A DNA stretch of 37,892 nucleotides, taken from NCBI GenBank assembly GCA_003990765.1, contig RBNJ01000174.1:1-37892 (forward strand). Reading direction: 5' to 3'. Made by a program: the position numbers and the translations under genes. Under the pieces are notes generated by a model, which saw only the letters and a list, made by a program, of their open reading frames with translations, searched no databases and was not told the origin of the DNA. How positions within the stretch are numbered: position 1 is the stretch's first letter; every line of letters starts with the position of its first letter. Source of the stretch: Jimgerdemannia flammicorona (taxonomy: Eukaryota). Shown here in pieces: positions 1-37,892 of this stretch.

Positions 1-1985
1 TTTTTTTGGCTTTTTCACTTTATATCGGCACTCTCCAAAAGGTGTGGACACGATAGTAAAGTGGCTGGGATAATGGATATCTCAATTTCTGATTAAATGT
101 ATTACTCAGCAACTAGACCACTTTGTGTTCGAACATATTGCGCATCATTGCCTCGCACAAAGTGTCGTCCACTACCGCATTTACACCTCATATAAAAAAT
201 CCCAGACATAAAAAAGCTACCCTGGTGTGGTATACGGTATGCCGCTTGTTGGGGTGGGTAAATAAATAAATAAATCCTCTGATTGAGTAATGCGGCGAAT
301 AGGGTGCGAAAGCGATCCATTCGTTCCAAAAATATATCGATGTTGTAGACGCTCATTATCGTTCCGCGTGTAATTGCCACAACCGTGCAAGGTTTTTGAA
401 TCGTGGTCATCACGATAGTAACCTCCCTTGGGTGGTTGTGTTGAACTTCAAATTGCACATCGGAAACTGAATGCCACAAGCGCTACCACTTTTACGTGAG
501 ATAAATCTATTCGGATCACGTGTCAGCGTTACCAAACGAAAGCAATATATTGCCGCGCACGTTGACCTCTTATCTAGTTTTTTGCTCTTTTTTTGCATTG
601 CCAATTCATAACTTACACATTTTGTTTAAGTTTTTTCCACCATCCCTTACCAACTGCACATTTGATGGGATTGTCTCCGCTTCGAGGATTGACCCTCGTG
701 CTTTCGCAAGTGCAAAATCAACCAATTCACCTGTTATGGAAAAAGTGGAGACATTTTACTTGTGTAGACAAGAAAAGGGGTGTTCAAATATTGAGACCGA
801 AATGGTTAATGTCACACTCAATCTTGGAAAATATTTCTATATTCATTTGACTGACTTGAGAGCAAGTCATCGAAGGTATCAGTTTTACTCAAGAATTTAT
901 TATTTTTTATTTTACCTATAGGTTCAATATGAGAAAATAAAGTAGAAATTATTTGTCAAATATAATAAAGAAAATAGTGTAAAGACCATTTTATTGTAAT
1001 TTATCAATATCTGAGTCAATGATATTCTCTGAGATTGATGAAAATAATAAGAATAAGGATACTAAAGATTAAGATAATAAAAATATCATCAAAGTCAAAC
1101 TAAAGCAGATTTTATATATACTACTATAGCTAAAAGTCAGGTATGAACTAAATCAATTATACAACTTATGTCTATATCTGAGAAAGTATTAAAAAAGAAT
1201 ATTATGAAAAAGAGTTATAAATATAAAAAGATAGATTTGAAAATAAGACTTTATAGAGATAAAAAGATATTGAATTATATAAGAAAGAAATTCAAGTATA
1301 AGAAAAAAAAAATTAATAATATATAAATATTTTAGAATTAGAGGTATAATTTTTTAAATATAATTTATAATATAATAAGAAAAAAATTCTATAAAAAATA
1401 TAGATAAGTTTTTAATATAAAAGTTATATAATTGAAATATATACTCATTTAACTTTTATAAATATATATATAACCTATAGATTAAAGAAATTCTTTTTTT
1501 TTTATTTTTTATAATTTATAAATATGAAATACTAAAGCATTTTATCAAAATTCCACTCAATATATTTATGAACTAAACTTATATATTTGTTAAATTCTAT
1601 TTTTTTAGATGAGATATTTATATATATCTTTATATTGAAAAAGAATAAGCTAAATTACTATGTAAATTTATTAATATATATACTATTAGTGTTATAGTAT
1701 ATAGAATTAATTATTCATGAAATTCACTTATAAAATATATATTTATATATTATACTAATAGATAAAAAATAGATTAGTTAAATATAAAATAATTCTAATA
1801 GATATTGTAATAAACCTATATACTGATAGAATTAATATATTATAGATAATTAATAGTGACTATTGGTCCAAAGTTCTGAGTTTTTAAAGAAGTACTGAGT
1901 TCTAATTATCTATTATAGTAAAGTTTAGATAACACTTTCAGATTCTTATATAGTGTAATGGTGACCTCAGAATGATGACATCAGC

Positions 1986-2996
1986 ATGGAAGACAGCCTT
2001 TTCTTGCAAGCCACTAGATTGGAATACAAGAAGATCATATGGCATATGAGATGAGCAATAATGACCAACTGTGAGTCATTGTGACTACAGTACAAGCATC
2101 CTGAAGAATATAAAAGAAGGATCAAGAAACTGCAGTAGCAGTAACCAACAAGAACCACTAATCCCAAATTAGCTCAAAGACTTACTATAAATGAAATATC
2201 TGTTGTCTGCCAAACCTCAAGGTCAAGGAACTACCAAGGTATCTCAGTTGAAGAAAGGATGTTCCAAGACATCAGAAGAGCTATGAGGACCTGCTCAAGA
2301 AGGACTCCTAGTATCAACCTGGGTATTGCAGACCTCTATCACTTTATTCTCTACCACCATGAAATGGAAACAAGGATCACCATTGCTACTGAATGCCTCC
2401 AAATGTAGCAGGTATATGAAATAGGAAACCTCCTCTGCCAGAAGTTCCCATAGGTCAGCACTCAAGAGCTACAAGATACCACTCCCATGGATATACATGA
2501 AATAAGGACAGCTAAGAAGATCCATCAGATCTTCAGGTATGTACCATGGTTAATCCCCAACTTGGAGTATGTTAGAGTCTCAGATTTCAGAGACCTGTCA
2601 TCCTGCTATATCAATGCACTAGAAGCCAGGGTAGCTACAGAAGCCCAGTCCACTATCACCCTCAATAGTGATGAAGTAGAAGACTTCTGGCACCCTATCC
2701 TCCAGAACAACCCAGACCAATTTCTGCAAGAGTTGATCTCAGTATTCCAAGGCCCAAGCATCCAGGTTAGATCTCCCCAAGACCCCACATTTGTCCCCTA
2801 TTTTGTGGAAGAGAACCTCATAGACTGGAGAGCCCCAGACCTCCTCTCCACCACTGAATGTGATGATGTTATCCCACACAACATCAAAGTATATGAAATG
2901 TATGATCTATATGATGAATTTACAGATCTTATCTCCTTCAGTAATAATGATGATAATAATGATGAAGCCTTCATGGTTCTGAACTTTCTGCTCTAA
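1986..2996 (+). pseudogene. Accessory ORF inside the 5' LTR of element A (266-336 aa, unknown function)
   Basis: One reading frame from ATG 1986 (or 2196, which is ATG in the 3' copy) to TAA 2996. Stops at 2406 and 2451 are TGG and CAG in the other LTR. Confidence 0.8.
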
Positions 2997-3006
2997 GTTC
3001 TTTGTT

Positions 3007-3135
3007 ACACTGGATAATATCAGTACTGGTATTCTCATATAACACTGGATAATACCAGCACTGATATTCTGAGGTAATACGAAATTGTTCCAGTACCAGT
3101 ATTCTGATGTGATACTGAATTATATCAGTATCCTG
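3007..3135 (+). repeat. Degenerate 35-bp tandem array (about 3.7 units) in U3 of element A; also present in the 3' LTR (~10225-10353)
   Basis: Units start at 3007, 3042, 3077 and 3112, e.g. ACACTGGATAATATCAGTACTGGTATTCTCATATA and ACACTGGATAATACCAGCACTGATATTCTGAGGTA. Confidence 0.8.
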
Positions 3136-3235
3136 AACCTGTACAACCATTAGTACTGACCCTGGAACTTAGTAGTTTTAGTTATTAGAATTTATATTTA
3201 GCTTTATATCTTAGTAACTATTGAATTATATTTTG

Positions 3236-3268
3236 TATAAATACCCCTCTTATTTCCTCTGAAATAAA
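3236..3268 (+). promoter_or_regulatory. LTR TATA box (TATAAATA) and polyadenylation signal (AATAAA) of element A
   Basis: TATAAATA at 3236 and AATAAA at 3263; both retained in the 3' LTR. The same arrangement occurs on the minus strand in element B's LTR (10841-10848 and 10783-10788). Confidence 0.65.
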
Positions 3269-3474
3269 GTCAGTTCTGGTTTCACTTACACACAATCTGC
3301 AAGCAATCTAAGAGATAATAAGACAGTTTAAAGATAAGAAGTTTGAGGACTATAAGACCTTGGGAAGGTACTCCAATAAGAACTTGCTTATAACAAACTT
3401 GAGTTAGTCTAAGAGATATACCTTTAAGAGAATCTGGTATATTTGAAGAACTCAGCAACTACTACATGACAACT

Positions 3475-3489
3475 TGGTATCTATTGGCT
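3475..3489 (+). other. Primer binding site of element A (tRNA not assignable)
   Basis: TGG-initiated tract 3 nt after the end of the 5' LTR. Confidence 0.6.
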
Positions 3490-5435
3490 GGTGATTCAAG
3501 ATGAATCCCTCACTCTCAAGCTAAAAAACGAACAACTCCACAATAACTACCCTGACTACAAGAGTTACCCCTGCAAGAATTCAAGATAAGATGGAAATGT
3601 ATCCCCCCACATTCTATAGATATACTACTGAAGAGTCAATCCTGACCTTCATTGAAGACTTTGAACAATTTGCCACCATACAAGTCCTTGGTGTGGATGC
3701 TTAATTGGTCCTTCTACCAGTCAGTCTCAGAGGACCTGCCAGAGACAAGTTCAATGCAGCCACCATTGCTGATGCTAGTGCAGCCAAACTTGCCAACATA
3801 AAGGCCTTCCTCAGAACAACATATTATACCAAAGAGATCAAGCAAGCTCTCAAGGATCAACTCAATACTATCTGCCAGGGACTTAGTGAAAATCCCAACT
3901 CATTCTATACCTGAATCTGTCACCAGATTGTCTTGGCTGGCTATGATGACCACCTCAAGGAACAAATAGTGGATTCAACTTTCCTCAAAGGAGTTCACTC
4001 TGAAATTGCCCTAGCAATCCAGTCTACCCCAGCTGCACTGACCCTTAATCAGAAAGTAGTCTTTGTACAGAGATATTGGACTGCCAGACACCCTGCTGAA
4101 CACTCAATGGGGAAAATAACTGGCATTAAGATGGAGCCATCAAAGCCAACTAGTATCTTACCCACTACAGTTGTAAACAGACAACCAATCCCATCTACCC
4201 CCAAGACAGCCAAAGCTGACCCAGTGGAAGAACTTGCCAAGCAGTTTACTGAGATGACTACACACCTTAGTAATGTTGTTAGAGAAGTCCAAAGTGCCAA
4301 CAGGAGACCAGTGCAGAGATTTGTAGCTACTATAGAAGAATGCAATATTATATACTTCAGATGCAGAGAAGAAGGCCACTATGCAAAGAATTGCATAATC
4401 AAAACAAAATGCAAAGCCCAACCAAGCAATGCTAGCAGAACCAGAGAACAAACCAATGCAGTAGTCATTGAGGAGATTGGTGATACTGATGATGAAGAAT
4501 ACTATGAAGAGCTTGAATTCTACCCTGCTACTGAAGGTACCAGAACCCAGTCCAAGCCCTGTGACAAGAAGAGCAACAGTAAGCCAGTTGGAAGACCAAA
4601 GAAGACCTCAGCTATCACTATTCAAAGTAAGACCCAACCCAAGGAGATTGATCAAGACATAGAATTAGATAAAGCTGCCCACCAAATTATTAAAGGCACT
4701 ACTCTAGTCTCAGGAGAAAGTGAAAGCAAGAAGAAACAGAAGCTGTGCAAGACCAAGATCTATTAGTATTACATCTACAAGGACCTCAAGGAACAGAAGG
4801 TCAATGCTACTTTTGGACAACTATCCAAAGTCCCTGCCTTCAGACAGCAGTTGAGAGTAGGACTTGCAACTACTGCTAAGAATCAAGAGTACAAGATTAT
4901 AGAAGCTCACAATGCACAGAAAGAATCTGAGAACTTAGGTGAAGAATCTGAAGACCAGCACAAGATATCAGCCTATACTCTATATCAGATTGAAGACTAT
5001 ATCTTTGATGCCATCATTGATACCAGTGCTGGAGGATACCTCATGAGCAAGAAGGCAATTGACCACCTAGGCTGGGATATTGAAGAGTCTACCAAGATGG
5101 TCTATGTTATAGCAGATAGTACATAAGCTACCCCCCTTGGCAAAATCTGAGAAGTCTCCATCAAGATAGGAGGAGCTACTATCCCAGTAGACATGATTGT
5201 TACAAGTGCCACCAACTATAACATCCTCATTGGCAACCAATGGCTTCACAAGGCCAAGGCCATCATTGACCTCAATGCCCAGAAGATACAGATCAACTAT
5301 AGAGGAAGAAAGGTACAAGTTTCTATCAATGTCCACAAAGGAGTTCTATCAGATATGGAGGAAGGAGATGAAGAAGACACAGAGGTCTTCATACACTTGA
5401 TGAACAAGAACAAGAATAAGACACCCAAGCTCACA

Positions 5436-5567
5436 GATGAACAGTGGTATAATAAGATCATCAATAGCTATGCCCCTCAAGGAAGATGTCCCCATAGTAC
5501 TAGGATGTACTACTCTGAACACCTGAATGACTGCTGGTCCTGTATCAGTGAAGTCAGGAAAATCTAC
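5436..5567 (+). other. Cys/His module between protease and dUTPase in element A
   Basis: DEQWYNKIINSYAPQGRCPHSTRMYYSEHLNDCWSCISEVRKIY (C-x-H-x8-H-x3-C-x2-C); homolog in element B. Confidence 0.7.
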
Positions 5568-5684
5568 CAACAGAAACACAAGTAAGAAGCTACCAAAGCA
5601 TAAAGGAAAGCCAAAGAAGATGACCAGCCCCCAGAGCTCCAAGCTGACAGTGATGATGAGAAGGAACAAGAATCAGACATCACC

Positions 5685-6093
5685 CTCAAGGTCAAGAAGT
5701 TTCACTCTGAAGCCAAGATCCCAGAATATAAAACTAAAGGAGCCATAGGAATGAACCTTGTCAGCATTCAAGATGCTACCCTCAAACCACAGACTACCAC
5801 CCTACTTAGCACTGGAATCAGAGTCAAGCTGCCAGAGAACTATGCTGGAATTATCAAGACCAGGAGCAGTCTGGCCAAAAGCGAAATCTCAGTTGAAGGA
5901 GGAGTAATTGACCCTGATTACACTGGTGAGATCTTCCTTTATAGTCAGAAATCACAACCACACCACCTCCTTTGAAGTCAAGAAGTATGATAGGATTGGC
6001 CAGATACTGATCTATGAAATCAAGAAGCCCAAGATCATTGAAGCCATTGAACTCATCAAGACCAAGAGAGGAGAACAAGGCTTTAGATCTACT
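5685..6093 (+). pseudogene. Trimeric dUTPase domain within pol of element A
   Basis: Motifs AIGMNL, RSSLA, GVIDPDYTGEI, DRIGQIL and RGEQGFRST; one frameshift near 5935. Confidence 0.95.
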
Positions 6094-9000
6094 AAAAGAG
6101 GAGCCTATACCACTACCAAGATTACTGAACTCAAGCACAAGAGAGACAAGGACCAAAACAAGCACACATATACCATTGGAGAAAACTTTCCCCTGGAGGA
6201 ACAACTTCTCAAGATCCTGTACCAGAATGAAGGAGTACTTGCTACAGACTTTAGGAATATCCATAATCAAGAACCCAAGTACTACCATGAAGTTGACACT
6301 GGCAATACTAAGCCCATCTACTAGAAAGCCAGACCCATACCACCTACCTACAGAGAGTGGCTGCAAGCAGAACTCAAGGAAATGGAAGAAGCCAGAATTA
6401 TCAAGCAAGCTATCAGCCCCTGGGTTTCATCCATTGTCCTTGTCCTGAAGAAAGGAAGCAAGCCTAGAGAGTTTGCACCAAGACTCTGCATTGACTACAG
6501 AAAGCTCAATACCATCACCAAGAAGGATAGACAGCCCTTGCCAAATATTCAAGAAATCCTTACCACCCTTGGAAGTGAAGCCAAATACTACACCACCTTA
6601 GATCTGTTCTCAGGCTTCTATCAGATTGGTCTCACTCAAGATGCCAGTGAGAAATCAGCCTTCATCACACCTGACACCACCTATATCTATCTGCAAATAC
6701 CATTTGGAATATACAATGCCCCAGTAAGTTTTCAGTGAATGATGAACAGAGTCTTCAGCAATGAGATTGGAAAATGGCTCTTTGTCTATGTTGATGATAT
6801 GATCATCTTCAGCAATACTGCACAGGAACATATCAATTACATACAGCTAGTCCTCAAGAAGCTCAAGGGGTATGGCCTCTACATCAAGCCCAAAAAATGC
6901 AAGTTTGCAGCTCAAGAAATTGCCTACCTAGGACACCTCATCAACCAGACTGGGATCCACACAGACCTCATAAAGATCGAGGCTGTAGCAGCCTACCCAA
7001 GACCCAGAACAACTACAGAAGTCCATGCCTTCCTTGGACTGGCCAGCTACTACTGAAGATTCATCAAAGGATACTCCAATATTGCAGCACCTATCTATGA
7101 GCTACTGAAGAAAGAGACCAAATTTGAATAGACCAAAAAGTGCCAAGAAACCTTCAATGAACTTAAGACCAGATTGACCCAAGCACCTATCCTCAGAAGA
7201 CCAGACTGGAACCTAGAATTCATCCTGCAGACAGACATGAGTGCTATAGGACTTGGAGCAGTCCTAGCTCAGAAGAAAGATGGATATGAATATGCTATCT
7301 TCTATGCAAGCTGAGGTACCTACAGAGCAGAACAAAACTAAGAGTCATGCAAGCTCAAATACTTAGCAGTAGTTTGGGTAGTAGACAAGTTCCACTACTA
7401 CCTAGCCAAGAAACACTTCACTATTCAAACAGACCACTCTGCTCTCACCTGGCTATTCCACACTCTGAACCCCAAAGGAATATATGCCAGATGGATCTAC
7501 AGGCTGTAAGAGTATGACTGTACTGTCAAGCACTGCTCAGAAAAGACCAAAACCAATACTGATGCACTCTCAAGGATACCTCGAAACACCCCCATCAAGA
7601 CTATTCAACATAAATAAGAAGCTATACTATGGATTAATCAACTATCTTGGATAGTGGAAGATGTCCAACCATCTTAAACCTTAGATAATCAATATTATCA
7701 ACTAGACTTGGAAATAGTTTGAACTAGACAACACTATACTCAGAAAAGGAGAAAAGCTAGTAATACCCAAATATAAGAAGTATCAAGTAATGAAGGAAGT
7801 ACATGAGCAAGGATACTTAGGAGGAACCAACACATACAATAAGGCATGAAGAACCATGTGGTGGCCTAAGATAGAAGAAGACCTGTGCCAATTTGTCAAA
7901 GGGTATAACAAGTGCCAAAAACAGAAACAAGATCAGCAAGACCAGGTACCCGGGTCATCAAGAATTGAGCCTATCCCATTCCACTACATTGCAATAGATA
8001 TCATTGGACCACTACCAGTAATACTATCAGGAAACTGCTATATTATAGTTATTGTAGACCTCTTCACCAAATGGATAGAGGCAGGAGCATTATAAGAAGC
8101 CAATGCCCTCTCTATAGCTAACTTCCTACACCAAGAAATCATCTGCCACTACAAGACACCAAAGCAAATCACAACAGACCACAGAACAGAATTTGTCAAT
8201 GGATTCCATGAGATAATGTATCAGAAATACAAGATCCAGCACATCAAAACCACTGTGTACCACTCTCAAGGAAATGAGAACTAACAAGATCCTCAAGAAC
8301 ATCCTAGCAAAGATCTCAGAGACATATGAGAATTGGGATAACTATCTCCCAACTGCCCTCTCTGTTCTATGAGACATATGGTCACAGAACACATACTTTA
8401 CCCCAAGAGAGCTGCTCTTTGGAGAAGAAGATTCTGATGGAACCTCAGCTATGAATCTAGACCTAACTTAGAGACAGATTGATGCAGAAATCTGGAGACT
8501 ACACCAAATCAAGAAGAAGGCTGAAGATTATATCACCAAGTCACAAGCACTGACAAGGAAGAATGTAGAAAAGAATAATAAGGCCCTAGAACTCATCTGA
8601 ACTAGAGAAAAAGTTCTACTGTATTGAAATATGGTAGAAGCCTCATGGTTATGAAAACTGGAGCCCAAATGGAAAGGACCCTTCTATGTACAAGATATCA
8701 AGGGAACCACCTTCTGGCTTAGAAAAATCTCAGAGACCATACTGCCTACTATAGTACATAGGAACAGACTCAAGAAGTACTACAAACCTATACAAGAGAA
8801 GAAAAATGTGATGACTGCCTGTGAGGTTCTAGTCCGTGAATCATAACAGCATGTCCTGTGACCAGCAGGCTATCTGTCTGGACCATTCTCTAAGGAATAT
8901 GGCACTGGTAACTACTCATCCATGAGACTTTCAAAGTCAGAGAAGATCAAACCATCAACTGATTGGTCAAGATCAGAATCAGGCCCTTGCTCTATATGAA

Positions 9001-9159
9001 GGGAGCAACCCTTCACCATTATACCAAAATACAAAGGGAAGACACCAGCCCATAAATATCACTTTTCAACCCCTTGTCAGAGGTTATGGGATCAACAAAT
9101 TTTTCAGAACTGGACCAATGAATAAGGATATTCGAGAAGATCCTTATTCAGGAGAAAGA

Positions 9160-10691
9160 TGTAACAGTGACTTCAGAATGATAATATCAGCATGGAAGAC
9201 AGCCTTTCCTTGCAAGCCACCAGATTGGAATACAAGAAGATCATATGGCATACGAGATGAGCAATGATGACCAACTGTGAGTCATTGTAACTATAGTATA
9301 AGCATCCTGAAGAATATAAAAGAAGGATCAAGGAACTGCAGTAGCAGCAACCAACAAGAACCACCAATCCCAAATTAGCTCAAAGACTTACCATAAATGA
9401 AATGCCTGCTGCCTGCCAAACCTCAAGGTCAAGGAATCACCAAGGTATCTCAGTCAAAGAAAGAATATTCCAAGACATCAGAAGAGCCATGAGAATCTGC
9501 TCAAGAAGGACTCCTAGTGTCAACCTGGGTACTGCAGACCTTTATCACTTTATCCTCTACTGCTATGAAATAGAAACAAGGATCATCATTGCTACCAAAT
9601 GCCTCCAAATGTGGTAGGAGTACAAAATAGGAAATCTCCTCGGCCAGAAGTTCCCACAGACCAGCACTCAAGAGCTACAAGATACCATTCTCATGGATAT
9701 ATATAAAACAAGGACAGCTAAGAAGATCCATCAGATCTTCAGGCATATACCATGGTTGATCTCCAACTTAGAGTATGTTAGAGTCTCAGATTTCAGAGAT
9801 CTGTTATCCCACTATATCAATGCACTAGAAGTCAGGGTGGCTACAGAAGCCCAGTCCACTATCACCCTCAATAGTGATGAAGTAGAAGACTTCTGATACC
9901 CTATCCTCCAGGACAACCCAGACCAATTCCTGCAAGAGTTGATCTCAGTATTCTAAGGCCCAAGTATCTGGGTTAGATCTCCCCAAGACCTCACATTTGT
10001 CCCCTATTTTGTAGAAGAGAATCTTATAGACTGGAGAGCCCCAGACCTCCTCCCTGCTGCTGAACGTAATGATGTCATCAGTGGTGACGTCATCCCACAT
10101 GACATCAAAGTATGCAAAATGTGTGACCTATATGATGAATTCATGGATCTCATCTCTTTCAGTAATAATGATGATGATGATGAAGCCCCTATGGTCCTGA
10201 ACTTTCTGCTCTAAGTTCTTTGTTACACTGGATAATGCCAGCATCAGTATTCTCATGTAATACTGGATAATGCCAGTATCAGTATTCTGAGGTGATACAA
10301 AATTGTTCCAGCACCAGTATTCTGATGTGATACTGAATTATATCAGCATCCTGAACCTGTACAACCATCAGTGCTGACCCTGAAACTTAGTAGTTTTAGT
10401 TATTGGAATTTATATTTAGCTTTATATCTTAGCAACTATTGAATTATATTTTGTATAAATATTCCTCTTATTTTCTCTGAAATAAAGTCAGTTCTGGTTT
10501 TCTTATACATAATCTCTTGCAAGCAATCTAAGAGATAACAAGACAGTTTAAAGATAAGAAGTTTGAGGACTATAAGACCTTGGGAAGGCACTCCAATAAG
10601 GACTTGCTTATAACAAACTTGAGTTAGTCTAAGAGATATATCTTGAAGAGAATCTGGCATATTTGAAGAACTTAGCGACCACTACATAACA
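9160..10691 (+). repeat. 3' LTR of element A (1532 bp)
   Basis: TGTAACAGTGAC...CTACATAACA; preceded by the PPT and followed by the TSD ATAG. Confidence 0.96.
9192..10214 (+). pseudogene. Accessory ORF inside the 3' LTR of element A (second copy)
   Basis: Same frame as the 5' copy. Stops at 9615, 9894 and 9954 are sense codons in the 5' LTR. Indels between copies within the ORF are +15 and -3 nt. Confidence 0.8.
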
Positions 10692-10975
10692 ATAGATAGA
10701 AATGAGCATACTTATATTCTAAGTTAATCAGACTCAGAATCATTAATAAGTTAGATCTGAGAGTTTATGATAAGAATACTACTTTATTCTTATATATGGA
10801 AAAAGTAGAGCTGATATTATAATATACTTAGTATAGAGAGTATTTATATTTTCAAAGGCTATAACTAAATATGGTATACTGAATACATATATTTATATAT
10901 AGTTATACTACTTTAGATAACTATAACTGCTAGTTAGAAATTATATAGAAATTTTAATAGGAATTTTTATCAGAA

Positions 10976-11420
10976 ATTCCAGAGCCTTGTAATGATTTAT
11001 TATATCTTTTATTTCTTTACTTAAGCCTACTCATTAGACTCAGTACTAAACTCTAGATATTTATCAAACTGGAGAGCAGTATACTAGACTACTTGAAAAA
11101 TAATTTTTCTTCATTATTCATTACTCAAATTGATAATATTCTCAAAGGATACTCTATAGAGATAGTTAAGAACTTATAGTCAGGTGCAGAAAAGAACATA
11201 GAGTCTCTTGACAACTATATAGGTATAGTTGTCAATGAAAAGACAGACTTATTGTTTGGTAGTACTAAGGGTAGCTTATTGATAGATGAGATATCCTATC
11301 TTATACTCCTTAAGTTCTTATTAGTAGCAAAAAGCTTAGAAATATTATATTCTTCCAAGATATTATTAAGCTTTATTTGAATTAGGGTCTTCAGAGATTT
11401 GAATGTTAACAGCTAGTGAG
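10976..11420 (-). pseudogene. Accessory ORF remnant 3' of pol in element B, homologous to the LTR ORF of element A
   Basis: ELKEYKIGYLIYQ*...IVVKRLYVLFCT*L*VLNYLYRVSFENIINLS aligns with EYEIGNLLCQK...TAKKIHQIFRHVPWLIPNLEYVRVSDFRDLS. The start is not resolved. Confidence 0.65.
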
Positions 11421-11669
11421 TCTATAGAATTTCATTGGTGTTTGATTGCTCTTAGAATGGTAGTAGTAATTTTGTTCTTGACTAGTTCTCAGTATCATTA
11501 TTAGATACTTATGTTGGGAAGATAGATGGTCTATACAGAATTGTTCAGAATATTTGTACTTCTCTTTATAGGGTTATTTAGAAATATGACTATCTTTTAG
11601 AAATTTTATCAGAATTTCTATTATATTAGATTTCTATATTAAGTTACTACTTCTTCTATATTGGACAAA

Positions 11670-14493
11670 AGATTATCTTCTTTTTTTCAGTTAATATTAT
11701 ATTCAGAGTATTCTTTCTATTTCACAAGGTAGTATTAAGTAGGCTTGATAGCTTATCCAAAATGGTAATCCTTATAATTCAGAATATAGTCAACTTTATA
11801 TTTTAGTTTCTAATTAATAATTATTTGATCTAAAGATAGAATAGTTCTTTTTTTAAAGATGTTTGGAGTATATAGCTAAAGTTAGAATATGTGAAACATT
11901 GGATGGATTTTCCCTAGTATTGCCAGAAGGTCCAACTTATATGCAACAGGTCTGTATTTTTCAAAGATCTCAAAAGTCTAATATAGCAGAGTCTAAGCTC
12001 CTTTTTAAAGTCTATATTACTCAGAGTCAGTCACTGAGTATTGAGTAATACTTGTTCTCCTATTTTGTAGATAACTTCTCTTCTATTTTTATCAATATAT
12101 ATCATTTATATTCTTTGTACTTCTATGAGAATATCTTGTACTTGCTAGATATTATCTTGTATAGTATTGATAATTTCTTGTGTTATAGGTACTATAGTTT
12201 GAGTTGATATTATAGAAGTTTATAGATATTTTCTATAATTCAAGTAAAATAGTATCATCTTAGTACTTATACTTGGGCTATTATTGTATGTAAATTTGAT
12301 TAGAGTTAGTTTTTTATCTTAATTATTTTGCTTAGATACTAAGTATCTGCTTCAGGATTTCATTTATTCTTTCTATCTAACCATTTGTTTATAAATGGTA
12401 TATTGTAGATATTTTCAATTACACTCCTAAGCTCTTGAAGAGTGTTTGTCAAAAATTACTTATAAACTTTATATTTTAGTCTGAGATAATTGCTGAGAGT
12501 AGTCTATAAAGACAGAACACATTATCAATAAATAGTTATACTTTTTTTGATACTATTGCAATAGTGGTTATTTATAATAAAGTAAGTCTGTTTGCTGAGA
12601 TGATTGATGAAAATGACAATCACATTCTTTCTCTTTTTAGTTTTTGGTAACTAGACAATAAAGTATATTCTGATGTAGTCTCAATTCTAGATAGAGATTG
12701 GTAGTAGTTATAAAGTACTAGCTAGTATCTGGTTGCTAGACTTATATCTTTAGCAAACATTACAAGATGCAATAGAGTTCTTGATATCAGATATCATTTT
12801 GGACTAGTAGAAGTCTCAAGCAAAATGTTAATATACATATCTTTCCAAAACTCATATATCTGACTATAGATATATCATATAGTTCTTATAGAATTTATAA
12901 ATGAATAGAGATATCTGAGACCCAGATTCTTATATTATCAAGATATATATATATATATTCATTTTGGACAAATATATTCTTATAGACCTTTTTCATAATA
13001 TTGCTACTTTCTTCAAGGATTTATCTGGTGATTTTTTTATACATTGGTGTCTTTGGTGTACTCTTTCTTAATTTCTTCAAATAGGCTAGTGATAATATTA
13101 CTAATTACAGTAAGGTCATCTTTCTGAGCACTTCAGGAGAGTATATCAGCTACTTTATTCTGAGTTTTAGCAATGTACTTTATTTCAATATTAAATGATA
13201 TAAGAATCTGAATCTATTGGATCTGTCTTTTTGTAAGGATTGACTATGTCTAAATATATTAGCAAGTTTGATAGTCAGTCTATAAGGTGAATATTTTATA
13301 AAGAAGAAAATTTCTCTATAGCTATAGAGATCAGATGACTGCAAAGAGTTCTTTGTCTTATATAGTATAGTTTCTTTTATATTTATTGAGTTTCTGAGAT
13401 AGATAGGCAACAGAGTGTTTATATTGAGTCAGAATAGCTTCAATCACAATTTTTGAGGTATTGATAGTAACTACAAAAGGTCCTGTTAAGTTAGGACTGA
13501 TCAAGATTAGTATACATATCAGTCAGAATTCTTTTAAGGGTATTTAATACTATAGTGTATTTTTCTGTCTATTCTTTTTCAATATTAGTATCTTTTTTGA
13601 TAAGACTTATGAGTGGAGCTGTAATTGCAGAGAATTCTTAAATAAATCTCCTATAATATTCTACTAGTCTATTGAATTTTTATAGAGACTTAAGGTTCTT
13701 TGGAATAGGTCAATTGCAGATTACTTGGGTCTTAGGATTAATGACAATACCATTTTCAGAAATAATATAGCTTAGATATTTAATTTCCTTCTTAAAGAAA
13801 TAGTATTTCTTTCTTTTTTCTAAGAGCTTATATTTACTGAGTATATCAAAGACCATTTATAGATATTGTTGATAAATGATATTACTTGTACTATATATTA
13901 GGATATTATCTAAGTAGACTAGAATAAATACTCTAAGATATTTTTGGAAGATATCATTTATTAATATTTAGAAGATTACTAGTGTATTAGTGAGACTGAA
14001 GAGTATTATGTAGAATTCATAATATCCAAATCTTGTTTGAAAAACTATCTTGGAGATATCTTCTTCTTTGATACAAATTTAGTAATATCCAGATATGAGA
14101 TCAATGAGTAAAAAGGTCTTGGCCTTATATACTTAGTTAAGTAGTTTATCAATTTTTAAGAATATATATTAGTTCTTAATTGAAATCTTATTGAGTGCTC
14201 AATAATCAATATATATATAGAGGCTTCCATCCTTCTTATAGATAAAGAGAATTATTGTATCATATAGTGATTTTAATAGATAGATGAGATCTTTACTTAT
14301 CAATTCTGTTAGTTATTCCTTGAGGGTTTCTAGCTCAGATTGGGCTAATTAATAGATTCTGCAATAGAGTAGATTTGAACTGAAAATATCTTCAATATAA
14401 TGTTTTACTGCTTGAACTAATGGTAGTTTTTGAGGTTCTTTAAAAACATCTTCATATTTCTTAAGAAGTTCTCAGAGATTATCTTTCTCATCA

Positions 14494-14495
<2 letters not shown>
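11670..14495 (-). pseudogene. pol of element B: RT, RNase H, integrase, chromodomain
   Basis: LLKKYEDVFKEP, KKDGSL..IDY*ALNK, DLISGYY*I, FQTRFGYYEF, VYLDNILIYS; RH FVVTINTSKIVIEAILTQ; IN tail PVAYKLDL...KIHPMFHI; chromodomain KYKVDYIL...YYLVK*KEY at ~11700-11810. Confidence 0.9.
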
Positions 14496-14538
<43 letters not shown>

Positions 14539-14578
14539 GTCACTTGGACTCTGCCATTTATTACCTGTCTATTAAAAT

Positions 14579-17500
14579 TTTACAGTTTACCCTCACACTA
14601 CTCAATCCCCATAGGAGTACCACTCCTCCGACTTACATAGACAAAGACCATCTTTGCACCCACCACCCCAACCCTCCCCCCACTCTGTCTACAGATTTGT
14701 TCTACCAAATGATGCCTTCAACCCCCCTTCAACCTTCAACCCAGCCACCAGCCCATCAAGGTGTCTTCCATAAGGCTATGTCACCTCATCAGCCTGACCT
14801 CAGAGCCAAGTTTTCTCCTATTCTCAAAAACAAATAGCCAGTGACTGGCCAGCCCTACCCAAATGGCCAAAGCCCACCCTAATATCAGCCATTCTTTCCC
14901 CACCCCCCCCTCCAGTCTATCCCTTAAATCCTCCCAATACTCCCACCCATTAACTCTCCTACACACTACTCTCAGATGATCTCCAATATTCTGCCAAAAG
15001 GTACTAAGTACCTCACACTCTCCTAGCCAATGTTCAGGCATCTGTACATATCCTCCTTCCTGCCCTACATTATAACACTCTTCACAGTCAAAACAGCCTC
15101 CCTTGATAAGGTAACTAGAGCGGAAGTTGAGCATGACATTTCACCTCAGTATACACCACCAGATCACCCAGTACTTTGGTGGCAGCCACCTCCTCACCTT
15201 GGCACTCCAGGCCCATATACTATACCAGTCCCACTCCTCGCCAATTCCTACACCCTGCCAACTGCTAGACCACAGATCCTGGCCTGGTCCCCATTGGCAT
15301 TTGATCCCATCACCAATGTCAAACTCAAGTAAGGGAATGCCACCTAGTAACACTCGATCCCATTGTCACATTGCTGGGTCCCAAGCCTCCTCCCCTTCAT
15401 TTCCCTGTCACCTAATCTCAATGCAGCATGCCTCTTCTACCACTCCCCACCAGAAGCCTTTATACCATAATTGTCCAGAGTTCTGAAGGCCCATAAGCGC
15501 TAGGAGGTCACTCATCGAACCTCTTGGAGAGGACCTCATCTCCCAGACTTTCTGCAGTAGGGGAACCCAACCACCCCCTCTCAACTCCACTGCTCTCTTC
15601 AGCCACCAAGCTCTCAAGCAGTATAGTCTCTTAGGAAAGTCGACCAGCCCAAGTCCCCAACTTGCCACTAGTAAGGACAAGACCTCTCAGTTGATCTGAC
15701 TCCACCTTCTAGCCAATCTATCCCTTGGCCAGCTTCATCAATCACTTCACCACCCAAGCCAGGAAGTCTAGATAATAAGATACTATATCTTTGGCAGCCA
15801 ATAGATATTCAGAATTAAAATGCATCCTGCCAGAGACAATTGATGGCCCCCCCAGCTCCACAGGGCCTCCTCCCAAATGCCAACCCACTGCTCCCACCAA
15901 AGTCTGGGCAGAACCAACCCATATACTGACAGATAGATATCCAAGTACTATACTGCCTCACCAGCAGAGACAATAGTACCAATAATCTCCCCACCCACTA
16001 GACCATTGCCTAACACCATTGTTTTGCACTTATGCTAATTAAGCCTAGCCCCAGAGTTTGCCTCATACCACTCCACTGTCTCCTTGAGCTCCTCAACATC
16101 CGCAACTGATCCCCAACTGACCACTATGTCATCTGCAAATGCCCCTACTTTTCACCTGATGCCAAAGATAGAGAGCCCCACTATCTTCCACCTGATTCTG
16201 TCCATGAAGGGCTCCAGAGACAAAGCATACAAAATGGGGGACAGTGGGTTCTCCTGGAGCACCCCCCTACCCAGGGGAAATACTACCCCTCTATGTTCAT
16301 TACACATGAGTGCCACCCTACTCCCTTCCAGTAGGCTGACCATAGTAGTCCTGAACTGTTGTGGGACCCTGATCCTATCCAAAACTTTTGCCAACCAAAC
16401 CCATTGTACTCGGTCATAGGCCTTCTCTTGGTCCAAAAAGACCAGATACCCATCCAGTCCACTGGCTCGTGCCCCTTCAATAATGCCATGTACCCATGCT
16501 ATACCATCTCTTATGAGCCAGTCTCTAATGAAGCCCCACTGCTCCTCACCCAAGACTTGCTGGACCACCTTTTGCAACCTTACGACTACCACTTTGGTAA
16601 CCAACTTTCTGTCCATATCCAGTAGCATAATCGGCCTCCAGTTCTTCTAGTCCTCTCGGCTTCCTTTGTTCTTATAAAGCAATATCACTAACCCTAGGTC
16701 CTGTTCTTCCACCCATCTCCCTATCTGTAGAATCCAATCACACAGTGCCATCATCTCTCCCACTATTCCAGGAACTCCCACCATCCTTTTCCAGAAGTCC
16801 CAGGGCAGACCATCCTCTCTAGGTGCTGTACCCAAGGTTGTCGCAGCAAGAATCTGGTGGATCTCCTCCTCTAGCACTAGCAGTACTAAGTCATCCAACC
16901 CAGCTGCTCAGGTAGGGTACCAATCCTCCAAAGCTCGATCAATGTCCTCAGCACCTGCCCCACCCTCCTCCTTACTCCACAATCCACTCCAATGCTCCTT
17001 TAATGATCCAAGAATATCTTGTACCCCATGCACCAATGAACCATCAGCATTAAGCACCCCTTCCTACCTTTGCTACACTCTTCTCGCCTAAAGGGCCCTT
17101 GTAAGAAACTTCAAGGGCTGCTCTCCTTCCTCCAGCCCCTGCCAATGAAGCCATGCTGCCAGACCCTGGACTCTTGCCTCTTCCTCATTCTGCAGCACCT
17201 GTTGTAGTTCAGCTACCTCCATTTGTAACCTTATTGATTGCCAGTCCTCCTCTCCCTCCAATATCACCAGTCTTGCCTAGTTCTCCAAGAGTCTAGATAA
17301 TCTACATAATGCCCACTATACCCACCACCTCCTCTGCCTCCCTGCCTCCATACCAGCCTCACTCCAGAAGGCCCTGGCCATCTCCTTCATCCTCATCCAC
17401 TGAATATCAACTGCGACCCCTCCCTGCCTCCAATACTCCACCTGTATTTGAATGACTTTGGCCTATTTACCCCACTGGATCTTATCTTCTAGTAGGGAGG

Positions 17501-18248
17501 AATTGAGATGCCAATGTCCAGGCCCATCCCCACTCCCCCCAAAATGTCTCTGCCCCAAAAGCCCCCAATAATCTGACCAAGGACACCATTCTACCTCCAG
17601 CGACTTCCAAACATCCAGGCCCCAGCAGCTAGCTGTCAGAATCCAATCAATCCTTATCCCCAGGCCCCCAGCCCAGTGTGTGTACACCCTCCTATTCCCC
17701 CAACATTCTCTACCCACATCTACCAGAGCACTAAGTCTTTCCACTTCCTCCCATGCTGCCAGTCCTCTACTCCACTCCACAGCACCTCGTCCCCCATCAG
17801 TTCTATCCCTCAATATATCTCAGACCATATTGAAGTCCCCACTGAGTACATCTACTCCAGCCTCTACAAAAATCCCACTCTCCTGTAGGCCTGTCACCCA
17901 ATTCACCTGCTCGCCCCATACTGCAGGGCAGTAACAGGAGTCCACCATGACAGGCTCTCAACCTGCATATAACCACTCTCTCCAGAACAATCTATTTCCT
18001 CAGCTCTGCATATCCCGTATCTCTCCTCTGCCCTTCCACACCAGAATTCCAACCTTGCCCTTCCAAACTGCCTCACCTCTCCACTCCTTCATCCATTCCA
18101 GTCTATCCAAGTCATCCTTACACCTGACATCCTGCAAGAGAAAGAGATCAGCCTCCAATCCCTTCAGCTAAGTAAAAATGTTCTTACATTGATAAGCACC
18201 CCATAACCCATTCACATTCAAAGAAAAAATGTTGGTTGTACTATTCAT
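14579..18248 (-). pseudogene. LINE-a ORF2: APE endonuclease, reverse transcriptase, C-terminal Cys/His knuckle
   Basis: MNSTTNIFSLNVNGL, LFLLQDV, RIDWIL, WSDY, LDQEKAYDRV, GVLQENPLSP, AFADD, CEEC...EHWLGEC. The 3' end is approximate. Confidence 0.93.
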
Positions 18249-18259
18249 GAGAGAAATTA

Positions 18260-20225
18260 TATAGTTTCAGATGCGTCCTCTACTGCTCCATGTCCACTTT
18301 CTCCTGTGCCCTATCCAGGTTGCACTCAGCAATAGCTTCTGCTTCCTTGGTCCTCTTAGCCTCCAATTTAGTCAGGATTTCCACCATCTCCCCATCCTCC
18401 TTTTCCTCAAACTCCTCATGGTACTCCAAACAAGCCTCCTGTCAGAGCTACAGTCCATGCCTCTTAGTCTAATAGTGGACAGCCTGCTCACCCACCACAA
18501 CCACCAGAGCAGCTTCCCTCTCCTTATCTACCTCATACCCCTCCTCTTCCAAGTATATCACCAGAATTTCTGCCTTCAATGCTACCACCACTCTATCTCC
18601 TTGCAGGATCCTTGCCCAATGCTCATTGCTCATCACTTGGAGGTTGACTTCCCCCAGCTCTTCTGCTGCTAAGTTGTTCATTATTTGGCATACCCAGAGT
18701 AAGTTTCCTACCTCCTTCCCTCCTGGGGTCACTGGCCTCCCTCCATCCAACATCATAGTATCAGCCCCTATACTCACTGACTCATTCCATCCCTCCTCCA
18801 GGACATCCACCAATTCTCCTTTCCCAGTCGCCTTTACCAATTCTCCCTTCTCTACATTTGGGACTCCAAAGCACACCTGCTGAGTACCACACATCAGTAC
18901 ATCCTCCATCACTCTACCTTTCGCCACTGGACCCCTTCTGATAAGGGGAGAGGGTGAAGGTGAATCCTCCCAGGTTTCCTCCCAAACCTCCAGTGTGCCA
19001 TCTTCATATGGATTCTTGCTTGGCACCTTCATGGCCTCTACCTGCCCCCCCTCCTCGTTCCACTCACTACTAGCAGCCCAGACACTCACCTCAGCACCTC
19101 CAGCAGTTGCACTATCACTTGCCTTCCTTGTCACCTCTACCCCCATTTTCACCAACAATTCCCTCTGTCTTCTGCACTCTTGGGACCTCTCCCACACCTC
19201 CTTGTTGATGCAGACTCACTTTCCTCCAACCACCTCAAGATGCATTGCTGCCTCGAATGCCTTCCATACTTTTGCCCTCCTCTAACTGCCCCACTCAACT
19301 CCTCTAGCACTTCCAGCAAATCCTTCTCCTCCTCCTCACTCCCCTTTACTCTTGTCACCTTATACAAGATAGCCCTCCACACCATCACTGAGGGCCAGTT
19401 CTGAGCCTTCCCAGTAGCCTCCTGCCCAGCCAGCTGAATCCTGATGTCAACATCCCCTGTCTAGAGAGAGATTCCCTCCCACACTCTGAACCCAATATTG
19501 ACCACCTCTCCATACTCCACTATAATCTCCTCAACTCTCTTCCTTGTTGCTATAGCAGTAACAGTGGGAACTCCTTTCACCAGAAGCTACACTACTCTCA
19601 GGTCCCACTGCAGGCATCTCACCATCAGTATGCACACCTTGCCCACTTTCATCCCAGCCTTCAAAGCCTCCTCCAGTGGCCCAGCCTCCTCTAATCTCAC
19701 CTCCACCCCTTTGAGGCCCTTCAGGAACTTAACAGATGCTGCCTCACTCATTTGCTTCACAATCAGCCCCAGAACCATTTTTGCCATCACCGCTAAGCCC
19801 CGGAAACACATTGTGATTGCAAATTCCAAGATTGACTTCTTGAGTAATGGAGCTACTGCCAGTTCTGTTATACCATCCGCTAGGTCCCCGGGCCTCATAC
19901 CCTTCCCACTGCTCGGCTCACCATCAGCAGTCCCATCTAGATTTTTTTCCAGATCACCCATCACACCCCTATCAGCAGTCCCTGCCTCAGCCACTACCCC
20001 CCCAGCTCCACCCCTATGGCCCTCCAGAGGGGTACCCCTATGAGGTTGCTGCCTGGTAGTCCTTACTGGCACCTTCTCCCCCCTCAGCCAGCTCTCCAGT
20101 CCAGCTCCCTGTTGACCCCCCTTCACCTTCTCCACAAAGCTCACTCTGCCAGACCCTTGACCTCCAGCTCTGCCCCCTCCTCCACCACATCCTCCCACCA
20201 GCAGGTCCCTCATACTACCCCCCAA
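18260..20225 (-). pseudogene. LINE-a ORF1
   Basis: Long minus-strand frames (19587-20225 and 18469-19197) whose sequence recurs in LINE-b and LINE-c (SFxxKVK, DLAD...LLKKS). Confidence 0.8.
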
Positions 20226-20396
20226 GCCAGGGCCTCTCCCTATTTACTGCCATTCAAATGCTCCAGGGCCACTCTGCCCAGTATGCACCCCAGGATACTC
20301 ATTGGTTGCCATGATACTAGTAGCTTGTCTCCAGAAACTATATCGAAAGTATTGCCAAAAGATTGTGTAACCTGAATGTTACCAGAGAAAGATGCA

Positions 20397-22390
20397 CTTT
20401 CTCATCATCTTTATTCTTCAGAAGTTCAGAGAGTTCTTTATTATCTTCTTCTGGGGTCTTCTTAACTATATATATATAGATGTGCTGATCTGATTTCTGA
20501 ATCAGTTTTTTCATCTGAATAGCAGAGATAATGTCACATCTGGACTTCAGTTTCTTCTTATTATACTCAAGTTGTAACTTGATATCTCCTAGAGAGAACA
20601 TATTGATTTATCAATCAATGTGGGGGTTTTCCTATTTGAGCCAGAATTTTCTAGAGATGAGATTATATCTAGAGAGATGTATAATGTAGAAAGTTTGTCT
20701 TGTGGTGTAGTTTTTGAGTTATTGAAGTACATTCTTATATATCTTAGAGAGTTTCTGTATTGTTCTATTTCCAAAAGTGATAATGTTTTCTTCTGGATTC
20801 TTTTGCATCTTGACATAGAATTTATCAGTAGTTTCTTGGTCTAGATAGTATTTACTTGCTCTACTCTTAATAAGGACTTCAACAGGGTTTCCTTCAATCT
20901 TTCCTTGAAGGCAGATATATTTAGTATTAGTTTCTTACTAGGTGACAATTGTTTCTGAGATAGTTTCTTCTTTCCAATCTTGTACTTCTCTATCTTCATT
21001 ATTGATATTCTTGATTTCTTTATTTTATCATTCTGGAATTATTAGCTTATACTTCTTGAATTCAAGAATACATTTGATGCATTCTTCTATATACTTGAAA
21101 TAGTATATATATCTTGAATCTATATAGATATCATCCTATAGAGATATATCTATTAGTAATGCACTGATATTATTTCTGATCTCAGTCTTGAGATTCTTCA
21201 ATATAGACAATCTTCTATACCTTAGTTTTCTCTTTGGCTTTATTAGAGTACTTCTTCATTGATCCAAAGGCTTTTTCTTCTCTATTAAAAGGTAATAGTT
21301 ATTTTGTTTCTTCTACTTAGAGATCATTATATATTACTTTTATGATAGCTTGGTTGATTCATTTTCTATATGTGATTTTGATGGCCTTTTATTCAGTATT
21401 ATATAGTAGGATCTTAATTTTATCTTTGAATCCTTAGTCTACAACTCCTTTAGTTATACAGAGTCTTTCTTCTTTAGCCAAACTACTCCTTTCTATAGAT
21501 AGATATAGATTTCTTTGAAAACTTCCATTCTAAGACCTATACTAATGATTGCTTACTTGTCTGATTTAATAGTCAATTCTATACTAGAGTAAAGGTCATA
21601 GCTAGCATCTAATTTATATATCTTATCTGAGATTTTTATAGTAATATGAAATCTCTTAACCTTGATTTTCTTGGTAGTTTCTTTTTGGTTATCTCCTATC
21701 ATAGTGATAGTGTGTGAGAAGGATGGTCTTTTAATAGTATTAGTCTTCTTGTCAGAATATTCATAAGATATATATTTTTTAATTTGTAGTAAAAACATGC
21801 TCTCTTCTTCATAAGTTCTTTTATTTCCTTATTAGACAGTTTCTTAAATTTTCTTTATAGTCTTGAGAACTTATTCCAGAATTTATACTTCTTTTCAAAT
21901 TGGTATCATTTATCTCCTTTGTTGTTATTTATATTATCTCTTGGTCTTTGAACTATAATAATAATATATACTTGGATAATAGCTTATTCTGAGCACTATT
22001 GCTTATGTGAACAATAATAGAGTTATTTTTGTTTATAGATTTTTCTGATAGCTATCTAGGGATAGTATCAAAGAAATAGGTAGCTTAGGGTCCATTTACA
22101 GTCTGCTCTCACTAGCTATATTCTACTCTAATAGTATTCAGAAGTGTTTCTAATCTTATAGCAAATGCTTTAAGATCTTCTTTTCTGTTATTGTAAAATT
22201 GTAGATTCTTGAGTTTAGTTCTTCAGCAATATGAGTAGAGCTTCAGAACTTCTGGATAATTAGCTCTTTTAGATCTATAGTAGTTAGATAAGCTTTATGA
22301 TCAGGATGATTATCTTCTTCATTACTTATAACAACTTCAGTATAGAATTTACAAGTAAGAGAGTATACTGATAGATTGTACTACTACTGA
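20397..22390 (-). pseudogene. gag, dUTPase, Cys/His module and protease of element B
   Basis: Decayed zinc knuckle KKLSNKEIKELMKKRACFYYK (~21790-21850); protease GKIEGNPVEVLIKSRAS and NLISRKFWLK*ENP (~20620-20910). Confidence 0.85.
21257..21669 (-). pseudogene. dUTPase domain of element B (between gag and protease)
   Basis: KIKVKRFH, DASYDLYS, IERSSLAK, GVVD*GFKDKIKILLYN, INQAII and REEKAFGSM: all five dUTPase motifs in order. Confidence 0.9.
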
Positions 22391-25300
22391 GTGATCTATA
22401 TACTGAAAGAAAGATGCTCAAATACCTCACCACCTCTCCTGCAGAGACAATTGTTCCAATGATATCCCCTCTCACTAACCCATTTTCCAATACCATTGTC
22501 TCATACTTATATTAGTTGAGTTTCACTCCAGAGTATGCCTCATACCATTGAACTATATCCTGAAGAGCCACAACATCTGCTACTGATCCAAGTCCAACCA
22601 CCATGTCATCTACAAAGGTCCCCACCTTCTACACTATACCATAAATAGAGAGCTCTGCTACCTTCTGCTGAATCCTATCCATTAAAGGTTCTAGGAAAAG
22701 GGCATATAGAATAGGAGACAAAGGATCCCCCTGAGGAACTTCTCTCCCCAAGGAAAATGCCAAACCCCAGTGACCATTATACATCAGTGCTGCCCTACTG
22801 CCCTCTAACAGATTCAACATAGAAGCTTTAAATAGCAGAGAAACTCCTATTCTGTCCAGCACCTTGTCCAATCACACATACTAAACGTGGTCATAGGTCT
22901 TCTCCTGGTCCAAAAAGACCAGTCTCCCATTCAATCTACTAGCCCATGCTCCTTCAATAATGCCATGAACCCAGGTCATCTTATCTCTGATAAGTCTACC
23001 ACTAAAAAAACCCTGCTGCTCCTCACCCAATATCTGTTGGGCAACCTTCTGTAGTCTTGCTACAATCACCTTAGTAACTATCTTCCTATCTATATCCAGA
23101 AGCATAATTGGTCTCCAGTTTTTCCAATCCTCTCCTCTCTTCTTATCCTTATACAACAGGGCCACCAGCCCTAAGGTCTGCACTACCACCTACTGGCCAT
23201 TTAGAAGAACAATATCACAGAGGGCTGTCATCTCTCTTAACACTCCCAGGACTCCCACCATCTTCTTCCAAAAGTCCCAAGGTAGTCCATCCTCTCCTAA
23301 TACTATTCTAAGCTTAGTTGCCATAAGGACTCTCTGGATTTCCTCCTCTTGGACTGGTAGGATCAAATCCCCCAGGCTCTCTACTTGTGGTGGCTTCCAA
23401 TCCTCCAGGATATCTCCAATTGCCTCTGCATCAGCACCCCCTTCCTTCTCACTCCACAGTCCCCTCTACTACTCCTTCAGCAATCCCAAGATCTATTATA
23501 TACCATGAACCATTTCCCCCTCTGCATCCAGGACTCCATCCTACCAATATCACACTCTTCTAGCCTAGAGGAGTCTTGACAAATACCTAGTAGGCCTCTC
23601 ACTCTCCTCAAGCCCCTACCACCTAAACCTAGCTGCCATTCCTTTCATCTGTGTCTTCTCCTCCTCCCTCAACACCTGTGCAACTCTACCACCTCAAGCT
23701 TGGTCTACACTAACCACTAATCATCCACCTCTCCAGAATTTAACAAATCAGCCCACTCTATCTGCAATCCAGCCAATCTGTTAAAAGTATACCTTACTCT
23801 CTTTCTTCTCCACCTCCCAGTATCTCTACTAGCTTCTCTCCAGTAAACCCTCACAACCTCTTTCAACTTCATCTACCAGACATCTACTGGGAAACCCTCA
23901 TGTATCTAACTAGCAATCTTCCCCTAAATATCCTCTACCCAAGGGTCTCACAACCCCTTCTCAGCTGATAGGGAGGAGTTAAGATACTAATGTCTGGGTC
24001 CATCTCCACTCTCTCCAAACTACCTTGTTCTAATAATCCCCAGTGATCTGACCATAGGTATCACTCCACCTTCAGAGTCCTCCAAACATCCATGCCTCAG
24101 CATTTGCCTATCAGTATCCAGTCAATCCTTGTATTAAGTCCATTCACCCAATGTGTGTAAATCCTCTTTTCTCCCCACTGCATACTGCCTATATCCCCTA
24201 AAGAGCTAAGGTTCTTCACCTCCTTCCATGTATCCAAGCCACCACTTCTTCCACCAGCACTTCTCTCTCTATTAGTTCTATCTAACTGAAGATCCTGTAC
24301 CATATTGAAGTTATCCCCCAGAACATCCACCCCATTCTTCAAAAATATACTCTCCTTCAAGAGACTTTTAATCTATACAATCTGCTTGCCCCTAGCTGTA
24401 GGACAGTAGTAAGAGCCAACTCTCACTAGCTCTCACTCTGTTCAATACCATTCCCCCCATACCAAATGGTTCCCCCAGCTCTTGATTCTACTCAGATCCC
24501 CTTTACTACTCTGTACCAAAACTGTCACTTTGTCTATTCAAGCTATAGCTCCTCCCCATTCCCTAGTCTACTCCACTTGATCCGCATCATCCTCACAAAG
24601 CACATCCTGCAGTAGAAAGAGATCAGCCTCCAATCTCTTAAGTCAAGTGAAAATGTTCCTATGCTGCCCAGAGCCCTGTAACCCATTTATATTTAGAGAA
24701 AAAATGTTAATTATACCATCTATTGGGAATAATGTATAGAAGTACTGCTCATCCTCTACAGATCCACATTCATTCCCTTTCTCACTATATATAAGTTATG
24801 TTCAGCAGCCACTTCCTCCTCTGCAGCCATCTTTGCCTCCAATCCAACTAGAAGTTCAGCTATCTCCCCATCCTTCTTCTCCTCAAACTCCTCTTGATAC
24901 TCTAGGCAGGCCTCCTGTCAGAGCTATAATCCATAATACTCTGCCTAATAGTATGCAGCCTACTCACCAGCAACAATTGCCAGCTTGATCTCTCTCTTCT
25001 GATCTACTTCATATCTCTCCTCCTCCAGGAAAATCACAAGTACTTTAGCTTTCAGTGTCTCCACCACTCTATCACTATGCAGAATTAAAGCCCAGTACTC
25101 CTCAGGTATTACTCTCAGGTCTACTTCTCCCAGCTCCTTAGCTGCAAAGTTATTTATCATCTGGCTCATTCACAGCAAGTTTCCCACCTTCTTCCCTCCT
25201 GGAGATACTGGCCTTCCTATACTCAGCATTATGGTATCTGCTCCTGCACTTATATTCTCATCTCACTCCTTCTCTGTTACATCCACCAGCTCATCCTTAT

Positions 25301-26866
25301 CAACTGCCACCACCTGACTCCCTTTCACTATATCCAGAACTCCAAAATGAATATATTGGGTACCATACATCAGCACATTCTCTGCTGCTCAGCTCTTCTG
25401 AGCAGGACCTTGCCTGATAAGAGAGGGAGTATCATCCAAGTCCTGTTCCCAGACTTTGAATGTACCATCTATATATAGGTCAGTGTGCAGTAGCTTCCTG
25501 GCCCCATCTCAACCCTTCTTGACATCCTCTCCCTCCTTACTGGCTCAGATACTTGCCTCAGCACCCCCAGACTCCTCAATACTACCTGCATTCTTCTTTG
25601 TCCTACCCTCCAGGCTTATCAACAACTCTCACTGTCTCTTGCACCTCTGAGCCATCTCTTATAGCTTCTTGTCAGTGCAGAAACATTTCTCATCTACAAT
25701 CTCCAAATGTGTCATCTCCTCATACATCTTTCATGTCTTTGTCCTCTGCTCAACTATATCACTCATCTCTTTCAAAGCCTCCAACAGATCCTCCTCCTCC
25801 TTCTCACTTCCCTTCACCCTTAATATCTTACAGATGAAGGCCTCCCATATTAGTACCAAAGGCCAGTCACTCAGCTTTCCAGTAGCCTCTCTCTCAACCA
25901 GTCTAATCCTGATATAAATATCCTCTATCCTGAAGATAGTCCCCTCCTACATCTGGAATCTGATATCCACCACATTGCCATACTCTGCCATCACCTCCTC
26001 AATCTTCCTCCTAGTCTCACCTTCATCACAGTAGGTACCCCCTTGACCAGTAGCTGAACCACTCTGGGGTCTCACTTCAGACAGCATACTATAGGGACCA
26101 CCACTTCCCCAACAACTACACCAACCTTCAATACTTTCTCCAGTGGATCTGCCTCCTCAAAACCCACCTCAACCTCCTCCAGATCCTTCAGGAACTTTAC
26201 CAAGGCAGTCTCAGCCATTTGCTATGAGATAAGCCTCAGAACTATTCTCATCATTACAGCTAAGCCTCAGAAATATAAGATTACAGCAAACTCTGAGATT
26301 GACTTCTTGAGCAATAGTACCACTGTCAGCCCTATCATACCATCAACCAGATCTCCCTTCCTCTTTAGTCTCTATAGATCAGCCCCACCATCAGCAGTCA
26401 CATCTGGATTTTTTTTCAGATTCTCAGTTATGCTATCATCAGCAATCTCCCCCCTACTTCCAGTATTTACTCCACCAGCCCTTCCCCCCACTAGCTGAGA
26501 AGCTGTACCCCCTGCTTCCCCTTCCCTCTGCTTTTTCTTCCCCTCTGCCTATCTACTATAAGCTCCAACAGGCCATCCTTTAGCCTTCAGTATATCTGTA
26601 AAACTCCTCTCTCTCTACCCTTCTGCCCCTTCTCTAGTGCCACTACTACTATCTAAGCTGTCCTGTCCACTCAGACCACCAAAAAACTCCATCTCTAGTC
26701 CATACTCTCACCTGATATATTGTCAGTCAAAGGCTCCAGATCTATCTGATCTAGTATGTATATTGGCTTGCTTATTTAATACTATAATCTTAGTACCTTT
26801 TTCCAATAAAAGCTTTGAAAGTATGTTATAAAAGTATATATAACATAAATGGTATCTGAGAAAGAG
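22391..26866 (-). mobile_element. LINE-b: related L1/Tx1-type element, 5' end intact, 3' part lost after the RT core
   Basis: NWRPIMLLDIDRKI, LDQEKTYD, VPQGDPLSP, TFVDD, VRYLSI; EN starts near 24723; shares the 5' terminus ...GAGAAAGA (+ strand) with the other LINEs; no tail or TSD. Confidence 0.92.
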
Positions 26867-27593
26867 CATTAATACTGAGTATATATATATATATATATAT
26901 AATAACTAATTAGAATTTAAGTATATATATTATATATATATATTATATTAGTAAAATTATAAGATCTTATCAATTAGTTAGTTAAATATATATTAATATA
27001 TCAAATTAGATATAATATATACTAAAGTAATATATATAATATGTTAGCTTTAGTAATTTATTAATATATAGTTTATAGTAATAATTACTAATATAATTTA
27101 TAATATATAATTAATATATATATTTTGTTAAATCTTAAATCTTATTAAAAAAAAAAAAAAAACTATATCTATTTTAATATTAAGTATATTTAGATTAAGT
27201 TTTGTAGTTGAAATAATAAATACTTTAGTTTAAACATATTTATTATTATAGTCAATTACTATTTATATTTGTAAGATAATAATAGTAATATGGCTATATA
27301 TAGATTATCTAAAGTATATTTTTATAATTTATAATAAATTTTCTAAACTAAGTAAATTGTATAAATTTTATAAATTATATAATAAACTTTATAAATATTC
27401 AATAATGGTATTCAAACTCTTAGAAGAAAAATTTACAAGAAAATCTATATAGTGCAATTACAATCTTATAAAGATTTTAATTTAGAACTATTAAAGTAAA
27501 TTTTAAAAAGAAATCTTTATAGTACAAACTCTTTATGATAAAATCTCACAAACTTGAATTTTTTTTATAGAATATTCAACCTCGAGAAAGAGA

Positions 27594-27734
27594 ATTGAGA
27601 ATAAGATACTTTTTTAGAAGCTATTCAATTTTGGGCAAGAGGATTGCAGCTATTCAATCTTGGACAAGAGTAATGAGAATGAGGCACTTTTTTAGAAGCT
27701 TATTCAAGGGGCAAGGGGATTGAGAATGAGGCAC
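27594..27734. repeat. Short degenerate tandem repeat
   Basis: Repeated blocks TGAGAATRAGRYAC, TTTTTTAGAAGCT(T)ATTCAA and GGRCAAGRG. Confidence 0.6.
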
Positions 27735-27973
27735 CAATAGTTTGTACGAGTTACTAACTGTGTCGCCGACTATACCAGAAATGTTCGCCAACATTCCACA
27801 TAAGTTACCCGTGCCAAAATCACTAGCACCGAAATAGCGGGTTGACGAGATTTACCCCCTATTTATTATAAATTTGAGGCACTGGCATTGTGCAGACGAA
27901 TCAAATGCTCGTATTTGTGGATAAGTCATGTGTTTTCGACTTTTCGATCCAGGGGCACCGTATGGTCCAAATC

Positions 27974-28166
27974 GAGGTCCAATTCGATTGGAGTTTTGAT
28001 TCAACCTTAATTTTCAAAATTCCATAACTCGATGAGAATATATCCAAATTTGACATATTTTGGCTTGTTAGATTCACTTTATCTAGGGGAACCTAGCACA
28101 ATAAAGATCATCAAATTTAGATGTATTTTGGTTGAGTTATTGCATTTCAAAGTTGGCTTGGACCTC
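27974..28166. repeat. Imperfect inverted repeat (MITE-like or palindromic element)
   Basis: GAGGTCCAA pairs with TTGGACCTC; 28011-28053 pairs with 28111-28152; central CTAGG-GGAA-CCTAG hairpin. Confidence 0.6.
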
Positions 28167-28763
28167 AATTCGATTCGAATCTGTCACCATGGAAAATTGA
28201 CATAGACTAATATCGAGGACTTGGACACCCTCAGTAAATGCATTCGTCAACAACTTTAACCCTATAAAGATGTCCCCCGAATATTTTTATCTCGAGACCG
28301 CGGGGAACTAATTATATTGGCACGGTCCAAGCAGGGCTATGACTGGCAAAATCTAGACCCTTATCTCATTGCCTTTTTTTTATTTTTATTTTTGGTAACC
28401 AGTGATTTCGTATGTTTGTTCGAGCACGCCTTGGACAATAAAGAAAAAAAGAAAAAAAAGGTCGGAAAGTAGCAAAATCGAATGCTCATTTTAAATAAAA
28501 TGAAAACAAAGCTTCTGAAATACAAAAAAACCGTTGAATGAGTCGAGCTGCCGAGGGGAAAACGTGTTGGTCGTTCTATTATATTTTTAGGGGTGGGAAC
28601 GGGATGAGTCATCGCGGCGAATCGGCGCTAGTAGGTTTCTTCGGACCCTCCTAAGCCACAACAGACAGCTATATTAACCTTGCTGAACCCGACCCCTTAC
28701 CAACTTCAGGAAATATATCAACAGTGAAGAGTTAACTAGTTACACACCGTCATTTGCTACAAA

Positions 28764-30643
28764 ATGTACACAATCAACCCCGCAGGACAACCCATCCTCA
28801 CCGCGACGGCAATCGTCCTACTCAGCTACCTCCTGATCCGCGCAACATCAAGTCGCAAGCCCAAGCTGGTCGTCCAGCCCTGGAACAACAATCCCATTTA
28901 TACCATCAAGGAAATGATTTACCCGCCCCAAGAGGATCCGTGGAAGAAGCTCGTCACCATCGCCCAGGACCCTCGCAATTACCCGCTCTGCGCCATCCCC
29001 GGCCTCTTCGGCGGAGAGCCAAATCTGGTCGTCAATGACGTTGAGATGATGAAGGAAATCTTGATCCAAGGACAGTCCTATGGCCAAGGCGAACAAAAAA
29101 TGTCGAGATCTAGAATCGTAATCGACATGAGCTACTACCTCTTTGGAGGATGGCACATCGTCAACTCAACCGGTCACGTAAGTCATTTGGTTACTGTTTT
29201 TTGCTTTTGGCTGAATTTCAGGAATTGCTAATTCTCATTCATTTCACTATCTAACAATTGACGCTCCCCTTCACAGGAATGGAAATGGCGTCGCCAGGCC
29301 TATTCGCCACCCTTCCAGCCGAGATTTCTCGTTCCAGCCTTGCTTCCTTATACCATCGAACGCGTCAAAAAACTCAATGAAGAGCTTGCCAAATTCGCAG
29401 CCACAGGAGAGGCCGTGGAGTTGGATGACAGGATGAGCGACGTTACGTTCGACATTATTTGCAAATACTGTTTCGGTTATGCTGATGAGGAACTCGATTT
29501 CCAAGACGTCAACGGCAGGGAAAACCTCAAGGTAGGAAAATCAACCTTCATCTTTCGCATGCGTGGCTTTTTTTTCTCTTTCAATGGGATTCAGAACTAT
29601 TCTGACCTTTTAAAATTGGAAATGCCATGAACGATTCTCGAAGAATGACTTCGTCGCCCTCTTCAAAAGCGTCGCATCCGTCTACCCCCGCATCCCCATT
29701 ATCAAGCACACCGAATGGGGTCAGCGTCACTACAAGCCCGCCCGCGAGCGCCTTGACGCCTTTATCAATCGCGCCATTAAAAAATCCCTCGCCCAGCCCG
29801 ACCTTTTCCTCGACAGCAGTACCGATAAGCCACACTTCCACCCTCTAATTCACGAGCTTGCCAAGAATACCAACTTCGAGGAAGGTACCGATCATAGCCT
29901 CGGCAGGGACATCCTTGCCATAATCTTTGCGGGACATGACACTACCTCGCATACATCTTCGTTCGCATTCGGTGCTATCGCCCAGCATCCTGAGGTGCAG
30001 CAGCGCCTTTTTGAGGAGATCAGGGGGCAGTTGGGACCTGACCCGATCGATGTCGCTGCTTTGACGACCGAGTCGTTAGGAAGCATGAAATATTTGACTG
30101 CAGTCATTAAAGAGGTCATGAGGATGTATCCGATCGTCAATACCACGTATGCCGAGGCTCTCAAGGATACCACTTTAGGCGGAATGGTCGTCCCAGCTGG
30201 TACGTTATCCTAAACTCCCCCGCTTTGCGCGAACAATATCGTATTGATTGTGACTTTACAATCGCCAATCCCATTTGCCACCTTATCACACTTCAGGAAC
30301 CATCATACTCGCCAACCTCCGCGGCGCCCAGATGAACCCCAACCTCTTCTCGAACCCCGAAAAATTTGACCCGACCCGCTGGCTCGAACACGCTGACGCC
30401 GACGCCTTCCAGGATGTCGAGCACACTGTGACCAAATCCTCTAAACCTGAGCTCGCCTTCGGCCTCGGTCTGCACGCCTGCCTCGGCCGTAATCTTGCCT
30501 GGCTCGAGCTCCGCATTTTGATCTCCGCAGTCGTGAATAAGTTCGAGCTCAAGCTCAAGGAGGGAACCACACTCAATACTTACACATTTTTAACCATGCT
30601 TCCCAAGGATGGTGTGTGGGTCACGTTAAAGGAACGTGTTTAA
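28764..30643 (+). CDS. Cytochrome P450 monooxygenase, 4 exons (28764-29177, 29277-29531, ~29614 or 29644-30199, 30297-30643), about 520-540 aa
   Basis: N-terminal hydrophobic anchor, WKWRR (WxxxR), AGHDTT, EVMR (ExxR), FDPTRW and heme motif FGLGLHACLG. Introns 1 and 3 are canonical GT-AG and frame-preserving; the intron 2 acceptor is unresolved. Confidence 0.92.
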
Positions 30644-31795
30644 ACCACCAGAGTCGAAGTCCTAATTGAGCTTGATGGACAGACCTAAACTTCAGTTTCG
30701 ACGAAGTACATAATAATCTTTATAATGTTTATTTAATTCCAAACAGTAGAGTATTTCTCTAACCATTAGTTCTTTCTGAAATGTTTTTTTTTTTTTTTTT
30801 TTTTTTTTTGTAAATAAACTACAAATGATATATATTTCAATTAAAAAATAAAAGATAATACAACAAAATAAAAACTGTTATTTTATACTCAATTGTTCTA
30901 ACTGTGTATTTATATTAACTATAAGTAATTCTGAATATATCTCAAACTATATATATTAATTACTTCTTACAATCTTATATCTGATATTTTTAAAATTAGA
31001 AATTAGAGATATTGTAATAAAACTATATATTGATAGAATTAATATATTGTAGATAATTTATCATAGACAATTGGTTCTAAGTTTCAAGTTTGATGAGAAA
31101 TTATTGAGTTTAATTAACTAAATCTATGCTGAGGTTTGCCAAGTTCTAGTTGTCTAATACTGAGATTAAGTCCAAATATTACTTTCAGAATCTTATTACC
31201 AGGTAGAGATTCTGTATCTGTATTCTAAGTTAATTAGATCTGAAATTATAAACAAGTCAGATCTGTGAGTTTTTGATAAGATTTTTTTTTATTCTTTAAG
31301 GAAAAATAGAGCTGAGATTTGATATACTTAGTATAGAGAGTATTTATACAGATTGAATAACTATAGCTAAATATAGTATACTAAATATATCTATATACTA
31401 TTATACTATATAAGATATATAACTACTAAGTTGAAATTTTTATTAAAAATTTCATTTTAAATTCTATTAGTAATTCTAATAAAAATTTTATTAGAACTTC
31501 TAGTAACTTATTGCTATATATATAATAAATTGTTATATCTTTTTGTTTTTTAATCAAATCTACTTATTTGAATCTATACTAAACTCCAGATATATACTTA
31601 TTGAATAAAGTATAGTATATTGAATAATTTAAAAGATAATATCACTTTAATATTTATCTGTTAAGTTGATAATATTCTTAAAAGATATTTTTTAAAAATA
31701 ATCAAGAACTTATAATTGTATAAAAATAAATATATATTCTTTTTACAATAATATAGATATAATTATTAATAAAAAGATATAGTAGTTATTTAGTC

Positions 31796-31797
<2 letters not shown>

Positions 31798-31834
<37 letters not shown>

Positions 31835-34800
31835 GACTTTCACTTTATTACTAAACTATCTATAATGTACTATTAATATAAATAAACTCCTCACCCAATC
31901 CACTTAGAAACTCTCTCTTATCCTCATCATTTTTTCAAAATACTACTAATCTCTCTGCTACTCCAATCCTCTCTCCACTCTTCCTATAGATAGTTTCTAC
32001 TAATTATCTCCAATATACTCTATCAATACCCCTACCCCTCTACCACCCATTCAACATATCTGCCATCAGCCACTCCTATCTAGCCACCTTTATCCTCAAT
32101 ATTAACTGTTGACTCTCCTTAAATACAAAAAGTCAATGCCCCATAAGACTAACTCAAATTACCAATACCCATTTTAATATCAACTACTCATCTCTCAACC
32201 CCTCCACCAGCCTTCTCTGGAGGGCACTTCATCTCTCTCCAACCACCAACCCTGGTAAGTAGACCCCCAGCCATACCTCAATCTCTCTCCAAAAGTCACT
32301 CATCATCTTATACTCTCTTGGCTAATATTTAGATATCTGTACCACTCCTCTCTTCTGTCTGATATTCAGACACTCCTCACACTCTTATGTTTCTCCTTTC
32401 ACCAAGTGATCTGTCTAGTAATTCAATATTATATTATACTATAGAACTCTCTATTATACTACTCAGAACTTAAGGGGAATTCATCTTACCATCTGCTTAT
32501 CACACTACTAAATATTATTCTAGTCCTACTCCTCTCTAATTCCTACTCTCTGCCATATCTTAGACCACAGATCTCTTCTATATTCCTGAAGGCACTCTAT
32601 ACTTTCTCTAAATAGAAGTTATCTACTAATGCTTTACCCAATAGAAGACAGTCCCACCTCTATATCTGGGATCTCCACTCCTCCTCTCCCTTATCACTCT
32701 GCTATCAGAGACTAATATAGTATACTCCATCAACCACTCTCTATCAGAATTCCCTATAGTATATCCTCTGACTCTCCTCCAATACTACTAGAGATAGAAG
32801 ATCTCCAGTCATACCATAGGGAGAGAACTGGGCCCCCCACATCCTCTGTATGAGGGGAACCCACTCTCTGCCTTCCAACTTACTTGCTTACTTCATCTAC
32901 CATACTTTCAAGTAGTGAAGATGCTTGGGGAAATCCACCAGACTCAGGCTGTCCTAGTCTACTGACCAGATCAATACCTTTCAACCAATCTAACTCTATC
33001 ACCTCACCTATATCCAGATTATGGCCATCTTCAGCCATTGCTTAACCACTTATACTGAGAAGTCCAAGTAGTACTCTAGATACTATAGCTTAGGTAACCA
33101 GTAGACATTCAATACTATTACTCTCCCTGCTAGAGATATATAGTAACTACTCTACTCCAAGAGAGTGTCTTCTCACTCTGTCAACTACTGCTTCTATCAT
33201 CTGTATGATAGCAAGAAGCTATATACTGAGAAGTAAATTCTCAGATAGCAAACAGTCTCTTTTGTAGGGATAATTGTTCCAATCATGTCTCCACTAACTA
33301 TTCCTCCTCTCAATACTAAAATCTCACACTTATGCTAGTTGAGCTTAACATCTAAGCATCTCTTATATTACTTTATGATATCTTTTAGTATCACAACATC
33401 CTCAGCTGACTCTAGCCCAATCACCATATTATTGGCAAAGGCCCCCACCTTCTAATTAATCTCCAGAATGTCCAACTCTCCCACCTTTTGCCATATCTTA
33501 TCGAAAAGTAGCTCTAGAGACAATATATATAGAATTAGTGACAGTGGATCCCCCTGTAGCACTCTTCTGCCCAGAGGAAAAGAAACCCCTCTATATTTAT
33601 TTAATATAATTGCTGCCTGACTTACTTCTAGCAGACTGACCAAAGTCCTTCAGACCCCCAGGGAGACTCCAATACACTTAAGTATCCTTTTTAACCATAC
33701 TTACCAGACTCTGTTATAGGCCTTCTCCTGGTCTAAGAAAACCAGCTGTCTATCTATTTCAGTAGTATGAGCACTCTTAATGACTCTATATACTCAAGTC
33801 ATCTCATCTCTAATCAGTCATCTTCCTATAAATCCTCTCTACTCAGACCCCAGGACCTGTTGAGTCACTCTTTGCAATCTAGCCACCAGTACCTTTATAA
33901 CTAGTTTGTGATCTATATCCAGAAGTATGATTAGCCTCCAGTTCTTCCACTTCTCTCTCCTTTCCTTATTCTTAAACAGCAGAGCCACAAGACCCAAGCT
34001 CTGCCCTCCAATCTATACCCCAGAGTCAATTACTTCATTGCACATTACCATTATTTCCTCTAGGACCAACTCAACTCCTACCATCCTTTTCCAGAAATCC
34101 CACTATAAGCTATTCTCTCCTGGTGTAGTCCTAGAGCTCATCTTCATCAGAACCTACTGAATCTCCTCCCCTTGGACAATAGTATTAAGATTATCTAAGC
34201 CTACTGCCAGATCAGGGTACTATTTCTCCAAATACCTATCAATATCTGACACCTCTATCTCTCTATCCTCCTTACTTTATAAGTATTCCCACTGTCTGCT
34301 CAACTAATCCAGAATCTCTGATATCTCAACAACTAAGTCTCTCTTCTCATTCAAAACTCCATCTTACTATTGCCATACTCTCCTTGTCTATAGCAGCTAT
34401 GATAAAAACTTAGTAGGTCTTTCTCTCTCCTCTAATCCTTACCATCACAGTTAGATCACTATACTCTTAACCTATAGATCCTCCTCATGTCTCCATATAC
34501 TCTTCAACTTCTTCACCTCAAGTCTGATCTACTGTATTTACCAATCTCTTTTCTCACTAATATTTAATAGCTTCACTCAAGTTGCCAATAATCTCACCAA
34601 TCTCTGAGAGACCTATTTTATTTGTTTCCTCCTCTGAATACCCCACATCCTGCTCATCTCCCCACAGTACTTTTGTGTCTCAGATTTTAATTGTATTCAG
34701 TAATTCCCAATTCCCAACCCCTTGGTCCTCCAACTAAAAATTCTTAAGCTAATATCACCACTCATGCCTCCTATAGAGATGCCTCTCCTAGCAAAGAGGT

Positions 34801-36332
34801 ATTTAGTCACCAATGTCCAGACCCCTCTCTACTTCCTCCAAAATATCTCCCTCTGAGAAAACCCCAGTGATCAGACTATGAACACTAAACAGTTTCAAAG
34901 TTCTCTAGATATTAACTCTCTAGTAGTTAGTAGTTAACATCCAGTCAATCCTTAAGCCCAGTCCTGCTACCCAGTGAGTAAAGATCCTACAATTCCCCTA
35001 TTTAAGTCTCTCAGTATCTACTAAGAACTCAAATATTTGACCTCCTTCTAGACTTCCATATTACTACTCCTACTTGCTATTTCTCTACTCTCATTAGTTC
35101 TGTCTAACCTTCTATCATATATCATATTAAAGTTCCCTCTAAGATAATCAATCCCTATCTCTATCAATGCTCTAGACTCTTATAGCCCTTGAATCTATTT
35201 TACTCTCTCTTCTCTTTCTGCTGGACAATAATATGACTCAATCATTAAGGGCCTCTAGTCTGATATTCTCCAAACTCCCCACACTACTCTGCTCTACCAA
35301 TGTCTAATGTCTCTAATGTCTCCCTTGCCCTTCCTAACCAGAATGCCTATATATTCTCACCAAATAGCCACACTATCTCATTCCTTCATCTAGTCCCAAC
35401 TATCTAAGTCTGTATTACATCCAATATTCTATAGTAGAAACAAATCTGCTTCTATTCCCTTTAGCCATTCAAAGATATTTTACTACTACACTATCTCTCA
35501 TAGCCCATTGACATTCAAAGATAAGATTCTTATTATACTGTTCATATTGAATAATAGTATTTAAATAACAGCCATCTACTCTACAATTCCATACTTGCTA
35601 TATTATCAGTAATATCTAGATTTCTCTCTACCTCCAGTTCATCTGCCTCTCTCTGCCTCCAGTTCATCTGCCTCTCTCTACTAAGTCTCTAATGCCTCCA
35701 ATATCTCCTGACAATCTACATTATCTGCAGCCTCTATCTCTATATGATACTTCTCACATACTATCTACTACTTTGCCAGCCCTTTTCTTGGGCCCTATAT
35801 ATAAGCAGCTCTGTTATTTACAATTATCAGAAGTACTGCCTCTCTGTTATCATTGATCTGATATATCTTGGCCTCTAGTAATACTGCTATTATCTCATCC
35901 TGAAGTTTCTATGACACCTTCTCACTATGCAAGATTTCACCCCAGTGTCTCTCACTCAGTACTCAGAAGTTCTCTCTCCTCAGCTCCTTAGCTATTATAT
36001 TTTCAAGCATTTTTTACAGCCATTTCTCCTCAACCTCAGCCTCTGCTACTCCCTAGACTACTCTATTCCCCCCTGCTATCTGCCTGCCCTCTGCATCCCT
36101 CCTCACTGACTCATCTTATCCTCCTCTAGAATATTCTGCAATTTGTCATTACTTCTAGCACTACCTAACACTCTATACTGAGAGCACTCTCTCTCTATTA
36201 TCTCAGCATCCTCCACAACAATACTCAGCCCTACACCTTCTCCCTCCTAGAGTCCCCTCTAGTGCTGCTCTCTTCTCTCCTACCCAGATACTTATCTTTA
36301 ATCCAGTTTCCCCAGTAATAGTCTCCCTGGCT

Positions 36333-36373
<41 letters not shown>

Positions 36374-37620
36374 ACTTTAGCCAGCAGATCCTTCTAAATA
36401 TGCCTCCCCTGTACCCTCTCCCAGGCTGTCTGATCCAGCTACATCTTCTTGCTATTTATAATCTCTACAATTATCTTGGTCTTATATTCCTTCCAGATCA
36501 ATCTCCTCCTCTCCATTGCTCTGGCCAAATCTTTCAATACCTCCAGTAAGTTCTTCTCTTCTTCCAGTATCTCCTTTACTCTTGAGATCTTATACTCTAT
36601 AGGTCCCTACTTGAGAACTGCTGGCCAGTTCCTTGTCTTCTCTGTATTCTCCTTACATATCAACTGTACCCTGATGTCTATATCTCCTGTCCTAAATTCT
36701 ATATCCTCTCAGACCCAAAATCCAACATCTACAATATCTCCATACTTCTTGATGGTCTCTACAATCAACTCCTTGGCCATTTCCTTTGATACTATAGGAA
36801 CATCTAGTACCATCAGCTATATCACTTAGAGGTCCCAGTATAGCACTAGGCTATAGAGATTACTACTTCCCCCACTACCACTCCCTTCTCCATTACTTCC
36901 AACAGTATCTCCTTCTTTGAAAAGCCTACCACCACTCCATCCAGACCCTTTAAAAACTTTACTAATGCTGCTCCCTTCACCTTCTGGACCAGAAGCCTCA
37001 GAATTATTTTTACTATCACTACCAAGCCTCAGAAATACAATATGATAGTAAATTGCAATCTTGATTTCTTGAGTAATAGTGTTACTATCAGCCCTATCAC
37101 ACTATCTGCCAGATCTCCAAGCCTCATGCCCACCCTCTGTTCAGATTTACCATCAACTATCACATCTGAATTTTTTTCTAAATTAGCAGTCCTCTTGCCA
37201 TCAGCAGTCTTACCCACTACTCTCTCAGTCCTGCTGCTCTTACTGCTATAGGCCACTCTATTAGACCCTACAGCCCTTGCCATCTCCTTGCCCTTCCTCA
37301 GCCAGCTCTCTAGTCTAGTTGTCAGCTGACTCCTCTTCACCTTATCTGCAAAGCTCACTCTTTCAGTCTCCTGTCTCTCAGTACTATCTTCTCTCCTTCT
37401 ATGTCCTCTAGTCAGCAAGCCCCTCATACTTCTCCTTAAGTCATAACTCCTCTCCACATACTGCCAGTTAAATGCACTAGGGCTGCCCTGCCTAGTATAT
37501 ATATTAGAATGCTCAGTTATCATCATATTGCTAGTATCTTTTCTCTAAAAATAATGTCTTGAGTATTGTCAGAAGTTTGTATAATCTGAATATTACTAGA
37601 GAAAGAGTGGGGCTGAGATA
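31798..37620 (-). mobile_element. LINE-c: full-length, decayed L1/Tx1-type element
   Basis: (TAA)n tail at 31798-31830; TSD TAGTTATTT(A/G)GTCTT at 31783-31797 and 37621-37635; ORF2 start MNSIIRILSLNVNGL at 35545; VLQGDPLS; ORF1 homology at 37029-37430. Confidence 0.93.
36334..36371. repeat. Poly(C) homopolymer (38 nt) in LINE-c ORF1
   Basis: Read directly from the sequence. Confidence 0.9.
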
Positions 37621-37861
37621 TAGTTATTTGGTCTTACTAAGAGTTACTTATTGATAGATAATTTATTTTATCTTATAGTATTCTTTTAACTCTTACTAAT
37701 AGTTGAAGACTTGAAAGTATAGACTTTATTGAGATCTAGATTGTTAGATATTTATATGTTAATATATAGTAATTTAATAGAGATTAATTAACATTTAATA
37801 GCTATAAGAATAACTGTCAAAATCTTAATCTTGATTTGTTCTTGATATTATTATGTATTAG

Positions 37862-37892
<31 letters not shown>

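Follow-up and report, generated by a model that had tools for sequence, protein, structure and literature searches.

In contig RBNJ01000174.1 of Jimgerdemannia flammicorona (37,892 nt, the whole stretch of DNA analyzed here and called the window) we found a nest of decayed, dead transposons, among them two Ty3/gypsy elements, A and B, both of which seem to carry a dUTPase, a Cys/His motif and an accessory ORF downstream of pol. We lean, with slightly better than even confidence, toward the reading that in these nested dead elements B acquired two A-clade features, the Cys/His motif and the LTR ORF, by recombination, the dUTPase having a separate history. The gain would most likely have occurred long ago, by recombination of co-resident retroelements, e.g., through template switching between co-packaged RNAs. 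Because the copies in the window are dead, the value of the observation rests in the families rather than in this locus.

Element A occupies 1954-10691 on the plus strand, within the 3' LTR of element B, and the 4-bp target duplication ATAG lies on both sides of it (1950-1953 and 10692-10695). Its flanks at 1800-1912 and 10715-11243 are contiguous in a second B-family copy (31007-31777), and a transition-tolerant DNA alignment matches 1506-1927 to 30717-31138 of that copy. Element B, on the minus strand, is split by a 5.9-kb LINE and its 5' end is missing, with no 5' LTR found in the window. Reading of the LINE's ends showed a poly(A) tail (14499-14535) and a flanking 16-bp duplication, CTTTCTCATCATCTTT, at 14483-14498 and 20397-20412; a second, 3'-truncated LINE copy begins at 22396, and the gag remnant of B abuts it. 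The best explanation of this arrangement is that B is the oldest, with the LINE and A inserted into it later. Three earlier assignments were rejected: 1806-1953 is LTR of B rather than part of A, 14499-20396 is the LINE rather than part of B, and B does not run on the plus strand. The suggestion that this host mutates the cytosines of repeats was borne out, and specifically for repeats, as observed/expected CpG was 0-0.11 in the transposons vs 1.07 in an adjoining P450 gene; the best explanation is that the genome strips CpG from repeats.

Features of elements A and B and of the intervening LINE in the window
Feature	Position	Strand	Evidence or remark
B 3' LTR, distal part	1506..1953	-	cut off from remainder by A's insertion
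A 5' LTR	1954..3471	+	1518 bp, TG..CA ends
Accessory ORF, 5' LTR copy	2259..2996	+	~245 aa; two W/Q codons turned into in-frame stops
Putative TATAAA (3236) and AATAAA (3263)	3236..3268	+	motif scan, A's 5' LTR
A gag	3525..4985	+	read-through translation; CCHC knuckle CFRCREEGHYAKNC
A aspartic protease	4989..5250	+	Pfam gag-asp_proteas / RVP_2
A Cys/His motif	5487..5543	+	C-P-H-x12-C-x2-C between protease and dUTPase; translation
A dUTPase	5709..6093	+	Pfam PF00692, 56.8 + 22.5 bits in two frames
A RT	6448-6936	+	Pfam
A RNase H	7132-7515	+	Pfam
A integrase H2C2	7763-7930	+	Pfam
A integrase core	7976-8263	+	Pfam
A 3' LTR	9160..10691	+	TG..CA ends; polypurine tract AGGAGAAAGA just before
Accessory ORF, 3' LTR copy	9465..10214	+	3 stops
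B probable accessory-ORF remnant	10930..11335	-	downstream of chromodomain, overlaps B's 3' LTR
B pol, 3' part	11603..14414	-	Pfam; alignments to P0023 domains
B chromodomain	11818-11603	-	transition-tolerant score 91 vs P0023 chromodomain; adjoins SH3
B Tf2-type SH3	11974-11870	-	Pfam E 1.2e-5, under cut-off
B integrase, with H2C2	12827-12392	-	Pfam
B RNase H	13510-13199	-	Pfam
B RT	14414-13521	-	Pfam; tblastn vs A's RT: 29% identity, E 7e-27
LINE (non-LTR element)	14499..20396	-	Pfam RVT_1, 158 bits; inserted between B's protease and RT
B aspartic protease	20593..20907	-	transition-tolerant alignment to P0023 and P0041 proteases, scores 132
B probable Cys/His motif	21052..21132	-	between dUTPase and protease; CxxC half intact (EECIKCILEFKK)
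B dUTPase	21239..21657	-	Pfam PF00692, 26.5 bits; one frameshift
B gag remnant	21700..22390	-	decayed zinc knuckle; weak alignment to P0001 gag, z = 4.1

Element A has the integrase after the RT, the paired TG..CA LTRs (89.3% identical over 1537 columns by self-blastn) and the short target duplication of a Ty3/gypsy element, and Pfam matches and translation give the order gag (CCHC), protease, Cys/His motif, dUTPase, RT, RNase H and integrase; its relative P0001 has a zf-CCHC match at the place of A's gag knuckle. We found no Pfam chromodomain in A, whose best transition-tolerant score with the P0023 chromodomain (37, vs 91 for B) falls inside the integrase core and whose frame runs into non-coding sequence past its GPY/F-like end. 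The Pfam Chromo model likewise had no match on the decayed B copy, in which the chromodomain was located by the score of 91 and stands beside a Tf2-type SH3; the earlier note's portrayal of A as a gypsy element without a chromodomain, and of B as one with it, was upheld. B would read gag, dUTPase, Cys/His motif, protease, RT, RNase H, integrase, chromodomain and LTR. That the two belong to different lineages was confirmed by an RT tree of 69 rows, which placed A in an 11-row clade (SH-aLRT 99) holding all nine Cys/His-bearing rows and B, along with every one of the 15 chromodomain rows, in a clade of 29 (support 88); an AU test rejected A and B as sisters (p = 0.018). As a lead only, the Ylt1-like non-chromodomain fungal gypsy lineage (Ylt1, Tca3 and relatives), named in PMC2864245, is a candidate home for A.

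Retroviral dUTPases are established to exclude dUTP from reverse-transcribed cDNA, and by analogy the enzyme here would most likely keep dUTP out of the cDNA in the same way. Both elements do have a dUTPase, as claimed, scoring above the PF00692 gathering cut-off of 22 bits, and both copies carry frameshifts and stops (A's frameshift is near 5938-5956, and contigs of other A copies are without one base at 5938-5940). The site differs, however, being protease-Zn-dUTPase-RT in A vs gag-dUTPase-Zn-protease in B, so that the relative order of dUTPase and Cys/His motif is reversed. When 119 dUTPases were ranked by transition-tolerant score against that of B, which also aligns to those of P0031 and P0048, chromodomain rows took ranks 1, 3 and 4, and Cys/His-clade rows 5, 26, 39 and lower. 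B's dUTPase thus appears closest in sequence to chromoviral dUTPases and not A-like, and the proposal that the three parts were transferred together as a kit is not supported, given this and the differing sites. With its position differing and B's copy not of A's type, the dUTPase would have entered the two lineages by separate captures or been relocated within pol.

This part brings nothing new. Retroelement polyproteins with a dUTPase are common (we found 150), and both layouts have been published for gypsy elements of basidiomycetes: dUTPases are reported for PosPlaTy3-3, -4 and -5 of Postia placenta, elements of Phanerochaete chrysosporium, and Tmt1 of Tuber, placed inside pol at either B's site (ahead of the protease, at the Pol amino end) or A's (between protease and RT) (PMC2864245). 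A figure legend there lists an 'add. ORF' of unknown function; in contrast to A and B, the parts of that paper compared here mention neither a Cys/His motif by the dUTPase nor an LTR-internal ORF.

A history by vertical descent, in which the common ancestor had all three parts, most chromoviral lines lost the motif and the ORF, and B's line was reordered, we regard as decidedly unlikely. The A clade and the chromoviral clade do join in one 44-row group (support 91) in this tree of dUTPase-bearing elements, and each most often has the order protease, dUTPase, RT (30 of the 121 proteins examined); but the rows of the tree are only elements selected for possessing a dUTPase, so the ancestry of the trait cannot be read from it. 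Against such descent, a pattern search of 20 further polyproteins with a dUTPase, including 14 chromodomain ones, turned up no Cys/His motif, and the authors of PMC2864245 concluded that the basidiomycete elements captured their dUTPases independently, from different sources. B's dUTPase, moreover, lies on the opposite side of the protease from those of its nearest RT relatives (P0023, P0024, P0038 and P0041), which have protease, dUTPase and RT without a Cys/His motif.

The Cys/His motif, predicted to bind zinc, is a hallmark of A's RT clade, where it stands between protease and dUTPase; by eye, a motif of this kind occurs one to four times at A's site in 11 relatives, and it had no match in Pfam. 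The earlier claim of a homologous module in both elements therefore stands clearly for A, while B's copy is probable by transition-tolerant alignment only, plain tblastn giving a non-significant E-value of 0.44. In that alignment its score was 61.3, whereas shuffles averaged 36.2 (sd 4.1) and none of 200 came up to it, a lead of about 6 sd; it also ranked first among 36 frame-by-segment controls of real sequence (runner-up 49.9), with the CxxC half and the spacing from the first Cys position identical to A's. These values tell against a rival account, in which A and B have no true common part but the dUTPase, and that by independent capture, B's motif and ORF being chance matches in AT-rich, transition-decayed sequence and A alone being unusual. 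This account, which we find doubtful though the strongest of the alternatives, draws on the motifs of five A relatives, all of which failed to single out B's site (6, 74, 43, 22 and 51 of 200 shuffles reached their scores), and on a second, overlapping frame of the same B bases that also resembles the motif, so that short matches evidently arise easily under tolerant scoring.

The ORF remnant in B is subject to the same doubt. A plain HMM search gave a non-significant i-E of 1.7 with a negative bit score, plain Smith-Waterman on B's weak matches scored below 19 of 20 shuffles, and the signal was not reproduced in a second B-family fragment, where 4-60 (B2a) and 58-90 (B2b) of 100 shuffles reached the score. 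With our home-made transition-tolerant scoring, four family queries scored 83, 92, 71 and 66 against shuffle means of 48-58 (0, 0, 3 and 0 of 100 shuffles reaching the observed score), and three of the four outscored all 13 real control segments; for the P0008 query one control segment reached 67.4 vs 66.2 for the claimed remnant, a further point for chance. A and B decayed toward the same letters, and the likeness may be inflated. Chance is less easily reconciled with all four queries picking the same frame and core, and with both B matches lying on the coding strand where A's layout predicts them (beside the dUTPase; after pol, overlapping the LTR). We retain a probable remnant of the A-type ORF family in B, where overlap with the LTR is demonstrable, a position wholly inside the LTR being shown for A alone, and exchange between lineages is plausible for the motif and the LTR ORF only, both of them weak matches in B. 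The homologous extra ORF of the earlier note accordingly holds in A and survives in B as that probable remnant.

In A, the ORF is contained entirely in the LTR on the sense strand, with an alternative in-frame ATG for the 5' copy upstream at 1986. Both LTRs have TATAAA and AATAAA (at 10454 and 10481 in the 3' LTR), preceded in the 5' LTR by short repeats at ~3010-3130, and we infer a putative promoter and poly(A) signal marking the U3/R boundary; the ORF lies upstream of them and would therefore fall in U3. A phmmer search of 1.84 billion representatives returned five credible relatives with 35-83% identity: P0003 (83%, 1.3e-121), P0005 (66%), P0004 (43%), P0008 (36%) and P0006 (35%). The stops of the window ORF coincide with W and Q codons of P0003 in the alignment, and A's 5' copy is matched at 2e-106 by a family HMM from which the window rows had been left out. 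These relatives bear out that A has an extra ORF downstream of pol, and by its sequence we judge it a genuine coding sequence and an accessory gene. That it is no working gene, merely an open LTR stretch picked up by gene callers, seems highly improbable: it had no match in Pfam, solved structures or Atlas clusters, its structure model was unusable (pLDDT 40) and all its relatives are metagenome calls, but these are stop-free and alignable over ~240 residues down to 35% identity, with conserved blocks and 12 invariant columns, and non-coding LTR sequence would not persist so.

The ORF is put at about 245-340 aa, and its product would have a mostly helical body and a tail studded with hydrophobic residues and strongly acidic; in all five family members examined the last 70 residues contain 12-21 D+E vs 2-4 K+R. 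Complex retroviruses have LTR-embedded accessory genes such as MMTV sag, which lies in U3, and foamy-virus tas/bel, and A's ORF resembles them as a sense-strand extra ORF downstream of pol, in or overlapping the 3' LTR. It differs in having no sequence likeness to them and in belonging to an intracellular retrotransposon without env. Our best guess is that the product would be a trans-acting regulator or host-factor adaptor, and we would guess at expression from a subgenomic message, as for MMTV sag or foamy-virus Tas. The fuller proposal, of an undescribed U3-embedded, acidic-tailed trans-acting gene (Tas-/sag-like or a silencing antagonist) that was passed, with a novel Cys/His module, between non-chromodomain and chromovirus lineages in the same genomes, we consider unlikely.

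Among fungal gypsy elements an extra ORF of unknown function, brtn, is described in Boty/BcGypsy1 of Botrytis cinerea, which we liken to A's ORF by description only (bioRxiv 10.1101/2021.04.13.439636). Closer in layout are Juno, Vesta and TelKA of bdelloid rotifers, which like A have no chromodomain and a dUTPase between protease and RT, and of which Juno has an extra Zn knuckle after the dUTPase, whereas A's zinc motif precedes it (PMC5408684). Family-specific ORF3s are common to unlike retroelement types in rotifers, which that paper explains by modular exchange and RT template switching; these elements differ in their animal host and in ORF3s located between pol and LTR that code for env-like, GDSL or DEDDy proteins, not members of A's orphan family. 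The shared parts of A and B plausibly fit such modular sharing of accessory genes. Of the combination put forward as undescribed, the dUTPase layouts (PMC2864245) are already in print, and so are, for rotifers, the sharing of ORFs and the pairing of a dUTPase with a Zn knuckle (PMC5408684); the LTR ORF is without a family match. If the motif and the LTR ORF are functional traded modules, fungal retrotransposons would be seen to acquire accessory genes in the modular, retrovirus-like way that has up to now been recorded chiefly for vertebrate retroviruses and bdelloid rotifers, and the ORF family, with no known relatives, would be a candidate transposon regulator or counter-defence factor in repeat-methylating, repeat-mutating hosts. 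One metagenome contig (L001) carries an intact 291-aa ORF of this family, and soil sequence data are rich in such ORFs.

A map of the window was drawn by self-comparison and by read-through translation against Pfam in all frames of its 37.9 kb, and transposon debris was found to make up most of it (see table). The flanks of element A, the plus-strand gypsy element that has no chromodomain, are contiguous (1800-1912 and 10715-11243) in another copy at 31007-31777, indicating that A was inserted in the 3' LTR of element B, the chromodomain gypsy element on the minus strand. B is strongly AT-rich (GC 26-29%) and ends at about 22390, where it abuts the second of three LINE copies, and a search for its 5' LTR within the window gave nothing above shuffles. 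The three LINE copies belong to one non-LTR family, all lie on the minus strand, and have a mutual identity of about 66%. In copy 2 the 3' 1.4 kb is missing, and the copy adjoins the truncated 5' end of B, which suggests that one deletion took the ends of both. Copy 3 splits B2, a second B-family fragment located directly downstream of a cytochrome P450 gene. A search with one exon of this gene gave a single match, at 35% identity.

Features of the window by element, with coordinates on the forward strand
Feature	Position	Strand	Remarks
A target duplication, ATAG	1950-1953 and 10692-10695		
A LTRs	1954-3471 and 9160-10691	plus	89.3% identity, 1537 columns; TG start, CA end
A LTR ORF	2259-2996, again 9465-10214	plus	on the sense strand of the A LTRs
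A Cys/His motif	5487-5543		C-P-H-x12-C-x2-C
A polypurine run, AGGAGAAAGA	before 3' LTR	plus	
B gag remnant	highest coordinates of B	minus	decay too heavy for lineage placing
B dUTPase	21657-21239	minus	
B Cys/His-like stretch	21132-21052	minus	
B protease	20907-20593	minus	
LINE copy 1, within B	14499-20396	minus	poly(A) tail, 16-bp target duplication
B RT	14414-13521	minus	
B RNase H, integrase, Tf2-type SH3		minus	in this order after RT
B chromodomain	11818-11603	minus	after SH3
B candidate ORF remnant	11311-11108	minus	immediately past chromodomain
B LTR	last in B's order	minus	interrupted by A
LINE copy 2	22396-26421	minus	3'-truncated
Inverted repeat	26907-27147		about 220 bases, 72% complementary; (TA)-rich stretch past 5' end of LINE copy 2
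Cytochrome P450 gene	about 28740-30640	plus	at least 4 exons; introns about 35-45 bases
B2	30717-31797 and about 37625-37892	minus	spans LTR and 3' region; identity to B about 70%
LINE copy 3	about 31798-37606	minus	(TAA)n-type tail, duplication of about 20 bp
Open frames in 1-1000 (38% GC)	102-482; 505-921	minus; plus	no Pfam matches in any frame

The earlier note had supposed that the host mutates cytosines in its repeats, and this was borne out, in a CpG-specific form. The observed/expected CpG ratio was 0.04 for A, 0.00 for B and, across the three LINE copies, 0.01-0.11, whereas the P450 gene had a ratio of 1.07, and thus the loss is aimed at repeats. Between the two LTRs of A, 140 of 150 differences are transitions, mostly at former CpG sites (the alignment counted here extended a few bases past the LTRs), and soil-metagenome contigs of other A copies differ from the window chiefly in having C or G opposite its T or A. 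Both A and B are dead in the copies seen here. The A family is very abundant in soil metagenome contigs from several runs (6348 pieces in one, covering 29 of 29 bins of A), while the B flank at 10703-11000 is nearly uncovered by such contigs; small shares were contained in 12 rows of sequencing runs from 9 studies. Contig joints linking the two LTRs of A were considered as splicing and rejected, being the expected outcome for repeats.

Within each LTR of A is a frame of about 245 residues. When this LTR ORF was compared exhaustively by phmmer with 1.84 billion representatives, six proteins matched at E ≤ 0.001, the best being P0003 (83% identity, 1.3e-121), followed in identity by P0005 (66%), P0004 (43%), P0008 (36%, E-value 1.3e-4) and P0006 (35%); the sixth, P0007, is a repeat protein and was regarded as spurious. 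All of the matches were metagenome-derived, and the only name among them was "hypothetical protein". In-frame stops in the window's ORF fall on Trp or Gln codons of P0003, and its Cys, His and Tyr residues fall on Arg codons, the pattern expected from CpG decay. Conserved blocks persist in the family down to 35% identity, with 12 invariant columns. The ORF is a coding sequence under constraint rather than a stretch open by accident. Searches of Pfam with five members matched no families, the ORF profile had no matches to PDB sequences at E-values up to 10, and the top score in the ESM Atlas (0.88) was below the 0.9 level used for leads. An AlphaFold model was unusable (mean pLDDT 40 from a 9-row alignment). 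In all five members the C-terminal 70 residues form a strongly acidic tail, within which the hydrophobic patches LI(S/T)F and VLNF are conserved. Past the ORF, each LTR has short repeats, a TATAAA (at 3236 and 10454) and, 27 bases on, an AATAAA, from which we infer that the ORF lies within U3, as does sag of MMTV. Scans of viral contigs for genomic context found no loci, and the metagenome scan found one, an intact 291-residue ORF on a 1.5-kb contig (L001). An open frame 5' of it (1-152) resembles by eye a GPY/F-type integrase end with no chromodomain; if that reading holds, the ORF would directly follow pol, as in A. We conclude that this orphan LTR gene family is real and uncharacterised.

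That A and B belong to different gypsy lineages, as the earlier note had claimed, was upheld by a 69-row RT tree (67 sequences from the database besides A and B, all from dUTPase-bearing elements). A fell in an 11-row clade (SH-aLRT 99) that includes all 9 rows labelled by eye as having the Cys/His motif, and all 15 chromodomain rows share a 29-row clade with B (support 88). Forcing A and B together as sisters cost 46.4 log-likelihood units (AU p = 0.018). Transition-tolerant ranking of the RTs placed Cys/His-clade rows in 8 of the top 9 ranks for A; for B they were at ranks 31-56 of 67, the top four being P0024, P0041, P0038 and P0023. The exact spot of B within the chromoviral clade is unsure, due to its long branch and skewed composition, and since every row is dUTPase-bearing the tree is silent on the number of dUTPase gains.

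It had further been proposed that a dUTPase, a Cys/His module and an extra ORF form a kit shared by both elements; the arrangement of the parts speaks against a single unit. Both A and B have a dUTPase exceeding the Pfam cut-off, and a plain tblastn comparison of A's three frames with B gave a dUTPase match (E-value 0.003), a match in RT and otherwise weak matches. The order in A is protease, Cys/His, dUTPase, RT, and that in B is gag, dUTPase, Cys/His, protease, RT, so that the dUTPase site differs and the Cys/His stretch precedes the dUTPase in A but follows it in B. In transition-tolerant ranking the B dUTPase was closest to chromoviral dUTPases, by a small margin (157 vs 141). Given these differences in site, ranking and side, we do not regard the three parts as a single cassette. 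A dUTPase tree of 121 rows was dropped as a guide to B, whose end branch of 3.65 made its placement meaningless. A base at 5938-5940 breaks the dUTPase frame of A and is missing in part of the other A-family copies on contigs.

A database search with the spacer-plus-dUTPase region of an intact relative matched 150 retroelement polyproteins. In the 121 polyproteins tallied for domain order, badnaviruses among them, the order protease, dUTPase, RT occurred in 30, the dUTPase was downstream of RT or RNase H in 27 and ahead of the protease in two (one from Phlebia brevispora), and in 48, many of them copia-type by their Pfam lists, the match was limited to the dUTPase segment. PMC2864245 describes gypsy families of Postia placenta whose dUTPase lies amino-terminally in Pol, carboxyl-terminally or in the protease-RT interval, seemingly gained independently from different sources. 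The dUTPase part is thus already known, with nothing new.

The Cys/His spacer is real and uncharacterised. By eye, one to four copies of a motif similar to that of A were seen in the protease-dUTPase interval of 11 relatives, in the forms G(R/K)C(P/K)HG.(R/K)FY....C..C and CP(F/I)C..R(V/I)YCAE..C.C; Pfam searches of the spacers gave no relevant match. The pattern was absent from all 20 other dUTPase polyproteins checked, 14 of them chromodomain-bearing, and in the four nearest RT relatives of B the dUTPase immediately follows the protease, leaving the motif no space. Of the module claimed for both elements, the copy in A stands; for B, tblastn gave a 22-residue match to A (E-value 0.44). Ordinary searches fail on B due to CpG decay. 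Since hardly any CpG survives in B and many other C and G are gone as well, we wrote a transition-tolerant aligner, which may read a codon's T or A as what was once C or G, at a penalty. In this aligner the A motif scored 61.3 at the B stretch, against a mean of 36.2 (sd 4.1, maximum 47.5) in 200 shuffles of the 2-kb 5' part of B, and this was the top of 36 frame-by-segment trials on the window's real AT-rich sequence (runner-up 49.9). The CxxC half is intact, and its distance to the first Cys position equals that in A. Counting against the motif, A and B decay in one shared direction; another frame across the same bases is likewise motif-like; and motifs of five A relatives did not single out the site, their scores there being reached by 6, 74, 43, 22 and 51 of 200 shuffles. 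A frame-0 reading of "GRCPHGLRFY" with transitions reverted was dropped, as it overlaps the frame-1 reading and at most one can be genuine. On balance we consider that the B motif is quite probably real.

The extra ORF claimed downstream of pol in both elements is likewise present in A and probable in B. Plain Smith-Waterman alignment of the LTR ORF to the 3' region of B scored 39, lower than 19 of 20 shuffles, and an hmmsearch with the ORF family in six frames of the window was significant only for the two copies in A. Its sole further match (i-E 1.7) lies on the coding strand of B at the candidate remnant. In the tolerant alignments four family members landed on one frame and core, EY.IG...K+.....F......Y.RVS....LS. 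P0003 scored 83 (reached by 0 of 100 shuffles; best of 13 real controls 67), P0006 92 (0 of 100; 77), P0013 71 (3 of 100; 69) and P0008 66 (0 of 100; 67), with shuffle means of 48-58. The remnant overlaps the LTR portion common to B2 (11243 downward), so the layout of B would resemble that of A. The signal was not reproduced in B2, whose decay is even further advanced and which a LINE interrupts at exactly this place. We regard the remnant as probably real, and the alternative that both it and the motif of B are chance matches as rather unlikely.

Both the Cys/His motif and the LTR ORF characterise the A clade; that a second, unrelated lineage also has them is plausible, though not secured. 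If the B copies are real, their best explanation would be recombination, long ago, between retroelements within one genome, a mechanism proposed in PMC5408684 for the sharing of ORF3 among rotifer elements. Any such exchange must be ancient, because no nucleotide-level likeness between A and B remained in the self-comparison. Vertical descent with many losses is possible, but is less economical than exchange. Full-text literature yielded no description of a gypsy element from a fungus that combines a dUTPase, a Cys/His module beside it and an LTR ORF; the combined layout may already be catalogued elsewhere, for example in Repbase, GyDB or Dfam. Partial likenesses occur in three sources: fungal elements with varied dUTPase positions and an "add. 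ORF" (PMC2864245), rotifer elements with an extra Zn knuckle after the dUTPase and ORF3s common to different retroelement types (PMC5408684), and Boty of Botrytis with its brtn ORF (bioRxiv 10.1101/2021.04.13.439636).

Follow-up and report, generated by a model that had tools for sequence, protein, structure and literature searches.

Element A, which lies within the stretch of 37,892 nucleotides that was analyzed (the window), is a degraded, dead Ty3/gypsy (Metaviridae) retrotransposon with the organization gag-PR-dUTPase-RT-RH-IN. Each of its two LTRs contains an additional long reading frame located in U3, referred to here as the U3 ORF. The features of the element are as follows, in window coordinates.

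1950-1953 (5' copy) and 10692-10695 (3' copy), unstranded: target-site duplication ATAG, read directly from the sequence
1954-3471, plus strand: 5' LTR, 1518 nt, TG...CA (LTR alignment, repeat families D1, D2, D4 and D6, and blastn; end read from the sequence)
1986-2195, plus strand: proposed upstream extension 'MEDSL...', placed outside the protein by shared stops and by the start of full-length relatives
2109-2116 (3' copy 9315-9322), plus strand: TATAAAAG, conserved between the LTRs and some 87 nt ahead of the ORF, a candidate ORF promoter (pattern scan and alignment)
2196-2996, plus strand: U3 accessory ORF, 5' LTR copy, 266 codons and a stop; in-frame stops at 2406 and 2451; ATA at the start codon position
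3007-3111, plus strand: tandem array of three 35-nt units that have a palindromic core, located after the ORF stop and before the TATA box (repeat families D1, I1 and I4), candidate enhancer-like
3236-3268 (3' copies at 10454 and 10481), plus strand: LTR TATA box TATAAATA at 3236; sole AATAAA within the LTR at 3263 (pattern scan)
3475-3490, plus strand: primer-binding-site region adjoining the 5' LTR, assigned by position only
3591-4766, plus strand: gag, ATG at 3591, in-frame stops at 3702, 3912 and 4764 (gag relatives P0019-P0026)
5154-8284, plus strand: pol, broken (Pfam RVP_2, dUTPase, RVT_1, RT_RNaseH_2, Integrase_H2C2 and rve)
within pol, plus strand: protease at about 5154-5297, dUTPase at about 5709-5945, RT at 6448-6936, RNase H at 7132-7314, integrase at 7850-8284 (Pfam)
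9150-9159, plus strand: polypurine tract, a purine run directly before the 3' LTR, read from the sequence
9160-10691, plus strand: 3' LTR, 1532 nt, TG...CA (alignment and blastn; ends read from the sequence)
9402-10214, plus strand: U3 accessory ORF, 3' LTR copy, ATG at 9402, 270 codons and a stop; in-frame stops at 9615, 9894 and 9954

The classification of element A is based upon paired TG...CA LTRs, a 4-nt duplication and a polypurine tract, with the primer-binding site assigned by position only. The LTR ends are corrected here, such that the 5' LTR stops at 3471 and is followed by the primer-binding site, and the 3' LTR stops at 10691 and is followed by the duplication ATAG. Pfam analysis recovered the pol order PR-RT-RH-IN of Ty3/gypsy elements, with a dUTPase between PR and RT; the integrase matches in this series, at E 7e-4 to 7e-3, do not reach the Pfam cut-off. 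Element A showed no chromodomain. A dUTPase located between PR and RT is reported for some fungal Ty3/gypsy elements in the excerpted text of PMC2864245, and the same excerpts describe a dUTPase-bearing fungal element, PosPlaTy3-5 of Postia placenta, whose domain order (gag, PR, dUTPase, RT, RH, IN) is the same as that of element A, a likeness of layout. By this dUTPase-gypsy precedent only, a fungal host is suggested for element A.

The coding regions of element A have been extensively damaged. In-frame stops were found at 7 of 786 codons from gag to dUTPase, at 5 of 453 codons in RT-RH, and at 2 of 145 codons in IN, and there are frameshifts as well. Alignment of the two LTRs yielded 156 differences over 1534 aligned positions (a count that reached 3491, 20 nt beyond the LTR end), with 146 of the differences being transitions. 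The base following the C/T-variable sites was A at 63 sites, C at 31, T at 6 and G at 4, and a further 28 sites were in TG-versus-CA pairs. The observed/expected ratio of CpG is 0.02–0.03 in element A, compared to a normal value of 1.07 in the neighboring P450 gene of the window. That P450 gene is present as frame-shifted pieces, as if divided by short introns. Both LTR copies of the ORF, gag and pol are all broken by one transition-type hypermutation.

The hypermutation also affects how the sequence of the U3 ORF should be read. Arg residues retained in the window copies are all encoded by AGR codons, save for one CGT in the 3' copy, and other Arg residues of the relatives described below are replaced in the window by Cys, His, Tyr, Gln or Trp codons. 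An earlier note on this DNA had drawn attention to the string HDIKVCKMC in the 3' copy. The string is present, but it does not hold up as a motif, because the relatives have Arg at the Cys positions (alignment columns 276 and 279). These Cys codons are of the type made by CpG decay of CGN codons, and HDIKVCKMC is thus a decay product rather than a metal-binding motif.

We examined the U3 ORF in both LTRs for evidence that it had been open when the element inserted. In agreement with the earlier note, each in-frame stop is private to one LTR and, in the LTR alignment, is paired with a sense codon from which it differs by one transition. Over the ORF span of the 5' LTR there are 2 stops in the ORF frame, compared to 10, 27, 11, 8 and 26 in the other five frames; for the 3' LTR the corresponding numbers are 3, compared to 11, 24, 11, 10 and 31. 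The stop density of the ORF is 0.75 (5') and 1.11 (3') per 100 codons, similar to the 0.89, 1.10 and 1.38 per 100 codons found for gag-to-dUTPase, RT-RH and IN, indicating that decay of the ORF frame has kept step with that of the established genes of the element. The ORF frame was as open as gag-pol at the time of insertion of element A. The two LTRs differ within the ORF by two indels, of 15 and 3 nt, and pN/pS between the LTRs is 0.88 in the ORF frame versus 0.93 and 1.19 in the off-frames. Note that this neutral ratio results from the decay of both LTRs after insertion and so is uninformative on earlier selection. A protein encoded within both LTRs, as originally proposed, is borne out by the open frame at insertion and by intact homologues elsewhere. 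Its position upstream of the LTR TATA box is likewise correct, and the ORF also precedes the poly(A) signal AATAAA at 3263. Because the ORF lies wholly inside U3, each integrated element carries the gene twice.

The size of the product had been given as 266 to 336 amino acids, the longer form beginning at ATG 1986 with 'MEDSL...'. We found that this extension contains stops at codons 23, 33 and 51 in both LTRs, in addition to one private stop per copy. All three full-length relatives (P0006, P0013 and P0014) begin with 'MP' at a Met equal to ATG 9402, the equivalent of position 2196 in the 5' LTR, and the 'MEDSL...' extension is absent from every relative. The form of 266–270 residues is therefore retained and the 336-residue form is dropped, the shared start of the relatives, their lack of the extension and the shared stops all placing the real product at about 270 residues. 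The start is that recorded by gene callers, which are unable to read past a stop and which a spliced upstream exon would escape. An out-of-frame ATG is found 5 nt upstream of the ORF start, so leaky scanning would be needed for its translation.

Live members of the element family would encode a soluble protein of about 270 amino acids without a known domain or membrane span. Searches of Pfam, NCBIfam and PHROGs gave no usable family match to the ORF protein, the sole Pfam match at E <= 1 being a weak one to ATG5_HBR (4 of 14 members, best E 0.028) that is below any threshold, and no usable relative was found among PDB sequences or in the ESM Atlas. An origin from gag was considered and rejected based on an hhalign probability of 0.1%. 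The absence of a long transmembrane segment was confirmed, the highest 19-residue mean hydropathy being 0.59–0.74; with no hydrophobic span, the protein lacks the signal peptide or transmembrane segments of an env-like aORF. The predicted acidic tail was also confirmed, as the C-terminal half is acidic in all members. This tail is rich in indels, yet it retains the two motifs [D/E/N]-L-I-x-F and x-L-N-F/I-L/T. The basic N-terminus proved to be a property of the close subfamily (net charge of +8 for the first 60 residues of P0006) and not of the distant P0013 and P0014 (0 to +2).

Structure prediction followed by a Foldseek search, a check proposed in the earlier note, was performed and produced nothing above noise (best E of 1.3 for the PDB). 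AlphaFold with a 14-row alignment gave a mean pLDDT of 54.5, with helices over residues 18–150 (blocks reaching 60–88) and a low-confidence tail; modeling of the C-terminal 180 residues alone gave a mean pLDDT of 49.4. The N-terminal two thirds of the protein is thus modeled as helical, at low confidence. Additional fold searches with the pLDDT 54.5 model resulted in a best Z of 4.6, due to a single helix, for VIA, and a best E of 0.3 for BFVD. As the models are poor, statements on helix and disorder are weak, and the absence of a known fold cannot be claimed from these searches.

Relatives of the ORF protein were found in metagenomes. In total we identified 13 metagenome proteins that are 21–80% identical to it, although the most divergent two match only weakly. 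A word-seeded search of 5.8 billion proteins recovered 5 relatives among 158 candidates (E 1e-36 to 1e-121, 63–80% identity). A profile search of 1.84 billion representatives recovered six proteins at E <= 0.001, including the distant P0013, P0014 and P0015, and with P0016 as a marginal match (E 8e-4). Cluster look-ups added P0010, P0011, P0027 and P0028. All of these relatives are JGI/IMG or ENA records on contigs of 720–4848 nt and are at most named 'hypothetical protein'. Three forms lack any interruption: P0006 (271 amino acids, 67% identical) and P0014 (342 amino acids, 40% identical to P0006) over the full length, and P0005/P0010 (247 amino acids, 80% identical) from an internal Met. Indels between the relatives preserve the frame. 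A captured host fragment had been expected to occur in this copy only; the ORF instead has 13 relatives, arranged in two to three identity tiers.

The distribution of the gene was also examined at the level of loci. Scans for ORF-family loci gave 397 pattern matches in metagenome contigs, 160 and then 1 in viral contigs, and 28 in genome contigs, none of which was confirmed; the patterns used for the metagenome contigs do not fit P0014, so that its contig of 4848 nt could have escaped the scan. Among sequencing runs, 12 contained small shares (0.05–0.20) of the sampled sequence words and no RNA run was listed, a result that bears on neither expression, habitat nor host. A tblastn search with 12 family proteins against 67 distant gypsy loci (806,246 bases) likewise uncovered no homologue. 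These loci came from an RT-based scan, and their RTs are at most 40% identical to that of element A, apart from two short partial matches at 42–44%. The lack of a homologue in the distant gypsy loci indicates that the gene is confined to a narrow lineage.

Three observations connect the ORF relatives, indirectly, to the family of element A. A search with gag for shorter proteins gave five relatives, among them P0021, a gag N-terminus identical to element A at 60 of 69 residues (87%); near-full-length gag relatives were not found. Both P0021 and the ORF relative P0010 are JGI/IMG proteins on a contig of 2375 nt, and judging by the equal length and source they appear to share one contig. In window coordinates the distance from the ORF start to the gag stretch matching P0021 is 1656 nt, compatible with a contig of 2375 nt. 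P0009 has an aberrant C-terminus with a match to the LTR minus strand at 10165–10331 (E 8.6e-5), a region that includes non-coding LTR sequence past the ORF, indicating that the P0009 contig carries rearranged LTR sequence. The identity tiers also run in parallel, with ORF relatives at about 80% and 63–68% and gag relatives at 81–87% and 58–62%.

As a proxy for dN/dS in asking whether the frame had been maintained by selection, we simulated drift by unconstrained substitution on the 264 sense codons of the window, ignoring indels. The outcome at three levels of divergence was as follows.

drift to 80% amino acid identity: probability of no stop 6-9%, mean stops 2.3-2.7
drift to 67% amino acid identity: probability of no stop 0.8-1.5%, mean stops 3.8-4.5
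drift to 40-46% amino acid identity: no stop in 0 of 500 runs, mean stops 6.1-7.8

With 2–3 stops at about 80% identity to P0005, the window copies match the drift prediction. The intact relatives lack the stops that drift predicts, which argues for constraint. Note that protein databases list open frames only, and this ascertainment bias weakens the argument at 67–80% identity but not at 40%, where a full-length alignable relative is inexplicable by drift. Counting against selection, conservation along the protein was not patchy, based on identical columns per 20-column bin in P0006, P0005 and P0014 (chi-square p = 0.71). Counting in its favor, 12 of 16 family sequences retain [DEN]LIxF within the tail, P0014 having two copies, and of the four sequences without it P0013 ends before the tail; xLN[FI][LT] is found near or at the C-terminus in 11 of 16. 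Together, these data make it probable that the U3 ORF is a genuine gene of the retroelement, situated in U3 and maintained by selection, an assessment that covers the gene and not its function.

A scheme can be proposed for how such a gene arose and is expressed. The extra ORF would once have been situated between pol and the 3' LTR, and would have been absorbed into U3 once the polypurine tract was positioned upstream of it. As a 3'-terminal gene, it would be found within the 3' U3 of the genomic RNA. One route to expression would be a monocistronic mRNA of about 1.15 kb, driven by the ORF's own TATAAAAG box (2109/9315) and ending at the one poly(A) signal (3263/10481), which could come from either LTR, or even from solo LTRs. 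A second route would be splicing to give a subgenomic RNA, in the manner of the 3' genes of retroviruses; inspection of the sequence by eye for the splice sites of such an mRNA gave no convincing donor/acceptor pair. As a guess at function, the protein would serve the element in trans, either as a regulator or as an adaptor, with the tail motifs engaging host machinery. It is conceivable, if somewhat doubtful, that the LTR functions as a self-contained cassette with its own TATA box, 270-codon ORF and poly(A) signal, so that solo LTRs could keep making a trans-acting protein that serves as a public good or as a modulator of copy number or defense for the whole element family. If true, a cassette LTR would be a way of encoding an accessory function so far undescribed outside retroviruses.

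With regard to function, it is possible, although far from assured, that the protein is an adaptor or antagonist, in which short linear motifs of the tail recruit or block host machinery, such as factors for silencing, degradation or trafficking, and thereby shield the RNA or DNA of the element. The retention of two short motifs within a variable, indel-rich acidic tail, and the low confidence with which this tail is modeled, are both consistent with such a role. A counter-measure would also pay, given that the host attacks element A by cytosine-to-thymine hypermutation. Nef and Bet, accessory proteins encoded at the 3' end of retroviruses, act as adaptors or antagonists and provide an analogy. 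The readings of the motifs as clathrin-box-like, or as SUMO- or Atg8-interaction-like, are however matches to consensus patterns only, and the ATG5_HBR match is sub-threshold.

The earlier note suggested a nuclear regulator. In this view, which we consider rather unlikely, the protein would be a transcription activator of its own LTR, in which a basic N-terminus directs it to the nucleus, an acidic tail activates, and the 35-nt palindromic repeats provide the binding site. The foamy-virus Tas protein, an activator encoded at the 3' end that carries an acidic activation domain at its C-terminus, offers a parallel. An activator is consistent with the acidic C-terminal half, in which hydrophobic residues are interspersed, with the charge of the P0006 N-terminus, and with the location of three palindromic-core repeats between the ORF and the TATA box. 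Against it, neither a domain nor a fold for DNA binding emerged from the searches, P0013 and P0014 lack the basic N-terminus, and the repeats could equally bind host factors.

A different question is whether the ORF is a host gene or gene fragment captured into the LTR, making it a passenger without a role and its metagenome relatives host orthologues. Such capture by LTR retrotransposons is documented in the excerpted text of PMC7264820, and the ORF protein resembles no retroelement gene, as determined by the comparison with gag and by Pfam. We nonetheless regard a passenger origin as improbable. The family proteins that were looked up (22 rows, gag relatives included) are JGI/IMG or ENA records on contigs of 629–6479 nt; none comes from NCBI or UniRef, and none bears a name other than 'hypothetical protein'. 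One ORF relative is apparently linked to the family gag, the tail of P0009 carries non-coding LTR sequence, the ORF and gag relatives fall into parallel identity tiers, and the ORF is present in more than this copy. An ancient capture followed by retention would be compatible with an accessory gene in U3. That the frame is instead a chance or relic opening with no coding history, for which the lack of a domain or fold match could be cited, is ruled out by the small number of stops relative to the other five frames, by homologues with E values down to 1e-121 and full-length forms at 40% identity, and by the drift simulation, in which 0 of 500 frames stayed open at 40–46% identity.

An accessory gene maintained in U3 would have several consequences. 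Because a gene in the LTR is duplicated with each insertion and survives in solo LTRs, the scaling of its dosage with copy number would be altered, as would its action for or against the family. As an orphan with no domain, no fold match and relatives only in metagenomes, the protein is a candidate for a new kind of retroelement–host interaction, and the host is one that visibly hypermutates its transposons. Long LTRs may furthermore hide genes that repeat-masking strips from annotation.

Comparison with known systems helps to define what is new about the U3 ORF. Extra genes of LTR retrotransposons are known from the internal region, and a complete conserved gene in U3 has so far been a retroviral trait, exemplified by sag of mouse mammary tumor virus (MMTV). 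Lentiviral nef and foamy-virus tas/bet, which are 3'-terminal, extend into U3, and their products are regulators or adaptors translated from mRNAs that are either subgenomic or internally promoted. These genes serve as a functional analogy for the U3 ORF, but overlap U3 only in part, whereas the U3 ORF lies wholly inside it. No match of the ORF protein to the products of these genes was found in Pfam, among PDB sequences or in BFVD (E <= 0.001), the latter comparison being made with the pLDDT 54.5 model only.

The closest positional counterpart is sag, a superantigen gene in U3 of the MMTV LTR. Like the U3 ORF, it is a complete accessory ORF inside U3, upstream of the LTR promoter, so that both LTRs and the 3' end of the genomic RNA contain it. 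The Sag protein is a membrane glycoprotein of type II, made by a vertebrate retrovirus, and there is a Pfam family for the MMTV superantigen. In contrast, the ORF protein has no hydrophobic span and no usable Pfam match, and resides in an env-less Ty3/gypsy element. An MMTV-type Sag is thus not indicated for the ORF protein, which gave no match to that Pfam family and has no membrane span. The superantigen gene sag of MMTV is named in the excerpted text of PMC4667437.

Extra genes in other LTR retrotransposons differ from the U3 ORF in their location. In the excerpts of the respective papers, a review of additional ORFs (aORFs) places those of plant LTR retrotransposons internally, either before gag or in the interval separating pol from the 3' LTR (PMC7264820), the ORF3 genes of bdelloid rotifers follow pol (PMC5408684), and an 'add. 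ORF' is noted in some fungal gypsy elements (PMC2864245). From these excerpts, the aORFs resemble the U3 ORF in being a family-wide extra sense gene that accompanies gag-pol and is found downstream of pol (PMC7264820, PMC5408684, PMC2864245). The phrases 'in the LTR', 'inside the LTR' and 'within the LTR' have 0 occurrences in PMC7264820, and phrase searches of the open-access literature, which are not proof of absence, found no gene inside the LTR of a non-retroviral retrotransposon. The distinction lies in the polypurine tract: relative to the internal aORFs described in the excerpts of PMC7264820, the U3 ORF has the polypurine tract upstream of it, which makes the gene part of the LTR itself. 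We rate the U3 ORF as an accessory gene of a retroelement whose position is new and whose product represents a new protein family.

Outside element A, a degraded Ty3/gypsy retrotransposon, the window contains the following features:

28740-30643, plus strand: cytochrome P450 gene (Pfam p450), split by shifts of frame into four pieces
About 14400-20400, 22900-26500 and 32000-37892, minus strand: three related blocks, recognized by GC skew and common repeats
16152-16646, minus strand: reverse-transcriptase ORF in one of the three blocks (RVT_1, E 8.6e-17)
1001-2000, 11000-14000, 21000-22000, 27000-28000 and 31000-32000: extremely AT-rich spacers that separate the transposons and the gene from one another, recognized by GC content

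The cytochrome P450 gene is the sole apparent host gene of the window. The last two of its four pieces match Pfam p450 with E values of 5.5e-30 and 3.2e-20, and the shifts of frame between pieces are consistent with short introns, a donor-like site (GTACGT) being found at about 30201. The three minus-strand blocks have a GC content of 40-52% and a very strong GC skew (-0.35 to -0.58), and have in common the repeat families D3 and D5, which are 70-75% identical. The blocks are probably decayed non-LTR (LINE-like) retrotransposons. With a GC content of 17-28%, the spacers are much poorer in GC than either the P450 gene or the transposons (40-50%); such a composition may be native to the intergenic DNA, or the spacers may be very old, hypermutated repeats.

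We also considered the ends of two metagenome proteins related to element A. The C-terminus of P0009, a relative of the accessory ORF in the U3 region of both LTRs, runs into LTR sequence in reverse complement, namely the stretch 3' of the ORF together with the ORF's own end (window 10165-10331, minus strand), and points to either an inverted duplication or an artefact of assembly in the P0009 contig. P0021, a relative of the element A gag, ends exactly at the codon that is an in-frame stop in the window gag (3912-3914), and two other gag relatives, P0024 and P0019, continue past the matching codon. Either P0021 stops at the end of its contig, or the same hypermutable codon was hit independently.

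The observed/expected ratio of CpG is 0.02-0.03 for element A (1954-10691) and 0.12 at 15000-20000, but 1.07 for the P450 gene. Comparison of element A with the P450 gene places the cytosine hypermutation of the window in transposons only. The two LTRs of element A differ by 146 transitions and 10 transversions, and the base 3' of the C/T-variable sites is mostly A (63) or C (31) and rarely T (6). This pattern seems to reflect deamination in CpG, CpA and CpC contexts, aimed at repeats by the host and either methylation-linked or RIP-like.

Follow-up and report, generated by a model that had tools for sequence, protein, structure and literature searches.

A conserved Cys/His module between retropepsin and dUTPase in two decayed retrotransposons of Jimgerdemannia flammicorona with permuted domain order

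Results

The stretch of DNA analyzed here, referred to as the window, comprises 37,892 nt of the Jimgerdemannia flammicorona contig RBNJ01000174.1 (assembly GCA_003990765.1; plus strand, positions 1-37,892) and is made up of decayed transposable elements nested in one another. Two Gypsy elements bearing a small Cys/His module were found in it, element A on the plus strand and element B on the minus strand, and both of them are dead. The first-pass annotation of this DNA had claimed that the two elements carry their domains in permuted order, and the Pfam and tblastn results bear this out: the order is retropepsin (PR), module, dUTPase and reverse transcriptase (RT) in element A, as read by Pfam on three reading frames with X at stops, and Gag knuckle, dUTPase, module, PR and RT in element B. 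The dUTPases of both elements, as well as that of the intact protein P0021 described below, belong to PF00692 (trimeric type) and are located inside Pol.

Element A (all features on the plus strand) is flanked by a 5' LTR at 1954..3472, with approximate limits set from three repeat blocks, and by a 3' LTR at 9160..10692; the direct repeats (1954-2253/9160-9459, 2945-3244/10163-10462, and 3298-3472/10518-10692) show 90-94% identity. The retropepsin was predicted at 4986..5297 (Pfam PF13975 7.6e-6, PF08284 1.8e-4), with the active-site remnant DTSAGG at 5019-5036, and is followed by the Cys/His module at 5412..5597. The dUTPase extends over 5709..6102 and was recognized as PF00692 at 2.4e-15 in one frame and at 9.9e-5 in the next (Pfam span 5709-6093); it contains a frameshift near 5945-5958 and a motif 5 remnant, GFRSTKRG, at 6079-6102. 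The reverse transcriptase lies at 6448..6936 (RVT_1 1.1e-30), with YVDD at 6787-6798, and Pfam detected RT_RNaseH_2, Integrase_H2C2 and rve downstream, in that order. Two LTRs and the Pol order PR-RT-RNase H-IN are those of a Ty3/Gypsy (Metaviridae) LTR retrotransposon, as which element A is classified on its sequence. The LTRs are unusually long (about 1.5 kb) and have an open frame, 2454-2996 (180 aa), inside; the integrase region (about 7760-9100) lies in another frame. Two segments of element A that begin at 9114 and 9180 (window 9114-9311) gave scores of 57.5 and 40.0 in a sliding, transition-tolerant alignment against the plus strand outside 2001-10500, and these matches probably represent another LTR or element copy within the window.

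The module of element A scored 94.2 bits with the module HMM and is 86% identical to that of the intact P0002, an open PR-module-dUTPase-RT fragment with 86% identity to element A. Its core, WY...CWSC, is encoded by 5445-5543, within the span of 5436-5567 given by the first-pass annotation, and a stop follows at 5583-5585. The peptide reported earlier for this copy was recovered, since 5436-5561 translates to DEQWYNKIINSYAPQGRCPHSTRMYYSEHLNDCWSCISEVRK, inside the open reading frame 5151-5585. One Cys has decayed to Tyr (MYY for MYC), a loss that is recognized because the P0002 module reads MYC at this place.

Element B (all features on the minus strand) is heavily decayed by C>T/G>A changes and very A+T-rich (GC 0.26 at 21001-22000), an A+T-richness that we attribute to this decay, which is of the same kind as that seen in its module. 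The remnant of a Gag zinc knuckle (CFYYKLKNIY) is located at 21768..21797 and aligns with the CCHC knuckle of P0005/P0018. The dUTPase at 21227..21657 was identified by Pfam (PF00692 3.5e-5) and by tblastn with P0018, P0005, P0010, and P0015; it is interrupted by stops and has a motif 5 remnant, KAFGSMKK, at 21274-21251. The module follows at 21049..21190, and the retropepsin, located by tblastn with P0009, P0015, and P0020, at 20614..20922, with LIKSRAS at 20874-20854 in the place of LIDSGAS. The reverse transcriptase was found at 13851..14543 (tblastn with P0020 residues 300-533, E 8e-34; RVT_1 hits), with YLDN at 13916-13905, and is separated from the PR by a G+C-rich non-LTR insertion of about 5.8 kb (about 14544-20370). 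This LINE-like element and another one at about 22300-27000, both G+C-rich and on the minus strand, have been inserted in the A+T-rich element B; both carry RVT_1 domains, and their GC skew is extreme (about -0.4 to -0.5 for the plus strand). The one at 14544-20370 terminates in an A-rich tail, translated as poly-Lys, that adjoins the RT of element B.

The module of element B was identified from pieces of the HMM, a DNA alignment and collinear intact relatives. Its first half is encoded in one frame (to 21107) and its second half in another (from 21108). Here, too, the peptides of the first-pass annotation were reproduced: the reverse complement of 21181-21049 reads DQK*YQCITNRYISIG*YLYRFKIY in one frame, asterisks standing for stops, and the second half reads (I)YYFKYIEECIKCILEFKKY in the other, with the frame change in the TA run ATATATATA around 21108. 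Besides the two stops, this copy shows the changes C26>Y, P27>L, and H28>Y, and it has retained C41 and C44 (EECIKC). The ungapped pairing of A and B that had been proposed contains 13 identities in 42 positions by peptide count, and the replacements seen from A to B (W>*, R>*, C>Y, P>L, and H>Y) each correspond, at the codon level, to a C>T or G>A transition.

The homology of the two copies had to be weighed against chance similarity in A+T-rich decayed DNA, in which case only element A would have a module. Indeed, the direct protein match is not significant (tblastn of P0002 against the B module, E=1.2), the module HMM finds two pieces only, with non-significant scores of -2.0 and 1.4 bits, and the 13/42 identities, two stops and frame change of the B copy would likewise be compatible with such a chance likeness. 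However, these two pieces lie in collinear order and meet exactly at the frame change, and the best match of the 132 nt of A outside element A in the window is exactly the B module, as found by a transition-tolerant local DNA alignment. The score of 35.5, compared with a shuffle mean of 24.5 (sd 2.1), was reached by 0/300 codon shuffles and 0/300 base shuffles, with the reservation that the matrix tolerating C>T/G>A was of our own choice and that the query had been picked in the first-pass annotation because of this very match. Moreover, intact dUTPase-module-PR proteins run straight through this region with their module at the expected position: residues 337-467 of P0005 align on 21514-21092 (summed E 8e-19), and residues 116-280 of P0009 align through the B module on 21108-20614 (summed E 3e-14). 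The collinear relatives, which are decisive, together with the DNA alignment thus lead us to conclude that element B holds a decayed module where its relatives have an intact one. Non-homology of the B copy is already contradicted by these alignments and is considered extremely improbable.

A profile search with listing of the neighboring domains, built from 11 module sequences, returned 12 protein matches, 11 of them with PF00692. Taken together with the other searches, this confirmed the Cys/His module as a genuine conserved domain of about 45 residues, present in about 20 sequences and matching no Pfam family (none at E<=10). A phmmer search of 1.84e9 representatives, with 77 residues of P0002 as the query, gave 13 matches with E<=1e-3, ten of which are clear module carriers; the other three (P0011, P0013, and P0014), with 3-8 matched stretches each, were taken as low-complexity matches. 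A degenerate DNA pattern applied to metagenome contigs gave 13 loci, with a module confirmed by HMM only in L002 and L005; the remaining 11 match the pattern alone and were discarded. The corresponding search of metagenome contigs with the alignment of 11 module sequences (A1) led to 10 pattern matches, 0 of which could be confirmed, and a word-indexed protein search for longer relatives with P0001 yielded 1 match among 128 candidates. The family is small (about 20 found) and known from predicted or decayed genes only; it is possibly larger than this, because the word index limits the protein searches.

The ungapped core of the module reads (W/F)Y..(I/L)..GY.P.GRCPHG(I/V).MY(C/S)....(D/E)C..C in the A1 alignment (n=11), and the alignment of the B-order sequences agrees with it. 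C26 was found in 11/11 sequences of A1, and P27, M32, Y33, C41, and C44 in >=90% of them. The constant quartet is C-x-H-x12-C-x2-C (Cys26, His28, Cys41, and Cys44). Among 19 intact or mildly decayed module sequences, in which C26 was fixed by the regular expression used for extraction, position 28 is His in 17/19 (Tyr in the other two), position 41 is Cys in 17/19 and position 44 is Cys in 18/19; Cys at position 34 and His at position 37 occur in 9/19 each.

With the copies of the window included, 20 instances of the module were collected. Four of them show the order PR-module-dUTPase (window A, P0002, P0007, and P0021) and 12 the order dUTPase-module(-PR) (window B, P0003, P0004, P0005, P0009, P0010, and P0015-P0020), whereas two sequences are too short to tell (P0006 and P0012) and two have no dUTPase nearby (L002 and P0008: none in the 55-115 residues before and the 50-60 residues after the module). 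Both domain orders also exist in intact relatives, which confirms this part of the earlier claim outside the decayed window: P0021, a protein of 1281 residues encoded by L005:1861-5706 (-), is arranged as Gag-PR-module-dUTPase-RT-RNase H, with PF00692 at 2.7e-28, and P0018 and P0020 are arranged as Gag-dUTPase-module-PR(-RT). The Gag-Pol frame of P0021 stops after RNase H, and its integrase lies outside that open reading frame.

In L002:2-616 (+) the module is part of a 204-residue open reading frame with neither dUTPase nor PR, which forms a third context together with P0006 and P0008; no PR was seen in L002 and P0008. These three share a second Cys cluster, D(D/P)WC(S/T)C(K/D)EC, about 40 residues past the module. 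The stretch before the module in L002-type genes matches Pfam PF15805 (SCNM1 acidic region) at 3.5e-7, with 30.2 bits against a cutoff of 27, and a similar upstream stretch that restarts at L002:818-1120 suggests tandem units. Protein searches with the L002 open reading frame (112-357 aa) gave 39 candidates, none with E<=0.001, and no usable match in the ESM Atlas. A further likeness was noticed in the Gag of B-order elements (P0005 and P0018, residues about 145-175), where W(L)..KI.EQG....CPH..WCF resembles the first half of the module, without the C..C pair; this could be a coincidence or a hint at the origin of the module.

AlphaFold2, run on the 11-sequence alignment, produced a confident model (mean pLDDT 88.9) with a helix at 9-17, a hairpin at 24-32 bearing CPHG, a helix at 35-40 and a long helix at 42-65, with C41 and C44 at the first turn of the latter. 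Judged from this predicted fold, the module is best explained as a mini-domain, some 45 residues long, that folds autonomously. From the conserved C-x-H-x12-C-x2-C quartet and the confident model we infer that Cys26, His28, Cys41, and Cys44 bind one zinc ion; the turn of the beta-hairpin (CPHG) would carry the first two putative ligands, the other pair would be placed where a helix begins, and Cys34 and His37 may be optional extra ligands. The predicted layout is that expected for a one-zinc knuckle-plus-helix site, for which the quartet is a candidate.

The module does not correspond to the CCHC knuckle PF00098 (C-x2-C-x4-H-x4-C), to which neither pattern nor model gave a match. The sole match in a profile search of the PDB was the CCCH finger of tristetraprolin (1m9o), which is not significant (E=0.63), and no other similarity to nucleic-acid-binding fingers was obtained in that search. 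Identity with a CCCH finger was rejected: of the Cys ligands of such a finger, the second alone has a counterpart in the module, which shows Ile/Leu in place of the first and Met in place of the third. Foldseek against the PDB gave 0 of 32 listed matches at E<=0.001 (best E 2.7), and a wide VIA-align comparison gave 748 chains with Z>=2, none with Z>=5 and a best Z of 4.1; these comparisons assign the module to no fold and speak neither for a new fold nor for a known one. The best score of the module in the ESM Atlas was 0.81, with unnamed clusters. The module core is mildly basic (net charge -1 to +4), with a pI of 7.9-9.3 in 12/13 retrotransposon copies tabulated and of 6.0 in P0004.

The first-pass annotation had described the module as shuffled independently and kept beside dUTPase. 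The second half of this statement holds, though not absolutely: the module adjoins dUTPase in 16/20 instances, whereas L002 and P0008 have no dUTPase nearby, and PR is an equally constant neighbor, adjoining the module in 10/10 instances with both flanks readable, four of the A order (window A, P0002, P0007, and P0021) and six of the B order (window B, P0009, P0010, P0015, P0018, and P0020). Wherever the flanks are readable, the module is the middle of a PR/module/dUTPase block, the outer members of which are exchanged. The flanks themselves are long, charged low-complexity linkers, variable in length and sequence; those between module and PR measure about 35-40 residues.

Independent shuffling, on the other hand, is not supported, given that the module stays central while PR and dUTPase swap sides, and that the identities of module and dUTPase co-vary. 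Across 11 proteins, the correlation of their pairwise identities amounted to Mantel r=0.71, reached by 0/5000 permutations, and to r=0.48, reached by 17/5000, when two near-duplicates were left out. This co-variation fits co-inheritance in element lineages and is evidence against the module having been shuffled independently in recent times. Between A-order and B-order sequences, the mean identity was 52% over 41 residues for the module, 44% for the C-terminal half of the dUTPase, about 35% for the RT and 23-26% for the PR, and thus the module is, by these sequence comparisons, the segment that differs least from one element family to the other. The dUTPase of P0021 scored 92 bits against cellular dUTPases and 68-90 bits (blastp) against B-order dUTPases, and the best PDB matches of the element dUTPases are cellular dUTPases.

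Discussion

Retroelements are known to have acquired dUTPases more than once and in more than one position of Pol. As to how a dUTPase stays at the site of reverse transcription, the only clear case known to us is the betaretroviral fusion of nucleocapsid (NC) and dUTPase. A domain that apparently binds zinc, that stays with dUTPase when Pol is rearranged and whose conservation exceeds that of the RT is a concrete candidate for a coupling element of this kind.

Our working proposal, which is plausible and still tentative, is that the module is a zinc domain which anchors dUTPase, or the junction of PR with dUTPase, to nucleic acid or to a binding partner within the particle, the zinc site being part of this proposal. 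Situated at the junction of retropepsin and dUTPase in the Pol of one fungal-type Ty3/Gypsy lineage, the module would remain attached to dUTPase (or to the PR-dUTPase junction) as a small tether of the zinc-knuckle type and would keep dUTPase bound to nucleic acid or to a partner in the interior of the particle, the site at which low dUTP is required for reverse transcription. The proposal rests on the analogy with the Zn knuckle of the rotifer element Juno and with the betaretroviral NC-dUTPase fusion. A C-x-H spacing is not common among zinc knuckles and counts against the zinc-knuckle part of this proposal. The module is also much less basic in charge than NC knuckles usually are and shows no significant similarity to nucleic-acid-binding fingers in the PDB profile search, both of which count against a tether. 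Since L002 and P0008 have no dUTPase nearby, the role of the module cannot strictly depend on dUTPase. A predicted complex of a dUTPase trimer (P0005 303-428 x3) with the module (432-485) and Zn scored 0.00 in two runs, in which the fold of the module itself was uncertain, and speaks neither for nor against the proposal.

The anatomy of the elements suits two other explanations about as well. Because the module is as constantly beside PR as beside dUTPase, a role related to PR fits this anatomy equally well: the module might promote or delay the dimerization of PR or present cleavage sites, and dUTPase would merely be the next domain. Each monomer of a dimeric retropepsin has its N and C termini next to each other within the interface sheet, and a domain attached to either end of PR would therefore sit at about the same place; the mirror orders PR-module-dUTPase and dUTPase-module-PR both leave the module at a PR terminus, and PR adjoins it in every instance that can be read. 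However, linkers as long and variable as those between module and PR speak against such an accessory, no dUTPase-less Gypsy PR with a module was found while PF00692 accompanies nearly all matches of the profile search, and L002 and P0008 lack PR as well, so that we consider this role rather unlikely. The module might also bind nothing by itself and serve as a structured spacer or as a processing junction, folding compactly so that the cleavage sites which separate a dimeric enzyme from a trimeric one are exposed; it would then have a counterpart in the junction peptide between PR and RT of Ty3. Its constant place at the PR/dUTPase junction, with charged low-complexity linkers on either side, and the lack of any fold or family match that points to a ligand are in line with this idea, which is nevertheless doubtful, as conservation above that of the RT is unusual for a mere spacer and as L002 and P0008 carry the module outside the junction.

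The two domain orders also bear on how the elements arose. The mirror order of PR (P), module (M), and dUTPase (d), PMd versus dMP, cannot be derived from one tandem duplication followed by deletions, since the triplets contained in PMdPMd are PMd, MdP, and dPM. By this comparison of orders, at least two rearrangements or insertions around the module took place before the sampled diversity arose. A more far-reaching possibility, which we regard as improbable, is that the module is an obligatory adaptor that has been set at least twice between PR and dUTPase, with dUTPase or PR being re-inserted beside a pre-existing module, and that it couples both enzymes. If so, a dimeric protease and a trimeric dUTPase would be functionally coupled via a new zinc domain, and L002, P0006, and P0008 could represent a cellular or other-element source of the module.

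Among known systems, betaretroviruses (MMTV p30, MPMV) agree with order B in that they have the order Gag-NC-dUTPase-PR-RT, and they produce an NC-dUTPase transframe fusion protein. There, too, dUTPase is covalently joined to a zinc-knuckle domain that binds nucleic acid. In contrast to the elements described here, this zinc domain is the ordinary CCHC nucleocapsid upstream of dUTPase, whereas the module is an extra Cys/His domain between dUTPase and PR. The CCCH fingers of tristetraprolin/TIS11 are locally similar to the module around (Y/F)..GRCP(Y/H)G, but they follow C-x8-C-x5-C-x3-H, of which the module lacks the first and third Cys, and they are devoid of helices, unlike the predicted fold of the module.

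In bdelloid rotifers, the LTR retrotransposon Juno is described as having its dUTPase placed between PR and RT, with an additional Zn knuckle behind it (Rodriguez, Kenefick and Arkhipova, 2017; PMC5408684). Juno thus also places a small zinc module directly beside a retroelement dUTPase; by description, its knuckle comes after dUTPase, whereas the module of the fungal elements is on the PR side and has the pattern C-x-H-x12-C-x2-C.

The position of dUTPase in fungal Gypsy elements is known to vary between the N-terminus of Pol, the place between PR and RT, and the C-terminus, as stated in part of the study on PosPlaTy3-3, -4, and -5 of Postia placenta, elements of Phanerochaete chrysosporium and Tmt1 of Tuber (Novikova et al., 2010; PMC2864245). 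These are Ty3/Gypsy elements with dUTPase in Pol as well, and order A corresponds to their "between PR and RT" and order B to their "N-terminus of Pol"; given this published variation, the permuted order itself is not new. The same part of the study mentions CCHC and HHCC motifs and no Cys/His module beside dUTPase; the figures or supplements of that paper could show it, and no description of the module was found in the literature on LTR-retrotransposon dUTPases, as far as covered by these partly considered sources. Independent acquisition of the dUTPases was proposed there (Novikova et al., 2010), whereas here one and the same module accompanies dUTPase in both orders. Compared with these systems, the module leaves the general picture of dUTPase-bearing Gypsy elements unchanged: it is an undescribed domain in a known kind of element, and it constitutes a new domain family for the annotation of fungal transposable elements.

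What the first reader, a model, noticed from the sequence alone, without database searches (positions are those of the whole stretch)
10976..11420. Hidden homolog of the LTR protein in chromovirus element B
Missed by the ORF track. Seen: EYKIGYLIYQ...VKRLYVLFCT*L*VLNYLYRVSFENIINLS versus A's EYEIGNLLCQ...AKKIHQIFRHVPWLIPNLEYVRVSDFRDLS, with one gap over ~63 residues and a matching hydrophobic pattern. Back-mutation restores R, P and D identities. It lies between the chromodomain and the LTR TATA box (10841-10848), the same relative position as in A. I could not locate B's PPT, so whether it is inside the LTR is open.
Basis: partly seen in the sequence, partly recalled or inferred. Interest (0 to 1): 0.8.

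Follow-up and report, generated by a model that had tools for sequence, protein, structure and literature searches.

The report
Dead accessory gene in a chromovirus
A mutation-riddled jumping gene carries, just before its terminal repeat, a dead and shortened relative of an unnamed extra gene that another jumping gene, inserted into it, carries inside its terminal repeats, so one accessory gene sits on either side of the repeat boundary in two distant lineages.

Summary
The hidden gene is real, and its kinship with A's LTR gene is likely. B is a decayed chromovirus; A, a dUTPase-type Ty3/gypsy element, is inserted into B's 3' LTR. B's frame runs 11512-11111 (minus strand, about 134 codons, 16 internal stops here) behind its own TATA box, and shows third-position bias in shared changes.

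A versus B alone is not significant (E 0.099). A profile of three other families (A, C, D) aligns over 128 columns (E 0.0024; 0 of 178 shuffles). It scores 31 of 40 single B copies at P<0.01, against 5 of 530 control frames.

Chromoviruses B and D keep the gene before the PPT; dUTPase elements A and C keep it in U3. B lacks the acidic tail.

No Pfam, PDB or fold match was found, so function is inferred: most likely a separately transcribed regulator of the element. The scan found this family and arrangement before on other DNA of this genome.

The parts
11111..11512 (-). Accessory gene of element B, about 134 codons, dead in this copy (start codon decayed, 16 internal stops)
   Evidence: ATG column at 11512 in 13 of 36 copies; stop at 11113 in 42 of 43 copies; third-position bias 5/2/14; profile match
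11123..11308 (-).
11000..11110 (-). In-frame remainder after the family-wide stop; runs through the PPT to a stop overlapping the LTR start; possibly a former C-terminal part
   Evidence: second near-fixed stop at 11029 (42 of 43), stop at 11002 (40 of 43); the joint alignment runs 9 residues past 11113
11551..11559 (-). TATA-like box in the spacer between pol and the gene (this copy differs at one letter)
   Evidence: GTATAAATA in 27 of 34 copies, 35-57 nt before the start; its letters do not vary like decay sites
11621..11623 (-). pol stop codon of B
   Evidence: TAA in 35 of 35 copies
11645..11800 (-). Chromodomain at the end of B's integrase
   Evidence: Pfam Chromo 30.7 bits, above the 25.1 cut-off, on copy L060; SH3_Tf2-1 E 0.0014 but no Chromo hit on the window copy itself
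11624..14450 (-). Decayed pol of B (RT to chromodomain), cut off on its 5' side near 14450
   Evidence: RVT_1 47.7 bits on 13578-14450; translations
11005..11018 (-). Polypurine tract of B
   Evidence: AAAGAAATAAAAGA directly before the point where 5'-LTR copies stop matching (sequence)
10692..11004 (-). B 3' LTR, first part (U3 with TATA box at 10849-10842, AATAAA at 10788)
1806..1953 (-). B 3' LTR, last part, cut off by the insertion of A; ends TTATTACA
   Evidence: 39 of 48 B loci continue directly into this stretch
1954..10691 (+). Element A: dUTPase-bearing Ty3/gypsy, LTRs 1954-3471 and 9160-10691, nested in B's LTR with ATAG duplicated at 1950-1953 and 10692-10695
   Evidence: LTRs 89% identical; Pfam zf-CCHC, RVP_2, dUTPase, RVT_1, rve; ends
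2196..2996 (+). A's accessory gene in the 5' LTR (broken copy)
9402..10214 (+). A's accessory gene in the 3' LTR (broken copy), TATAAA at 9315
31007..31777 (-). Second, older B-type 3' end in the window (whole LTR without the A insertion, and the 3' part of the gene)
   Evidence: 31007-31120 matches 1800-1912; 31221-31777 matches 10715-11243

Best explanation
B's stretch is a dead copy of a once-selected accessory gene: a shortened member of an unnamed family carried by at least four Ty3/gypsy families of this genome. The gene is a small cassette (TATA box plus ORF) at the 3' end of the element's RNA. It is probably transcribed on its own and ended by the LTR poly(A) signal, so it works on either side of the PPT: before it in chromoviruses B and D (one copy per element), after it in dUTPase elements A and C (in U3, two copies). 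Shown: the frame, its limits, the LTR boundary, the kinship by profile, the conserved TATA boxes. Inferred: separate transcription and function. Most likely function: a soluble helical protein acting in trans on the element's own transcription. In A, C and D an acidic tail could serve as activation region; B kept only the N-terminal helical domain. Confidence is about 0.85 for a real, homologous, internal gene, and about 0.35 for transcription regulator.
For: Coding past: 2 of 25 stop-rich columns are near-fixed in this frame, against 6 of 9 and 11 of 26 in the other sense frames. Shared transversions by codon position are 5/2/14 (p 0.0018), private ones 29/22/25, integrase control 0/1/6; the only shared indel is 3 nt. 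Kinship: joint A/C/D profile vs B gives E 0.0024, score 28.9, 128 colinear columns; 0 of 88 column shuffles and 0 of 90 block shuffles reach it, best 23.3; 23 of 23 other equally decayed B frames have E 0.09 or worse. An HMM built without B scores the ORF frame of 31 of 40 copies at P<0.01 (best 2e-8, window 2.5e-5), against 3 of 218 other frames and 2 of 312 pol frames. Layout: family D has chromodomain, gene, stop, PPT, LTR in that order and shares B's primer-site type; metagenome locus L206 has its stop directly before a purine tract and an LTR-like start. TATA-like boxes lie at a fixed distance in 28 of 28 A, 22 of 23 C, 27 of 27 D copies and 27 of 34 B copies. Last 80 residues of A, C, D hold 18-24 acidic against 3-4 basic residues; no membrane segment.
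Against: A vs B alone E 0.099 and C vs B E 0.17; the HH probability of the joint match is only 12%. A best score of 20 bits would not be significant at database scale, and B copies share one ancestor, so they are not independent tests. The ORF frame was picked by a motif from the region being tested. The LTR control also shows third-position excess (0/4/7, p 0.039). One antisense frame is also poor in fixed stops (3). TATAAA is common in this A+T-rich DNA (2 of 43 to 24 of 34 copies in control stretches). No open B-type relative was found. Nothing here tests function: Pfam, PDB and fold searches are blank, and the models are poor (pLDDT 37 and 42).
Confidence: 0.6

Rival explanations
1. The gene is real and homologous, but the protein counters host silencing (DNA methylation or a RIP-like process) instead of activating transcription directly.
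For: The genome decays these elements by C-to-T and G-to-A change: 140 of 143 differences between A's LTRs are transitions; B copies hold 0-1 CpG per 510 nt. Families with the gene are very abundant: 6009, 4647, 6095 and 1033 first-look candidates (overlapping and not copy numbers).
Against: No sequence or fold link to any known anti-silencing protein. B decayed completely despite carrying the gene.
Confidence: 0.2
2. The protein acts on the element's RNA (export, packaging or translation), as CERV of Cer1 does.
For: Small helical protein with a basic N-terminus. CERV is a precedent in an LTR retrotransposon (PMC10309623, abstract).
Against: No similarity found. CERV comes from a spliced message; this gene has its own TATA-like box.
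Confidence: 0.15
3. B's ORF is a real but unrelated helical accessory gene, and the resemblance to A comes from amphipathic helices and shared C-to-T decay.
For: Identity only 16-23%; pairwise result depends on which A LTR is used; HH probability 12%; B is joined by a branch of 2.4 changes per site.
Against: Colinear match from near the start codon over 128 columns; the score rises as unrelated-to-B families are added; equally decayed controls fail; same place, same 9-letter TATA context and same primer-site type as chromovirus D.
Confidence: 0.12
4. The stretch is an env-like gene, or a C-terminal extension of integrase.
For: Sense position between pol and the 3' LTR is where env-like genes lie (PMC7264820). 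In this window copy the frame is continuous with the chromodomain frame.
Against: Highest 19-residue hydropathy is 0.65-1.06 in open A, C, D proteins (0.84-1.63 in decayed B copies). pol ends at a TAA in 35 of 35 copies, and the window's frame continuity comes from two single-base losses not shared by 29-32 other copies.
Confidence: 0.03

Closest known systems
Sense additional ORFs between pol and the 3' LTR (aORF-3S) of LTR retrotransposons (review PMC7264820; parts 1 and 2 of 3 read)
   Same: Same strand as gag-pol, between pol and the PPT, kept in all copies of a family, function unknown.
   Different: The reviewed sense cases are env-like with membrane segments; this family has none. The reviewed case with its own promoter (Grande gene23) is antisense. 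Relatives lying wholly inside U3 are not described in the parts read.
'add. ORF' of unknown function and dUTPase-bearing elements among fungal Ty3/gypsy (PMC2864245; 12 passages read, figure and supplements not seen)
   Same: Fungal Gypsy elements, including chromodomain-bearing ones, drawn with an extra ORF; dUTPase between protease and RT as in A and C.
   Different: No sequence family, LTR location or kinship across lineages is given in the passages read; whether that ORF is related was not tested.
ORF3 types shared by diverse retroelements of bdelloid rotifers (PMC5408684; abstract only)
   Same: One accessory ORF type in unrelated LTR lineages, some with dUTPase; read as gene sharing.
   Different: Those ORF3s are known enzymes or envelope proteins; this one has no named domain and straddles the LTR boundary.
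MMTV sag, foamy virus Tas/Bel1, HIV nef (recalled, no call)
   Same: Accessory genes in or next to U3; Tas is driven by an internal promoter and has an acidic activation region.
   Different: Vertebrate retroviruses; no sequence similarity was found; analogy only.

Membership tests
Chromovirus (chromodomain-bearing Ty3/gypsy), element B | Chromodomain at the C-terminus of integrase | tested here: met
   Pfam Chromo 30.7 bits (cut-off 25.1) and SH3_Tf2-1 70.7 bits on family copy L060; the window copy itself gives only SH3_Tf2-1 at E 0.0014
Chromovirus, element B | Ty3/gypsy order RT-RNase H-integrase, with LTRs, PBS and PPT | tested here: met
Chromovirus, element B | RT groups with named chromovirus clades (Tcn1, Maggy and others) | not tested
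   No named reference RTs were fetched; in a 5-row tree B groups with chromodomain-bearing D, 100/100
Accessory family of A/C/D (unnamed) | N-terminal helical domain of about 150 residues | tested here: met
   weak in absolute terms (E 0.0024, probability 12%)
Accessory family of A/C/D (unnamed) | C-terminal region with acidic tail | tested here: not met
   B's frame stops at 11113 in 42 of 43 copies; even to 11000 it would be 170 codons
Accessory family of A/C/D (unnamed) | TATA-like box 45-85 nt before the start | tested here: met
LTR-encoded (U3) ORF, as in A and C | ORF downstream of the PPT and present in 5' LTRs | tested here: not met
   0 of 17 B 5'-LTR copies extend beyond 11007
aORF-3S (PMC7264820) | Sense ORF between pol and the 3' LTR in most copies of a family | tested here: met
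env-like ORF | Membrane-spanning segment | tested here: not met
   on open A, C, D proteins; B copies are too decayed to judge alone
Trans-acting transcription regulator (Tas-like) | Nuclear protein that binds and activates the LTR | not testable with these tools
   fold searches inconclusive on a model of pLDDT 42

The most novel reading that the evidence does not exclude
A lineage-restricted promoter-plus-gene cassette has passed between chromoviruses and dUTPase-type gypsy elements by recombination of their 3' ends, and crossed the PPT boundary as it did so. It encodes a new class of trans-acting regulator or silencing antagonist that helped these elements fill the genome. B's tail-less form would be a binding-only variant, possibly a competitor.
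Probability: 0.25. Interest if true: 0.7.

Novelty: new variant of a known kind. Interest (0 to 1): 0.36.

Why it matters
Accessory genes of fungal LTR retrotransposons are barely described, and none of the family libraries searched names this one. B shows that the gene is shared by two old Ty3/gypsy lineages, that its position relative to the PPT follows the lineage (before it in two chromoviruses, inside U3 in two dUTPase elements), and that the N-terminal helical domain alone was once under selection. That marks out the domain to express and solve. The copy itself is dead, the kinship is distant, the function is untested, and the scan has already noted this family and arrangement many times in this genome, which limits the interest.

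Tried and rejected
Searches that found nothing useful: B protein (one copy, X at stops) against 5.8 billion proteins, 0 of 22 candidates; against metagenome contigs, 0 of 232 pattern matches confirmed. A-family searches gave 4 close proteins and 5 representatives among 1.84 billion; the search for shorter forms gave 1 fragment. Pfam gave no family above cut-off for any family member. PDB sequence searches gave 0. ESM Atlas gave unnamed clusters at 0.88-0.93 with low shared counts, leads only. AlphaFold models reached pLDDT 37 and 42; fold searches had no E<=0.001 and best Z 5.1 on one long helix, so they say nothing about the fold. No RNA holder was listed.

Rejected: gene inside B's LTR; fusion to integrase; env-like role. 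An early reading that B's LTR began near 11500 or 11684 was dropped: those breakpoints have unrelated flanks, and the 5'-LTR copies place the start at 11004.

Exchange of the gene between A and D, suggested by raw identities (ORF 40%, RT 41%), was not shown. The best ORF tree has A+C against B+D like the RT tree, with weak support (52/86), and A+D is not rejected either (p-AU 0.48).

Literature: searches found no description of this family; two searches returned 0 papers. Most subscription journals and Repbase are not covered, and the supplements of PMC2864245 were not read. One search timed out without output.

Full report
ANATOMY. Element A spans 1954-10691 on the plus strand. Its LTRs (1954-3471, 9160-10691) are 89% identical, and it encodes gag, protease, dUTPase, RT and integrase, with no chromodomain hit on the integrase tail. 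Each LTR holds a gene of about 270 codons from its Met. Many genome copies have stop-free stretches of 280-305 residues. Element B lies on the minus strand from about 14450 to 10692 and continues at 1953-1806: 39 of 48 B loci run straight from one part into the other, and ATAG is duplicated around A. A is therefore nested in B's 3' LTR. B is a chromovirus: family copy L060 gives Chromo 30.7 bits (cut-off 25.1) and SH3_Tf2-1 70.7 bits, and the window gives RVT_1 47.7 bits.

THE OBSERVATION. The quoted B text is at 11308-11123. It aligns to A with one gap over 63 columns and 14-15 identities. Alone this is fragile: 0 of 2000 shuffles reach the score against A's 3' LTR copy, but 899 of 2000 reach it against the 5' copy. 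A profile of 16 A rows against 28 B rows gave E 0.099. The B rows were the window plus 27 of 44 loci with an unshifted match of at least 140 residues and 58% identity.

WAS IT A GENE? In a DNA alignment of 43 copies (42 of 43 loci plus the window, after 5 duplicate loci were dropped), this frame has 25 stop-rich columns, of which 2 are near-fixed. The other sense frames have 6 of 9 and 11 of 26, the antisense frames 3 of 5, 10 of 31 and 6 of 24. Transversions shared by 4 or more copies fall 5/2/14 on codon positions 1/2/3 (p 0.0018), while private ones fall 29/22/25. The integrase control gives 0/1/6. The LTR control gives 0/4/7 (p 0.039), which weakens the test somewhat. The only shared indel in the ORF is 3 nt; the LTR has many frame-breaking ones. 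pol ends at TAA 11623 in 35 of 35 copies, and an ATG column stands at 11512 (13 of 36). Stops at 11113 and 11029 are present in 42 of 43 copies, against 57-65% at TAG-type columns in pol. The family gene was therefore about 134 codons. The joint alignment runs 9 residues past 11113, so a longer earlier form is possible. All 150 listed matches in the genome contain stops.

IS IT HOMOLOGOUS? A profile search of 1.84 billion representatives with the A family gave 5 proteins. Two of them led to further families in this genome: C (open stretches of 306-375 residues in 13 of 30 loci) and D (284-310 residues in 11 of 30 loci). A, C and D are clearly related (A-D E 8e-49, C-D 3e-25, A-C 2e-18). Against B: A 0.099, C 0.17, D 0.0046. 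A joint profile of 30 rows gave E 0.0024, probability 12%, and 128 colinear columns from near the start codon to the end of the helical domain. None of 88 column shuffles and none of 90 block shuffles reached the score of 28.9 (best 23.3). All 23 other equally decayed B frames scored E 0.09 or worse. An HMM of the A/C/D N-terminal domain, built without B, scored the ORF frame of 31 of 40 copies at P<0.01 and 21 at P<0.001 (best 2e-8, window copy 2.5e-5), against 3 of 218 other frames and 2 of 312 pol frames. Limits: the copies are not independent, the frame was picked by a motif, and 20 bits would not stand out in a database-wide search. I put kinship at about 0.85.

INSIDE OR OUTSIDE THE LTR? 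Of 29 loci picked by B's LTR end alone, 17 share the downstream sequence, mostly beginning with a primer-site-like TGGTAGCAG in decayed form, and so are 5' LTRs. None matches B beyond 11007. A purine run at 11018-11005 precedes a decayed TG start at 11004. The LTR is about 457 bp and the gene lies outside it. Family D is also a chromovirus. Its stop codon directly precedes the PPT, its LTR is 813 bp, and the 5 of its 8 5'-LTR copies that have room upstream start at or after that boundary. Metagenome locus L206 shows the same end. Families A and C both carry dUTPase and hold the gene 220-240 nt inside the LTR start. RT identities are B-D 50%, A-C 43-44%, A-B 31%, and the RT tree splits B+D from A+C at 100/100 (L205 left out). 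Position thus follows lineage in these four families.

HOW IT LIKELY WORKS. A TATA-like box sits at a fixed distance before the start in 28 of 28 A, 22 of 23 C and 27 of 27 D copies. In B the 9-mer GTATAAATA, also seen in D, occurs in 27 of 34 copies with letters that do not vary as decay sites do. I infer a self-contained cassette, transcribed from that box and ended at the LTR poly(A) signal. The PPT sets the left edge of the LTR during reverse transcription (established knowledge), so a PPT upstream of the cassette puts it in U3 and duplicates it, and a PPT downstream leaves it single. The proteins are soluble, predicted helical (core pLDDT 58-67 only), and in A, C and D end in an acidic tail that B lacks. 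A trans-acting regulator of the element's transcription is my best guess (0.35; wording also in e1-7508684), ahead of silencing antagonist (0.2) and RNA-handling factor (0.15). None of this is tested.

ORIGIN. Raw identities hint at exchange between A and D, but the ORF tree is unresolved and compatible with the RT tree. Indirect support for exchange is the narrow range of the family and a 255-nt stretch about 80% identical between C and D just after pol.

COMPARISON AND NOVELTY. By position B's gene is a sense additional ORF between pol and the 3' LTR (PMC7264820, parts 1-2 of 3 read), but it is not env-like. Extra ORFs of unknown function are drawn in fungal elements (PMC2864245, passages), and accessory ORFs shared across lineages are known from rotifers (PMC5408684, abstract). 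Plant additional ORFs mostly lack known domains (PMC9289625, passages). Six searches found no account of this family. Within this scan the family and the two-sided arrangement were noted many times before; one note (e1-7552601) disputes a single family across five lineages, which my four-family result neither needs nor fully tests. What this window adds is the nesting of A in B, exact B boundaries, controlled kinship tests, and the lineage pattern. Verdict: real, a new variant of a known kind, interest 0.36.

Noticed in passing
L173 (oriented 3534-3787) against L118, L126, L128, L133, L134, L138: Chromovirus D and dUTPase element C share about 255 nt at 79-82% identity just after pol, although their RTs are only 42% identical. 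This points to recent 3'-end recombination between the two lineages.
   Followed up: partly
window 1950-1953 and 10692-10695: A is inserted into B's 3' LTR with a 4-base target duplication, so the two carriers of the gene family are nested.
   Followed up: yes
window about 15000-20400, 22400-26500, 32500-37600, minus strand: Three decayed repeats about 66% identical to each other, with RT-like text typical of non-LTR retrotransposons (recalled, not scanned) and neighbouring poly(T) runs at about 14500 and 30780.
   Followed up: no
window 28740-30643, plus strand: Intron-containing cytochrome P450 gene; Pfam p450 E 5.5e-30 on one exon.
   Followed up: no
window 31007-31777 and 37624-37677, minus strand: Second B-type 3' end; a short piece of the gene region recurs at 37.6 kb, on the far side of the third large repeat.
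   Followed up: partly
window 5604-5975: dUTPase between protease and RT in A; also in family C.
   Followed up: yes
L060:928-1307: An unusually little-decayed integrase end of the B family joined directly to unrelated, G+C-richer DNA with open stretches.
   Followed up: no
L006, L007, L018, L088: Tandem partial duplications of the B 3' region.
   Followed up: no
B family, window columns 11113 and 11029: Two stops present in 42 of 43 copies, against 57-65% at comparable pol columns. Either the family amplified after its gene was shortened, or the short form was the working one.
   Followed up: partly
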